From Okamejei kenojei (lineage: Eukaryota): a stretch of DNA of 64,000 bases. The notes beneath the pieces are model-generated. The model saw only the letters and a list, made by a program, of their open reading frames with translations. It was not told where the DNA came from and did not search any database. Shown here in pieces: positions 1-64,000 of the stretch. The stretch is from the NCBI GenBank assembly GCA_035221665.1, contig CM069154.1, positions 5,890,001 through 5,954,000 of the forward strand, in the 5' to 3' direction. Both the position numbers and the translations under genes were made by a program. Within the stretch, counting starts at the first letter, position 1. Every line of letters begins with the position of its first letter.

Positions 1-2070
1 ACAGGGCTGTTTCATTTGTGACATTGCCGGCCTACGGGAGAGCTGTGCCAGCAGCGCCTGGTACCCTGGTACTCTAGTTGGAGATAGTGGAGAGTTACCA
101 ATTCTTCAGTTGTTGGTATCAACTAAATATATACACTAGATGCACCCCATAGGTAAGGGGCTAGTGAGCGAATATACATATTCTACATGCTCAACTTCAC
201 GGTGGTGGCATATGTTAGCCACATGGCAATCAAGTAAAAGTATCCTGTAATAATTTACCTAATCTCCTTTTCCACTGGTGTATCATCCAGTTCAGATCGA
301 TGACAACACAGAATAGGTATTGGATCTCAAAGTATTATGAAAGTATGGTTCAATGCTACATCGAATATCGACATGCTGGTTCATGTTCATTCACTGATTG
401 CAAAAATATGTGGCAGAACAGTGCGGAGAAATACATTCTCGCTACATAAGGAGGAATGTTCTTTTATGTCTTCCTCCATTTTGCCTCATTAGTCGGGTCT
501 TAAAACCGTCAGCAAGACCTCGCTTTAGGCTTCATACTGTCGGACTGGCTAAACAGCCATGTTGCCTGCTTTCATCAGGCATAATAATACAACGGTATAC
601 GGTTATTCTAAGAAACGAAAACTTGCTGGTTCAAACTGTGTTTCAGGAAACCGACCTCTGCATAATAAAACAATTATTGACTTACACATTCTGAACGGAT
701 TGACTTGCGGCTCAGGTTGTCACATCAAGCCATGGATGTGCTCACAATAGAGTGCAGGGATAGCACCCAAAAAAGCAGTACATTTCTATGGAGGGGATCG
801 GAAGCGGTTTTGTTTAAATGTTAATGCTACATTTAATACGATACAGATTACTGACGTCTTCGAGTTCATTCTTAAATAATATTTAACAAAAATTCAGTTA
901 TAGAGCCACTACAGCTGCAACAAACGGGAACCACTCTGTCGGGTTCAACTCTGGATATTGAGTTGTAAAAGAGATCTTGACACAAGTTCTCCCACTACAA
1001 GAATATGAGGTTTAGATATTGAAAATGTGTTAACATTACTTCACCAGGGGGTTCCAGCTACATCCTTAGTCATGACACTAATACCAGCACAATGAGGGCA
1101 AACATTGCAAACGCTGTGGCTAGATAGGATGGAATTGGCTGCAGGTGCCATTACATTTTACATTCTGATCTACACAAGCAGAGCAGACCAGGTGTGGCAG
1201 GATTTAAGATCATTTTTGGATACCCCACAGTCTCACGTCTATGTGGGAGGGCAGGCTTGCTATATTATATCAAGGCCACCAGATTCCTAAGAAGTGTGGA
1301 ATCAGCATTGTTTATTAATCGACAAACAACCACACGAGGGAAGGTCGGTTCAGACTATTTCAAGGTGGCTGCAGCAGGTTCTGGTTTATGCAGGTATTAA
1401 CACTGACGATTGAATATATCATTCCACCAGGGCAACATCAACGTCAGCAGCCAGGGCAATGGACCTTCCCATCGACCATATCCTTGCAACCGCAGGATGG
1501 TCAACTGAATTGATTTTTTTTAAAAATATTTACCATTGGCCGGTTACGGACCCGGGGTTTTTGCCCATTCTGTTTTGCGTCCACTTTAGCCTCCCCTGAG
1601 ATACAGGGGTTGCTATTGATTTCTTTATTAATGTAAACCATTAATACATTTGAATCAATATCATGCTTAATGCATTTTTTGATTATTCACTCATCCTGAG
1701 TCAATCATTGCAGTGAGACGCCGAGATTTGGATCTGTGGCACAAAATCACAAAGATTCTAACCCTTCACGGAATCATTCACGTGACTCCGAAGTAAAATA
1801 GTAAGAGTTTGAAGTTTGATTTTATGAGGAGTTACGTTGGTGATTACTTGTCCTCCACGCCCAACCCTCTCTCATAAAGGTCATCTGGTAGTTCTCGAGT
1901 CACGCATCTTACTATGTCACTTGGGTAATTGTTATTTGTGATTTCATACCGCTGCTTTGAAGATTGACGCGCATGCGCACTGGCGGGGTTCTTCACGTAA
2001 TCACCAACATAACTCCTCATAAAATTAAGATCAAACTTCAAACTGGTAAGTTCTCATTTAATCTTACTAC
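1..2070 (+). mobile_element. Degraded DIRS1-type tyrosine-recombinase retrotransposon, 3' part (continues left of window)
   Basis: Broken YR remnant near 1420-1505 (HSTRATSTSAARAMDLPIDHILATAGWS, matching HSTRAAATSAA...HILETAGW of the copy at 15.6 kb); ICR-like block ~1765-1846 and 3' ITR ~1990-2070 share terminal motifs (cacgtgactccgaagtaaaatagtaag; ctggtaagttctc...aatcttact) with the DIRS at 14993-21178. Confidence 0.85.
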
Positions 2071-2398
2071 TCTTGCATATAGACTCAGTGGGTTTCTATG
2101 TATGATATACACATTGTACTTATGTTTCCATGGGTAATAGACAATAGGTGCAGGAGTAGGCCATTCGGCCCTTCGAGTCAGCACCGCCATTCACTGTGAT
2201 CATGGCTGATCATCCACAATTAGTACTCCGTTCCTTTGAAATAATCATCTGATCTGTATGCATAAAATAACCTTGATGGACCTTGACACATTTGATAATA
2301 AAGGAACCATAGAACCATTGAAGCGGATTAGTGAGGTTGAATTACAGAATTTTGTAAGTTCTCAAATACTCTGAGAATTCATACTGTGCTGTCTTTAC

Positions 2399-2445
2399 CT
2401 GCATTTCATTGTTATATGCTCTGGGAGGTTTGTTCCCCTCTGATT
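2399..2445 (-). CDS. Gene A penultimate cytoplasmic exon
   Basis: gttttccag|...CAG|gtaaag, 47 nt, phase 1-0, SEGNKPPRAYNNEMQ; same length, phase and ending (NNEMQ/NNDIQ) as gene B exon 29913-29959. Confidence 0.8.
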
Positions 2446-5400
2446 CTGGAAAACACAATGTTAACATTGAAAGGAGCATGTCAGGGACATTTTTAATCAG
2501 CCATCTTGCTGCATATAGAGTAGGAAGGAACTTCAGATGCTGGCTTATACTGAAGATGGACACAAAATGCTGGTGTAACTCAGCAGGAACAGGCAGAACT
2601 CTGGAGAGAAGGAATTGATGACGTTTCAGGTTGAGACCCATCTTCAGACCGTTCTCTCCAGAGATGCCTGTCCCGCTGATTTACTCCAGCATCTTGAGTC
2701 TATCTTTGGTGTATAACCAGCATCTGCAGTTCCTTCCTACTCTTTGATTCATGAGAACCACAGGGGCACCACAGGCCCAATTCGCCGCAAGCAGCACAGT
2801 TCTGGTCAGGTTACTGCACTGAAAGTTCAAAAAGGATCTGATAGAACCCTTCTTGATTAGTAGGGGCTTCAAAGTTTATGGGGAGATGGCAGGAGAATGG
2901 AGTTGAGAGGGAAAAAGTGATCACCCACGATTGCTTAGCTCATTAATCAAGAACACATCAATCTGTGCTTTAAAAATACTCAATGACTTGATCTCCACAG
3001 CTGTCTGTGACAATAACATCTCCACAGCTGTCTGTGACGATACACCTTTTTATCTGAGGCTATGCCCTCTGGTCCTAGTCTCTCTCACAAGTGGAACAAA
3101 CCTCTCCACATCCGTTCTATTTCATCCTTTCACTATTCCATAAGTTTCAATGAGGTTCACCTCATCCTTCTAAACTCCAGTGAGTACAGGCCCAGTGCTG
3201 TATATAACTAACTACGGCAGATTATTGAGAAATCCTAATCCACACTTTCAAACACAACAGCTAATTTACTGAGATGTGTAGAAAGGAACTGCAGATGCTG
3301 ATATTTACCGAAGATAGGCACAAAGTGCTGGAGTAACTCAGAGGAAGGGTCCCAACCCGAAACATCACCATTCCTTCTTCTCCAGAGATGCCACCTGACC
3401 TGTGTTTTGCTCCAGCATTATGTGTTTATCTTAGCTAATTTGCCAATGTCCAGTTTTTGAGAATTGGGAGGGTGGGGTGCAAGTAAATCTTACGTCTACT
3501 CAACCTCTTAGTTATAGTGCCATGGACTAGAACTAAGACTCAAACAGCATACAAAGTGGCCCTTTTCCCCAACTTGCCCATGCCAACCAAATTGCTCAAT
3601 TTACACTAACCCGACCTGCTCACCTTTGGCCCATATCCCACTAAACCATTCCTATTGAAGATAGACACAAAAAGCTGGAGTAACCCGGTGGGTCAGACAA
3701 CATCTCTGGAGAAAAGGAATAGGTGATGTTTAGTCGAGAAGTCACCTATTCTTTTTCTCCAGAGATGCAGTCTGACTCGCTGAGTTACTCCAGCTGTTTG
3801 TGTTTATCTTCGGTTTCAACCAGCATCTGCAGTTCCTTCCCACACAAACTATTCCTATTCATTTACCTGTCCAAATGTATTTTAAATGTTGTTGTAGGAC
3901 TTGCCTCAACTACCTCCTCTGGCAGCTCGTTCCAAAACGTTCCCCCTCATGTTCCAAAACCTTGCCTCTCAGGTTCCTATTAAATATTACCCTTGTCACC
4001 TGGCAGTTACATTGTTCTTCTGTGCTACATATAACTAAATAAAAACACCTCAACTCTGGGTCTTGGTTCACAAGAACCGACTACTACAATCACTTAACAT
4101 AGGCTGGCACAGTACCACAGCCTGTAGAGCTGCTGCCTCACAGTGCCAGAGACTCAGGTTCAATCCTCACCTCAAGTGCTACCTGCATGGAGATTGCCTG
4201 TTCTTCCTGTGACTGCGTGGGTTACCTCTGGGTGCTCCGGTTTCCCCCTACACCCGAAAGACATGCACGCCTGTAGGTTAATTGCCCACTGTAAATTGCC
4301 CCTAGTGTGTAGGCGAGGGGTTGAATCTTGGGGGAATTGATAACAACATGGAGAGAACAAAGTTGGATAAGATTAGTGTGTGGAAAGGAACTGCAGATGA
4401 ACGAATGAATGAATAAGTTTATTGGCCAAGGATTCACATACAAGGAATTTGCCTTGGTGCTTTGCCCGCAAGTGACACCGACAAACAGTGACAGTTAGGA
4501 ATGACTGTTAAGAATGCTAGTTTACACCAAAGCTAGATACAAAGTAGTAACTCAGTGGATCAGGCAGCATCTCTGGACAAAAAGGGTGGGTGACATTTCA
4601 GGCTGGGTCCCTTCTTCAGACTGGATAGGATTATTGTAGGACTAGAATAAAGAGGTGATTGATAGTCAACGTGAACTCAGTGTGCCAAAGGGCCTGTTTC
4701 CGTGCTGTATCTCCCTCTCTCTCTCTGCAGGAAATTATCACATACATCATGAAAGGATGAAGGAAACATAGAAACTCACTCTTTTGTCCACACTTTAGGC
4801 AACAAAGTAGACCAGCAACGATTACCACGAGAAGAGCTCCAGCAATACTGAGCCAAATTATGGGTCTATGGGACAGAGAAAGCAAAAAGGTTACTCGTGT
4901 TTCATCATTGATTCTTATCCTTTGGTAAAGAACAAAAGTCTAACATCTGCAAGGTATCTTTCATGAGCTCAGGATAAATCAAGCCCAATGAATGGAGTGC
5001 AGACATTGCTGTAATGTGGTAAGCACCCAAGCCAAACTTCCAACAGCAAGTCCCACAAACAGCAGTGCGATGACGACCAATGATTGTGATGTTGGATAAA
5101 GAATAAACCCAACTCAACCCAACAGTTGCGCAGCATGGAGTTGCTGCCTTACAGCACCAGAGACCCAGGTTCAATCCGGACTACAGGTGCTATCTGTAAG
5201 GAGTTTGCATTTTCTCCCTGTGGGATGAAGTGGGTTTCCTCCGGGTGCCCCAGTTTCCTCCCACATCACAAAGACGTGTGGGTTTGTGGGTTAATTGACC
5301 TTGTTAAATTGCCCTTAATTTGTACCAAGTGGATGAAAAAGTCGGATAACATAGATCTAATATGAAAGGGTGATCGATGGACAGCGTGGACTTGGAGGAA

Positions 5401-8400
5401 CAAAGGATTTGTTTCCTTGCTGTATCTCTAAACTAAAGTAAAACTAAACTAATTGTGTGTGAGATCTGGCCAGTGGCATTGTCAGTGGTAGATATATAAC
5501 CATATAACCATATAACAATTACAGCAAGGAAACAGGCCCTCTTGGCCCTTCCAGTCCGTGCCGATCATTTGTTTTCCCCTAGTCCCATCTACCTGCACTC
5601 AGACCATACCCCTCAATTCCCTTCCCGTCCATATACCTATCCACTTTACTTTTAAATGTTAAAATCGATCCTGCCTCCACCACTTCTGCTGGAAGCTCAT
5701 TCCACACAGCCACTACCCTCTGAGTAAAGAAGTTCCCCCTCACGTTACCCCTAAACTTCCGTCCCTTAATTCGCATGTCATGCCCTCTTGTTTGAATCTT
5801 CCCTACCCTTAATGGGAAAAGCTTATCCACGTCAACTCTGTCTATCCCTTTCATCATTTTAAAGACCTCAATCAAGTCCCCCCTTAACCTTCTGCGCTCC
5901 AAAGAATAAAGACCTAACTTGTTCAACCTTTCTCTGTAACATAGGTGCTGGATCCCAGGCAACATTCTAGTAAATCTCCTCTGTACTCTCTCTATTTTGT
6001 TGACAATATCTGCCAATTGGTTTACAAATACTCACAGCTCACAGATTTACGAAGGAAACACCCCCTTGTTCAAAACCAGTGGACAGTCAATAAGTGTAGG
6101 AAGGAACTACAGATGCTAGTTTAAACCAAAGATAGACACAAAATGCCGGAGTAACTCAGCGGGTGAGGCAGCATCTCTGGAGAGAAGGAGTAGATGACGT
6201 TTGGGATTGAGATCCTACTTCAAGGGAGAAGGAGATACAGAGATAAGGAAGTGTAAGGTGTGAAAATGAAACAAAGGGGGTGGAGATCAAGGAACATGTA
6301 GAATGTCAGACTGGTCGGAGTACTGGAAAAGGAGTGGGATGGCGAGTCAGAGAAAGCAAGAGTTACTTGTAGTAGGTATGTTACAAAACTTACCTTTAGC
6401 GGTGCTGCAGTTCTGTCACTGGCCGTGTGCGTGACTTTCGTGCCTTCAAGGGAGGGGGGGGGGGGGGGGGGGGGGGGGTGGGGTTAAAATGCGGTTTTTC
6501 CCTTGCCATCCGGAATTATATTTTATTGGAGTGCGAGTTATATCTGGAGATTCGTTCCGACTGCCGGTAAGTTAATTCTTTTTTTTTTTTTTTTAAATCG
6601 CCCGACTTTTTCGGCGCTACAGTAAAATAAAAATTAGCTCCTAATGCCGTGAACGCCGACAACGGGGATGGATTTTACGTAGGGGACAGGTAAGTGAAAG
6701 CTGTTTATTTTTTCATATAAACTTGGATGTTTGGATTACCTTAATCAATATTTCATGTTGCGAAACGGTGAATTATTCGCCATATGAACCGGCAGTGTTT
6801 TTCCTGCCGATATTGGGTTTAAATTCACCGTAACCGCAACGTTCCAATCCATCGCATTCCATAAAAACCCACTCACAAGCTGTTTAAAATGCCCATTAAT
6901 TTATGTGCATTAAACACTAAATTCCTTCAATTTGGCCTATAAATTCATAACAATGAGATTTTAAAATCATGTTATATTGTGAATTCTTGTGTGAATGTTA
7001 TTTGGACACCTAGGCTTTAAAAAAAATGTTAATATTTTCTTAAGAAATGGATAGATGTTTAGATCTAGTAATTGAATTTTGTAATTAGCTACAATTGGGT
7101 AACTAACTAATTATATGCTTTAATTTCAGGTCATCCAAGTAAGATTGTTTCATATTAGTTTCAGAATTCTTCAGTCTATAATAACTGAAAATGTCTTTCA
7201 GTTCTCTTAATTTTTAAGAAAGTTGTGGGCTTTTGACTGTCCTTGATCACAACTTTTGTGTTAAGTCAATGGAGGGGCTCATGTTGTCGACCTCCCCGTG
7301 GTGAGCCCTGTCAACTGACTTCAGTCAGGCGAACGACAACAAACGGAGACAGCAGCAGCGCCGTAGCTTGGCGCCAACCCGAAGCATGCGCCCTTTTTAG
7401 GGCGGGCACCTACGGATGTCGAACCGGATGGCATCACCCTGCTGCGGACTTCTGTTGCCTCAAATGCAAGAAGAAGAAGAAGAAGAAGTCAATGGAAATG
7501 CAATAGGGAACAAGATGCTAATTTCTAAGTATGAAAATGGCCATAACTTTTTTAATACTGAAGATATGAAATTAAATTAGGTGTCCAATTAAACTTCTTA
7601 TTTGCTTTATCTGATGGGATAAACTGCAGACTTGATTTTAAAAATTTAAAAATTTTGTAACATTGCTACTTGTAGTTGGAGAAGTCAACATTCATACAGC
7701 TGGGGTGTAAGCTGCCCAATATGAGGTGATGTTGCCTCAAATATGCGCTGGGCCTCCTTATCAAAGGAGAAGGCCCAGGACAGAAATGTAAGCGTGGGAA
7801 TGGGAGGGGGAGTTAAAGTGTTTACCACCGGGCGATCAGGTAGGTTTAGGCGGACTGAGCGAAGGAGTTCAGTAAAACGATCGCCAAACCTGTGCTTGTT
7901 CTTGCCGATATAGTCAAGTTAAGTCAAAAGAGTTTATTGTCATGTGTCCCTGACAGGACAATGAAATTCTTTCTTTGCATAGCACAACAGAACATAGTAG
8001 GCATTGACTACAGTTATATACTTAAATACACACATTAATTAATTAATTAATAAAGTGCAAATAACAGATGGAGGAGTATTAATGTTCAGAGTTTTGTCTG
8101 AGCCAGGTTTAATAGCCTGATGGCTGTGGGGAAGTAGCTATTCCTGAACTGGGTTGTTGCAGTTCTCAGGCTCCTGTACCTTCTACCCGAAGGTAGCAGG
8201 GAGATGACTGGCAGCATCATCAAGGACCCACACCACCCTGGCCACACACTCATCTCCCTGCTACCATTGGGTAGAAGGTACATGAGTGTGTGGCCAGGGT
8301 GGTGTGGGTCCTTGATGATGCTGCCAGCCTTTTTGAGGCAGCGACTGTGGTAGATCCCCTCGATGGAAGGAAGGTCAGAGCCGATGATGGACTCGGCAGT

Positions 8401-11400
8401 GTTTACTACTTTTTGAAGTCTTTTCCTCTCCAGGGCACTCAATTGCCGAACCAAGCCACGATGCAACCAGTCAGCAAGCTCTCTACTGTGCACCTGTAGA
8501 AGTTAGAGAGAGTCCTCCTTGACAGACCAACTCTCCGTAATCTTCTCAGGAAGTAGAGGCGCTGATGAGCTTTCTTAATAATTGCATCTGTGTTCTCGGA
8601 CCAGGAAAGATCTTCACAGATGTGCACGCCCAGGAATTTGAAGCTCTTGACCCTTTCAACCATCGACCCGTTGATATAAAAAGGACTGTGGGTCCCCATT
8701 CTACTCCTTCCAAAGTCCACAATCAGTTCCTTGGTTTTTGCTGGTGTTGAGGGCCAGGTTATTGTGCTGGCACCATATGGACAGTCGCTCGATCTCTCTT
8801 CTGTACTCAGACATCCCCATCAGTGATAGGTCCCACTACAGTGGTGTCGTCAGCGAACTTGATGATGGAGTTCGCACTGTGACCGGCTACGCAGTCATGC
8901 GTATAGAGTGAGTACAGCAGGGGGCTGAGCACGCAGCCTTGAGGTGCTCCCGTGGATTGTTATTGAGTCTGACACATTTCCACCAATACAAACAGACTGT
9001 GGTCTGTGGATGAGGAAGTCGAGGATCCAATTGCAGAGGGATGCGCAGAGACCCAGTTCTGCGAGTTTGGTAACCAGCTTGGAGGGGATGAGTGTGCTAA
9101 ATGCCGAGCTGTAGTCAATGAATAACAGCCTGACATATGAGTTTTTGTTGTCCAAGTAGTCCAGAGCGGAGTGGAGGGCCAGTGAGATCGCGTCCACCGT
9201 TGATCTGTTGTGGTGGTAAGCGAACTGCAGTGGGTCCAGGTTTTTGTCAAGGTAGGAGTTGATTTGCGCCATGATCAACCTCTCGAAGCACTTCATCACC
9301 ACAGGCGTTAGTGCCACAGGTCGATAGTCATTGAGGCACGTCACCTTGCTCTTCTTGGGCACCGGTATTATTGATGCCCTTTTGAGGCAGGTGGGAACCT
9401 CAGACCTCAGAAGTGACAGGTTGAAAATGTCCATAAAAACTCCAGCCAGTTGGTCCGCACAGGTTTTTAAAACACGACCAGGTATGCCATCAGGTCCAGA
9501 CACATTTTGAGGGTTCAGCCCTCTGAAGGATTTCCTGACGTCGGCCTCTGTGACTGAGACTGAAATACCATCACAGCGAATGGGGGCTCGGGAAGGCACA
9601 TCGGTGTTCTCCCTATCAAAACGTGCGTAAAATGCATTGAGCTCATCAGGGAGTGATGTATCGCCGACATCCGAGCTGCCTCCTGGTTTCGCCTTGTAGG
9701 TGGTGATTGCATTCAGTCTCTGCCACAGCTGCCGAACATCTGTCTCATGCTCCAGTTTGGGGCAGAACTCCCTTTTGGCCTTTTTGATGGCCTTACCAAG
9801 GTCGTATCTGGACTTCATGTAAACCACTGTATCATCAGACATGAATGCCCGGTGTCTGGTCTTCAGAAGAGTGTGGATGTCAGAGTTCATCCAAGGTTTC
9901 TGATTGGGAAACACTCGGAAGGTTTTTGTGGGGATGCAGTCCTCCACACATTTCTTAATGAAGTCTGTAACGACTGTGGCATATTCATTCAAGTCCGTTG
10001 CCGAGTCCTTGAACATTGCCAGATGTTCGAGATGTGGAGAGCAGGAGTTGGACAGAACTGCCATGTCTGAGCACCACGCAGAGTTGACCATGAGGCAGAC
10101 GCCCCCTCCTCTCCTTATATAGGAGTCCACACCTGCAACTGGAGATGAGGAGCTGCAAGTGAACATCTGCAAGTGAACATCTGCCTCACCTGAAAAAACT
10201 GTCAGGGTCCTTGGACAGATTCGTGGGGGGAGGTATAGCAACATGTGTTGCATCTCCTGCAGTTGCAGGTGAAAGCACCTGGGGAAGGATGGTTTTGGTG
10301 GGAAGGGATGAGTTAACCAGGGAGATGCAGAGGGAATGGCCTCTGCAGAAAGCAGAAAGGGGTGGAGATGGGAAGATGTGGCTAGTGGTGGGTGTCAATG
10401 TCCTGCCAAATTTAACACTGGTTTGACATTGACTATTGTTTCTATAATGTAGTTTAGTTTATTATTGTCACGTGTATCGAGGTACAGTGAAAAGCTTTTT
10501 GTTGTGTGTTATCCAGTCAGCGAAAAGACTATACACGATTACAATCAAGCTGTCACAGCATACAGATTCGGATAAAGGGTATAATGTTTAGTGCAAGATA
10601 GAGTCCAATAAAGCCTGATTAAAGATAGTTGGAAGGTCTCCAATGAGGTAGATGGGAGGTCAGGATCGCTCTCTAGCTGGTGAAGGGATGGTTCAGTTGT
10701 TGGGAAGAAAATGTCCCTGACTCTGCAGGTGTGCGTTTTCAAACCTCCATACATCTTGCCTGATGGGAGATGGCAGAAGAGGGAGTGACCGGGGTGAGTG
10801 GTCCTTGATTATGCCTCTCTGGCATTGTAAGGCAGCAACTCTACCGCTGCACCACCATGCCACCTCCAACAACCTAGAGTTACTCCAGTACCTTGTATTG
10901 TACTCAAGGTTCCCGGGATGGCAGGACTGTCATATGATGAAAGAATGGAGCGACTGGGCTTGTGTTCATAGGAATTTAGAAGGATGAGAAGGGATCTTAT
11001 AGACACATATAAAATTATTAAGGGATTGGACACGCGAGATGCAGGAAACATGTTGCCGATGTTGGGGGAGTCCAGAACCAGGGGCCACAGTTTACGAATA
11101 AGGGGTTGGCTATTTAGAACTGAGATGAGGAAAACCTTTTCACTCAGAGAGTTGTGAATCTGTGGAATTCTTTGCCTCAGAAGGCAGTGCAGGCCGATTC
11201 ACTGGATACATTCAAAAGAGAGTTAGATAGAGTTCTTAGGGCTAGTGGAATCAAGAGATATGGGGACAAGGGAGGAACGGGGTACTGATTGTGGATGATC
11301 AGCCATGACCACATTGAATGGCGGTGCTGGCTGGAAGGGCTGAATGGCCTACTCCTGCACTTATTGTCTATCTATTTATGTATCTATGTATGTATCAACA

Positions 11401-14400
11401 GTTCCTTGTGTCTCTACCTCTCATATTGAAAAGCAAGGCCAATCAAAACTTGAGCAAGTGAAAATTATACCTGTTAGAGAAATTGGGCGCAGTGGTTTCC
11501 TGATGATTGGGTGTTAGTTTTGTATTTGAAGTAAATGCTACTGTTGTAAGCGATCCTGGATTAGATTTACGTTCTGTTGAGAAAAGGAAATAAAAGACAA
11601 TTAAAGATAGACAAAATATGCTGAAGTGACTCAGTGGGACCCGCAGCACCTCTGGAGAGAGGGATTGGGTGAAGTTTCAGGTCTGAGGATAGGTCTCGGG
11701 CCGAAACGTCACCCATTCCTTCCCTCCAGAGACGCTGCCTGTCCCGCTGAGTTACTCCAGCATTTCAAGTTCACGTTCAAGTTCACATTTATTGTCACGT
11801 GCACCAATTAAGGTATAGTGATATTTGGGTTATCAAACAGCCATACGTTAACAAAAATAACGCAATACACAATAGTTTTAACATAAACATCCACCACAGT
11901 AGAATCATCATTCCTCACTGTGATGGAAGGCAATAAAGTTCAGTCATCTTCCTCCTTTTTACCCCCTTGGTGGTCGGGGCCTTGAGCCCTCAGCACTGTT
12001 TGAACCCTCCACCTCCAGTTTAAATTCCAGTTGAAATATTTTGGAGGACCAAGTAACCAAGAACCACTGCCTCTGCTGACGGCCCAAAGTTCGAGCCCTT
12101 GAGTCGGGCTGATGGAGACTCCGGCGTTGGGGCGGAATGGAAACACACCATGGCATGGATCTCCCAAGTCGGCCTTTTCTTACCGGAGACCATGGCTTCA
12201 CGGTGTTAGCCCCGCTGTCGGAGCACTTCCACAGCAATCCTCGACAAAGGATCGCAGCTCCGTGATGTTAAAGTCCACGCCACGCTTGCGACTTGAAGCT
12301 CCAGGCCGGTCTCCGGCCCAGTTGTTAGGCCGCGGGGAGGGGACGGAGACGTGACACGGGGAAAGATCACATCTCCGTCGTGGTAAGTGACTGAAAACGG
12401 TTTCCCCATATTCCCCCCCTCAACCGGAGATAAAAAAATACAGAGAAACATTAAAACATACATTTTAGACACACTAAAAATAACAAAATAGCCGAAATAA
12501 CACACAAGCTGCTGGCGAGGCTCCCATCTCAGCGCCACCCAATGATGTATCTCTCTATTCTATAGATTTGGTATCTATCTCTGATTAAAACAGCATCTGC
12601 AGTTCTTTCCTACACAATAAAAGACAATTCCCTGTTTGCCGTTTCGTCATTATTCAAGATCCAGGGGCGTCATCTGCAAACTCCCAGGAGGGGTAAGAAC
12701 ATAATTCGACCAAAGCGCATAGAGATCCCGGCATTGATCCCTATGGTACATCATTTAGGGCGGCACGGTGGCGCAGCTGTAGAATTGCTGCCTTACAGCG
12801 CCAGGGACCCGGGTTCGATCCTGACCATGGGGGCTTGTCTGTCTGGAGTTTGTACGTACTCCCCGTGACCTGCGTGGGTTTTCTCCAAGAACTTTGGTTT
12901 CTTCCCACGCTCCAAAGACGTACAGGTTAATTGGCTTGGTGTAAATGTAAAATAGTTCCTAATGTGTATAGGGTAGTGTTAGGGGATCACTGGTCAGCAA
13001 GGACTCGGTGTACCTATCTGTACATTGTGGACAGCTTGATAGTAATCATGTATATAGTATTATCTGCTTTTTGGAGAGCACACGGAAAAAAAAGCTTTTC
13101 ACTGTATCTCGGTACACATGACAATAATGAACTAAACTAAAACTAAACAAAATTTGGTGAGATTCCTGGAAAACTTCAGCACAATGTGACGGCAGGAAAT
13201 TGTCAGAGATCTGTTGCATGTTCTGTGGGTTTAGGGAGAGAGAATAATTGTGTTTAGTTTCAGTGGGCTACGGTGGAAGGAGAGAGCGGGTGATGGTGTG
13301 AACCTGGGAAAACTGTTCCTGATGGACTGAACCCAGTCTGTTGAGCTCAAGGGGACTGATTCCCCCTTTTATTATTAATTATCGAGGTGTTTCAGAGCTT
13401 GAAGTGGGTGGCCGCTCAGTGGGACAGTGGTGAGAGACATAGGGTGAAAGCAACATGAGTGGCGTTTCCCGATCCCCGCCCGCTCCCTGCAGGTCTCTGC
13501 ACTGGCGCGGAGCCTCGGGATATCGGTGCTGCCCTGACCCTTCCTGGAGAAAACATGGATCAGGCGTTTCAGTGGAGACATCAAGTCAATCGCTGAGAAA
13601 CGTACCGTCAGATACTTGGAGATGAACAGTAAACAATGGATCAAAGCCAGGTGCAGTAATTCCACATCTGTACCATCCGGTATCTCCAGAGTGAAGATCC
13701 TCCACAGTCACTCTAAATATTCCTTGTGCCGGGTTATCTGTGATTGACGTTCTTCCACTCCGTCCGTGTTGCCCATTTGTTTCCACTACAACTGAACACA
13801 TGAAACTCCTCCCGTGGCACCAGTATTTTGTGGCTGAGCCGCGCCATGATTCATAGTGACAATCGATTGTAATATTTTTTCCCACAACTCCTCCTACATA
13901 TTTCTTTGCCCACAGTGCACCTGAAACTGAGAGGAAAAATCTTTAGAAAACGTACAGGACAAATCTACTTAACACAGCGTTTGCTGGCCCACCCACTCTT
14001 CCCCTACCAAACGATGGGCCGAATGGTCCAACCCATGTGTGGACATTCACTTACCCTTGAGCCAAACACAAAGTGCCGGTGTAACTCAGCAGATCAGGCA
14101 GCATCTGTGGATGGAATGGTCTAGTGACGTGTTGGGTTGTGACCCTTCTTCAGACTGATTAAAGTAGGGTGGGGAACGTGGGAAGAGTGGTGGAGATGGG
14201 ATAAAACCTGGCAAGTGACAGGTGGAAGGTAGACACAAAATGCAGAGTAACTCAGCGGGACAGGCAGCATAACAAGTTTTTGCTGGATAGAGAGATGGGA
14301 ATTTTGACTGGTTCATGGGTGGACAAAGACTGGAGGTGAAAAGCGGTCAAAAGGTTGTCAGATGAGGAGAGAAGAGAAGTGAAATGTAAAGGCAGAGGGA

Positions 14401-17400
14401 GGGCTATATTTGGTAGGGGACAGGGGGGGAAGGGAGGAAGAGGCATGGGTTAAATGGCTGCACAGAAAAGTGAGAGAGGGTAGGGGGGTATGCAATGTAA
14501 AATTGGAGAATTTAATGATCATAAGACATTTTTCTATTTATTGAATTGATTGGAAAATACAGCATGGAAACACGCCCTTTGGCCCACCGAGTCCAAGCTG
14601 CCCATGAAACACCTCTTCACACTAAAGATAGACACAAGATGCTGGAGTAACTCAGCGGGTCAGGCAGCATCTCAGGCGTGATGTTTCGGGATTGGGACCC
14701 TTCTTCAGACACCCTTCTCCTGGGCTGCTGCCTGACCTGCTGAGTTACTCCAGCACTTTGTTTCTACCTTTGGTACAAGCCAGCACCTGCAGTTCTTTGG
14801 TCCTAACTGTTTACACTAGTTGGGCAGTACAGTAGCACAGCATAAGAGTGGCTGCCTTACAGCACCAGTCCCGGGTTTGATCCTGACTATGGATGCTGTC
14901 TGCACAGAATTTGTATGTTCTCCCTGTGACAGCATGGGTTTTGCCTGGGTGCTCTGGTTACCTCCCACACTCCAAAGATAAGGTTGTAAGTTAATAGTAA
15001 GATTAAACGAGAACTTACCAGTTCGAAGTTTGATCGTTATTTTATGAGGAGTAACGATGAGGGATTACGTGAAGAAGGCCTGCCTGGCGCTAGAACGGCA
15101 TACTTCAAAGCAGCGGCATGAAAAACACAGAACACAATAGCCGGAGTAAGATAGTAAGGCTCACCATAGATTTAGAACTACCAGATGATCATTTATTTTA
15201 TGAGGGTGTGGAGTGGAGGGCACGTAATCCCTCATCGTTACTCCTCATAAAATAACGATCAAACTTCGAACTGGTAAGTTCTCGTTTAATCTTACTATTT
15301 TACTTCGGAGTCACGTGAGTGACTACGTGAAGATTTTGAAGCTTCTGTGTTTTCCATGTCGTAGAATTCTTCCATACGACAGTCCAGCTAGGTCAACACA
15401 TACATGAGTAAAAAACCTTTTAGACTAGTTTTAGTTCTTTCCATAAATCCTTTAATGATAAAAGAACATATAATAACCCCCTTTTACATCTGGGGAAACC
15501 ATTACAAAGTGATAAAAGATATAAGTGATAACATAATTCATAATATCAATCGATAGTGAAACAAAGCAGGTGATTACAGTGAACCCAACACCGCGTGTCC
15601 AAAGCCTGTCATTGTGTGAACAGGTTTATTGTAGAACTTAAAAAAAATTTCTTCTTTACACCACCCTGCGGTTTCTAAAATGTGTTCGAGTGGTACGTCC
15701 TGTAACTTCGCCGCGGACGTAGCTGCTGCCCTGGTGGAGTGAGATTTGAACACATCAGTGTCTACTCCTGATAAAAGTAACACCTGTTTTAACCACCTTG
15801 AAATTGTTTGCACTGAAGCTTTTGTGTGTGGTTTCTTATGCGTAATCATTAACGTTTTTTCATCACCTCAAAGAGTTTTGGTAACTTTTACATATTGATT
15901 CAAATGTTTAACTACACACAACGTTGGATCAATAGGGTAAGCTTGAAACATTACCTTTGCTCCAGTTCTCCCTGGTCTGCTTTGTTTGATCAGATCGTAA
16001 ACATAGAACACAATGTTATCTGCAGCCACATGCATACAGTCTAAACGTAGCATTTGTAATGTTTGCACCCTTTGAGCTGAAACCAATGCCATTAACATGA
16101 CTAATTTAAATGTTAACTTTTCCAATGACAAAACTTCGATTGGAGTCCATTGCCTAAGTAAAGTAAGTACAATGCTGACATCTCAAATTTCTGTATATCT
16201 TGGTTTGGGTGGATTTTTGTTAAAGATTCCTTTCATAAATCTGGATATTAATGGATGTGATCCAAATGATTTCTGGTCAGATATTTGTCCTAAATAAGAT
16301 GATAAGGCACTACGTGCACTATTAATGGCACTATAACTTAAGTGCTGTTCAAAATGCAACTCGGCAACGAACTCCAATATGTTTGCAATGTTCACAGTAT
16401 GATAGGATATATTTGATTGTCTACAAAAATTTTCCCATTTCTTTATATGTGTCATATATTGTCTCTGAGTGCTATCTCGCCATGATGCGACTATAATATC
16501 CATAGTTCTATCCGACAATCCAAGCTCTTGGAGTGGTCTGGTCAAAACGAGGATGTAACTAGTAGCGTGGATAAGGGAGAACCAGTGGATGTGGTATATC
16601 TGGACTTCCAGAAGGCTTTCGACAAGGTCCCACATAAGAGATTAGTATACAAACTTAAAGCATACGGTATTAGGGGTTCAGTATTGATGTGGATAGAGAA
16701 CTGGCTGGCAAACAGGAAGCAAAGAGTAGGAGTAAACGGGTCCTTTTCACAATGGCAGGCAGTGACTAGTGGGGTACCGCAGGGCTCAGTGCTGGGATCC
16801 CAGCTTTTTACAATATATATTAATGATCTGGATGAGGGAATTGAAGGCAATATCTCCAAGTTTGCGGATGACACTAAGCTGGGGGGCAGTGTTAGCTGTG
16901 AGGAGGATGCTAGGAGACTGCAAGGTGACTTGGATAGGCTGGGTGAGTGGGCAAATGTTTGGCAGATGCAGTATAATGTGGATAAATGTGAGGTTATCCA
17001 CTTTGGTGGCAAAAACAGGAAAGCAGACTATTATTTAAATGGTGGCCGATTAGGAAAAGGGGAGATGCAGCGAGACCTGGGTGTCATGGTACACCAGTCA
17101 TTGAAAGTAGGCATGCAGGTGCAGCAGGCAGCGAAAAAGGCGAATGGTATGTTAGCTTTCATAGCAAAAGGATTTGAGTACAGGAGCAGGGAGGTTCTAC
17201 TTCAGTTGTACAGGGTCTTGGTGAGACCACACCTGGAGTATTGCGTACAGTTTTGGTCTCCAAATCTGAGGAAGGACATTATTGCCATAGAGGGAGTGCA
17301 GAGAAGGTTCACCAGACTGATTCCTGGGATGTCAGGACTGTCTTATGAAGAAAGACTGGATAGACTCGGTTTATACTCTCTGGAATTTAGGAGATTGAGA

Positions 17401-20400
17401 GGGGATCTTATAGAAACTTACAACATTCTTAAGGGGTTGGACAGGCTAGATGCAGGAAGATTGTTCCCGATGTTGGGGAAGTCCAGGACAAGGGGTCACA
17501 GCTTAAGGATAAGGGGGAAATCCTTTAAGACCGAGATGAGAAAGACTTTTTTCACACACAGAGTGGTGAGTCTCTGGAACTCTCTGCCACAGAGGGTAGT
17601 TGAGGCCAGTTCATTGGCTATATTTAAGAGTGAGTTGGATGTGGCCCTTGTGGCTAAGGGGATCAGAGGGTATGGAGAGAAGGCAGGTACGGGATACTGA
17701 GTTGGATGATCAGCCATGATCATATTGAATGGCGGTGCAGGCTCGAAGGGCTGAATGGCCTACTCCTGCACCTAATTTCTATGTTTCTATGTTTCTAAAA
17801 CCTGCAGATTAACAAATTCATATAAGCATGTAATGGATGAATATCTTTAGTTACTGGTTTTATCAATAAATCACTGCTGCTAGGAATTGACATATATGGT
17901 TCTTTAATCATGTTTAACATCAATGGGAACCATGGTTGTGTCGGCCAATTTGGAATCACTAATAATCCTGTGGCAGAATCTTGCTCTATTTTCTTCAGAC
18001 ATTGCTGAACCAGAGCAAATGGCGGAAAGGCATAAAAGAACATATTCCCCCAATGTAGTGAAAAAGCATCTACTGCTACTGCATCTGGATCTGGTTCCCA
18101 AGACACATATTTAGGCAATTGATGATTTAATCTTGATGCAAACAGATCAATGTCTGGTAACCCATATTGAATCACAATTTTACTGAAAATTACTGGGTTC
18201 AGCATCCATTCTGTGTTGTCTTTAAACACCTTTGATCTATTGTCTGCCACCACATTATCTTTACCTAGAATGTAATTTGCCGAAATCCAAATTTGGTGCT
18301 TAATACACCACTGCCATATCTGATTGACCAGACAATCACATGATACTGATCTTACTCCACCCATGTGATTAATATATGCAACAGCTGTTTTATTGTCTAA
18401 TTGTATCAGTACATGCAGATTCTTTTTTGTAGAACAATAGGCTTTTAACCCATAAAACGCTCCCAATAATTTTAAATAGTTAATACCATATGTTTGGAGA
18501 AACATTTCCTCTTGGACAGTCCATCTGCCCCCACAGCTGGTAAATGAATCTGTTGCCCCCCATCCGAGATCACTAGCATCTATTTGTAAAATTACTTCAG
18601 GCTGTTGTATCAAAATGTTTTTTGCAGCTTGTGGGACATTTTCAATCCACCATTGTAATTCCAATAAAGCTTCTTTTGTTAATTGCATAGGCCTATCAAA
18701 ATGGCCTGCTCTCTTTTTTAGAGCTCTTATTTTGTCCCTTTGAAGGTTTTGGTAATGTAATGGACCAAATTCTACTGTAGGAAATGCTGCTACTAATTTA
18801 CCAATAACCTTTGCTACTTCTCGGATGGAGGGATAAGGTTTGTGAATGAGACCCCTACAGGTCATTAGAATATCATCAATCTTATCTGTTGGCAAAGTTA
18901 CTAACATAGTAACTGAGTTAATCACAAACCCCAAATAGTTAATTGACTGTGCTGGCTGCAGCTGGGACTTAATTGGATGAATCAAGAAACCTAATTTCTC
19001 AAATAAAGTTTTAGTTGCTGAAACTGATTTTTCAGCTGATTCCAGATTACTATTGATGATTAAAATATCATCCAGATAAGCCATAATAATGTGCTTTTGT
19101 GCTCTTAATTGTGCTAAAGCTGGTTTCAACAGCTTTGTAAAGAGCCTGGGAGCTGAACTTAACCCATTTGGTAAAGCATTGAATTGCCACAGCTGTCCCA
19201 GCCAATTAAATTTTAAATACCTTCGAAAGAACCGATGTATTGGTACTGAATAGTACGCATCCTTTAAGTCAATTGTAGCCATATAACAACCTGCTGATAT
19301 CAAATGTCTTGTAGTGTTGAATGTTTCCATCTTAAAATGTTTATAATCTACACATTTTTTATTAAAGTTTGTAAGGTCCAGAATAATTCTGCAACCACCA
19401 TCTTTTTTACTTCTTGGAAATATGTTTGACACAAATTGATGTTTATGTTCAACAGTTTTTTCAATAACACCTTTTTTACACAATTTGTCAATTTCCACAT
19501 TAATTTCTGCCTCTTCAGTTGCAGAAAACATGAAACCATAAGCAGGTTTATTTTGTACCAGAGAATTAACACCTTCTTTAAATGTAATAGTAGCTCCTGA
19601 AACTGTTTGTAAAATAAATCGATCAGATGTGATGGCCAGCCATTCATTATAAAACATTTGTAATCTCCCTCCAACTGGAGATTTGTCCACAGTTTCTTTA
19701 AGAATTGAATAAATTTTTTGTACCTCTCCATATGAACGTGGTGGTCTCCTTCTCCCCGTATACGGGTGAACATTAGGCTGAGTCGGATGGTAATATTTTC
19801 TTATCATATTCCAGCCTCTGCTTCCAAAATCAAAACCCCTTCTTGACGAAAAATACCTTTTTTGTCCAAAACAAAAGGTCTCATGTGGCTAATAGATTTA
19901 GCCTCTTCATCCATTTCTCTCCAAATAGATAACCAGGAGCTTGAACACCACTTGGTCGACACAGACCTGCAAACCTTGGATGGAATATGTGCCGAATCGC
20001 AATTTTTCTCATACAATTAATTTCATAGAAGGAATTGCACAATAAGCCCAAAGTATCTTTTTGGATTTTAACCATTTCCGACCCCTCCATTTGCCTTCCA
20101 AAAGCAGTAATGGCAGCTGAAATCAATTTGAGGATTCTTTGAAATCTTATTTCTTGTCCTCTCATGCCTGGAGTCAAAGGCGTCCATATGGACGGATTAA
20201 CCGTAGGTACCTTCAGTGAGGTGCAATTTTCCGGTGTTTTATATAATTCTGCTGTTTCAATCATCACAGAATCTTGAAGTTGGTGAGATACCATATAATT
20301 AATACTGGCAGCTAGGCTTTCTTCCATAGCCTCACCACTTCCTTCAGGTATAGCAAAATCTTTTGCCATATCAGGCACATCTGGCCTATTCTTTTTTATT

Positions 20401-23400
20401 CGTGGTGTGCACTCATAATCCACATCACCACTTGCAGGGTCTGTCTTCTGCAGCCCTGATACACTTGGAATTATATCCAATGAGACTTCCTCCGCCCTTA
20501 ATCCTGGGTCTGGAGTTTCAAATTCCCAATTTGGCACATAGCCATATTCATTATATTCAAACCCCTCAGGGTCATTTTGGGAAACTTCTGGGTACTGTGA
20601 CCATTGTCTCATTATATTTTGGAGCACTTTCTCCATATGTTCCATTTTAAGCCATATAGCTTTATTATCCGGAGGACTTTCGTTATCAGAGTCATTATCC
20701 GAAACCACGGGCCTCACGGATTTCTTTTTACTTTTTCTTGGAACATTTTCCTCCATGGTTTGCATTTCTGGAGAAATTATAGTCTCACTAACGGGTGAAT
20801 CAGCGGCCACCGGTATCGGAACCGGATCCGCACTAATCTCTTGTCCCGACTCTTTAGCTTCTCCCCGGGATGATCTTTTTACCCGCAAAACTTTCCTTTG
20901 AGACTTCTCCATTTTTCTTTTTTATTATCTGGCTCAATCAGTACGCCAGCGTGACTCTGATTTTAACTTTTACTTTCTCTTTTGCTGGTTCTACCAGCAT
21001 AACGTCTTTTTTAGAACGTCCCCACTTTCTTTGCTACTTACCTGCGGGTCCGTTCCAGCCACTGCGAGGAGCTGTGCTCTGCAGCTCTTGCTTCTGCCGT
21101 CAGCATCGACGTAAAGCCGTTCTAGCACCAGGCGGGCCTTCTTCACGTAGTCACTCACGTGACTCCGAAGTAAAATAGGCTTCCGTAAACTACCCCAAGG
21201 GTGTAGGATAGAACTGGTGCACGGGTAATCGTTGGTCGGCTTGGACATAGTGGGCCGAAGGGCCTGTTCCTGGCTGTATATCTAAAACTAACTAATTGTC
21301 ATGTTGCATTTAATGAGCTGTGAGAATATTCTCCAAGGTCCTTCTGTTCCCCCACACTCCCTCAACATCCATGTATTAATGTCTTTATTTAGATCTCTTT
21401 GTTAAATGTAATTCCTCTCACTTCTCTGGATTAAACGGTCTTTGACACTTTTCTGCCTTACTGATTTGTCCATCCATATCTGCCCTGTGGTCAAAAGCCT
21501 TCTTCTCCCTGACAACCATACAGCTGATCTTTGTCTCATCTGCAGAGGACTTCGCCATGCCCCCTACATTTATCTACATCAATGATTCTTGCTATTGAGG
21601 GAGAGCAGCGTAGCTTTACAAGGTTAATTCCCAGGATGGCGGGACTGTCATATGCTGAGAGAATGGAGTGGCTGTGCTTGTATACTCTGGAATTTAGAAG
21701 TATGAGAGGGAATCTTATTGAAACATGTAAGATTATGAAGGGTTTGGACATGCTAGTGGCAGGAAACATGTTCCCGATGTTGGGGGAGTCCAGAACCAGG
21801 GGCCACAGTTTAAGAATAAGGGGTAAGCCATTTAGAACGGAGACGAGGAAACACAGAGAGTTGTCGGTATGTGGAATTCTCTGCCTCAGAGTGCGTGGAG
21901 ACCCATTCTCTGGAAACTTTCAAGAGAAAGCTAGATAGGGCTCTTAAAGAGTCAGGGGATATGGGGAGAAGGCAGGAACGGGATACTGATTGGGGATGAT
22001 CAAGCATTATCACATTCAATGGTGGTGAGGGCTCAAAGGGCCGAATGGCCTACTCCTGCACCTATTGTCTGTTGTCTATTGATGAGTACTGAGGCTTGTG
22101 GATCCCTACAACAACCTCATCCCCAAAATGCACAAATATTATTGGCCTGTTTTATGGAGGGTAAACCTCATGAAAACATCGGACTGGCTGCGGACGCTAC
22201 AAATAGGCCCCGACCTCGGGTGGACTATGAGGAGGAGGAGGAGGAGGAGGAGAACTAGACTTTTTTGGCGCCTTCCCTCACAGTGGATTCTGCTGTGGGG
22301 GCCGATTCATGTTGATTCCTATAGCGTATTGTGTCTTTTTTCTTTTTTCTTTTATATGGTGTATGGAAATCTAATTTCTTCTCTGTAAAGCACTTTGGCT
22401 TCAACGTGATTTGATTTAAAAGTGCTATATAAATAAAAATTACTTACTTACTTATTTATGGGTAATATTTGCCATCTCCCCCATCTATAAACTAGGAAAT
22501 AGTCACCTACATTTCACGCTGCTTTGCAAGGCCACCAGCATAATCATGGAGCAGTTTCATCCCAGTCACTCCTTCTTTACCTGTCTACCGTTAGGCACAA
22601 GGTACAGAAGTTTGAACCCAATGCTCCAGATTCAGAGACAGTTTTCTTCCCAACTGTTATCAGGCAACTGACCCATCCTCTCACTAGCTAGAGCGAGTCC
22701 TGACCTTGTATTTACCCCCTTGAACAATCAATAATTGGACTCAAACTAAATTAAACTAGTAAAGCAATGATCCTAGATTGATCTGGTGAATGAAGACAGT
22801 CAATGTTGGCCTTCACCCATGCATCTAAGCATCAGTGATAATATTTAAAAAATAATAACTTGGTAACAAGAAATTATTGATATTGCATGCTGATGACTTT
22901 GACAAATATGCATAGTTATAGTCCAAGAACAAGAAGGAAATGGCTACTTATTGCAAGAGCAACCCTAGGCCCAAGAGGAACTGAGATGTCAACTAATTTA
23001 ATATCTGAACTTTAAATAAGAGGAAGTGTTGTAAAATGGAGACATTGTAAATTGTTTTGGCATTATTGCTTGGCTGCTGTTAGTGAGTGCAAGCAAGCAA
23101 TGAAACAATATTTTATGAATAGAAAGGGTTTCTTTGCACTTTGACACTGTTACTTTAGTTTAGTTTAGTTTAAGACATTTTAAGATAGAGCATGGAAACT
23201 GGCCTTTCGGCCCAACGTGACCGTGCTGACCTGGTATCTTGCACACTAGGGACAATTTACATAGTCCTTATTCCCTATTTAAAGAGGCCAATTAACTTAC
23301 AAACTTGTGCGTCTTTGGGATGTGAGTGGAAACCAGAGGACTGGGAAAAAACCCACAGGGAGAAAGTACAAACTCCGTACAGACAGACCCCTTAGTCAGG

Positions 23401-24594
23401 ATCGAACCCAGGTCCCTGGTACTGTAAGGCACCGCTGTGCCACTGTCCCTCCCACTTGTAATTGTTTCTGTTCTTTCATTCACAGTCGGTTTGTGCTTTC
23501 AGATACATTGGCGGCCATGATTTATGTGTGGCACAGTGATAGAGACAGGAGATTGGAAAACCACACTCTAAAAATGAGACAAAAGAGATTGCAGATGCTG
23601 GAATCTGGAACAACAAACAGCACACTGGAAGGAATCAACGGGTTATGGAGGTTTGAAGGCAAAAAAGTGTAAGTCATTCTTTCAGATCGAGACCCTGCAT
23701 CGGGACTGAGAGGGGACAGAGATGTTTGGCAACATATAGATGTACTAAAGCGTGGGAGGGTCGGGACTGGTTGAGGAGGATGGAACTGGATAAAGAGAAT
23801 GTGTTTGATAGAGAATACACAAGCAGAACACGAGAGGTTGATTGATAGTTCAAAACTCAATGGTATAAACATACATTTTCCAATTTTGGGTAATTCACAC
23901 CCTCTGGTGGTTCTCCTCCCACACAAGCCCACCTGCCGATCCTGCCTCAACCTTTCCTGCCTCCCTTCTCAGTCCCGATACAGGGTCCTCTTCGCATTCA
24001 CAGATGCTGGCTGACCCGCTGAGTTCTTCTTTCTTGTTCCACGCCCCAATATTGTTCAGTTATCTTTACATCTGCAAGCATTTAACTATGTCCATCCACT
24101 GCAGAAATGGTGCACGAGACTCAGATAAATTCTGATCACCAAAATGAAAATCAAAATAAAACTATGGGGAGGTTAAAAAATCTAACACAAAAACAAAAAA
24201 ATAATCAGGTGGTCAGGCCGCATCTGTGGCAAGAGAGTTAGGTTTTAGGTCGAAGGATCTCTGATCTGAAAAGATGACTCTTTTTCTCGGCACACCTGCT
24301 AAGTATTTCCAGCATAAAGGAAGGAACTGCAGATACTGGTTTACACCGAAGATAGACACAAAATGCTGGAATAACTCAGAGGGACAGGCAGCATCTCTGG
24401 ATAGAAGGTATGGGTGACATTTTGGTTTGAGACTTTTCTTCAGCCTGGCCCGCTGAGTTACTCCAGCACTTTGTGACTATCTCGTACTTCCCATAGTGTC
24501 TGGTCAGATGAACGTCCAAATCAAGCTGTTACTTACCGGGCAGGGAATAAATGAGTAGAATTGGAATCCACATAGTTTTATCCAAGTAGACCAT
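2399..24594 (-). CDS. Gene A: CD300/pIgR-like (MDIR-like) single-V receptor, leader-V-stalk-TM-cytoplasmic; 3' end outside window
   Basis: Six GT-AG exons with matching phases (1,1,2,1,1,0) join into one open frame: MWIPILLIYSLPVSGALWA-V domain-ERKSNPGSLTT...-RPIIWLSIAGALLVVIVAGLLCC-...YNNEMQ. Confidence 0.85.
3494..3526 (-). CDS. Gene A cytoplasmic exon (3' half of an interrupted exon)
   Basis: 33 nt, phase 1-1, IHGTITKRLSR; donor gtaagattta and ACTAAGAGG shared with gene B exon 31633-31688; the acceptor appears TE-derived. Confidence 0.5.
3521..4001 (-). mobile_element. CR1/HER1-like 3' fragment with nested Penelope hairpin (~3658-3845)
   Basis: ggccc...ccaacttgccc...aactacctcctctggcagctcgttcca...caggttcctattaaat, matching similar fragments at 39845-40146. 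Confidence 0.7.
4780..4865 (-). CDS. Gene A transmembrane exon (uncharged TM)
   Basis: ctttctctgtcccatag|...A|gtgagt, 86 nt, phase 2-1; PIIWLSIAGALLVVIVAGLLCCLKCGQK. Confidence 0.85.
5498..6017 (-). mobile_element. CR1/HER1-like 3' fragment with (ATATGGTT)n tail
   Basis: ORF 5579-6016 ERVQRRFTRM..LERRRLRGDLIE..FFTQRVV. Confidence 0.9.
6374..7667. mobile_element. Non-autonomous DNA transposon (~1.3 kb) with 15-bp TIRs
   Basis: TIR aggtatgttacaaaa / ttttgtaacattgct; flanking direct repeat acttgtagt (6365-6373, 7668-7676; 7-9 bp depending on TIR boundary). Confidence 0.85.
7274..7485 (+). mobile_element. Short non-LTR retro-insertion with (AAG)n tail
   Basis: 11-bp TSD aagtcaatgga (7263-7273, 7486-7496). 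Confidence 0.8.
7913..10127 (-). mobile_element. Rex1/Babar-clade LINE, internally deleted and frameshifted
   Basis: FPNQKPW, CLNDYRPVALT, LFIDYSSAF, FKFLGVHI, AHQRLYFLRRL; tail ttgac repeats at ~7913-7930. Confidence 0.9.
10885..11390 (+). mobile_element. Degraded CR1 3' fragment
   Basis: gggatcttataga...ggggccacagttta...ggcctactcctgcac tail. Confidence 0.85.
11471..11573 (-). CDS. Gene A Ser/Thr/Pro-rich stalk exon
   Basis: tttccttttctcaacag|...AG|gtataa, 103 nt, phase 1-2; ERKSNPGSLTTVAFTSNTKLTPNHQETTAPNFSN. Confidence 0.75.
11765..12540 (-). mobile_element. Non-coding non-autonomous element with Rex1-like 3' tail
   Basis: gtgacaataaa...(GAACTT)n tail at ~11765-11800; GC-rich 5' end ggtggcgctg; inserted in a Penelope hairpin. 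Confidence 0.5.
12758..13010 (+). mobile_element. tRNA-derived V-SINE (HE1-like); representative of >12 copies (also ~4103, 5125, 14822+21178, 23155, 24988, 25918, 26508, 29650, 35010, 38236, 55533+57128, 63050)
   Basis: A box tggcgcagc.gtag, B box ggttcgatcc, V-domain core (gcgtgggttttctcc...cccac.ctccaaagac), HER1-like tail. Confidence 0.88.
13330..13930 (+). repeat. V exon plus ~250 bp downstream intron duplicated at ~46690-47395
   Basis: Shared intronic text gaagtgggtggccgctcagtgggacag...ggagcctcgggatatcggtg...aaaacatggatcagg. Confidence 0.88.
13606..13926 (-). CDS. Gene A V-set Ig exon (CD300/pIgR type)
   Basis: ctctcag|...G|gtacg, 321 nt, phase 1-1; ITIDCHY, KYWC...C (extra C-C' disulfide), DTGWYRCG. 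Confidence 0.93.
15574..16548 (-). pseudogene. DIRS tyrosine recombinase, inactivated
   Basis: SAQRVQTL, FKSHSTRAAATS, AGW...FY; in-frame stops at 16183 and 15868; 5' end cut by a CR1 insertion. Confidence 0.9.
16549..17796 (+). mobile_element. 5'-truncated young CR1 LINE inserted in the DIRS
   Basis: RT C-terminus (LDFQKAFD, GVPQGSVLG, KFADD), (TTCTATGT)n tail, TSD aaaac at 16544-16548 and 17797-17801. Confidence 0.95.
17795..19807 (-). CDS. DIRS pol: reverse transcriptase, RNase H, methyltransferase-like region
   Basis: 670 aa; IDLKDAYY, LPNGLSSAP, AYLDD, IDASDLGWG, DLFASRLN, YAFPPF. Confidence 0.93.
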   Translation of the reverse strand: MIRKYYHPTQPNVHPYTGRRRPPRSYGEVQKIYSILKETVDKSPVGGRLQMFYNEWLAITSDRFILQTVSGATITFKEGVNSLVQNKPAYGFMFSATEEAEINVEIDKLCKKGVIEKTVEHKHQFVSNIFPRSKKDGGCRIILDLTNFNKKCVDYKHFKMETFNTTRHLISAGCYMATIDLKDAYYSVPIHRFFRRYLKFNWLGQLWQFNALPNGLSSAPRLFTKLLKPALAQLRAQKHIIMAYLDDILIINSNLESAEKSVSATKTLFEKLGFLIHPIKSQLQPAQSINYLGFVINSVTMLVTLPTDKIDDILMTCRGLIHKPYPSIREVAKVIGKLVAAFPTVEFGPLHYQNLQRDKIRALKKRAGHFDRPMQLTKEALLELQWWIENVPQAAKNILIQQPEVILQIDASDLGWGATDSFTSCGGRWTVQEEMFLQTYGINYLKLLGAFYGLKAYCSTKKNLHVLIQLDNKTAVAYINHMGGVRSVSCDCLVNQIWQWCIKHQIWISANYILGKDNVVADNRSKVFKDNTEWMLNPVIFSKIVIQYGLPDIDLFASRLNHQLPKYVSWEPDPDAVAVDAFSLHWGNMFFYAFPPFALVQQCLKKIEQDSATGLLVIPNWPTQPWFPLMLNMIKEPYMSIPSSSDLLIKPVTKDIHPLHAYMNLLICRF
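19881..20912 (-). CDS. DIRS gag-like ORF1 (probable frameshift near 19920)
   Basis: 343-aa ORF first in the element, with YKTPENCTSLKVPTVNPSIW motif. Confidence 0.75.
   Translation of the reverse strand: MEKSQRKVLRVKRSSRGEAKESGQEISADPVPIPVAADSPVSETIISPEMQTMEENVPRKSKKKSVRPVVSDNDSDNESPPDNKAIWLKMEHMEKVLQNIMRQWSQYPEVSQNDPEGFEYNEYGYVPNWEFETPDPGLRAEEVSLDIIPSVSGLQKTDPASGDVDYECTPRIKKNRPDVPDMAKDFAIPEGSGEAMEESLAASINYMVSHQLQDSVMIETAELYKTPENCTSLKVPTVNPSIWTPLTPGMRGQEIRFQRILKLISAAITAFGRQMEGSEMVKIQKDTLGLLCNSFYEINCMRKIAIRHIFHPRFAGLCRPSGVQAPGYLFGEKWMKRLNLLAT
21578..22082 (+). mobile_element. Degraded CR1 3' fragment
   Basis: ORF 21531-21938 AIEGEQRSFTRLIP..SRTRGHSLRIRG. Confidence 0.85.
22160..22457 (+). 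mobile_element. Element with L2-type 3' tail and (GAG)n run
   Basis: gtaaagcactttgg...aagtgctatataaataaa(TTAC)n. Confidence 0.55.
24537..24594 (-). CDS. Gene A exon 1, signal peptide (MVYLDKT)MWIPILLIYSLP
   Basis: In-frame ATGs at 24594 (gctaccATGG) and 24573; phase-1 donor G|GTAAGT; near-identical to the gene B leader. Confidence 0.88.
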
Positions 24595-24665
24595 GGTAGC
24601 ACTGATTTGCTGTTCAGCTCTTGGTCCTCAGACTGAACCGTCTGACAAATATGACATGTATTAAG

Positions 24666-24689
24666 AATGAGGAAGCAGGGAACAGGAAG
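24666..24689. promoter_or_regulatory. Putative ETS/PU.1 sites (GAGGAAG, CAGGAAG) upstream of gene A leader
   Basis: aatgaggaag occurs ~90-100 bp upstream of the MWIP ATG in both gene A (24666-24675) and gene B (48593-48602). Confidence 0.4.
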
Positions 24690-27600
24690 CCTGATTGTGA
24701 AAGCAGAATGAGACTGATGATAAAATCAGAAACTTTAGAATTTGAAGTTGTCTCAGTTAAAGTTAGTTCTGTTTAGTTTAGTAACCAGGCCCTTTGGCCC
24801 ACCGACTCCATGCTGATCAGCAATCCGCGCACATTAACACTATCCTACACACACTAGGGAAAAGGTTTTACTTTTACCAAGCCAATTTACCTACATACCT
24901 GTATGTTTTTGGAGTGTAAAATAAAAGTAATTCAATTATCAGTTGACTGATGAAAATAGTCCAGCCTTTTATTTTTATAGTTTTTACTTTTAGAGATACA
25001 GTGTGGAAATGGGCCCTGCGGCCCACCGAGTCCGCACCGACCAGCGATCACCCCGTACACTAGCACTATCCTACACTTTAGAAACAGTTTACAATTTTTC
25101 TTACCAAAGTCAATCAACCTACAACCCTGTACGTCTTTGGGATGTAGGTGGAAACCGGAGCACCCGGAGGAAACCCATGCAGTCACAGGGAGAACGTACA
25201 AGCTCTCCAGACAGCACCCGTAGTCAGCATCGAATCAAGGTCTCTGGTGCTGTGAGGCAGCAGCTCTACCGCTGCTCCACTGTCCCACCCCTAACAGTGA
25301 AGTCAAGCCAAATTTATTGTGATGCGCACAAGAGCAGCGAGGCACAGGTACAATGAAAATCTTACTTTCAGCAGCATCACAGGCACATATCAAAAACATG
25401 TTTTAAGTAAAGCTAAATTCAACATAAATTCACTCTTGCTGTTGTTAGTGTTGCAGCAATTAATTGCATGCTTACTGCAGGTACAGCTCTGTGGAATATC
25501 AGTAAACCAGACTACATCAAGCTTGGATAGACACAAAATGCGGGAGTAACTCAGCAGGACAGGCGGCAACTCTGGAGACAAGGAATCTCCTGAGATGCTG
25601 CCTGTCCTGCTGAGTTACTCCAGCATGTTGTGTCTATCTTTGATTAAAATCATCATCTGCAGTTCCTTCTTATACATAAAGCTTGGATTATATTTACCTC
25701 TTGGCTGAAGGCCTGTGCTAACGATCCTTCTCATATTTTAGACACCCCCATGTATACATCACACTGTCTCATCCCATCTGTTACTGAAATTCATATCCAG
25801 TGTGTTGGCTGTTCCTGTGGTCTCTTGTGTAAGTTATCATCTTCCTACCACCAAAAATTTAAGATCATCCAAATATCAGAATGCACACTTAACAGCACTC
25901 GGTAAACTCAATTTATAGAAGCGATACAGCATGGAAAAGGCCCTACGGAACACAGAGTCCCACACCGACCACTTTCGCATCCACTCCCTACACACGAGGG
26001 TGAATTTGCAGAGGGCCAATTAACCTACAAACCCACACGTCTTTGGGATGTGGGAGGAAATCCACGCACCCGGAGGAAACGAACATTGTCACAGGGAAAA
26101 AGTGCTAACTCCACACAGACAGCACCCAAGGTCAGGATCGAACCCGGGACTCGGATGCTATGAGGCAGCGGCTCTACCTGCTGTGCCAACATGTGATTGT
26201 CTGACATATCCTTCAACTTACCTTGCAAGCAAGAACAAGGATTGAACCCTGGTTAGCAGCATGGGAGCTGCATGCTTGCAAACTGGCAAGCAAACTGCAG
26301 AGTTAAGTCTATGGTCCTTCCTCCCCGATGGTTTTGTAAGCCGACTGTGAACATCCTTCCTTGGGTGGCGGTGGGAAGGGCTCCCCAGTCAGATCCTTGT
26401 TGCATTGCGTTGTGTTGTACAACCACAGAGCTACACAAGGCAACTGTGCTCTGGATGAAACTGTTATCCATCTACTTCTGGAGTGTGCAATTGGCAAGAA
26501 AACGTTATTGATACAGCGTGGAAACAGGCTCTTCTACCCACTGAGACTGCGCTAACCAGTATACAATTTACTCTGCAAATTAACCTACAAACCCTGTATG
26601 TCTATGGCGTGTGGGAGGAATCCGGAGCACCCAGTGAAAACCCATGCGGACACAGGGAGAACGTACAAACTCCATACAGACAGCACCTGAAGTCAGCATC
26701 AAACCTGGGTCTCTGGCGATGTAAGACAGCAAGTCTACCACTGTGCCACTGTGTTCTACCTGAAACCCACTGACCTGCCAGGGCAAGGCGCTCTCCCTTA
26801 CTGAATACTTGAGAACCAGGGGACATAGTTTGAGAACCAGAGGACACAGGTTTAAGGTAAGGGGGAAAGATTTAATAGGAACCTGAGGGAATCTGGACAA
26901 GATAGTTTTACAGAGATATGACCAAATTTCTTTAGTCAGAGGGTGGTGAATTTGTGGAATTTATTTCAACAGACAGCTGTGGATATTTTTTAGGCAGAGA
27001 TTGGCAGATTCCTGATTAGTGGGGGTGTCAGGGGTTATGGGGAGAAGGCAGGAGAAGATAGATCAGCCATGATTGAATGGCGGGCTTGATGGGCCGAGAG
27101 GTCTAATTCTGCACTTAGAACTTATGAACTTATGAACATTGTATGTTTGTAGGTTTCTGCTGCAGTCATATTCTGAAAAAAGTAACTCCAGTCTGAAATT
27201 GGGTCCTGACCTGAAATGTCATCTGTCCATTTCCTTTCAGAGATGTTGTTTGACCCACTGAAGTGTATTTTTTGTGTTTAGCTCAACTGCTCACATTAAC
27301 AGGAAGCACGTTGACCACAGCAAGATGCAGCTCACACTCAATGTTTCATTCCATAACACGTGTTTGTACTTTGACTGGAAATGTGTTCAAAACAAATAAA
27401 TGTGTATTATTGGGTGAACAAATTAATGAACAAATATGTCAGGCCCCATTTGGTCCTTCATAACTACATCATGCATTAAAATCATAGCTTATCCTTCATC
27501 ATGTCAATATCCAGTACTAGTTATATTTCCATAGATCCTTTAATATCTAAGAAACAATTGTTCCCAGGCTAGATTGTATTGGAGTCATAGAGTCATACAA

Positions 27601-29232
27601 CGCAGAAACAGGCCCTTCGGCCCAAATTACCCCTCCTCACTGCGTCTGGACAATTGAGCCAAGGAAAACCTCATCCCTTCACCTGCGCTCTCCTGCTCTG
27701 TAAGAACTTTACATATTTCGAACAGTACCTCTAGAGTTGAGAAGGCGTCCTGTAGCAATGCTGCTAAGACCAGCATTTCCAATCGAACTTTCTTCTGCTA
27801 CAGCAATTGTCTTTTTTGTGGGATGGTTTCTGTGGTCATGACAGTTGAATCTTCTTGGTTTAGGATCTCACCCAGAAATGTGCAGTTCAGGCAGTGATGT
27901 ATTCTACCAGTTGGCACTGAGATGCTCGTAGGTCGTGTGCTCATGTACTGAGGAGGGACGTTGTAGATGGGAACATATCACGTGGACTCTGGGCTTGTTT
28001 TCAGAAAAAAATATTTTAATTTCAAATTGGCCAACTTTGGTTACACATGTCCTGGGGCAGATGCCCTCAGATACAAAGCATTCATTGCCTTTTACACAAC
28101 CACATCTACATTACCATCCTCCCCTACCTCTACCTTGCATTCTCAGTGAGTATAAAAGAAAACAGAATTCATGTATATTGCTCTGTTGTGCTGCTGCAAG
28201 TACATACTGTATGACAATAAAACACACTTGACTCACTTCTTGCACTGTAATAGGCTATAAAAGCTATGAATAGTTCTGCAGTTCCACGCTTCATTACTCC
28301 CCTCCATCTGCCCATTTCCCCTTGGCTGCGCAGTATTTAGGGATGGGCTCACGTAAGAACATTTTATTTATAACTGGTCAATGAGGAGGGTAAAATCCAG
28401 TCTTGACCAAGTTTCAGTGAGGCCCTTTACCCAGGCTTGAGGATCATTTTACCTTGTGCTTATCTGCCTTAGCCCACCATCCACTTGAACCCATTTTGTT
28501 GCTTGATCCATTGCCTCTTTACGGACTTGATCCCACAATGTTTTGGTCCAGAGACAATGGGTTGTGGTGTGCATAGGCTGACCCTTGCAAGGAATGATGA
28601 TGGGAGGGTTGGGGAACTTGTGGGTGGAGGGAATGAGAGTGGGTATTACAGGAATGGGAAGCAGTGCCATTTTATCATTTGTATGCATGATCTAGGCTCA
28701 TTCATTATACTGGCGGATGAAAGAGATTGGTGAAGGGAGTGGAATTCATAAGGTTATTAGTGATAGGAGCAGGCAATTTGGCCCATCAAGGCTACTCCAC
28801 CATTCAATCATCGCTGATCTACCTCTCCCTCCTAACACCACTCTCCTGCCTCCTCTCCATCACCCCTGACACCTGATGAATTGAATAAAACCGCTCAGAA
28901 AGAGCTTCACAAAGTATAGCTATAAAAAGATGCTGGTTTATACCAAAGACAAACCCAAAATGCTGGAGTAACTCAGATGGTCAAGAAACATCTCTGGCAA
29001 AAATGGATTGGTACCATTTAAGGTCAGGACCTTTCTACAGACCATCCGAAGAAGGGTCCCAACCTCAAAGGCCACCTGTCCATTTTCTCCAGAGATGCAG
29101 CCAGACTTGCTGAGTTACTCCAGCACTTTGTGTCCATCTTTGACAAAGTATAAAGCAGATTAACGCAGTGTAATCAGAATGGAGTGGTAAAGCAAGTATT
29201 GCCAAAAACTCACACCGAATTAAAAATCTCTC

Positions 29233-29508
29233 CTAAGAAACAACAGAGGCATAAATTGTCTCAGAGTTCTCTGGAGTCCCAGTAGAGTGGGGTTTCCGAA
29301 TGCCCTTTGGGCAGTTGCGATGAAAATTGACATCTGCATAGACAACAGCATTGTCAGTCACATGGTGCCTTGATCTCGACTTCCTTTGACAATTCACCAC
29401 TGCGTACGTGATTCCACCTTCATTGTTATCCAAATGGTCAGGTGCCCTGTTGTTTCCAAGTTGCTGCAGATTTGAATAAACGTGGTTCCCTTCCAACACT
29501 GCCATTTC
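29233..29508 (-). CDS. Gene B terminal exon with ITIMs (ITYAVV, VVYADV), ITSM (TIYASV) and a YSNL tyrosine
   Basis: ttacattttag| phase 0; ORF 29233-29505 ends in TAG; motifs fit (I/V/L/S)xYxx(L/V) and TxYxx(V/I). Confidence 0.9.
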   Translation of the reverse strand, partial: EMAVLEGNHVYSNLQQLGNNRAPDHLDNNEGGITYAVVNCQRKSRSRHHVTDNAVVYADVNFHRNCPKGIRKPHSTGTPENSETIYASVVS

Positions 29509-32500
29509 CTAAAATGTAACAAAATTCAATTTTACAACCTAATATATCTGATGGGTGCTCAACAGATGTCTATTGCAAAATAGGTCTCAAAGTGTTCAGT
29601 GTACAGAACAAGCCATTGCTGCTGTTTACAGCACAAAGATAGTGCAGCAATGTGGAGCAATGATAGAGTTGCTGCCTAACAGCGCCTACAACAGGTTAGT
29701 AGGTTAATTGGTTTGGCATAATAGCAAATTGCCCCTAGTGTGTGCAGGATAGTTTAGTGTGCGGGGGTCACTGGTCGGGGTGGACTCTGTGGGCCCAAGA
29801 TCCTGTTTCTGCGCTGGAGTGGACTGGTGTTGCTAAATGGCCTGTGTATACACACATAATTCAATATTATATATTCTTCATCACTCAGATAATTTATATT
29901 TCACGTTTTTACCTGGATGTCATTGTTCTCTTCACCGTGTGATGTATTGCAATTGGATTCTGGAAAATATGTTGTCAATAGGGCCATATCAGGAACGGGT
30001 TTAAACATCATTCATTCATATATTTCATTCATTTGTTCTATGTACCTTCTATATCTCTCATTTCCCTTTCCCCTGACTCTCAGTCTGAAGAAGGGTCTCG
30101 ATTCGAAAAGTCACCCATTCCTTTTCTGCAGAGATGCACCCTGAACCGCTGAATTGCTTGAGCATTTTGTGTTTATCTTCAGTATAAACCACCATCTGCA
30201 GTTCCTTCCAATACACTGAAACATCTACGTGTTGTTTCCACGACATTATATTTAGGAGAACCCGAAAAGTACTGCTGTATATTTGCATGAACGGAGCAAA
30301 AATCTGTCCTGTTGTTCTGGTTACTGTACATATTGTTCAGAATGGATCATATTCCCTCTGCTCTACCCATCCCTCCCGAAAGCTGCCTAAACCTACTTGA
30401 TCTCCTGGTTGCTCAACCCTTTAACTACCATTCTCATTCCCACACTAACATTATTGTCCTGGGCCTCCTCCGTTATCAGAGTGAGGCCCAGCGCAATTTG
30501 GAGGAACAGCACCTCATATTTCGCTTGGGCAATTACACCCCAGTGGTATGAATATTGACTTCTCTAGCTTCAAGTAGCCATTGCTTTCCCTCTCTCTCCA
30601 TCCCCTCCCCATTCCCAGCTCTTTGTCCAGTCTTACTGTCTCCGACTACATTGTATCTGTGTACTACCCACTCCCCTGACATCTGTATGAAAAGGGTCTT
30701 GACCCGAAACGTCACACATTCCTTCTCTCCAGAGATACTGCTTGTTCCGTTGAGTTACTCCAGCATTTTGTGTCTATCGTCCTAAACTTATCTGCTCCAG
30801 CAGGTTTTCATAAGTTCAGTAAGTGATAGGAGCAAAATTATGCTATTCGGCCCATCCATCTAATCCACAATTTATTCATGGCTGATCTATCTCTCCCTCC
30901 TTACCTCTTTCTCCTGCCTTCTCTCTACAATCCAGGACACCTGTACTAATCAAGAATCTATCTAGCCATCTATGCCTTAAAAATATCTATTGACGAACTC
31001 CATGGCATTCTGTGGCAAAACATTCCACAGATTCATCACCCTGTGACAAAATAAATTCTTCCTCATCGCCATCCTAAAGGAATGTCCTTTAAATCGGAGT
31101 TATGACCTCTGGCCCCAGACTGTCCCAGTAGTGGAAACATCCATTCTACATCCACTCTATCCAGGACTTTCACTATTTGATGTTTCAATGGGTTCCCCCC
31201 CTCTTTTCCCTCTTACCCTGTTGTAATAGATCTTGGATCTGAAATATTTACTGTTTTACTTTCCACTAATGCTCTCTGACTGAGAAAAGCTCAGTGAACT
31301 TTCACATTTTCATCGGCGGTGGAGATAGTTGGTAGCTTCAAGTTCATGGGTGTTGACATCTAGGATTACCTGTCCAGGCTAGACCTACCCTGCCTCAACT
31401 ACCTCCTCTGGCAGCTCCTGCCATATACCCATCGCCCTCTGTGTGAGGCAGGTATGTTGTACATTGTCTATGTCCCTGTGAGGCTGCAGGCGTGATCTTC
31501 ATTGTAACTGTACTTCATCATGCTTGTGCATGTGACAATAAACACGACTTAACCTGATTTGAAATACAACAGCTAATCACAGAAAGCATATTCTAACAAC
31601 TGAGAGGATGGGAGTATATATGTAAATCTTACTTCCACCTGGCCTCTTAGTTCTCACACATCTCTGCCATTTCACACTCAGACAGTTTCTGTACGGTGAT
31701 GTTAAAAGAACAGTTTATGTCACCGAGTCATCATGATAGCATCAAACATGATAGCATTATTGATCATTCATGCCTCCCTCCTACATTTTAATTCATTAAT
31801 GCTGGGCATTTGTTGATTACAACAGAATAAAAATATCTTGACATTCTGCAAGGAACTGAGACATGTATTGCGAAATTATTTAAGGGAAATCTGAAACTCA
31901 CCCTTGGATTTACGCTTTCGGTACCAAAGGAAGGCAATGATGAGAATCAGGACAAACACAGTGACACCAGACACAAATATGTAAGTGATCCTGTTGGACA
32001 TAGAATAGGGAAGGGTGAGATATGGCTCATCATTGATTCTTGGCCTTTAGTAAAGAACAAAAGTCAAGCATTCATATGGCACCTTTCATACATTTTTTGC
32101 AGTGTGCAACAAAGGAAATGAAGTGTAGAGTCGGTGGGTAATGCAGCAGCTAATCTGCTCACATTAAGATGACATTGACCAATGATCGTGAAACTGGTTG
32201 AAGATCAATTGCGTCCAAACATTAAGGAACAATGGATGGGAACCGTAACACTTTTATTGCAATGATTACTTTAGTTTAGTTCAGCTGAGTTTGGTTTAGT
32301 TTAGTTTATATTAGTTTAGTTTTTATTTGAGTATAACTTTCAAAATGTAAACCCTAACCCTAACCCTAACCCTAACCCTAATTCTATAAAAGATTTCAGG
32401 AGTTAATGGTCCCACGATTACTTAAATTATATAGTTATGCTTTTACTGAAAATAAATTACCAGAAACTTTAGCAGAATCTACAATTACGATTATACCAAA

Positions 32501-35500
32501 AAAAGATAAAGATCTAGAAGATCTGGGCTCGTATAGAGCTATATCACTTTTAAATACAGATCAAAATTTTTTAGCAAAGATTTTAGCAAGAAGATTGAGT
32601 AAATATATTAATAAATTGATAAACCAGGACCAAACGGGGTTTATACCTAAAAGACAATAATTTAACAATTTGAGACGACTTTTTAATATAATGTATTCAC
32701 ATAAAGGGGAAAAGGAAGACTTATCAGTTATATCTTTGGATGCAGAGAAAGCATTTGATCAGGTAGTGTGGCAGTATTTATACATAGTACTCCAAAAATT
32801 TAATATGGGAGATAATTTTATTAGATCGGTAAAATTATTATATGATAAATCAATGGCAAGAATATTAACTAATAATATGTTGTCTCCAAAATTCCAATTA
32901 TCACAGGGCAATAGGCAGGGATGTGTTTTATCACCCCTGCTATTTGCCCTTATGATAGAGCCTCTGGATGAAAGGATAAGAACACATCCGAATATTCAGG
33001 GATATAATACTAAGGACTCTAATAACAAAATTTCATTATATGCGGATGATATACTTTTATATATTAGAAATTCAGAAACGAGTATCCCGAATTTACTAAA
33101 CGTAATAGAGGAATTTGGCTCTTTTTCTGGATATAGAATAAATTGGAATAAAAGTGAAATTATGTAATTACAGCCCCAGAAAGCGAATCATCTATAAAAA
33201 TTTACATTTAAAATTGCAACGGAAAAATTTAAGTATTTAGGTACTAGAAGATATAAATCATTATTTAATGCTAATTTTAGTCCTTTGTTAAATAAATTGA
33301 ACGCTCTGATTAAATTTTGGAAAACGCTCCCACTATCATTAATTGGCAGAATAAATGCTATAAAAATGATAGTTCTACCACAAATAATATATTTAATTCA
33401 ATCCATCCCAATATATATACCAAAATATATATTTTTTTAAACTAGACTCTAATATTACTAATTTTATATGGGACTACAAAGCACATAGAATTAAAATAAA
33501 TTATTTGTGTAAACCTAAAGATGTAGGGGGACTTGCACTGCCTAATTTTTTTATATTATTATTGGGCAATGCATATTAAGAATATCATTTATTGGTTGGA
33601 CTGTCCTTCTCAACAGATGGAATGGATAAGAATGGAGAAAGAGGATTGTTTTCCTTATGATTTAGGAGCGATCCTCTTCTCCCCGATAAAATTGAATAAT
33701 ATATTATATAAGACTCCAATTATACACAATATAATTCGAATTTGGAAACAAATAAAATTAACTTTAAAATTAATAAATTTATCATCATTAACACCAATAG
33801 TGAATAATCCGGTATTTAAACCATCTTTTTTGGATAAAGCATATAGACAATGGGAAAGATTGGGAATTAAAAAGTTGGGTGACATGTATGAAATGGGAAA
33901 TTTATTATCATTTCAACAATTAAAATCAAAATTTAATCTGAATAATAACCAATACTTTAAACATTTACAGATATGTGACTTTATAAAAAAATATATACCA
34001 AGACTACAGAGCATAATGATAGACCCACTGGAAGAAGCAATGAATATTAAGGTGGACTCACAAAAATTAACATCATATTTATATAATAGTATTCTTAATA
34101 GAGAATTGCCATCAACAGAGGCAATTAGAGAAGACTGGGAAAAAGAATTAATGACAAAAATTTCTAAAGAAACATGGGAGAGGTATTTGATATATATACA
34201 TAAATGTTCGATTAACGCTAGACATAATTTAATTCAATTTAAAATATTACACAGATTATATTATTCAAAAGTTAGGTTGAATACATTTTATTCAAATATT
34301 TCTCCCATCTGTGATTAATGTCTTTCTCAAAATGCCAATATTACACATTCTTTCATTTCTTGCACAAAACTTCAAGGATTTTGGTGTGATATATTTGATA
34401 TATTCACTAGTTTATTTAAGATAAAAATGGAACCTAGCATGGGAAATGATTATCTTTGGAGTAATAGGAGATGGAAACAAATTAAATATATCCCAAATTT
34501 CATTTTTTGATTATGGTTTAATAACAACAAAAAAACATACTTAAATTTTGGAAAAAGGCTACTATACCAACACTCAAAATGTGGATTGGTAATATGTTGG
34601 AAACTGCCCATTCGGAAGAAATTAGACTCCTCCCAATAGAAAAAAAAGAACAATTCTTAACGAGTTGGTCTCCATTTATTGACCTTGTGGATTCATGTGG
34701 TTCAATAGCATCGTAAAATTAAAAATTCTGGGTTTGGGTGAAAAATGATTAAGAATATAAAAAAGCATCGACTTGTGGCGAGGGAGAATCTCCTTTCTGC
34801 TTTACTTTCTCACTTATTTCTTTTCATTACAACACACTCACTAGACTTTCCTTTACTCTTCACTACTTCTTTCTTTCTCATTTCTTTCTAAAAAAAAAGG
34901 AAGTTGTACAAAGAATGTTTTAATAATTCTGAGAACCTGTAAAAAGGTACCATCAAAATGTAACGTACTTACTTCTAATTAAAAAAATTTAAAAAAATTA
35001 AAAAAGATGAGTTTAGTTTTGATTAGTTTAGTTTAGAGATACAGCATGGAAACAGGCCTTTCGGCCTACCAAGTCTGCATCGGCCAGCAATCCCCATACC
35101 CTAGATCTACCCAAAACATTAGAGACAATTTACCTACAAACCTGCACATCTTTGGAATGTGGCAGAAAACTGGAACACCTGAAGAAAACTCACGTGGTTA
35201 CTGAGAGAACGAATAGACTCTAAAGACAGCAACCGTAGTCAGGATCGAACACAAGTAGTGAGGGAGCAAGTCTACCGCCATCCCATCATATCACTGAGTT
35301 TTCATATCTGACAGCCATCATGTAGCCCCCCCCCCCCCCCCTTCACCCCCCCCCCCCCCCCCCCCCCCTCAGTACAGCCGTGGTGTGGTATCCGGGGGAT
35401 TTACCAAAATATTTGCAGCTATCTTTGAAACAGCCACGTTGTGAACATGGTTCTACAACCCTGTTCCAACCTCGGCGGAAAGAACACCATGGCGTCTAGG

Positions 35501-38500
35501 GTCACGTTCTAGGTGGAGAAACGTTCCTGCTGTTGGAGTGACTGACATTGAGACACTGACCAACTCTGCAAGGTGTTGCCATATGTGATATCAAAGGTGG
35601 TGTTTTAGACCAACATTCACTATGCATTTTCCTATCAGTACCACACCAGAACAGGTCATAGCAAGGCAAAGCAGCAATACTTGTGTTTGGCAACTTTACT
35701 CATCTCACACCATGGGATGAGGTTAGCAATGGAGAATACCATTGGTGAATACCTCAGGGAATGCCCTCTGAAGGGCAACAAATGGAGGAATCTGTTCTTA
35801 TCACCCAAGCATATACACAACACATTGAGATATAATCCAGTGCAATTTCCCTTCTGGTGAGTTAACTAATATCTGGTTTGCAAGTTATATATGTATTATT
35901 ATAGAATAAGGTCATAAGGAATACGAGTAGAATTAGGGAATTTGGCCCATCAAGTCTACTCCGCCATTCAATCATGGCTGATCTATCTCTCCCGCCTAAC
36001 CCCATTGTCCTGCCTTCTCCCCATAACCTCTAACACCCGTACTAATGAAGAATCTAGCTACTTATGCCTTAAAAATATCCACTGACTTGGCCTCCACAGA
36101 ATTCTGTGGCAAAGAATTCCATAGATTCACCACCCACAGACTAAAGGAATTTATCCTCATCTCCTTCATAAAAGAACATCTCATTCTGAGGCTAGAACCT
36201 CTAGTCCTAGAATCTCCCACCGGTGGAAACATCTTCTCCACATCCACTCTACCCAATTCTTTCACTATTCTGTATGTTTCAATGAGGTCCCCCATCATTC
36301 TTCTAAACTCTTGTTTAGAAGAATGTTTGAGAGATAAATTTATCTTTTAATGTCAGTCTTGAAATATGTACAAAGGCATTGGTTATGTTTCCTGATATTT
36401 GGGTTCATCGGATCCATAGAGAAACACAGTATGGAAACAGGCCATTTGGTCCTTTATGTCTGCGCTGACCATTAGCCACATTCACACAAATGCTGTGGGA
36501 AGAAGAGTGGTCTAGATAGTTGTGGGAGTCAGTAGGTTTATAATAGACATCAGTCGATAGTCTTTCTCCTCTGGTGAAGACAATGAGATCGAGAAAGGGG
36601 AGGGAGATGTTGGAGATGGTCCAAGTGCATTTGAGTGGCGGATGGAGAGCAGGAGACCATTCTCTCTGCAACCCTGCTGAATGGCTCAATTCTACTCCTA
36701 TTCCTTATAACATTATGACCTATACTTCCCTGGTTATCTCATTCTTTCCCATCCAAACCACCTCCTCCCCAATATCTTCCCCTTCAACCATAGGAAATGC
36801 AACATCTGTCCCTATACCTCCTCCCTTGACTCTGTCCAAGGACCTCAATTATCCTTTCGGGTTAGAGTTAATTTGAACCTCCTCCAACCTCATCTACTGT
36901 ATGAGGTGTGGACTCTTATACATCAGCAGGACCAAACGTTGACTGGGCGATCATTTCACTGAACATTTAGCTCAGTCCTCCTCTCACTATATGATCTCCC
37001 AGTTGCTAAACACTTTAACTCCCTCTCCCATTCCCGCACTGACCATTCTGATCTGGGCTTCCTCCATTGTCAGAGTGAGGCCAAATGCAAATTGGAGGAC
37101 CAGCACCTCATACTTCGCTTGGGCAGCTAACTGCACAGCAGTATAAATGTTGATATCTCTAACTTTAAATAACCCTTGCATCCCCTCTCTCTCTGTCTCT
37201 CCCCCACCCTAGTCGTTGTATGCATTTCACTGTTGTCTTGTAGTGTCATATTGTCTGTGCAAACCGTTTTCACCTAGTCCACAGTTAACAATGGATCTTT
37301 TCCTTGATCATTGTTACTTTTTTGCATATGTTTCATTCATTGTTTTATACCTTTCTATATCACCGTCGATATCGCTCTCGTTTCCCTTTCCCCTGACTCT
37401 CACTCTGAAGAAGGGTCTCAACCTGAAACGTCACTTATTCCATTTCTCCAGAGACGCTGACTGACCCGACGAGTTACTCCAGTTGTTTGTGTCTATATTC
37501 AGTTTAAACCAGCATCTGCTGTTCCTTCCTACACAATGAAAGGCAAAATATGCAGAACACACATAGACGGCACCTAAGTTCAGGGTCTTGGCATTGTGAG
37601 ACTGTGGTTCCACTGGTTGTGCCACTGTACATACAAATCAATACTCCAACTGGCCTTTAATGCCAGTGAATGGAAGATACAACTTTCTCTCAATTGAAGC
37701 AATCCCAATCAAAACACCAGTAATTAGTACATCATTCATTGGAAACAGAGTAGTTTACCTTGAAGATAGACAAAAGTGCTGGAGAAACTCAGCGGGTGCT
37801 GCAGCATCTATGGAGCGAAGGAAATAGGCAACATTTTGAGCCGAAACCCTTCTTCAGACCCACCATCAGTCTGAAGAGGGGTGTCAGCCCGAAACGTTGC
37901 CTATTTCCTTCGCTCCATCGATGCTGCCGCACCCGCTGAGTTTCTCCAGCATTTTTGTCTACCTTCGATTTTCCAGCATCTGCAGTTCATTCTTAAACAG
38001 TTTACCTTGACGTATACTTGGATCTTTTCGAAGTTTCACAAGAATATTCAAGTCCTGTTGGAACAAGGAAATAAAAATCATTTCACTGCTTTTCACTTGC
38101 AGTTGAACAAGAGAGCATGCTTGTCCGATGTAAGGAGTTTATAGGCAATGTTTCTTCAGTGTAATTTACAGCAAATGGGAGATGTTGTCATGATAAGCCG
38201 GAGCACTAGTTACAACTCAGGTCGGCAACAGTATGGCGGCGCAGTGGCACAGTGGTAGAGTTGCTGCCTTACAACGAATGCAGCCCGGGTTCGATCCTGA
38301 CCACGTATGGAGTTTTTACCTTCTCCCCATGACCTGCGTGGGGTTTCTCCGAGATCTTCGGTTTCCCCCCACACCCCAAAGACGTACAGGTTTGTAGGTT
38401 AAATGGCTTGGTAAATGTAAAAATTATCCCTAGTGAGTGTAGGATGGTTAATAATGTGCGGGGATCACTGGTCATCACCGACCCAGATGGCCGAAGGGCT

Positions 38501-41500
38501 TGTTTCCGCGCTGAATCTCTAAACTAAAGACGTGCAGGTTTGAAGGTTAATTGGCTTCTGTAAATTGTCCCTTAATTTAGAATTGCCCCTAATTGTAGAA
38601 TTGGTATACCGGTTAAAGGCAGCTGTTTCAACGCTGGATCTCTAAACTAAACTGGATAGATGGGGTTTTATTCCACACAGGAGAGGAACGAGGAAGCTAT
38701 TACAGGTATGCAATGCTATGAGGGACATAGATAGGGTACTTTGTGGAAAATCAGCATAGCAGATGTGCGTAGAAGTGGAGAACATTGGGTTGGGTTAGGG
38801 AGTAGAATATTCGGAGGGTATCTGAGCAAGAAATATTTTTAAACCTAGATGGTGGGGGCACTTGAATTGTCAAGTCTGAGAAGACTGTGGATGAGGGGCT
38901 GGTAAAAATGGGATAAGTATCAATGGTACTTAATGGTAACACAGTGTACCAAAGCTGATAGTGTCTAGGAGTTAACTGTGGCCACATCTATGGATAATTT
39001 CTGTTCCCTTCCCACATTTGAGCGTCGGTCATGTGGAGATGATGGAAAGTGAAAGTGCTTGGACTGATGTCACTGCAAATCTATTTTAAAGCTGTGCAAA
39101 CATAAGAGGAAGTTCTAGCCGGGAAGCTGGCCTACACCAGCACTGGGAAATCTATTTCTGGAGCTCAGCAACCAAGTATTGTCAAATGGGCCATAATTCC
39201 ATCATTTTAATCTCGATAAGTTATTAAATAAGTGCATGGATTTTAGGATGTCGGGGATTATGCGGAGAAGGCAGGAGAATGGGGTGAAGAGGGGATGATA
39301 GATCAGCCATGATTGAGTGTTCTATTTATGCTTCTATCACGTGATCTTATGAACCACCCCATCCCCAGTTCCCCTTCTTGTCCTCATTCCCTCCACTACT
39401 TACCAGTGCTGTTGATTTTCACCAGAAAGCTACAGGGAACGTCACTGCTGGAAATGGACACGTTGACCATTTCACTGGATTTTGATCCACGTTTATTTGA
39501 GGCTGTGCAATAATATTGATGGTGCTGGTGTTTGAAGGATTGACAATGTAGGTCTAGGGCATTGTTGTCTGAGATATCTGAATCCACAGATGGGGTCTTT
39601 TCATGCCAGGTGTAGCTAATGGGAAGGGAACCCCGGACCGACTCACAGGACACTGTCACTGAGCCCCCAAGACAGGAGACATTGGCTGGTGACAGAAATA
39701 CAAGCGCAGGAACAGACATGGGTTCTGTTGGAAAGGAGCAAACAGTCAGACACTGAGTGAACATCTGAAAATCAAACACTCGCCAATATCCACCATCTCT
39801 GTATCTTAGCCAAAGCCGGCAGGTTGGAATCTGACCCATCCATCTACATAGAAGTCATACAGTGTAGAAACAGGCCCTTCGGTCTAACTTGCCCGCACTG
39901 ACCAACACGCCCAATCTGCACTAGTTCCCCACCTGACCTTTCTTGGCCCTTAACCCTCTAAACTTATCCTATTCATGTACCTGTCCAAATTTTTCTTAAA
40001 TGTTGCAAGAGTACCTGCAATAACTACTTCCGTCGGCAGTTCGCTTCATCTACCTACCAACCTTAGTGTAAAAACGTTACTCCCCAGCCACTTGATAAAT
40101 TACTCCACCCTCATCTTAAATCTATGTCCTCTGGTTCTTGATTCCCCTGTGTATGCACAAATGCATTTATGAAGTAAATCGACAGGGACTCACTCCAGTA
40201 CAGATAAGGACAATGTCCCAGCTCAGATATTGCATTTCAAAGCGACAGCCAAATTGCCTGTCAGAAAGCTCCTTCTCCTCACAATCCATTTACAGATATG
40301 TACATCTCTGTGTCTCTCCATCCTCCCAGCAGCCAGAACAACCATGTCTGCCACTGTACCAGTGCACAGCAGTACCATCTCTATTTGTTTTGTATTTCCA
40401 GCATCTGCAGTATTTTTAATCTGAAACTCTGCCACAAATCTACAATACCAACATTCAAACACTTCATTAATGCAACATTATCACTATCAACAACTTTTTA
40501 ATTTCCTTGTATAAAATTGTTGATAGTGATACTGTTGCACTAATGAGACGTGTGAATGGCGGTATTGTAGAATTGTGTGTAGGGAGCGAATGGGAAAGTG
40601 GAATAACATAGAACTAGTGTGACCGGTGATCGCTAGTCGGTGTGAACTCATTGGGCCAAAGGATCCGTTTCCATGTTGCATTTGTAAACTACAACTAACT
40701 ATCCGGGTGAACCTTTTCTGTAACCTCTCCAAACCTCTCACATCTTTTGTTTTATAAAGCGGGGACCAGAACTGTGCACCAGACTCCCACCTAACAAATG
40801 TTTTGTGTGGATGCCAAAGTGGAGACATCAAGTCACTCGCTGAGAAACCTACCTTCAGATACTTGGAGATGTACTTTAAATGTTGGTTCGCCAGATGTAG
40901 TAATTCCACATCTGTACCATCCTGTATCTCCAGAGCAAAGATCCTCCACTGTCACAGTAAATATTCCTCGTGCCGGGTTATCTGTGATTGACACTCTTCC
41001 GCTCTGTCCATGTTTCCCATTTGTTTCCACTACATGTGTACACTGGCGACTTGTCCCAGGGCACCAGTATTTTGTGTCTGAGTGGTACACTGCTGCATAG
41101 TGACAATCGATTGTGATTGCTCTTCCCACAACCCCTCTTACTTCGCTCTCAGCCCACAGTGCACCTGAAACTGAAGGAAAAATCTTTCATAAATTGAAGA
41201 GCAAAATTTGCCTTTCACAAACATATACATTATAGTATACATCAATGTGTACATGGCAGTCTGCCCTATCATTTTCTTAACTGTGTTGAATTCTACCTAG
41301 ATTGCGATGAGAGACGGATACTGTACACCGTCCCTCACCAACTGCACAGGCCATTCCAAAGTGCTTCCAAGCCAATGTGGGTGTGAATGGTGAAGAATAA
41401 TGCATTGAACACGGAGCCTGGTGCAATTGGAAGGCGCTGTCTAGGGAGTCTTGGTGAGTTGCTGCAGTGCATTGTGCAGATGGTGCAAACTGCTGCTGCT

Positions 41501-44500
41501 CTGCATCAGTGGGGGAGGTTGAAGATGGGGTGTCTGTCAAGCGCGATTCTGGGTCATGACAGACCAAGCACAAGTGTTCAGCGAAACTGTGGTCTAGGCC
41601 AGTGCTTCTTAAACTGATGAATGGTTCAAAGGGTGAATGAAATTATTTTGGGGTGAATTTGTTAATTGATGTTTTTTGCTCATGTGACAAAATAAATTAT
41701 ATATACAATTATACACAAGGGAGAATAAGATGAAAATTACCAAAAAAAACATAAGAAAATTTAGTCGAAGGGTGAATGAAATTTTGTGCTAAATACACAA
41801 GGGTGAATGACACTGAAATATTTTAAAAAGAAGTGGCCTTGGCTGCGCTTGGTCTCGCCGATGTAAACCATTTACGCTCTCTTATGGACTTCCAATCAGA
41901 GCATCTCCACACCTACTGCGGGTTTCATTTAAAATTCTCTTTGACAAAAGTAAGGGTCATACTTGATGGAGTGACGGCCAAGCAGATTCACTTTAATTAT
42001 GTGAGATTACTGGAGTTCCAGTGATTCACGCAAATTAACAGTTAAAATCATGAACATTATCATGAAATTGTACATAATAATAATAATAAAAATATATTTT
42101 ATTGTCATTACACATAAGTGCAACGAGATTTGTTTTGCAACTCCATCCGATGTCATAACTTAAACGACTAATAAAATTTAGGTTTAGATACCCCGAGAAC
42201 AAGATTTGTGAAAAGAACATTAGAACAGTAAAACAGTCAAAACCAAAACAGACTAAAGTGCAGATGTGTCTGTGCGACGTGACCATCCAAGGGAGACAGT
42301 CCATGGGGGGGGGGGGGGGGGGTACTCAGCAGGACAGGTTCAGAGCCGCTATAGCTCTGGGAATGAAGCTGTTCCTGAGTCTGGAGGTGCGGGCATAGAA
42401 GGCCTTGTAGCGTCTGCCAGAAGGGAGTAGTTCGAACAGTCCATTACAAGGGTGAGAGGAATCTTTATGGATGCTGACGGAGTTCCTCAGGCACCGTGTG
42501 TGGTAGATGCCCTCCAAGGCTGGTAGCGGTGTCCCAACAATCTTTTGCGCTCTGTGGACGACGCGCTGAAGAGCTCTCCTCTCTGCCTCCGTGCAGCTGA
42601 GATACCACACAGAGATGCCATACGTTAGTATGCTCTCTGTCGTGCAGCGGTAGAAGGTCGTCAGCAGCTGTTGGGGCAGACCAGTCCGTTTCAATGTTCT
42701 TAGGAAGAACAGTTGTTGCTGTGCCTTTTTGACCAGCGCAGCAGTGTTGGTCGACCATGTGAGGTCCTCTGAGATTCGTGGTTATAAATGATCATGGATC
42801 CAAATAGAATACATTTGGTTGCTTTCTCTTTCTCAAAGTGACTGTGAGATCTTAAGTGGCAGCTAGAGAATCATTTTTAAAGCAGAAGGCAGTAACTTGA
42901 TGGAATGCACTCAATGCGTTGTGATAAGTGCAGATCTTTCTCTCCTTTCGAAGCTCAACACCTCCCAGGTGAAAGCAACAGGCAATTATTTGCCAGTTCC
43001 CCAAACACTCTCGCATTTTACACCATGAGCTCACGGTAGCTGTAATGATGCCGTCTGCAAATACCAAGAAACCCATGAACATCACCACAAGGAGATTAGC
43101 AGCAGGTTCAGGGACTCTAGAGGAATTGTGAAACAGTATTCCCATGGGAAAATAACACTCACCTGCATTGTTCATTTCTGTCACATAACTGCACGTTCCT
43201 GCTCCTTTGAAGACTTTCACGTTGACAATGTCACTAGATTTTGTCTCACCATAATTAGAGGCTGTGCAGTAATATTGACGGTGTTGACCTCTGAGGATTT
43301 CACAACTCAGATCCAGTTGATTGCCAGACGAGATCCTTGAACACCCATACTCTTTCTTCTCACACCATGTGTAATGGATGGGAAGGGATCCACGGACAGA
43401 CTCACAGGACACTGACACTGAGCCTCCGAGACGTGAGGCATTTGCTGGTGACAGATATCTGAGCACAGGAGCAGACACGGGTTCTGTGGGAATGGAGCAA
43501 ACATTCAGTCACTTGTATGAACAGTTCAAAACCAATCACATGCTAAATCTCAGCAGCCCTTTATCTCAGCCCGAACCGTCCGGTTGATATCTCAACGGCT
43601 CATCTACATCTCTGTGAGTGTGCGAAGCCCAGAAACTGAAGAAGGTTAGAGTTGTAGAGAAACGAAAGAGGCCCATGACCAAACATGCCACTGCGGTAAA
43701 TGACACCTTACTAATCCCCCCTCTTTAAATAGTTTCCATTACCTCTGTCCTCCACTTTCTCATCCCGCACATCATGGGAAAATGAACATGCTTCTCGTGA
43801 TTGATACATTTCTCTAAGTTCCTTGCTCAATCATTTCCACAGCAAGGAATAAAGTCTTAGTTTGTCCAATCGCTCTCTGCATCAATCGCATCCTGTCCAG
43901 GCAGCGTCGCCCTAAATCCTTTCTGGACGCTGTCCACCTCAAAGGCATTTTTCTTGGAGCTGAAGATCTAAAGCTGAACACAATTCCCAAAGTGCGGATT
44001 CAACATCTGCACGTCTGAAGCTTATTATCTCAAATTATGTTCTGAATGTTCTCACTGATGAAGACCAGCGTGCAAAAAACCCTATTCAATGCCTTGGAAT
44101 TTAAAGGCGAAAACTAATTACGATCGCTTTAAGATAGACACAAAATGCTGGAGTAACTCAGCGGAGCAGGCGGCATCTCTCAAGAGAAGGAATGGGTGAC
44201 GTTTCGGGTCGAGACACTTCTTCAGCCTGAGAGTCGTGGGACAGGGAGAGAGAGAAATGGAAGGGTAAGATGTGAAAACAAGTCATCAAAGGTGACAAAG
44301 TTAAAGGAAATTGTAGAATGAATCATTGTCGACTGAAGGGAAGGTGACAACGAGGCATACAATCAGTAAAATAGAATCAGGGTGACAGTGAAACTAAATG
44401 GAGAACTAGGATGGAGGCAGGATGGAAAGGAGTAAAGCAAGGGTTACTTGAAGTTCATTGTTTTAACCGTAGTGACAAGGCCAGCTGCTTTAAATACCTG

Positions 44501-47500
44501 GGAGTCCACATCACAGAGGATCTGACATGGACAACACACACTGCCACACTGGTGAGTAAGGCATGGCAGTGCCTTTACCACCTCAGACAGCTGAGGAAAT
44601 TCAGAGTCTCTCTGAGAATCCTTCAGTGCTTCTACTCTGGGGCTATAGAAAGCATCTTGTCCGGCAACATCACAATCTGGTTTGGGAACAGCTCTGCCCA
44701 GGACAGGAAAGCTCTGCAGAGAGTAGTGCGTTCGGCCAAACGTACTATGGGAACTACACTCGCCCCCCTGCAGGACCTTTTCACCAGGAGGTGCAGATCC
44801 AGAGCCAGCAACATTATGGGGGACCCCTACCACCCCAACAACGGACTGTTCCAGCTGCTAAGGTCAGGCAAACGCCTCCGCTGTCATGCTGTGAAAGCAG
44901 AGATGATGAGACGGAGTTTCTTCCCACAGGCCATCAGGACTGTAAACTTATCTCACCAGGGACTCATTCACTGTCCTAATTTACTATTGTGTTGTGGCTT
45001 AAAAAAATAATCTCTTCTAACATGTAAATACTGAATCTGTTTCATTCCATTCTATTCTGTACTTTGTGTGCAATCCGCAGGCATTGCCACTTTCATTTCA
45101 CTGCATATCTTGTATGTGTATATGACAAATGAAGTTACTTGTCTTGTCCCCTGTCGCTCAAAACACTAGGTTGTAAGCTGCCCAAGTGAAATATGAGGTG
45201 CTGTTCCTCTAATTTGCCTTTGACCTCACTCTGACAGTGGAGGAGGTCCAGGACAGAAAGGTCAGTTTGGGAATGGGAGGGGGAATTAAAGTGTTTAGCA
45301 ATCGGGACTTAGCGTAGGCCGAGGCAGACTGAGCGGAGTTGTTCAGCGAAACGATCACCGAGTCTGTGCTTGGTCTCGCCGATATATAGGAGTTCACACC
45401 TGGAACAGCCAATATAGTTGACGAGGTTGGAGGAGATGCAAGTGAACCTCTGCCTCACCCGAAAAGACTGTTGGAGTCCTTGGACAGAGTAGACGGAGGA
45501 GGTATAGAGACAGGTGTTGCATCTCCTGCAGTTGTAGGGGAAGGTACCTGGGGAGGGGGTGGTTTGGGTGGGAAAGGACGAGTTGACCAGGGACTTGTGG
45601 AGGGAACGGTGTCATCGGAAAGCAGAAAGCGGTTGTGATGGAAAGATGTGGCTAGTGGTGGGATCCCGTTGGAGGTGGTGAAAAAGTCGGAGGATTATGT
45701 GCTGTGTGCGACGGCTGATGGGGCGAAAGATTTGTTTATTGTGCTCCCCACCAGGGAAATATCCGGGCAGAGAGGCTGGCTGGCTAGCTGCCGGGCGGTG
45801 GGTGGACAGTGGCTGCTGGGGGTGTGGGCACATTGAAACATAAAACGTAGAAAATAGGTGCAGGAGCAGGCCATTAGGCCCTCCGAGCCAGCACCACCAT
45901 TCATTGTGATCATGCTGATCATCCGCTATCAATAACCCAGGCCTGCCTTCTCCCCAAATCCCTTGACTCCACTAGCCCCTAGAGCTCTATCTAACTCCCT
46001 CTTAAATCCATCCAGTGATTTGGCCTCCACTGCCCTCTGGGGCAGAGAAGTCCATAAATTTACAACTCTTTAGGTGAAAAAGTTTTTTCTCACCTCAGTC
46101 TTGAATGACCTCCCCTTTATTCTAAGTGTGGCCAGTGGTTCTGGACTCGCCCAACTTTAACCATATAACCATATAACAATTAATACCATATAACCATATA
46201 ACATTAACCATATAACCATATAACAATATAAAATATAACCATATAACCACATAGCAATTATAATAACTTTGCGAACATTTTTCCTGCATCTAGCTTGTGC
46301 AGTCCTTTTATAGTTGTATACCTTTCTATAAGACCCCCCTCAACCTTCTAAACTCTAGTGAATACAAGCCTAGTCTTTTCGAATTTTACTCATATGACAG
46401 TCGCGCCACCCCAGGGATCAATCTCGTGAACCTACGCTGCACTGCCTCAATCACAAGGATGACCTTCTTCAAATTAGGAGACCAAAACTGTGCACAATAC
46501 TCCAGATGTGGTCTCACCAGAGCCCTATACAACTGCAGAAGAACCTCTTTATTCCTATACTGAAATCCTCTTGTTATGAAGGCCAACATTCCACTAGCTT
46601 TGAGGGAGAGAGAGAGGGCGCGCAGAGTGGGGAGCGAGCGACTGATCCCAGAAGTGTGGGCGGGGGCGGGCTGGCCGTCCCCGGGAGGACTGAACGCAGT
46701 CTGTTGAGCTCTGGAGACCATGTTTATGATTCTCCGGGTACTCAGACCGCGAGCAACATTTGTTTCTCACGGATCTGTCGGATAATTAGCTTGAGTCGGA
46801 ATGCAAACCTCTGACAGGGTGATATTTCATACAGTTAAGTGGCAAGGTAATGTGCTGAGCTTCCCAGTTGAAGTGGGTGGCCGCTCAGTGGGACAGAGCT
46901 CGCCCTGGGTGAGAGCAACATGAGTGGGGTTTCCCGACCCCCGCCCGCTCCCCGCAGGTCTCTGCACTGCTGCGGAGCCTCGGGATATCGGTGTTGCCCT
47001 GACCCTTCCCGGAGAAAACATGGATCAGGCATTTCAGTGGAGATGTCAAGTCAATCGCTGCGAAATGTACCGTCAGATACTTGGAGATGAACGTTAAATG
47101 TTGGATGGTCGGCAGATGTTGTAATTCCACAACGGTACCATCCTGTATCTGTAGCGTGAAGATCCTCCACAGTCACAGTAAATATTCCTCGTGCCGGGAT
47201 ATCTGTGATTGACATTCTTCCACTCCGTCCGTGTCGCCCACTTGTTGCCACTGCACACCGTTTCCTCCTCCAATCACACCAGTATTTTGCGTATGAGCGG
47301 TACTCTGCTGCATAGTGACAATCGATTGTGATCGCTCTTCCCACAACTCCTCTTACATCCCTCTCTCCCCACACTTCACCTGAAACTGAGAGGAGAAACT
47401 TTCAGATGGAGACCAAATGAACTGTTTAATGGAAATAGATATATTTTGAAGATTACAGGAAATAAAACTTAAATCGTTGCATGATGTGTCATATTGCTTC

Positions 47501-48516
47501 ACGACCAATGTCTCCGGTCTGAAGTGCAGGCAGTGCTGTTATTGTACCTGTTGTGTCAGTGTTCTGACCCCGGGTCAGTACAATTAGGGTTCACTTCCCA
47601 CTCCAGATCCCTGAGCAGAAACTGGACTGGGACCGCATTGCGGTACTGAGGGAGCGCGGCAGTGTTGCAGCAGCTGCCTTTCAACAATCCCAGGCGGTGC
47701 CCGGCCTCTCACCCTACAGATAGACCCCACTTTGCTATTTCATTGGAGGTGCCGCCGACTCCGCTGCCAACATTCATCTCTCAACCGATGGTGGGCCGGA
47801 CCCGTGTTTAGACATTCACTGCCTTTACAACGCCCTGACTGAGGACAGAGGACGGACGGCTTACAATAAAGCGGGTCCGTTACCGGAAAGCGATAGGAGC
47901 GTGAAAACTCACAGCGCCAGATTTGGGGACAATTTTGTTCCCAGCTGTTATCAGGAACCCGAATCGTCCTACCATAACAGAGAGCTGTGCTGAACTTCTT
48001 TGTACCTCTTTGATGACACTCGGACTACCCTTGATCGGACTTTGCTGGCTTTACCTTACACTAAACGTTATTTCCTTTTCGTGTATCTATGCACTCGATT
48101 GTAATCATATATTGTCTTTCTGCTGGCTGGTTAGCAGGCAACAAAAAAGCGTTTCACTGCACCTCGGTCCACGTGACAATAAACTAAACTGAATTGGGAG
48201 CCAAATGTCCCGCTGCTCATCGGGGACAGGTTCTGATTCTCAATTTAAACTATCATCAGGATGCAATTAGGCCATGTGACAACAGTGGTTAAACTACGAA
48301 CATAGTCTAGTTATTCAAATGTGATTTCAGATCCATTACCACAATGCACTGGTTTTATTTCCTCCATTACATGTCCACACACACTTAACCATCTCTGCTG
48401 TAGAAAGGGTGCACGGGACCCCAACTAACATCGATTATTGGAATATCAACATCTGGCTTTCACTCACCGGGCAGCGAGGAGATGAGAAGAATGGGAATCC
48501 ACATTGTTTTATCCAT
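29233..48516 (-). CDS. Gene B: inhibitory Ig receptor, leader-V-C2-V-C2-hinge-TM-tail with ITIM/ITSM (~590 aa)
   Basis: Nine phase-compatible GT-AG exons give one open frame when the 56-nt exon is skipped or corrected. Confidence 0.85.
29913..29959 (-). CDS. Gene B penultimate cytoplasmic exon
   Basis: attttccag|...CAG|gtaaaa, 47 nt, phase 1-0; SNCNTSHGEENNDIQ. Confidence 0.82.
31633..31688 (-). other. Gene B candidate cytoplasmic exon, 56 nt, out of frame as assembled
   Basis: Good acceptor (ttttaacatcaccgtacag) and donor (gtaag); phase-1 entry gives ETV-stop; one more A in the initial A-run would give ENCLSVKWQRCVRTKRPGG in frame. Confidence 0.5.
31902..31990 (-). CDS. Gene B transmembrane exon (uncharged TM)
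   Basis: tgtccaacag|...G|gtgagt, 89 nt, phase 2-1; ITYIFVSGVTVFVLILIIAFLWYRKRKSK. Confidence 0.88.
32352..32381. repeat. Interstitial telomeric repeat (CCCTAA)5 at the L1 5' junction
   Basis: Five perfect vertebrate telomere hexamers directly abutting the L1 coding sequence. Confidence 0.9.
32382..35005 (+). mobile_element. 5'-truncated L1-clade LINE (fish-type), AT-rich, decayed
   Basis: YRAISLLNTD, DQTGF, LDAEKAFD, RQGCVLSPLLF, LYADD, FSGYRINWNKS; A-rich tail 34979-35005. Confidence 0.92.
36495..37532. mobile_element. Rearranged Penelope relic
   Basis: TDVYYKPTDSHNYLDH on - strand; GIY-YIG remnant and terminal repeat on + strand. Confidence 0.75.
37764..37998. mobile_element. Palindromic non-autonomous Penelope-derived element with 12-bp TSD
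   Basis: ~100-bp inverted arms; agtttaccttga at 37752-37763 and 37999-38010; absent at the paralogous site ~62800. Confidence 0.85.
38006..38054 (-). CDS. Gene B hinge exon
   Basis: ttgttccaacag|...AG|gtaaac, 49 nt, phase 1-2, GLEYSCETSKRSKYTS; paralog at 62806-62854. Confidence 0.82.
39404..39724 (-). CDS. Gene B C2-type Ig exon 2
   Basis: ctttccaacag|...G|gtaagt, 321 nt, phase 1-1; VSCESVRGSLPISYTW..YYCTASN. Confidence 0.9.
40853..41170 (-). CDS. Gene B V-set exon 2
   Basis: ttccttcag|...G|gtaggt, 318 nt, phase 1-1; begins VSGALWA; KYWCPGTSRQC, DTGWYRCG. Confidence 0.92.
41600..41835. mobile_element. hAT-Charlie-like MITE
   Basis: Starts CAGTGCTTCTTAAACT, degenerate right TIR, imperfect 8-bp TSD gtctaggc/gccttggc, internal aagggtgaatga repeats. 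Confidence 0.65.
42068..42780 (-). mobile_element. Rex1/Babar 3' fragment
   Basis: FYRCTTESILTYGISVWY..LPSGRRY; (TTA)n tail. Confidence 0.88.
43163..43483 (-). CDS. Gene B C2-type (FCRL/PECAM-like) Ig exon 1
   Basis: cccacag|...G|gtgagt, 321 nt, phase 1-1; EPVSAPVL..VSCESVRGSLPIHYTW..YYCTASN. Confidence 0.9.
44131..45720 (-). mobile_element. Penelope relic interrupted by Rex1
   Basis: Terminal repeat with hammerhead motif 44198-44225; GIY-YIG remnants 45170-45720. Confidence 0.8.
44485..45146 (+). mobile_element. Rex1/Babar 3' fragment inside a Penelope relic
   Basis: FKYLGVHITEDLTW..IESILSGNITIWFGN..RRSFFPQAIR. Confidence 0.88.
45835..46600 (-). mobile_element. CR1 3' fragment containing a tail-repeat insertion
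   Basis: LYRALVRPHLEYCAQFWSP; CR1 3' UTR at 45835-45930. Confidence 0.85.
46159..46264. repeat. (AACCATAT)n reiterated LINE-tail insertion
   Basis: Flanked by aacttt direct repeats (46153-46158 and 46265-46270); unit equals the tail at 5498-5520. Confidence 0.8.
47071..47385 (-). CDS. Gene B V-set exon 1
   Basis: 315 nt, phase 1-1; AITIDCHY..KYWCDWRRKRC..DTGWYRCG..VHLQVSD. Confidence 0.93.
48468..48516 (-). CDS. Gene B exon 1, signal peptide (MDKT)MWIPILLISSLP
   Basis: ATGs at 48516 and 48504; donor G|gtgagt, phase 1. Confidence 0.88.
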
Positions 48517-48592
48517 AGTGACAAGGCCAGCACTTAGTCTGCCAGTCGCTCAGCTCTGAGCTCTCAGATACAACCGCATCTCTCAATTTAAC

Positions 48593-48602
48593 AATGAGGA
48601 AG
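48593..48602. promoter_or_regulatory. Putative PU.1/ETS box upstream of gene B (RUNX-like AACCGCA at 48572-48578)
   Basis: aatgaggaag at the same relative position as in gene A. Confidence 0.4.
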
Positions 48603-49670
48603 AAGCGAACGGGACGTCAGATCCTGGGCCACAGCGAGTCAGCAGCTGTTCGCACGTTGTAGTGTGAAAGGCTCAGGGTAATATTTCGCAAATGGTTGGG
48701 TCAGATGATCACAGAGTCATACAGCACGGAAACGCCCCTTCTCCCCAACTCGTTAGACCATTATGCTCCTCTAAGTTAGTCAAATTTAACCACATCCCCC
48801 CAAACCCATATCTCCCCCAAACCTTCCCTATCCATGGGCCTGTCCAAGTGCCCGTTACGTGTCGTTATTGCAGCTGCTTCAACTACTTCGTCAAGTGTGA
48901 TGTGTCCTTAAGGATGGAGCAGCGGTTATCTCTTGACTCAAAGCCTGTTAACACTGTGCAGTGGTGGATATATTGATAGACTAAAAATGTAGGAGCCTCT
49001 CTGCCGGCCAGGCAGCACCTCTGGAGAAAATGGATCAGTGACGTTTTGGGTCGGGACCCCTCATGTAAACAATGAGACGTTGGATAAAATATGACATTTA
49101 AAAGAGTAGAAACGTCTAAGATGTGTACACTTCCGGATCATTCCCTCTTGATGATTTTGTAAGTGGACCGGCAGATCAAAGATATAATCATTGGAACTTT
49201 TGTTTAGGCATATTACTGTTGACAAGGGGCAAATCCGGAAGCTGGCGTTAGGAAGTAGGGGCTTTTCTCCTGAAATCAGCTGAGTTTAATTGGAGTTTGA
49301 CAATCTCCTCTCTGCCTCAACTCTTTCATTCAAACTTTGAAACACTATTGTCATGATATTCACGTTTTGAAAATGACATTTAATGGTGGATTGGACTGTG
49401 AAGACGTTTCTCTAGAATTACCATAGGATGGAGATCAGCTGGGAAAGCGAGATGTGGAATGTAACTCAAACAAGGGTGAAGTAATACACTTGGTGAAGTT
49501 AAAGCAATGCAGAATATGCACAATGAATTGAATTGTTAACTTGTCTTTTTTGCAATCCAGAGCTAATAAATTATCAGGGTTGTGTTCATGTACATTCCAT
49601 TGGCTGATTTTGTACATCTGTTTGCAACGATTTCATTCTGTCGGCAGCTAGTTGCTTTATATAATAACAC

Positions 49671-50237
49671 GTCAAGTCAAGTCAAGTTTGTTCGTCACAT
49701 ACACATACGAGATGTGCAGTGAAATGAAAAGTGGCAATGCTCGCGGATGTGCAAAAGACAAACAAACAAACTACAAACAGAATCACGTATTCTTTTACAT
49801 ATTTATATTGAGGGAGGAAGGGAAAAGGAAAGAAAAACAGCAATTGAAAAAAAAAACAGTAGAATGGTACAGTAAAGTTAGTCCCTGGTGAGATAGGAGT
49901 TTATAGTCCTAATCGCCTCTGGGAAGAAATTCCTTCTCAACCTCTCTAGCTCTCACAGCATGGAACAGTCCGTTGCAGGGGTGGAAGCGGTCTCCCATGA
50001 TCTTATTGGCTCTGGAGTTACATCTTCTGATGTATAGTTCCTGCAGGTGGGCGAGTGTAGTTCCCATAGTGCGTTCGGCTGAACGCACTACTCTCTGCAG
50101 AGCCTTCTTGTCCTGGGCAGAGCAGTTCCCAAACCAAATCGTGATATTTCCGGACAAGATGCTTTCCACAGCCGCTGATTAGAAGCATTGGAGGATCCTC
50201 AGAGACACTCTGAATTTACTCAATTGCCTGAGGTGGT
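49671..50237 (-). mobile_element. Rex1/Babar 3' fragment
   Basis: ESILSGNITIWFGNCSAQDKKALQRVV; (CTTGA)n tail. Confidence 0.85.
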
Positions 50238-50337
50238 ACATAGAAACATAGAAACATAGAAATTAGGTGCAGGAGTAGGCCATTCAGCCCTTCGAGCCTG
50301 CACCGCCATTCAATATGATCATGGCTGATCATCCAAC

Positions 50338-53322
50338 TCAGTATCCCGTACCTGCCTTCTCTCCATACCCTCTGATCCCCTTAGCCACAAGGGCCACATC
50401 CAACTCACTCTTAAATATAGCCAATGAACTGGCCTCAACTACCCTCTGTGGCAGAGAGTTCCAGAGACTCACCACTCTCTGTGTGAAGAAAGTCTTTCTC
50501 ATCTCGGTCTTAAAGGATTTCCCCCTTATCCTTAAGCTGTGACCCCTTGTCCTGGACTTCCCCAACATCGGGAACAATCTTCCTGCATCTAGCCTGTCCA
50601 ACCCCTTAAGAATTTTGTAAGTTTCTATAAGATCCCCTCTTAATCTCCTAAAATTCCAGAGAGTATAAACCGAGCCCATCCAGTCTTTCTTCATAAGACA
50701 GTCCTGACATCCCAGGAATCAGTCTGGTGAACCTTCTCTGCACTCCCTCTATGGCAATAATGTCCTTCCTCAGATTTGGAGACCAAAACTGCACGCAATA
50801 CTCCAGGTGTGGTCTCACCAAGACCCTGTACAACTGAAGTAGAACCTCCCTGCTCCTGTACTCAAATCCTTTTGCTATGAAAGCTAACATACCATTCGCT
50901 TTTTTCACTGCCTGCTGCACCTGCATGCCTACTTTCAATGACTGGTGTACCATGACACCCAGGTCTCGCTGCATCTCCCCTTTTCCCAATCGGCCACCAT
51001 TTAAATAATAGTCCGCTTTCCTGTTTTTGCCACCAAAGTGGATAACCTCACATTTATCCACATTATACTGCATCTGCCAAACATTTGCCCACTCATCCAG
51101 CCTATCCAAGTCACCCTGCAGTCTCCTAGCATCCTCCTCACAGCGAACACTGCCCCCCAGCTTAGTGTCATCCGCAAACTTGGAGATATTGCCTTCAATT
51201 CCCTCATCCAGATCATTAATATATATTGTAAATAGCTGGGGTCCCAGCACTGAGCCCTGCGGTACCCCACTAGTTACTGCCTGCCATTGTGAAAAGGACC
51301 CGTTTACTCCTACTCTTTGCTTCCTGTTTGCCAGCCAGTTCTCTATCCACATCAATACTGAACCCCTAATACCGTATGCTTTAAGTTTGTATACTAATCT
51401 CTTATGTGGGACCTTGTCGAAAGCCTTCTGGAAGTCCAGATATACCACATCCACTGGTTCTCCCTTATCCACGCTACTAGTTACATCCTCGAAAAATTCC
51501 ACAAGATTCGTCAGACATGATTTACCTTTTGTAAATCCATGCTGACTTTGTCCAATGATTTTCACCACTTTCCAAATGTGCTGCTATCCCATCTTTAATA
51601 ACTGACTCTAGCAGTTTCCCCACGACCGATGTTAGACTAACTGGTCTGTAATTCCCCCATTTTCTCCCTCCCTCCCTTCTTAAAAAGAGGGGTTACATTT
51701 GCTACCCGCCAATCCTCAGGAACTACTCCAGAATCTAAAGAGTTTTGAAAGATTATCACTAATGCATCCACTATTTCCTGAGCTACTTCCTTAAGTACTC
51801 TGGGATGCAGCCTATCTGGCCCTGGGGATTTATCGGCCTTTTAATCTATTCAATTTACCCAGCAGCACTTCCCGACTGACCTGGATTTCACTCAATTCCT
51901 CCTTTGACCCACAGTCCCCTGCTATTTCAGGCAGATTATTTATGTCTTCCTTAGTGAAGACGGAACCAAAGTAGTTATTCAATTGGTCCGCCATATCCTT
52001 GTTCCCCATGATCAACTCACCTGTTTCTGACTGCAAGGGACCTACATTTTGTTTTAACTAACCTCTTTCTCTTCACATATCTATAAAAACTTTTGCAGTC
52101 AGCTTTTATGTTCCCTGCCAGTTTTCTTTCATAATCTATTTTTCCTTTCCTAATTAAGCCCTTTGTCCTCCTCTGCTGGTCTCTGAATTTCTCCCAGTCC
52201 TCTGGTATGCTGCTTTTTCTGGCTACTTTGTACGCATCATCCTTTGCTTTGATACTATCCCTGATTTCCCTTGTTATCCACGGATGCACTACCTTCCCTA
52301 ATTTATTCTTTTGCCAAACTGGGATGAACAATTTTTGTAGTTCATCCATGCAGTCTTTAAATGTCTTCCATTGTATATCCACCGTCAACCCTTTTAGAAT
52401 TAATTGCCAGTCAATCTTGGCCAATTCACGTCTCATACCCTCAAAGTTACCTTTCTTTAAGTTCAGAACCATTGTTTCTGAATTAACAATGTCACTCTCC
52501 ATCCTAATGTAGAACTCAACCATATTATGGTCACTCTTGCCGAAGGGGGCACGTACAACAAGACGGCTAATTACCCCTTCCTCATTACTCAAAACCCAGT
52601 CTAAAATAGCCTGCTCTCTCGTTGGTTCCTCTACATGTTAATTTAGATAACTATCCCGCATACATTCCAAAAAATCCTCTTCCTCAGCACCCCTGCCAAT
52701 TTGATTAACCCAATCTATATGTAGATTGAAGTCACCCATTATAACTGTTTTGCCTTTGTCACACGCATTTCTAATTTCCTGTTTGATACCATCCCCAACT
52801 TCTCTGCTACTGTTAGGTGGCCTGTACACAACACCCACCAGCGTTTTTCTGCCCCTTAGTGTTTTGTAGCTCTACCCATACCGATTCCACATCCTCCAAG
52901 CTAATGTCCTTCCTTTCCATTGCTTTAATCTCCTCTCTAACCAGCAACGCTACCTCACCTCCTTTTCCTTTCTCTCTATCCCTCCTGAATATTGAATATC
53001 CCTGGATGTTCAGCTCCCAGCCTACGTCACCCTGGAGCCATGTCTCCGTGATCCCAACTATATCATAATCATTAATATCTATCTGCACGTTCAACTCGTC
53101 CACCTTATTACGAATACTCCTTGCATTGAGACACAAAGCCTTCAGGCTTGTCTTTACAACGCATTTACCCCTTATACAATTTTGCTGAAAAGTGGCCCTT
53201 TTTGATTTTTGCCCTGGTTTTGTCTGCCTGCCACTTTTACCTTTCACCTTGCTACCTAATGCTTCTGCCGTCATTTTACACCCTCCTGCCTCTCTGCTCT
53301 TGTACCCATCCCCCTGCCACAT
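50338..53322 (-). pseudogene. CR1 ORF2 (AP endonuclease + RT) broken by several frameshifts and one stop
   Basis: CLNARSIRNK, VGITETWL, VYRPP, MGDFN, SDHN, QHGF, FADD spread across six consecutive ORF fragments. Confidence 0.92.
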
Positions 53323-54266
53323 TAGTTTAAATCCTCCCCGACAGCACTAGCAAACACTCCCCCAAGAACATTGGTTCCATTCCATTCCAGGTGCAAACCG
53401 TCCTGTTTGTACCGGTCCCACCTCCCCCAGAACTGGTCCCAGTGCCCTAAAAATTTGAATCCCTCCCCCTTGCACCACTTTTCAAGCCACGTATTCATTT
53501 GCATTATCCTCCTATTTCTACTCTGACTGGCCCGTGGTACTGGTAGTAATCCGGAGATTACTACCTTTGAGGTCCTACTTTTAAGTTTATCTCCTAGCTC
53601 CCTAAATACACCTTGTAGGACCTCATCCCTTTTTTTACCTATATCGTTGGTGCCAACATGCACCACGACAACTGGCTGTTCACCCTCCCCCTCCAGAATG
53701 TTCTGCAGCCGTTCAGTGACATCCCTGACCTTTGCACCAGGGAGGCAACATACCATCCTGGAGTCTCGTTTGCGGCCGCAGAAACGCCTATCTATTCCCC
53801 TGACAATTGAATCCCCTATTACTATTGCCCTTCCCCTCTTTTTTCCCCCCTCATGTGCTGCAGAGCCACCCATGGTGCCATGAACCTGGCTGCTGCTGCA
53901 TTCCCCTGATGAGCCATCTCCCTCAACAGTATCCAAAATGGTATACCTGTTTAGGAGGGAGATGACCGCAGGGGACTCCTGCACTACCTGCCTACTGCTT
54001 TGCTGGCTATTGGCCACCCGTTCCCTTCTTGTCCTACCTTTTGCCTGCGGTGTGACCAACTCACTGTACGTGCTATCCACGACTTTCTCCGCATCGTGGA
54101 TGCTCCAGTATGAATCCAGCCGCAGTTCCAATCGTTCAATGCGGTCTGCCAGGAGCTGCAGCTGGACACACTTCCTGCAAACGTAGTCACCAGGGACACC
54201 GACCATCTCCCTGATCTCCCACATGTTGCAGGCTGAACAAACCATGGGGCCAATCTCTACTGCCAT
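53322..54266 (-). CDS. CR1 ORF1: zinc finger/coiled coil plus SGNH/GDSL esterase domain
   Basis: CSACNMW..CRKC; IVIGDSIVR, VVHVGTND, DGLHL. Confidence 0.92.
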   Translation of the reverse strand: MAVEIGPMVCSACNMWEIREMVGVPGDYVCRKCVQLQLLADRIERLELRLDSYWSIHDAEKVVDSTYSELVTPQAKGRTRRERVANSQQSSRQVVQESPAVISLLNRYTILDTVEGDGSSGECSSSQVHGTMGGSAAHEGGKKRGRAIVIGDSIVRGIDRRFCGRKRDSRMVCCLPGAKVRDVTERLQNILEGEGEQPVVVVHVGTNDIGKKRDEVLQGVFRELGDKLKSRTSKVVISGLLPVPRASQSRNRRIMQMNTWLEKWCKGEGFKFLGHWDQFWGRWDRYKQDGLHLEWNGTNVLGGVFASAVGEDLN

Positions 54267-55623
54267 ACCTTACTCCCAAATTACTAAAAAAAACACAAAA
54301 AACATATCCTTTAAAACTTTACTACTAAATACTGAATCCCTAACTCCCAGAATCCCTCACTCCCAGAAGGCAGAAATGTAAAATAGTAAACCCGGGGTTG
54401 CACCCAATCAGCTGCTTCCTCGGGTCCTCTTCCACCAATCAGCGGCTTCCTCAAAAAAAAACCCACTTCTCCAAATGGAACGTTATGGATTTGGGTAAGC
54501 CTCTGAAAAAGCAAGCCCCGCGCTCGATTTTTAACCTTACCGGTCGGGTGTCGCTCCTCCCCCTCCTTCACTTCCAACGGCTCCTGTGGGCCTCTGAAAA
54601 ACAAGCCCCGCACTCGATTTTTAACCTTACCGGTCGGGTGTCGCTCCTCCCCCTCCTTCACTTCCTCCAACGGCTCCTGTGGGCCTCAGCTATTTCCTGT
54701 TCACCAAAAACACTGCAGAGAGGAACCGAAGATGCAGCAAAACAATTTAATTCTGTCTTAATTCGCCATTGACCCATGTCTTCTGCTAACACTGCTCAGC
54801 AAACAGTGTTACAGCGAACTGCTCGCAAGATGCGGTTCAGATGTACGAATCCACACACCCTTGTATCAGCAGCGTGAGCAAAGTGTCAGCACTGCAGAAC
54901 AATTCAGTGTAAAGAAAGAAATGACTGTTTGAACATATTAGATGAAAGTACATTCCAAGTCAGCACCCACCATTAAAACAACATTGGCATCGACCAGAAA
55001 TGTCACCCATTCTTTCTATCCATTGAAATCTATCTATCTGTGGCATCTCAGACCGTCTATCTCTCACTATCTGTGAGGCACTTTGGGATGCCTTGCAGTG
55101 GGGAAAAGCTCCAATTTAAGATCATTCCTCCCATTGGACCATTAACAAACTCAATTTGAACGGGCCGGGCAGCATCAGTGTGGCCACAGAATTTGCAAGT
55201 ATCTCTGGCTATTCAGCACCCCTCAGATGTTCATGATCTGGGGGTTTGTGAGTTCAAAGCAGCCTCTGGTCTCATTTCCTCGTCTCCCCGCTTACTGTGT
55301 GGAGAATACCCAAAGTAATCCTTGAGTCTTTCCGAACTTTATGGTGGTTACTCCGTTATTGCAGGTCACCATTTTTTATTATCAAACAACATCCTTAACA
55401 GTTCTTTCATGAGCGGGGTGATAGTGACAATTCAGACTGAGGAAAGCAACACAATGTATTTGCAGTTTCACACCCCGTTCTTTGCAAGCAGCAACTCAAC
55501 CATTGTGTCCTGCACAAGATTAGACCTTCCACTAGTTTAGTTTAGAGATACATCGCGGAAACAGGCCCTTCGGCCCACCAAGTCCACACTGACCAGCGAT
55601 CGCCGCATATTAACACTACCCTA

Positions 55624-57125
55624 GCAAGCAAGCATATTTATTTATATAGCACATTTCAGCAACAAGGCAATTCAAAGTGCTTTACACAAAGCATTAAAAA
55701 GTAACCTAAACAATTAACATGTAATTAAAGAGCATAGAAAATAAAAACAAGCTAAAATAAAATAAGGCGTATAAAATACAAGAATAAAAATTACAGCGCA
55801 GTATTAAAAATAAATAATTATTTTATTGAATTAAAAGTAATTAAATGCAACGTCAAATAGAAAAGTCTTCAGCCCTGATTAAAAAAACTGAGAGTTAGAG
55901 CAGACCAGCATTTTTCAGGAAGTTTGTTCCATATACGTGGTGCATAAACTTAAGGGGTTGGACAGGCTAGATGCATGAAGATTGTTCCCGATGTTGGGGA
56001 AGTCCAGGACAAGGGGTCACAGCTTAAGGATAAGGGGGAAATCCTTTAAGACCGAGATGAGAAAGACTTTCTTCACACAGAGAGTGGTGAGTCTCTGGAA
56101 CTCTCTGCCACAGAGGGTAGTTGAGGCCAGTTCATTGGCTATATTTAAGAGTGAGTTGGATGTGGCCCTTGTGGCTAAGGGGATCAGAGGGTATGGAGAG
56201 AAGGCAGGTACGGGATACTGAGTTGGATGATCAGCCATGATCATATTGAATGGCGGTGCAGGCTCGAAGGGCTGAATGGCCTACTCCTGCACCTAATTTC
56301 TATGTTTCTATGTTTCTATAAACACTAAACGCTGCTTCTCCATGTTTAGCTCTGACTCTGGGGACAGAAAGCAGACCTGTCCCTGACGACCTCAGTGGTC
56401 TGGATGGTTCATAATGTAGCAGAAGATCAGACATGTCTTTTGGCCCTAGACCATTCAGTGCTTTATAAACCATGTAATATTTTGAAATTAATTCTTTGAC
56501 AGAATGGAAGCCAATGTAAAGACCTCAAAACTGGAGTGATGTGATCCAGTTTCTTGGTCTTAGAGAGGACACGAGCAGCAGCGTTCTGAAACAGCTGCAG
56601 CTGTCCAGGCGATTCTTTAGGGAGACCTGTGAGGACAGCATTACAGTAGTCAAGTCTACTGAAGATAAATGCATGGGTACGTTTTTCCAAATTCTGCTGA
56701 ACCATAAGTCCTTTAACCTTTGATATATTCTTAAGGTGATAGTAGGCCGACATATTAATTGCCTTAAAGTGGCTGTTGAAATCCATCGTTTCCTCTTTGG
56801 CTCCAAAAACAACTACCTCAGTTTTGTCTTTGTTTAATTGAAAAAAGGTTTTGGCACATCCAGTCGTTGATTTGTTCGATGCACCTACTCGGTATTCGGA
56901 TTGCTCCATGGTGATATGGTTCTGTACTCCGCATGTCATATTTGTCCGCTCTGAGGTGTAATTACCTATAGACACAAAGTAGTCCCTGATCTTTAAGTAG
57001 GATTCAAACCTGTTTAGTACTGTGCCAGGAAGTCCAACCCAGTTTTCCAATCGGTCCAGTAATATGGTGTGGTCGACCGTGGCAAATGCAGCACTGATAT
57101 CCAGTAATACTAATACTGAAATGTT
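55624..57125 (-). mobile_element. L2-clade LINE 3' fragment, inserted into a SINE
   Basis: QLNKDKTEV, HAFIFSRLDYCNA, QNAAARVL, HITPVLRSLHWLP; L2-type tail aaagcactttgaattgcc...gtgctatataaataaa. Confidence 0.9.
55950..56317 (+). mobile_element. CR1 3' fragment (same young family) inserted in an L2 element
   Basis: Near-identical to 17430-17796; TSD ataaac at 55944-55949 and 56318-56323. Confidence 0.93.
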
Positions 57126-57577
57126 GCCACCCTACACACACTGGGGACAACTTATATTTATAGCAAGCCAATTAACCTACGTACCTGTACGTCTTTGGAG
57201 TGTGGGAGGAAACCGAAGATCTCGAAGAAAATCCACGCGGTCATGGGGAGAACATACAAACTCCGTACAGACAACTCCAGTAGTCTAGATCGAACCCGGG
57301 TCTCCGGCGCTTCAAGCGCTGTAAGGCAGCAACTCTACCGTTGCTCCACCATTGCCATTATTTATAGTCATCTAACACCTTTGGACGGTGGACAAAATGA
57401 ATAGCTTGTTGCAGCATTAAAATGTTTATCAATATTACGGTACTCAAAAGACGCGAAAGTGGGATGCTATAGAACCAGTGTGAAAGGGTTAATTGCTGAT
57501 TGAAGTGGACTCGGTGGGCTAAATGGTCTGTATCCATCCTGTATCTTTCAATCACTTAATCAAAAAAAATAGTTTTA

Positions 57578-58268
57578 CAAAATGCTGGAGTAACTCAGCG
57601 GGACAGGCATCATCCCTGGATGAAAGAAATAGGTGACGTTTCTGGTCAAGACCGTTCTTCAGACTGAAATCAGGGGAGAGGGGATACTTGGAATCGGATC
57701 CGTGGTTTGTAAATGGGACAAAGGGATGGCGATGAAGGAAAAAATGCAGAATAGATCATTGTTAGTTGGGAGAAGGTAACAACGAAGCAATTAAAGATAA
57801 AATGTAGTCGGAGACTGTGAGACTGCTCGGGGAACTGGGAAGGAAGGGGGGGGGGGGGGTGGAATGAGATGGAATGCAAGGATTACTTGGAGTGAGAAGT
57901 CCATTTTCACACCGCGGGGGTGTGAGAGCTGTCCAAGCAAAATATGAGGTGCTCTTCCTCCAATTTGCGCGGGAACTCAATCTGACAATGGAGGATGCCC
58001 AGGGCAGAAATGTCAGTGGGACTGGGAGGGGCAGTTAAAGTGTTTAGCGACTGAGATATCAGTTGGGGGTGGGCTGAGTGGAGGTGTTTAGCGAAACGAT
58101 CGCCGAGAAGCGAGGACAAGCGCAGGCTCGGCGATCGTTTCGCTGAACGCCGCTGCTCAGTCTGCATACCCCTACCTGATCTATCCGCAGATGCCGCCTG
58201 TCACCTGTTACCCCAGCAATGTATGTCTATCTTCAGTTTAAACCAGCATCTGCAGTTCCTTCCTACCT
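57578..58268. mobile_element. Penelope relic with inverted arms
   Basis: KLEEEHLIFCL remnant; inverted repeat around 58088-58146. Confidence 0.75.
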
Positions 58269-58541
58269 AAATATTAGTTGCATATCGGAAATGGAATCTG
58301 CTTTTGATGGATGTGCAAAGCGCGTCAGCCAGCATCTGTTGACAGAAAAATAAGGCTAATAGTCAGAACAATGTTGATGCATAATTTTGTTCTGATGGGA
58401 TAGCATGGCCTGAAAGATTAATTGATTGCCTTTCCTAAACGCAACTAACGTTTGGCAACAGGAGGATTATCCAGCAGTCTGATTGCAGTCTGTTGTGCAT
58501 CACTAAAGTTGCAGTCTATACAAAACAAATTAGACAAACCA

Positions 58542-58564
58542 TTTATTGACAACAATCATTTATT
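58542..58564 (-). terminator. Two AATAAA polyadenylation signals ~200 nt after the gene C stop
   Basis: tttatt on + strand at 58542-58547 and 58559-58564. Confidence 0.5.
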
Positions 58565-58765
58565 AAGAAGCATTATGTTGCATTATTATTCATTAACCAG
58601 TGAAAAATTTTTTTTCCAGAAAGTTGAAAGCATCTAATATAGTTTAACAGAGTATTAGAGTCTGGAGCAGCAAAAACCACGCAGAGGTTAAAACAATAGT
58701 TCGAAGCTGACGAAAGAATCCTTGGAAGAGGTGACAAAAATTAAGGTGGTGCAAGCTGGGTGTCT

Positions 58766-58813
58766 TCATTGTAAGTCGTGGGTCGAGTGGCGAAGTTCTG
58801 ATTCATCGCGTCT
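58766..58813 (-). CDS. Gene C terminal coding exon (15 aa, no tyrosine)
   Basis: attatcttttgcag| phase 0, RRDESELRHSTHDLQ-TGA. Confidence 0.65.
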   Translation of the reverse strand, partial: RRDESELRHSTHDLQ

Positions 58814-61800
58814 CTGCAAAAGATAATGTGAAGTCATCAGTCTCATTTGACCCGACCGCTCCCAACACAATGCTATCTGGAAGATGGACCCCAACAAATC
58901 CACACAGGGCACTGAAATCCACTCTGCACACGTGCAACCTGGCAAAACCTCGTGATATCATCTGCATTGAGATTTGGTTTAACTTCAGGATATGAAACCA
59001 TGCATGGTTTTTGTTTCTATTAATGGACAGGGTATTTGAAAGCATTAATGGAAACCGTTTGGATACATTCGGCGATGAAATGTGATTGCTTTGGTCAGGG
59101 GTGTTGAATCTATGGATTTCATTCCCACAGGAGGCTGTGGAGGCCAAGTGAATTCACACTGGAGATGCTGCCTGTCTCACTGAGTTACTCCAGCATTTTT
59201 GTATGTATCCAAATCAATTGATATTTTTAAGGGGGAGATTTTGATATTCTTGATAAATAAGGATGTCAATGGTTATGGGGAGAAGGCAGGAGAATGGGAT
59301 CGAGAGGGAAGGATAGATCAGCCATGATTGGGGGCGGATTAGATATGATGGGCTGAATGGCCTAATTCTGCTCCTATCATTTATGACCACGATGACAATA
59401 AAACCTACCTTAGAGCCTCTTGTGAACACCGCAGTTGAGATACTCCAGATCACAAGCAGGAGAAAGAGCAGCCAGCGCCCCACTCTCCATGAGATGTAAC
59501 TGGGCAGAGGGCAAGAGATACAGAATCAATGGGAGGAAATTAGACGGTTTATCTTTGAAGCATTTACCTGTTATTTGCTTCATAATCTTGGTGAAGTGGA
59601 GCGGGGCGAAGCAGCAGAGTAAATGGAGATCATCTTGGAGAAAGAATGGGTGTTAGACGTGAGGGGGGGTCGGGGGTTGGGGTGGGGGGGGGGGGGGACA
59701 ACTTATGATCACCAATTATTGACCTCATTTCTGGGGCATGGCTACAAGACTGGGTATGAGCGACTACGCAGTTAAATGGATTCGGAGAAGACCGAGAAAT
59801 AACTCTTGAGATGGAGCAGTGAATCAAGTGAATACAGAGTAGATAGACACAAAATGTTGGAGAAACAGCGGGAGAGGCAGTATCTCTGGAGAGAATGGAG
59901 GAAGATTGCAACCTTCACGTGGTCCGCCCTGTTTCGACTAGTGCAATCAACTCGACGTGCACAAATGGAAGATCAATTAGAACAAGTTGTCCAACAACTT
60001 TAGGCTGTGCACGCCACACGAAAGAAGAAGAAGAAGAAGACTGGGAATCACGGGAGAGGGAAAATGGGGATGTGGAAGGATACAAAGAACAGTGTAATAC
60101 CCTAGAAGAATGAAAATCCAGCTGCAAGGAAGAATATGGATAGACAGGAATAATAAAAATGGATCAATTCTAATGATAGAAGGGAGGTGGGGAATAAATA
60201 TGGAAACGGATGAGGCCAATAAATGAAATAAATTAAAAATGATAATGCATAATCTCACACTGGATACTTCTTGGATTAATGCGGTAGGTGTGTGCATGGA
60301 GGAAATGTGTTCGAAAAATCGGTTAAAGGCTCGCTCATAACGTGGTTTTGATGAACATTCTTATTTCCTAACGCAAGCGTAACGCAAGAGTGTGATAGGA
60401 AGTCAGATCTATTTCAATTGTAATAAGATAAATAACAAAGTGTTCACACTTTCATGACTATATTATGATTGAATATTTAATGGTTTCAAGTTTCAACGAG
60501 TAAAATAGCGTCAGTTAACTCATTTTGCTGTATTCGGTCTGATTCAAGACTAGTTTGTCACATTCTGCGCCAGTGATTTTAGGGTGTTTAACCCCATCAG
60601 TTGCAAGGTGTTGCCACACGTGATATCAAGGGGGGTGTCTTCGCCCATAATTCACAATGCATTTTCCTATCAGCACCACACCAGAGCAAGTCACAGCAAA
60701 GCTAAACTGCAACACTTGGGTTTGGCAACTATGTTCATCTCACAGCATGGGATGAGATTAGTGATGGAGGTCATGGTGAATACCGCAGGGAGCACTCTCT
60801 AAAAAGCAGCAAATGGGGGAACATGTTCTTATCATCCAAGCATGTGCACACCACAATGACATGTAAACCCAGTGCGATTCCCCTTCTGATGAGTTAACTA
60901 ATAACTGGTTTGCACGTAATATTTATTTTATTAAAGAATATTTAAAAGATAAATTTATATTTGGTGTCAGGCTTGAAACATGTACAACAATTGGTATGCT
61001 TCCTACTATTTGGGTTAATTGGATCAAAGACCTGTAGAGAAACACAGTAGAGAAATAGGGCACACAAAAGGCTGGAGAAACTCAGCGGGTGCAGCAGCAT
61101 CTAAGGAGCGAAGGAGATAGGCGACGTTTCGGGTCGAGACCCTTCTTCAGACTGGTCAGGGATCAGGGAAACGAGAGATATAGACGGTGATGGGGAGAAA
61201 TTCAATGTTCAAGCCCAGAGGATGCAGACTCCCCAAGCGGAATATGAGGTGCTGTTCTTCCAACTTGCGGTGTTGCTCACTCTGGCCGTGGAGGAGGCCC
61301 AGGACGGAGAGGGCGGATATGGAATGGGAGGGGGAGTTGAAGTGCTGAGCCACCGGGAGGTCGGCTTGGTTATTGCGGACCGAGCGGAGGTGTTCGGCGA
61401 AACGATTGCCAAGCCTCCGCTTGGTCTGACCGATATAGATCATCTGGCATCTGGAGCAGCGGATGCAGTAGATGAGGTTGGAGGAGGTGCAGGTGAACCT
61501 CTGTCGGACCTGGAAGGACTGCTTGGGTCCCTGAAAGGAGTGGAGGGGGGAGGTGAAGGGACAAGTGTAGCATTTCTTGCGGTTGCCCGGGGAAGGGGTA
61601 GAGCGGGAGGGAAGGGAAGAATTGACAAGGGAGTTGCAGAGGGAGCGGTCTTTGCGGAAGGCAGACGGCGGGGGGAGATGGCAAGATGTGGCGAGTGGAG
61701 GGGTCACGTTGGAGGTGGCGAAACTGGCGGAGGACTATGTGTTGTATTTGCCGGCTGGTGGGGTGAAAGGTGAGGACCAGGGGGACTTTGCCCTGTTTGC

Positions 61801-62854
61801 GAGTGGGGGAATGGGGAGAGTGGGCAGTGTTGCGGGGTATGGAGGAGACCCTGGTACGAGCCTCATCAATAGTGGGGGAGAGGAATCCCCGTTCTCTGAA
61901 GAATGAGGCCATTTGTGATGACCTGGTGTGGAACACCTCATCCTGGGAGCAGATGCGGCGTAGGCGGAGGAATTGGGAATAGGGGATGGAGTCCTTACAG
62001 GAAGCAGGGTGGGAGGAAGAGTAGTCCAGGTAGCTGTGGGAGTCAGTTGGTTTGTAGTGGATGTAGATCAGGAGTGTATCACCTGCAATAGAGATGGTGA
62101 GGTCAAGGAATGGTAGGGAAATGTCGGAAATGGTCCAAGTGTATTTGAGTGCCGGATGGAAGTTGGTGGTGAAATGGATGAAGTCGGTCAGTTGTGCGTG
62201 GGTGCAGGAGGTGACACCAAAGCAGTCGTCGCTGTAACAGAGGTAGAGGTCGGGGATGGGTCCCTGGTACGCCGAGAACAAGTATAGTTCGACGTACCCA
62301 ATAAAAAGGCAAGCGTAGCTGGGGCCCATGCGTGTGCCCATAGCTACGCCTTGTGTTTGGAAATAGGGCATTTGGCCGTTTCAGACAAATGCATTCACAT
62401 GATTCCTGTGTCAATCCTATCTTTATTTTCCCTACTTTCACATCAACTACCACTACCGTCCAACACCCTCCCTCCCCGCCCCACCCCACCCATTCTTCAC
62501 AGATTCAGCCGCTCTCCTGTACACACGGGCAGCTTACAACTGGCATGTGTTTGGGAGCTGGAAGGAAACTGGAGAATTTAAATGAAACCAACACAATTAA
62601 AGGCTAATCATACAGACCACACATAGACAGCAGTACATGTCGTGGCGTTGTGAGGCTGAGGCTGTGCCACTGTGCCTCAGGTCAATACTCTCATGCATTT
62701 AATGCTAGTGAAAGGAAGGCACAACTTTCTCCCAATTAAAGCATTCCCAATCAAAACTCCAGCAATTAGTACATTGTAACTTTAATTGGAAACAGAGTGG
62801 TTTACCTTGCAGAGTAATTGGATGTTATCGAATTTTCACAAGAATATTCATGAC
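58766..62854 (-). CDS. Gene C 3' part: activating-type receptor (hinge, TM with Arg, short tail); Ig exons lie right of the window
   Basis: Three exons with phases 1-2, 2-0, 0-stop joined in frame: GHEYSCENSITSNYSA-SYISWRVGRWLLFLLLVIWSISTAVFTRGSK-RRDESELRHSTHDLQ*. Confidence 0.8.
59409..59499 (-). CDS. Gene C transmembrane exon with Arg at the N-terminal side of the helix
   Basis: ctcttgccctctgcccag|...AAG|gtaggt, 91 nt, phase 2-0. Confidence 0.82.
59901..60040 (+). mobile_element. Short Vingi/Ingi-like retro-insertion with (GAA)n tail
   Basis: ...gcacgccacacgaaagaagaagaag end, inside a Penelope fragment. Confidence 0.45.
61058..62355 (-). mobile_element. Penelope-like element: RT C-terminus, GIY-YIG endonuclease and terminal repeat
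   Basis: GVAMGTRMGPSYACLF, YKPTDSHSYLDY, NLIYCIRCSRCQMIYIGQTKRRLGNRFAEH, GLN. Confidence 0.93.
61123..61150 (-). ncRNA. Minimal type-I hammerhead ribozyme motif in the Penelope terminal repeat
   Basis: CUGAAGA-A-GGGUC-UC-GACCC-GAAAC-GUC: core boxes, 5-bp stem II, palindromic ACGU stem III; stem I weak. Confidence 0.65.
62806..62854 (-). CDS. Gene C hinge exon
   Basis: 49 nt, same acceptor and donor as 38006-38054, conserved EYSCE. Confidence 0.82.
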
Positions 62855-64000
62855 CTGTTGGAACAAGGAAATTAAAGTCAAGTTTCACTGCTTTTCACTT
62901 GCAGTTGAACAAGTAGGTATGATTTTCCGATGTAAGGAGTTGATAGGCTTAACAGACAGGGTAATGGTTCTTCCGTGTGATTTGCAGCAAATGGGAGATG
63001 TTATCAAAACAAGCAGGCGTGCTGGTAAAAAACTCTGGCGCCAGGTGTAGACGGCACGGTGGCGCAGCGGTAGAGTTGCTGCCTTACAGCGCCAGAGGCA
63101 AGGGTTCGATCCTGACTACGGATGCTGTCTGTACGGAATTTGTACCTCCTCCTTGTGACCGCGTGGGTTTTCTCCAAGCTCTCCAGTTTCCCCGCATTCT
63201 GAAGTCGTGCAAGTTGGTTGGTTAATTGGCTTCTGTAAATTGTCCCCACTGAACTAGTGTACTGGTGATTACTGGACGTTGTGTACTCAGTGGGCCGAAG
63301 AGCCTGCTTCCACGATGCATCCATAAACTAATCAAAAGGGTGAAATTTCACTTGAGAGGGGTATTGCTTGGGATGGAACATTACACTGATGGGGGGGGGG
63401 GGGGGGGGGCTGGATAGGGGTTTTATAAAATTCCATGCAGGACAAGTGAGGAAGGGGGAACCTATTACAGGTGTGCAAAATTGTGAGCAGCATAGATAGG
63501 GTATTTTTAGAACATATTGCATGACATATAGTATTGATAGTACTGAATGGTCAATATTAACACAGTGGACCAAATCTAATACCATCGTCAAGGAGATAAC
63601 TGTTGCCACATTTACAATAATATCTGATCCCTTCCCATATTTGAGTGATGGTCTTGTGGAGATGATGGGAAGTGAAAGTGCTTGGACTGATGTCACTGCA
63701 AACCTAGTTTAAAGCTGTGTAAACATAAGAGGAAGTTCTAGCCGGGAAGCTGGCCTACACCAGCACTGGGAAATCTATTTCTGGAGCCCAGCAACCACAT
63801 ATTGACCAATGGGCAATAATTCCATCATTTTAATCTTGATAAGTTAATTAAATAACGTGCATGGATTTCAGGGTGTTGGGGTTATGGGGAGAAGGCAGCA
63901 GAATGGGGTGAAGAGGGGAAGATAGATCAGCCATGATTGAATGGTTTATTTCTACTTCTATCACTTGTGATCCTATGAACCACCCCACCCCCACTTCCCC

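Follow-up and report, generated by a model that had tools for sequence, protein, structure and literature searches.

Three neighbouring receptor genes

Three neighbouring genes, A, B and C, lie on the minus strand of the window, by which we mean the whole stretch of 64,000 nucleotides that was analysed. They have GT-AG splice sites and open frames. V-set reading frames are found at 13.9 and 47.4 kb in the six-frame translation, and a self-comparison of the window gives low-copy colinear matches among the three regions. After splice-site fixing, A has five exons, B nine and C two. These initial 16 exons are all AG/GT-ended with no internal stop, and a third exon of C was found later. The exon modules named in the first-pass annotation are confirmed. 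Two of the three genes are partial in the window, with A lacking its last exon and C its Ig exons. The features are listed below with their matches to relatives, among them the skate receptors MDIR3 and MDIR5, which are treated in the next section.

24537..24573 (-): A leader exon with ATG and GT donor; 31/37 nt identical to the B leader
13606..13926 (-): A V-set exon, phase 1-1; Pfam V-set E 1e-12; groups with Rhinoraja P0090 in the V tree
13400..13605 (-): intron tract after A V, common to B V1 (46869-47070); 138/150 nt identical, nhmmer E 1e-46
11471..11573 (-): A S/T-rich stalk exon, phase 1-2; 66% to the Rhinoraja A-type stalk
4780..4865 (-): A neutral TM exon, phase 2-1; acceptor intron homologous to that of B
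2399..2445 (-): A 47-nt cytoplasmic exon; 14/16 aa match the Rhinoraja unit
48468..48504 (-): B leader exon; 16/16 aa match MDIR3, counted from the upstream in-frame ATG
47071..47385 (-): B V1 exon; Pfam V-set E 8e-12
43163..43483 (-): B C2a exon; weak Ig_3 match below the Pfam cut-off, 83% to MDIR5 and 90% to Amblyraja
40853..41170 (-): B V2 exon; V-set E 2e-13, 90% to MDIR3 and 95% to Leucoraja
39404..39724 (-): B C2b exon; 83% to MDIR3 and 85% to MDIR5
38006..38054 (-): B Cys hinge exon, phase 1-2; 39/49 nt identical to the C hinge
31902..31990 (-): B neutral TM exon, phase 2-1; sister of MDIR3 in the TM tree (96/86)
29913..29959 (-): B 47-nt cytoplasmic exon; 14/15 aa match MDIR3
29233..29508 (-): B last exon with four Tyr motifs (ITIM/ITSM-like); 82% to MDIR3
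62806..62854 (-): C hinge exon, phase 1-2; 87% to the MDIR5 hinge; exons upstream extend past the window
59409..59499 (-): C Arg-bearing TM exon, phase 2-0; 30/31 aa match MDIR5
58766..58813 (-): C short last exon with stop and AG acceptor; 11/15 aa match the MDIR5 tail
35567..39374 (-): B side of the tract colinear with C 64000-60602, with 1875 nt aligned in 7 blocks; homology ending at 35567
60602..64000 (-): C region colinear with B; 7 colinear blocks
40149..40288, possibly to ~40560 (+): inverted, decayed 3' part of an A-type ITIM last exon in the B V2-C2b intron; tblastn E 1.5e-10

Phase is 1-1 in the V and C2 exons and 1-2 in the A stalk and both hinges; the TM exons of all three genes start in phase 2. 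Any outer part can therefore be joined to either TM type in frame.

Gene A had been described as a V domain, an S/T stalk, a neutral TM and B-like cytoplasmic exons. The V exon, the stalk (S/T at 10 of 32 residues), the TM and the 47-nt exon are present, but the plural does not hold for the window, which contains a single A cytoplasmic exon; the last exon was searched for in positions 1-2398 and not found there. In the Rhinoraja model P0004/5, a B-type unit precedes a V-stalk-TM-ITIM unit that matches A, which is the gene order of the window. The stalk, TM and 47-nt exon of A group with this unit, and both the V-stalk-TM layout and the position after a B-type gene are shared. Because the A TM groups with the Rhinoraja A-type unit in the TM tree (100/93), outside the B clade, the "B-like" tail of A is best read as old paralogy and not as a swap from B. 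An Arg TM is joined to a stalk of the A type in the skate-like record P0096 (49%), and the A stalk region weakly matches the C hinge region (E 0.009).

For B, all exons of the V-C2-V-C2, hinge and ITIM-tail architecture that had been claimed were located, and the predicted product of 590 aa carries the four Tyr motifs in its tail. An extra B exon near 31275-31217 was rejected, since it contains an in-frame stop and the match to MDIR3 does not require it. Gene C had been presented as a B-like hinge with an Arg TM; both exons were found, but the last exon at 58813-58766 had been overlooked.

Several other details of these genes were observed. The C2 exons carry an extra Cys at their end (39404-39440, minus strand), and the hinge at 38006-38054 (minus strand) also has one Cys; the two may pair as a disulfide. 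Gene A has no C2, and its stalk is Cys-free. In all three V exons (donors just after 13606, 47071 and 40853, minus strand), read-through of the donor runs into a stop some six codons further on and could thus yield short secreted forms. The B V1-C2a intron contains, between two repeats, a 30-nt match (44456-44485, minus strand; 93%, nhmmer E 0.007) to the 5'UTR and ATG of the B leader, possibly the relic of a second gene start. Five telomere-type hexamers (32350-32381) are located at the edge of an AT-rich block (~32400-35000) in the B hinge-TM intron.

The introns also harbor mobile elements and a stray family piece. At ~15000-21200 (minus strand), the A leader-V intron contains a retrotransposon with an RT open reading frame, broken tyrosine-recombinase-like frames and a LINE interruption. 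We take this element to be DIRS-like; related fragments are found at ~1345-2069. Copies of a young LINE family (16548-17797, 50241-51491 and 55949-56321) are 98.6-99.7% identical, and the nearly full-length LINE copy at ~50240-54300 has a GDSL-esterase ORF1. The piece at 40149-40288 is the best non-gene bin of 640, with a score of 112 versus 52 for the next; pieces of the family have thus also been relocated in inverted orientation. This piece has one stop and one frameshift and adjoins a LINE-like 3' fragment.

Membership in the MDIR family

In Pfam, the three V exons pass the V-set cut-off, and two C2 exons give weak Ig matches. The best matches of B V2 among sequences of solved structures (PDB) are pIgR, CD300f (E 1e-17), TREM2 and NKp44, and an extra Cys pair follows the YWC motif in all three V exons. 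Among longer proteins, 101 of 155 candidates were hit with V2 as the query, and 95 of 163 with the A V exon. Together they yielded 104 distinct proteins, nearly all from rays, skates and sharks, including MDIR2, 3 and 5 of the clearnose skate Rostroraja eglanteria. The closest V2 matches are found in Leucoraja (95%) and Amblyraja (91%), which makes a rajid skate the likely source of the window. B matches MDIR3 at 85% from V2 to the end; C matches the last 61 aa of MDIR5 at 89%; and the A V exon matches MDIR2, 3 and 5 at 67-72%.

On these matches, A, B and C are skate modular domain immune-type receptors (MDIR), which are CD300/pIgR-like. MDIRs are described, in the accessible part of PMC3031540, as multigene activating and inhibitory skate receptors related to CD300, TREM and pIgR. 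The V domains in the window are related to CD300/TREM/pIgR and have the second Cys pair, and B and C closely match the named MDIR3 and MDIR5. The number and order of V and C2 domains vary, from a single V in A and V-C2-V-C2 in B to more than 20 architectures in the 89 receptor units described below, many of them predicted models. As judged from sequence, both an activating-type form (C, with Arg TM and short tail) and an inhibitory-type form (B, with four Tyr motifs) are present. The family and its modular layout are already known, and modularity is in the MDIR name itself. The founding description, cited in PMC3031540, is that of Cannon et al. 2006, in which the number and order of V and C2 Ig domains reportedly vary.

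MDIR2, 3 and 5 share with the window genes the leader, the V/C2 cassettes, and the neutral-ITIM and Arg-short-tail ends. MDIR3, however, is V-V-C2-V-C2, and B, as V-C2-V-C2, has one V fewer. The V-stalk-TM form of A is not among the named MDIR2, 3 and 5, the three covered by this comparison, with MDIR1 and MDIR4 outside it. The V domains of mammalian CD300 (CMRF35-like), pIgR and TREM are alike in being the best structure matches of V2 and in the second Cys pair. In the skate genes, in contrast, C2 alternates with V, and an Arg close to the outer face provides the TM charge. The ectodomain of pIgR proper consists of tandem V domains only, whereas V alternates with C2 in B. Many elasmobranch gene models called "pIgR-like", "FcRL5-like" or "CXADR-like" are thereby identified as one MDIR cluster. 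In the open literature, PMC3031540 is the sole paper found in which the accessible text names MDIR as a receptor family; the accessible text of PMC4810170 does not mention MDIR.

Module-by-module similarity

As had been claimed, A and B share the leader, the V exon (81%) with its downstream intron, and the 47-nt exon. Identity in the 150 nt of intron after V reaches 92% (best shuffle 55%), and the 47-nt exon agrees at 30/47 nt, which is marginal at the DNA level with a best shuffle of 62%. The TM acceptor intron is also common to A and B, beyond the sharing originally listed. The flanks of the TM and 47-nt exons are 56-67% identical versus the 92% after V (p<1e-7).

The dS of the three V pairs is 0.17-0.18, while that of B C2a versus C2b is 0.65, and the A/B TM, tail and leader exons, short exons with few sites, give 0.63-0.91. 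The V dS is lower than that of the other exons (Fisher p=1.6e-3 and 1e-4). V similarity mostly ends within tens of bases of the exon. This pattern of young exons in mostly unrelated flanks fits gene conversion. The low V dS and the 92% intron tract could also be a result of constraint. The V pairs have dN/dS of 1.0-1.3, and their differences, by eye, cluster in loop regions.

B and C share the hinge and introns, again in agreement with the first-pass annotation. Their intron blocks comprise ~1.9 kb with 74-90% identity. Because the block nearest C2 is identical at 416/465 nt (89.5%) and the remaining blocks at 1135/1410 (80.5%; p=5e-6), two exchanges of different age are suggested. The similarity had been thought to end somewhere between ~35540 and 31990 in B and between ~60590 and 59500 in C. 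An end does exist, but it is sharp and not spread over a wide interval: similarity stops within a few bases at B 35567 and C 60602. Around the TM exons, B and C do not align, and the scores of their 150-nt flanks lie in the range of shuffles. The pattern is compatible with either a crossover or a long conversion tract whose end lies in the hinge-TM intron. A B last-exon-like nhmmer hit (E 0.12) at 35414-35543 (plus strand), at the B/C end point, was considered as a cassette inserted into a split inverted exon and was rejected, as a frameshift-tolerant protein profile ranks it 98 of 640 bins.

For module trees across sharks and rays, 89 receptor units (39 with Arg TM and 50 neutral) were cut from the 104 proteins and the three window genes. 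Units were obtained from 81 of the 104 proteins, and 23 were without a detectable TM. The trees were built from 52-106 columns with LG+G4 without a mixture model, and the relatives are mostly predicted gene models, some of them visibly fused. In the Rhinoraja model P0068, TRIM69-like domains are joined to a C2-V-C2-Arg TM unit, probably as a fused prediction.

The TM tree separates Arg and neutral units once (100/99), with sharks and rays on both sides; unit class was assigned from the TM sequence, and this clean split is therefore partly circular. The Arg TM motif is kept in 38 of the 39 Arg units, from sharks to skates, which argues for a single origin of the Arg TM. The tree of the membrane-proximal C2 (71 of the 89 units) instead contains 19 class changes, of which well-supported branches force at least 17, and the AU test rejects an Arg clade (p=2.6e-5). 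A stricter set of 56 rows, from which 13 fused or suspect proteins were dropped, gives 13 class changes and AU p=2.1e-5. The best C2 match is of the opposite class within the same lineage in 60 of 71 units; for the TM, this is the case in 0 of 71. MDIR3 and MDIR5 agree at 88% in V and 82% in C2 but at 24% in the TM, and the MDIR5 TM matches a sawfish Arg TM at 59%. The V tree also mixes classes, in 81 domains from skates, sawfish and four shark proteins, with stingrays and two isoform duplicates omitted and a bootstrap that had not settled. Clustering of the class label in the full C2 tree hardly exceeds that in shuffles (39-45 of 500). Such near-shuffle clustering fits frequent exchange but equally fits noisy models.

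Per-exon phylogenies had been put forward as a check, with congruent exon trees as the sign of simple whole-gene duplication. The trees disagree. Because they are not congruent, simple whole-gene duplication is rejected, and an exchange of modules between genes is supported by the tree comparison.

Probable exchange between paired receptors

We consider the following reading likely, with a probability of roughly 0.8. In this tandem skate MDIR cluster, the predicted activating gene C and the inhibitory-type gene B, and likely A, keep two old signalling ends, and their outer exons have likely been re-matched repeatedly by gene conversion and occasional unequal crossover. Short conversion tracts would keep the V exons alike. 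The likeness of B-type and C-type genes between C2 and the middle of the hinge-TM intron would go back to an older, longer exchange, after which another one would have renewed the C2-proximal part alone. Crossover between V-C2 cassettes would alter domain number; variation in cassette number among relatives, many of them predicted models, fits unequal crossover. One haplotype does not suffice to distinguish conversion from crossover. From general receptor biology, C is predicted to signal through an ITAM adaptor via its TM Arg and B to recruit SH2 phosphatases, and selection may hold the B/C pair matched to common fast-changing ligands. The general biology behind an activating C with an adaptor and an inhibiting B is stated in the accessible part of PMC3031540.

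The first-pass annotation had attributed the swapping mainly to unequal crossover seeded in repeat-dense introns. The exchange of modules stands, as the trees are incongruent, but repeats are less likely than not to be its main seed. In favor of such crossover are the abrupt end of B/C homology inside an intron, the 29-84% of bases with a self-hit in 13 of 14 introns, and the wide differences in V-C2 cassette number among relatives. However, no shared co-oriented repeat was found at the B/C end point: self-hit coverage just after it is 0-1, and the only hits between it and the TM exons are poly-C tracts in opposite orientation. Furthermore, the self-repeat content of the hinge-TM introns (42% and 47%) is not enriched over that of the window (43%), V similarity for the most part does not reach beyond the exon, and the A layout is old and conserved.

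An ancestral gene that carried both TM exons as splice alternatives, with duplicates losing one each, is improbable. Both TM types accept phase 2, and the same stalk is found with both classes in 10 of the 39 Arg units, as this explanation would have it. It would, however, need to recur tracelessly in each lineage, and a search for a relic second TM exon with protein profiles and nhmmer found no Arg TM in A or B and no neutral TM in C, which counts against it.

Slightly less credible still is a history without exchange, in which whole genes were duplicated and the TM exon then changed fast or convergently. A and B do appear to be old whole-gene paralogues, because their leader, V, TM acceptor and 47-nt exon are homologous and the A stalk region weakly resembles the C hinge region. 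Against this explanation, the Arg TM motif forms one clade, the introns upstream of the break are 80-90% identical while the TM-flanking introns do not align, and the AU tests contradict it. It is equally hard to credit that the mixing was produced by chimeric gene models or by misassembly of a tandem array: several models do join neighbouring genes (P0004/5, P0011, P0019 and P0061), but the signal persists in the window DNA, where copies are 10-25% diverged, in the named MDIR3 and MDIR5, and in the stricter set.

Repeated re-matching of outer exons has a counterpart in mammals. The accessible part of Fossum et al. 2011 (PMC3210942) describes merohomogenization in the paired receptors KLRC/NKG2, KLRI, NKR-P1, Ly49 and PIR, and there, too, conversion could not be separated from recombination. 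As in the pairs described in that part, the signalling ends of MDIRs are older than the species, and the ligand-binding exons are alike within lineages. Both classes are found in sharks and rays, which places the opposing ends before speciation, and the ectodomains are closer within lineage than within class by the C2 matches and AU tests above. Unlike those mammalian receptors, MDIRs belong to cartilaginous fish and have tandem cassettes in variable number. In addition, the MDIR stalk/hinge exon is often exchanged too, whereas the mammalian membrane-proximal stalk exons, in the same source, are spared. No description of recombination in MDIR was found in the open literature; a prior one is possible, for example in the 2006 MDIR paper or its supplements.

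A wider reading seems to us evenly balanced. The MDIR cluster would be a phase-locked cassette system in which activating/inhibitory re-matching has been continuous since before the shark-ray split, independent in each of skates, sawfish, stingrays, electric rays and sharks, and ongoing today, so that individuals would carry KIR-like haplotypes with different gene contents and domain numbers.

No new mechanism is revealed here; the family, its modularity and the process are of known kinds. The base-level end point of one exchange tract was obtained, and the exon phases offer a simple reason why swaps stay in frame. The fast-changing V loops are the likely ligand face. The mammalian rule of matched ectodomains with opposed signalling ends is extended to cartilaginous fish, and if phase-locked re-matching has indeed been continuous, the MDIR cluster would be the deepest jawed-vertebrate case of paired-receptor homogenization.

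Follow-up and report, generated by a model that had tools for sequence, protein, structure and literature searches.

In a 64,000-nucleotide stretch of the Okamejei kenojei genome (the window), two adjacent genes, B and C, probably represent an inhibitory receptor of the MDIR3 type and its adaptor-dependent counterpart of the MDIR5 type, which would have arisen by tandem duplication and been fitted with different transmembrane (TM) and tail cassettes. The window carries three tandem genes of the same family, A, B and C. B and C are tandem neighbours on the minus strand, and no further gene was seen in the spacer between the 3' end of C and the leader of B. The locus is new but the receptor family is already known (MDIR), and only the adjacency of B and C in the genome of Okamejei kenojei may be undescribed. 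The features of both genes are listed in Table 1.

Table 1. Features of genes B and C and of the spacer between them (window positions)
Feature	Position	Strand	Remarks
Gene B exon 1, leader (MDKTMWIPILL start)	48468..48516	-	donor GT, ends in phase 1
Gene B exon 2, V1 (pIgR/CD300-type V-set)	47071..47385	-	Pfam V-set E 8.6e-12; frame and AG/GT
Gene B exon 3, C2a (FcRL-like Ig)	43163..43483	-	Pfam Ig_3 / Ig_C17orf99; homologues; frame
Gene B exon 4, V2 (pIgR/CD300-type V-set)	40853..41170	-	Pfam V-set E 1.9e-13; PDB matches to pIgR and CD300f/CLM-1
Gene B exon 5, C2b (FcRL-like Ig)	39404..39724	-	Pfam Ig_3/Ig_2; PDB FcRL5 1.6e-42 summed; frame
Gene B exon 6, hinge, 49 nt (GLEYSCETSKR...)	38006..38054	-	88-100% to MDIR3 and Leucoraja relative
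Gene B exon 7, uncharged TM, then basic stop-transfer YRKRKSK	31902..31990	-	82% to MDIR3
Gene B exon 8, cytoplasmic, 47 nt, ESNCNTSHGEENNDIQ	29913..29959	-	frame-restoring; 93% to MDIR3 residues 596-610
Gene B exon 9, tail (HVYSNL, ITYAVV, VVYADV, TIYASV) and stop codon	29233..29508	-	motifs align with skate, stingray and shark proteins
LINE (esterase-type ORF1, endonuclease, RT)	50648..54266	-	fills much of the spacer from gene C 3' end to gene B leader
Gene C intron just downstream of its C2 exon (exon beyond window)	63530..64000	-	86.7% to gene B intron 38916-39374
Gene C hinge exon, 49 nt, HEYSCENSITSNYSA	62806..62854	-	paralogous to gene B hinge; 13/15 residues match MDIR5 hinge
Gene C TM exon: WRVGRW, 17 hydrophobic residues, then TRGSK	59409..59499	-	97% to MDIR5 residues 456-486
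Gene C last exon: 15 Tyr-free codons, stop 58768-58766, 3' UTR	58540..58813	-	lower bound approximate

Gene B is intact. Its nine exons, all with AG/GT splice sites, form a single open frame of 594 codons in the order leader, V-C2-V-C2, 49-nt hinge, uncharged TM, 47-nt cytoplasmic exon and tail exon, with each Ig domain encoded by one phase-1 exon. The leader is identical (100%) to those of relatives in Leucoraja and Rostroraja, and V2, which contains four cysteines (C...KYWC...C...YRC), matches a pIgR-like protein of Leucoraja erinacea at 94%. The TM exon ends in phase 1 while the tail exon begins in phase 0, so that splicing the two directly would yield a short tail without ITIMs. The 47-nt exon, which is absent from the original prediction, puts the tail back in frame.

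That prediction had described a neutral TM and a tail with ITYAVV, VVYADV and TIYASV, all of which were found on the minus strand at or near the expected places. ITYAVV and VVYADV match the pattern [SIVL]xYxx[IVL], TIYASV matches TxYxx[VI], and an additional tyrosine motif, HVYSNL, lies upstream of the three. The tail comprises two canonical ITIMs, one ITSM-like and one ITIM-like motif. All four tyrosine motifs align across skate, stingray and bamboo shark in the tail alignment, and a partial tail from Mustelus keeps the first two. Among the 99 related proteins that were compared, 34 ITIM-type tails were counted.

Gene C leaves the window at 64000. Its last three exons lie within, in frame and with AG/GT sites, and the 49-nt hinge paralogous to that of B, the distinct TM and the tyrosine-free tail that had been described were located at or near their proposed positions. 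The 3' UTR contains AATAAA at 58564 and 58547, and a Penelope-like insertion lies inside the hinge-TM intron. Nucleotide comparison confirmed that the proposed paralogy of hinges and introns is real and collinear. The intron match given in Table 1 has an E value of 1e-158. Further towards the 3' end, positions 62800-63240 of C match 38000-38416 of B at 75%, 62588-62813 match 37528-37766, and 60602-60940 match 35567-35908 at 81%; upstream of both hinge exons, 58 aligned bases are nearly identical. The matches extend from the intron after C2 across the hinge and into the following intron, but the TM and tail exons show none; the paralogy ends past the hinge and before the TM exon. At 64000 the alignment is 29 intron bases short, and the donor of the gene C C2 exon extrapolated from it agrees with the predicted location about 30 bp beyond the window. 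The identity of the introns adjoining the C2 exons suggests a recent duplication or conversion that would have included the C2 exon itself. For the ectodomain of gene C, whose Ig exons lie beyond 64000, this intron and the similarity of MDIR3 to MDIR5 serve as proxies; the paralogous introns and MDIR5 suggest that gene C may be intact and may resemble B in its ectodomain.

Membership in the MDIR family, so far a suspicion, was borne out by matches to named proteins, B pairing with MDIR3 and C with MDIR5. Both of these were cloned in 2006 from Rostroraja (Raja) eglanteria, the clearnose skate (Cannon et al., Immunogenetics 58:362, as cited in PMC3031540), and MDIRs are described as multigenic activating/inhibitory families (PMC3031540). 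Gene B matches MDIR3 at 88% in the hinge, 82% in the TM, 93% in the 47-nt exon, 82% in the tail and 72-87% in the Ig exons. Gene C matches MDIR5 at 97% in the TM (one difference in 31 residues, K to R) and at 69% in the tail, which ends at the same position. The MDIR3 and MDIR5 proteins run exactly through the exon joins predicted for B and C. They agree with each other at 81% over 463 residues (V-C2-V-C2) and diverge within the hinge/TM, which, as far as the sequences can be compared, is the same break as between B and C; likeness that splits at this point is the classic paired-receptor pattern. The two genes combine similarity to named MDIRs with membership in a multigene family that has activating-type and inhibitory-type members, and gene B has the modular ectodomain of pIgR/CD300-like and FcR-like domains. 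MDIR3 shares with gene B the motifs ITYAVV, VVYADV and xIYASV and both domain types, but it comprises five domains (V-V-C2-V-C2) instead of four (V-C2-V-C2) and belongs to another skate species. The likeness of gene C to MDIR5 is that of its last three exons.

The arginine of the W-x-x-x-R-W TM cassette of gene C is invariant in 34 of 34 matches, found in 33 proteins from skates, rays, sawfish and sharks among the 99 compared. The residue beside it varies (G, I, L or V). In shark cassettes it is preceded by a hydrophobic V-I or V-L, which places the arginine inside the helix. An arginine near the top of the TM domain contacts FcRγ or ζ dimers in CD89, NKp46 and NKp30, and DAP12-type partners contact a central lysine (PMC13107469). 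Like gene C, these FcRγ/ζ-coupled receptors have the arginine 3-4 residues into the TM helix and a short tail devoid of signalling motifs, but their TM has no sequence homology to that of gene C. PIR-A, LILRA and GPVI are also coupled to FcRγ/ζ with an arginine at the top of the TM domain. The invariance of the arginine supports adaptor coupling of gene C, and the partner is probably an FcRγ/ζ-like adaptor. Whether the cassette is an elasmobranch-wide FcRγ/ζ docking module that predates the split of sharks and rays seems to us an evenly balanced question. Paired receptors as a class share nearly identical ectodomains and combine an ITIM-bearing partner, for which gene B qualifies with motifs conserved from skate to shark, with a partner that has a charged TM residue, a short tail and dependence on an ITAM adaptor; at the level of sequence, gene C has the conserved arginine and a 15-residue tyrosine-free tail. 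The proposal that B and C carry opposite modules, inhibitory-type and activating-type, is supported; the two may also bind similar ligands, as was proposed.

B and C are tandem members of the MDIR family, whose Ig receptors are built of alternating pIgR/CD300-like V and FcRL-like C2 domains. Ligand engagement would lead to phosphorylation of the gene B tail motifs and recruitment of SH2 phosphatases. Gene C would most likely reach the surface and signal only with a dimeric ITAM adaptor that has TM aspartates, of the FcRγ/ζ-like kind. The pair would have originated by tandem duplication, after which the part from ectodomain to hinge would have been kept similar or homogenised and a different TM/tail cassette placed downstream of the hinge-TM intron.

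Three other readings were weighed. Gene C might be a non-signalling or decoy receptor, a silent competitor of B whose arginine is juxtamembrane and sets the position or topology of the helix. With only 17 hydrophobic residues after it, the arginine could sit at the membrane interface; three positions before it stands another basic residue, the tail is free of motifs, and the original MDIR paper reportedly did not class MDIR5 as activating but listed it among the forms lacking characteristic activating or inhibitory motifs. However, we regard this reading as unlikely, given that the arginine is constant while its flanking residues vary, that the shark cassettes place it within the helix, and that its position fits the contact rule for FcRγ/ζ (PMC13107469). 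Possible, though doubtful, is that B and C are mere neighbours in a large shuffled cluster, with different ectodomains and ligands and no functional pairing. The family is indeed modular: in rays, the same R-TM cassette is found behind V-only, V-C2-V and longer ectodomains, relatives of gene B in Rhinoraja and Leucoraja have two or three V-C2 cassettes, and the gene C ectodomain is located beyond the window. This is countered by the introns adjoining the C2 exons on their 3' side, which are 86.7% identical, and by the closest named match, MDIR5, being a V-C2-V-C2 protein so similar to MDIR3.

It is very improbable that gene C survives in this genome as a dead or truncated copy whose 3' exons alone look intact. 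The position of its upstream exons outside the window and the Penelope-like insertion would fit such a copy, as would the reads, which consist almost entirely of repeats (they probably stem from low-coverage DNA or are repeat-rich data) and show no clear evidence of splicing; among the matches listed in these repeat-rich reads, there were no hinge-TM-tail joints. Against a dead copy stand three consecutive exons with intact AG/GT sites and an open frame, the near-identity of the TM to that of MDIR5, and the poly(A) signals after the stop codon. In addition, a unique, low-depth contig of 219 nt (run X1) fits 58629-58813, the fit ending exactly at the acceptor of the last exon at 58813, and read depth is zero in the unique intron bins next to it, which hints at transcription of gene C.

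If the TM cassette is indeed such an elasmobranch-wide docking module for FcRγ/ζ, MDIR3/MDIR5-type genes form a genuine inhibitory/activating pair, adjacent in the genome, in cartilaginous fish, built on a chimera of pIgR/CD300-like V and FcRL-like C2 domains that has no mammalian counterpart, and MDIR5-type receptors are activating, although they are said not to have been classed as such. The locus reveals no new kind of system. It shows MDIR3 and MDIR5, two skate receptor types defined by cDNA, as genomic neighbours and maps the change from brake to accelerator module to the intron between hinge and TM. The invariant arginine cassette of sharks and rays offers a testable candidate for a system of paired, adaptor-coupled Ig receptors that would rank among the oldest.

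Activating CD300 members carry a lysine or glutamate in the TM and are not known to use an N-terminal arginine. The mammalian CD300 (CMRF35-like) family of paired receptors, with CD300a/CD300c as examples, combines ITIM members and members with a charged TM in one cluster (PMC2803305, PMC12447643), and its V domain is of the gene B subtype with an extra C-C' disulfide (PDB CLM-1/CD300f, E 1.3e-17). However, CD300 proteins contain just one V domain, with two disulfides and followed by a stalk and TM, and lack FcRL-like C2 domains. Membership of gene B in CD300/CMRF35 was rejected because its four Ig domains include FcRL-like C2 domains despite the matching V subtype; gene B resembles the family but lies outside it. 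Among solved structures (PDB), the gene B V exons match pIgR best (1.9e-51 summed) and the C2 exons FcRL5 (1.6e-42 summed). Identity with pIgR was likewise rejected, since the C2 exons resemble FcRL5, not pIgR, and the protein carries an ITIM tail. Elasmobranch relatives are named 'pIgR-like', 'FcRL5' or 'CMRF35-like' at NCBI, and because of these labels the locus helps to correct annotation. Unlike gene B, pIgR has V-type domains only and a transcytosis tail, and FcRL proteins lack a V domain; the chimera of alternating V and C2 domains, which distinguishes gene B from both, is the hallmark of MDIRs.

The minus strand of the window carries the exons of Ig-type receptors, embedded in transposon-rich vertebrate DNA. 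All searches were run exon by exon, and the continuity of the frame in genes B and C was followed with a local script that carries split codons between exons. The inhibitory-type gene B has nine exons (see the table), which form a single open frame of 594 codons with AG at all acceptors and a GT donor on every internal exon. The layout is V-C2-V-C2 behind one leader. Its transmembrane (TM) segment contains no charged residue and is followed by a basic stretch, and the tail contains the motifs HVYSNL, ITYAVV, VVYADV and TIYASV, the last three of which had been read in the original prediction and are indeed encoded by the tail exon. The 47-nt cytoplasmic exon was absent from that description and was located by tblastn with a Rhinoraja relative. 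Direct splicing of the TM exon to the tail exon was considered and rejected: since the former ends in phase 1 and the latter begins in phase 0, the resulting frameshift would cost gene B its tyrosine motifs and leave a tyrosine-free tail of 23 residues. The 47-nt exon is backed by the clearnose skate (Rostroraja eglanteria) protein MDIR3, to whose corresponding residues it is 93% identical.

Exons, repeats and B/C matches in the window (positions in nucleotides)
Feature	Position	Strand	Details
Gene B exon 1	48516-48468	minus	leader
Gene B exon 2	47385-47071	minus	V1
Gene B exon 3	43483-43163	minus	C2a
Gene B exon 4	41170-40853	minus	V2
Gene B exon 5	39724-39404	minus	C2b
Gene B exon 6	38054-38006	minus	hinge, 49 nt
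Gene B exon 7	31990-31902	minus	TM
Gene B exon 8	29959-29913	minus	cytoplasmic, 47 nt
Gene B exon 9	29508-29233	minus	tail
Gene C hinge exon	62854-62806	minus	49 nt
Gene C TM exon	59499-59409	minus	WRVGRW, 17 hydrophobic residues, then TRGSK
Gene C last exon	starts 58813	minus	15 Tyr-free codons, stop 58768-58766
AATAAA signals after gene C stop	58564, 58547		
Gene A leader	24573-24538	minus	MWIPILLIYSLP
Gene A V exon	13936-13607	minus	pIgR/CD300-type
Gene A TM exon	4873-4783	minus	uncharged, IIWLSIAGALLVVIVAGLL
DIRS-like retroelement	15574-20912	minus	in gene A leader-V intron
Two overlapping ORFs	61159-62371	minus	in gene C hinge-TM intron
Related copies of the preceding element	45178-45729, 57795-58107		
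~190-bp repeat, example copies	12761-12946, 25101-25286, 26636-26753, 57156-57350		
C/B match	63530-64000 / 38916-39374		86.7% identity, self-BLAST
C/B match	62800-63240 / 38000-38416		75% identity, self-BLAST
C/B match	62588-62813 / 37528-37766		76% identity, self-BLAST
C/B match	60602-60940 / 35567-35908		81% identity, self-BLAST

The neighbouring gene C is truncated by the end of the window, which leaves three exons in view; among them are the distinct TM segment and the tyrosine-free tail that had been proposed for it. By extrapolation of the B/C alignment, the donor of its C2 exon would lie about 30 bp past position 64000, equal to the earlier prediction. The proposed paralogy of the 49-nt hinge exons and the introns of the two genes is supported by self-BLAST of the window, in which the B/C matches are collinear. 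Both hinge exons have this length, and the 58 aligned bases 5' of them are almost identical. Around 63052-63240 the apparent similarity of the introns is inflated by a dispersed ~190-bp repeat, which has copies in introns of both genes. This repeat, probably a SINE, is present in many copies on both strands, at more than 10 sites besides 63052-63240. The TM and tail exons of B and C have zero similarity to each other, and tblastn for relics of the alternative cassette found neither an Arg-bearing TM exon in gene B nor ITIM exons downstream of gene C.

Between the 3' end of gene C and the leader of gene B lies a spacer of about 10 kb, much of which is occupied by a LINE with an esterase-type ORF1, an endonuclease and an RT; no further gene was seen in this spacer. 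One of the two overlapping ORFs in the hinge-TM intron of gene C has a GIY-YIG domain (E 1.6e-4), which suggests a Penelope-like element. Downstream of gene B, a third family member (gene A) has a leader, one V exon and a TM exon. Neither a C2 nor an ITIM exon of gene A was found within the window, and its tail may thus precede position 1. The DIRS-like element in its 10.6-kb leader-V intron contains ORFs for a 670-aa RT, for a 343-aa protein without a Pfam match and for a protein with the SAM-like N-terminal domain of tyrosine recombinases.

The V exons of gene B match Pfam V-set. Among solved structures, they are most similar to pIgR domains (1.9e-51 summed) and CD300f/CLM-1 (1.3e-17); for the C2 exons the match is FcRL5 (1.6e-42 summed). 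The closest long relative is P0009 (XP_078277138.1, “pIgR-like”, Rhinoraja longicauda). Used as a query, it retrieved 87 proteins, nearly all of which come from sharks, rays and a chimaera, including the Rostroraja eglanteria proteins “Modular domain immune-type receptor 3” (P0033) and “MDIR5” (P0054). The link to the MDIR family that had been suspected was borne out by protein comparison: MDIR3 matches gene B (hinge 88%, TM 82%, tail 82% identity), and MDIR5 matches gene C (30 of the 31 residues of the TM exon; 69% in the tail, with the same final residue). Both types of receptor thus already have named counterparts. Skate MDIRs have been described as multigenic activating and inhibitory families related to CD300, TREM, FCAR and pIgR (PMC3031540). 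Among the retrieved proteins, the highest identity to the window was 94% (Leucoraja erinacea “pIgR-like”, on V2), which marks the window as skate DNA; none of these proteins is an exact match. A search of representative proteins with the tail gave only 5 hits, from which P0011-P0013 were dismissed as low-complexity noise.

Because the MDIR proteins continue uninterrupted across the exon joins predicted for B and C, they lend indirect support to the junctions 62806>59499>58813 and 31902>29959>29508. Runs X1-X4, none of which is clearly RNA-seq of Okamejei kenojei, were aligned to 58500-64000 (5501 letters) and gave almost entirely repeat contigs; among the matches listed for this region, none spans the hinge-TM-tail joint of gene C. 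One X1 contig of 219 nt fits 58629-58813 with 3 mismatches, and the fit ends exactly at the predicted acceptor 58813. Depth was low in the bins of the TM and hinge exons and zero in the unique intron bins. Together, this contig and the depth pattern give only a hint that gene C is transcribed.

As sole evidence for an inhibitory tail, a count of ITIM motifs would be weak, because 12 stop-free segments with at least two motifs occur in a six-frame scan; the case rests on conservation across species. ITIM-type tails were found in 34 of the 99 proteins collected. In the tail alignment, the four tyrosine motifs are kept in Rhinoraja (with the first Tyr lost), Hemitrygon and Chiloscyllium, and a partial Mustelus protein retains the first two. 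For the TM cassette of gene C, a relaxed pattern that did not demand the Arg yielded 34 occurrences, all of them with the Arg; the 33 proteins concerned belong to skates, stingrays, mantas, sawfish, an electric ray and several shark orders. The residue just before the Arg varies (G, I, L, V), and the hydrophobic residues that precede it in sharks place the Arg inside the helix. In CD89, FcRγ is bound through an Arg close to the top of the TM domain, and NKp46 and NKp30 use ζ/γ partners on the same principle, while the residue used by DAP12-type partners is a central Lys (PMC13107469, a 2026 review). From the invariant Arg, its position within the helix in sharks and this rule we infer, on good grounds, that the gene C product would couple to an adaptor. 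MDIR5 was reportedly not classed as activating in the 2006 MDIR paper.

Two public gene models deserve comment. The C-terminus of P0005, a Pristis pectinata XP model, is 64% identical to the translation of 59499-59416, in the gene C TM exon, in another reading frame; this sawfish model probably reads a gene C-type TM exon out of frame, and the Arg cassette is probably under-annotated. P0069 (Rhinoraja longicauda “TRIM69-like”, 760 aa) combines a C-terminal MDIR-type V domain and the Arg cassette with TRIM/RING Pfam domains, and is probably a fused model.

What may be new here is that B and C are neighbours in the genome, at which point their modules switch, and that the Arg cassette stays invariant from sharks to rays. 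The comparison of B with C covers the intron that follows the C2 exon, the hinge and the sequence downstream of it, the Ig exons of gene C lying beyond 64000. The clearnose skate proteins MDIR5 and MDIR3 share 81% identity over a stretch of 463 residues that takes in V-C2-V-C2 and the first half of the hinge; beyond it they diverge completely, which is the same break as that between genes B and C.

Follow-up and report, generated by a model that had tools for sequence, protein, structure and literature searches.

The DNA analysed here, a window of 64,000 nucleotides (G000:C24:5890001-5954000), lies within a cluster of about 450 kb of modular domain immune-type receptor (MDIR) genes. On the minus strand it carries a nine-exon gene (Table 1), whose exons when joined give a frame of 594 aa without a stop. 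All the exon boundaries proposed in an earlier, sequence-only reading of this DNA are real AG/GT splice sites on that strand. The same reading had described two V+C2 pairs in tandem behind one leader, four Ig exons of phase 1-1, a V2 exon starting with VSGALWA and an ITIM tail, and each of these was confirmed. Two tail motifs, ITYAVV and VVYADV, fit the ITIM consensus, and a third, TIYASV, ends the protein. The V1 acceptor is a tandem AG, with 47379 as the alternative first base, and the hydrophobic span of the transmembrane (TM) exon contains no charged residue.

Table 1. Exons and other features in and next to the window (window positions unless a contig is given)
Feature	Positions	Strand	Basis or remark
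Leader exon, phase 0-1, encoding most of the signal peptide	48468..48516	-	Splice sites; its 16 residues equal residues 1-16 of MDIR3
V1, membrane-distal V-set Ig exon, 315 nt	47071..47385	-	Splice sites, Pfam, 74% to MDIR5 domain 1
Leader-derived scrap of 30 nt, non-coding	44456..44485	-	In the V1-C1 intron; missed by the earlier reading
C1, internal-type C2 Ig exon, 321 nt	43163..43483	-	Pfam, tree, 83% to MDIR5 domain 2
V2, internal V-set Ig exon, 318 nt	40853..41170	-	90% to MDIR3 domain 4, 83% to MDIR5 domain 3
C2, membrane-proximal C2 Ig exon, 321 nt	39404..39724	-	87% to MDIR5, 83% to MDIR3
Hinge exon, short, one Cys, phase 1-2	38006..38054	-	Splice sites
TM exon	31902..31990	-	86% to MDIR3 TM
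First cytoplasmic exon	29913..29959	-	Splice sites
Last exon: ITYAVV, VVYADV, terminal TIYASV, then stop	29233..29508	-	82% to MDIR3 tail
Second family gene, leader and single V	24537-24594, 13606-13926	-	Hinge near 11570, TM near 4865
Second family gene, last exon	G000:C24:5881891-5882169	-	Tail exon near 2445; whole gene is window 24594-2400 onward

V1 and V2 both match the Pfam V-set model (E = 7.7e-12 and 2e-13), and C1 and C2 match Ig_3/Ig_2 weakly, under the curated cut-offs. Within the gene, protein identity is 70% between V1 and V2 and 56% between C1 and C2. The solved structures closest to V2 are those of pIgR and CD300f; the closest to C2 is FCRL5. Beyond the canonical pair, V1 and V2 each have two further Cys residues.

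Several other features were seen in the window. The plus strand at window 40170-40290, within the V2-C2 intron, holds an inverted and broken cytoplasmic-tail exon fragment of another family member; comparable tail-exon fragments occur at four other sites in the cluster, and we read them as scars of inversion or rearrangement. The hinge-TM intron holds a LINE insertion, with a short (TTAGGG)n run next to it at window 32330-32390. For the second family gene (leader at 24594-24537), no C2 exon was found. On the minus strand, window 15577-21281 contains long ORFs of 346 and 697 aa together with recombinase-like fragments, which we take by their look to be a DIRS-type retrotransposon, and there is a LINE fragment at window 16486-17797.

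The gene is a member of the skate MDIR family

MDIRs have a modular ectodomain of V-like and C2 domains in variable number. Searching longer proteins with the C2 protein sequence returned 131 matches, and the 120 that were listed are all named from sharks, rays or skates. Among these 120 are three clearnose-skate proteins, MDIR5, MDIR3 and MDIR2 (ABC86800.1, ABC86797.1 and ABC86796.1), whose domains we mapped as leader-V-C-V-C, leader-V-V-C-V-C-TM-tail and leader-V-C, respectively; they thus show the variable mixture of V-like and C2 domains that is also found here. The sequences of MDIR3 and MDIR5 are reportedly of cDNA origin, from Cannon et al. 2006. Identity is 81.5% (358/439) to the MDIR5 ectodomain and 82.2% (488/594) to MDIR3. 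As far as sequence goes, it is these two proteins that carry the argument for kinship, with 81-82% identity and with the same-position clades of C1, V2 and C2 described below. The V-C-V-C order is contained in 68 of the 120 homologues listed among the 131 matches, 28 being exactly V-C-V-C and 30 V-C, and these counts overstate the architectures, as most of the listed homologues are RefSeq predictions, some of which fuse neighbouring genes. Internal leaders in three of the models (P0021, P0049 and P0050) reflect merged neighbouring genes of this kind.

The tail is of the MDIR3 type, and several tail types are present in the cluster, as expected of a multigene family with inhibitory and non-inhibitory members. 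According to PMC3031540, the MDIR V-like domain is related to CD300/TREM/pIgR, and the Pfam and structure matches place V1 and V2 in that kinship. We conclude that the gene is an intact member of the MDIR family. The novelty that had been claimed for its layout did not hold up: it amounts to a deposited MDIR5 ectodomain on an MDIR3-type tail, so that, judged from the deposited proteins, architecture and family were already known and the four-domain layout is not novel. The searchable literature says little on MDIRs (PMC6795676 does not mention them), and in databases most members go under 'pIgR-like' or 'uncharacterized'.

Paralogs in the cluster

About 20 close V matches and 18 C2 matches lie at 5.87-6.30 Mb on the same contig. 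One paralog, on the plus strand at G000:C24:6244998-6265549 (L030-L032), reads L-V-V-V-C1-V2-C2-hinge-TM-ITIM tail and thus has six Ig domains on the same type of ITIM tail; in two of its V exons the first AG of the tandem acceptor is gone, so that splicing can use the second alone. In another copy, at 6277581-6283127, C1 is interrupted by a stop, and the TM is of the MDIR5 type.

The upstream neighbour L001 (G000:C24:5949409-5960520; window 59400-64000) is 95-98% identical in the ectodomain region. It is arranged L-V-C2-hinge-TM, C1 and two-thirds of V2 (the 5' part) having been deleted, and ends in an MDIR5-type TM without an ITIM tail; its last exon was not located. Thus, a two-domain form with a V1-like domain and C2 is encoded as a separate gene, by way of a genomic deletion. 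The L001 V is 96% identical in DNA to V1, with 12 nonsynonymous differences and 1 synonymous; for positive selection this comparison was not significant (Fisher p = 0.20, with approximate site counts). We infer that L001 and the ITIM gene resemble paired receptors, L001 being the possible partner.

Within the cluster, duplications, deletions and tail swaps visibly create ectodomain variety at the level of genes. The cluster gives a descriptive view of MDIR diversification and is of little discovery value, since family and domain order are already deposited. About 25 remoter V exons (30-42% identity to V2) were seen at G000:C24:5.11-5.84 Mb and C11:41.98-42.03 Mb; they are often paired about 1.2 kb apart and form a second, CD300/pIgR-like array adjoining the MDIR cluster.

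Use of the single leader

We consider it very probable that this is an intact skate MDIR gene in which all nine exons are joined to encode one 594-aa L-V1-C1-V2-C2-TM-ITIM receptor, predicted to be an inhibitory innate immune receptor. The sequence-only reading had seen in the VSGALWA start of V2 a hint that the leader might be used for either V. In this family the leader exon encodes one part of the signal peptide and the V exon the rest, so that the end of the signal peptide travels with every V exon that is duplicated. A similar start was present in 19 of 19 cluster V exons checked, several of them internal, and the internal V exons of MDIR3 and MDIR5 likewise keep a start of the VSGALWA type. 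By regular expression, the signal-peptide end was found in 96/147 internal V domains vs 77/113 first V domains. The VSGALWA start is thus a family-wide feature of V exons, and the hint drawn from it falls away; V2 would simply have retained the signal-peptide end that every V exon of the family encodes.

Splicing of the leader to either V at substantial frequency, giving L-V2-C2 or L-V1-C1 on one ITIM tail, nevertheless deserves weighing, and we think it unlikely. All four Ig exons are of phase 1-1, so skipping them is compatible with the frame; joined to the leader, V2 could supply the missing end of the signal peptide; and in related skates (little skate and Rhinoraja) the members of predicted isoform pairs (P0018/P0036 and P0023/P0045) differ by the skipping of whole modules. 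Minor isoforms may therefore occur. Against this stand, besides the family-wide signal-peptide end, the contexts in which such domains occur: of 24 domains sharing at least 82% identity with V2, 23 come directly after a C2 domain, one comes after a V and none after a leader, and none of 12 proteins with an MDIR3-type tail is leader-V-C2, the latter figure being limited by 90% clustering and prediction-based annotation. Moreover, C1 has an Arg in place of the Cys that is usual in membrane-proximal C2 domains and that co-occurs with a Cys in the hinge. This Cys is found in 101/137 terminal vs 51/127 internal C2 domains, counts that are not phylogenetically independent, and a putative disulfide between it and the hinge Cys can be proposed. 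The residue pattern suggests that C1 would not normally be joined to the hinge, which argues weakly against C1-to-hinge splicing, and its lack of the Cys is consistent with specialisation as an internal domain.

Four presumed-RNA runs, all of one study and from a relative, yielded for the repeat-poor C1-V2 stretch of a paralog only pieces less than 95% alike. Two of the runs had V-to-C joints among these pieces, and there was a single V-to-V join, so that other family members only were represented; neither a C1-V2 nor a leader-V2 joint was among them, which speaks neither for nor against these junctions. For the whole gene, the table of joints from the same four runs was swamped by repeats. 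Because no transcript of the gene was among these RNA runs of a relative, the C1-V2 junction rests on homologous proteins.

A more general proposal is that in MDIR3-type genes one leader picks either the fast-evolving distal V or the conserved internal V, producing four-domain and two-domain V2-C2 receptors; we regard this as improbable to the same degree. If true, leader choice would give an innate receptor family a repertoire at the splice level, with a V2-C2 form whose specificity is conserved and whose ITIM tail is that of the four-domain form.

The C1-V2 intron and the origin of the layout

The sequence-only reading had found no second leader in 41171-43162, and two comparisons agree: aligned to this interval the leader scored 18, vs 142 for itself, and blastn of the leader against it gave no match at E<=10. 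In favour of the single four-domain receptor, the six-Ig paralog retains C1-V2-C2-hinge-TM-tail with a C1-V2 intron of only 700 bp. One candidate, an ATG-started and GT-ended frame at 41405, was rejected as a leader; it is unlike the family leaders, and its local alignment to two paralogs stops short of its ATG.

The leader-derived scrap in the V1-C1 intron was likewise rejected as a leader, as its ATG is followed by three codons and then a stop. It is a near-copy (28/30) of the gene's own leader region and sits at one edge of a LINE-like insertion (about 44486-45150). A 7-bp direct repeat flanks the insertion, which together with the scrap spans window 44456-45150 and is absent from the paralog intron. 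Allowing up to 2 mismatches, only 4 genomic sites match the 30-mer: two are leaders and two are copies in introns. The scrap resembles filler, templated locally, at the junction of a retrotransposon.

Domain trees place each of C1, V2 and C2 with its counterparts at the same position. In trees of few columns with a midpoint root, the V tree being a quick version and the C tree lacking row G6213, whose coordinates as taken contained a stop, C1 falls with MDIR5 domain 2 and MDIR3 domain 3 into one skate clade (10 rows, 100/99). Another clade unites C2 with the membrane-proximal C2 domains of skates, those of MDIR3/5 included (14 rows, 98/89), and a third holds V2 together with MDIR5 domain 3 and MDIR3 domain 4 (12 rows, SH-aLRT 97). 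These clades take in rows from Amblyraja, Leucoraja, Rostroraja and Rhinoraja, and the C1-V2 junction is present in MDIR3, MDIR5 and four skate genera. Consequently, of the two origins put forward earlier, internal duplication of the V-C2 module is supported and recent fusion of two genes is not: the duplication predates the sampled skates. In the order of events that we infer from these trees, a phase 1-1 V-C2 module would have been duplicated in frame long ago, ahead of the divergence of the sampled skates, giving the present layout. Shark C2 domains form a separate clade (100/97) in which both copies of one gene are often sisters; this points to a separate duplication or homogenisation of shark V-C2 arrays, apparently independent of the skate expansion.

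Two tandem genes, a truncated L-V1-C1 and a V2-C2-TM gene with an unseen leader of its own, or a recent fusion unique to this genome, are highly improbable, for although the cluster is rich in rearranged pieces, some RefSeq models fuse neighbouring genes and the 41405 frame offers an ATG, that frame is unlike the family leaders, the C1-V2 intron has no leader similarity and the C1-V2 junction is common to MDIR3, MDIR5 and four skate genera, with positional clades.

Predicted function and comparison with known receptors

The product of the intact nine-exon gene would be a four-domain type I receptor. Of its domains, V1 diverges most between paralogs (71-74% protein identity vs 90-92% for V2), and this variable distal domain may bind the ligand, with the more conserved C1-V2-C2 serving as a stalk that holds V1 away from the membrane. 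CD300a/f bear ITIM tails, and their ITIMs recruit SH2 phosphatases. By analogy, the uncharged TM and the tyrosine motifs of the similar skate tail are predicted to recruit SH2 phosphatases and to inhibit. Lipids or immunoglobulins are candidate ligands by comparison with CD300 and pIgR only.

Among deposited proteins, clearnose-skate MDIR5 has the same leader-V-C2-V-C2 order, and its internal V begins VSGALWAESE, but it has another TM, of a type found in neighbouring paralogs here, and a short tail without ITIMs. Clearnose-skate MDIR3 shares the leader, C1-V2-C2, hinge, TM and ITIM tail, but has two N-terminal V domains (five Ig domains) instead of one (four). The little-skate RefSeq protein XP_055510908.1 ('pIgR-like isoform X2'; 593 aa, 81.9% identical) has the same complete domain order; it is a predicted model, and its N-terminal V is placed elsewhere in the V tree.

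The structure matches support the view that a CD300/pIgR-like V is joined here to an FCRL-like C2, and the layout is, as had been suggested, not a mammalian one; none of CD300, pIgR and FCRL is known to alternate V and C2. CD300 has a single V-type ectodomain, whereas the skate gene has four Ig domains; the extra Cys pair of the CD300 V domain has its counterpart in the two additional Cys of V1 and of V2, as read from the sequence. The pIgR ectodomain consists of V domains only, unlike the skate gene with its C2-type C1 and C2, and that of FCRL of C2-type domains only, whereas two V-set domains are present here.
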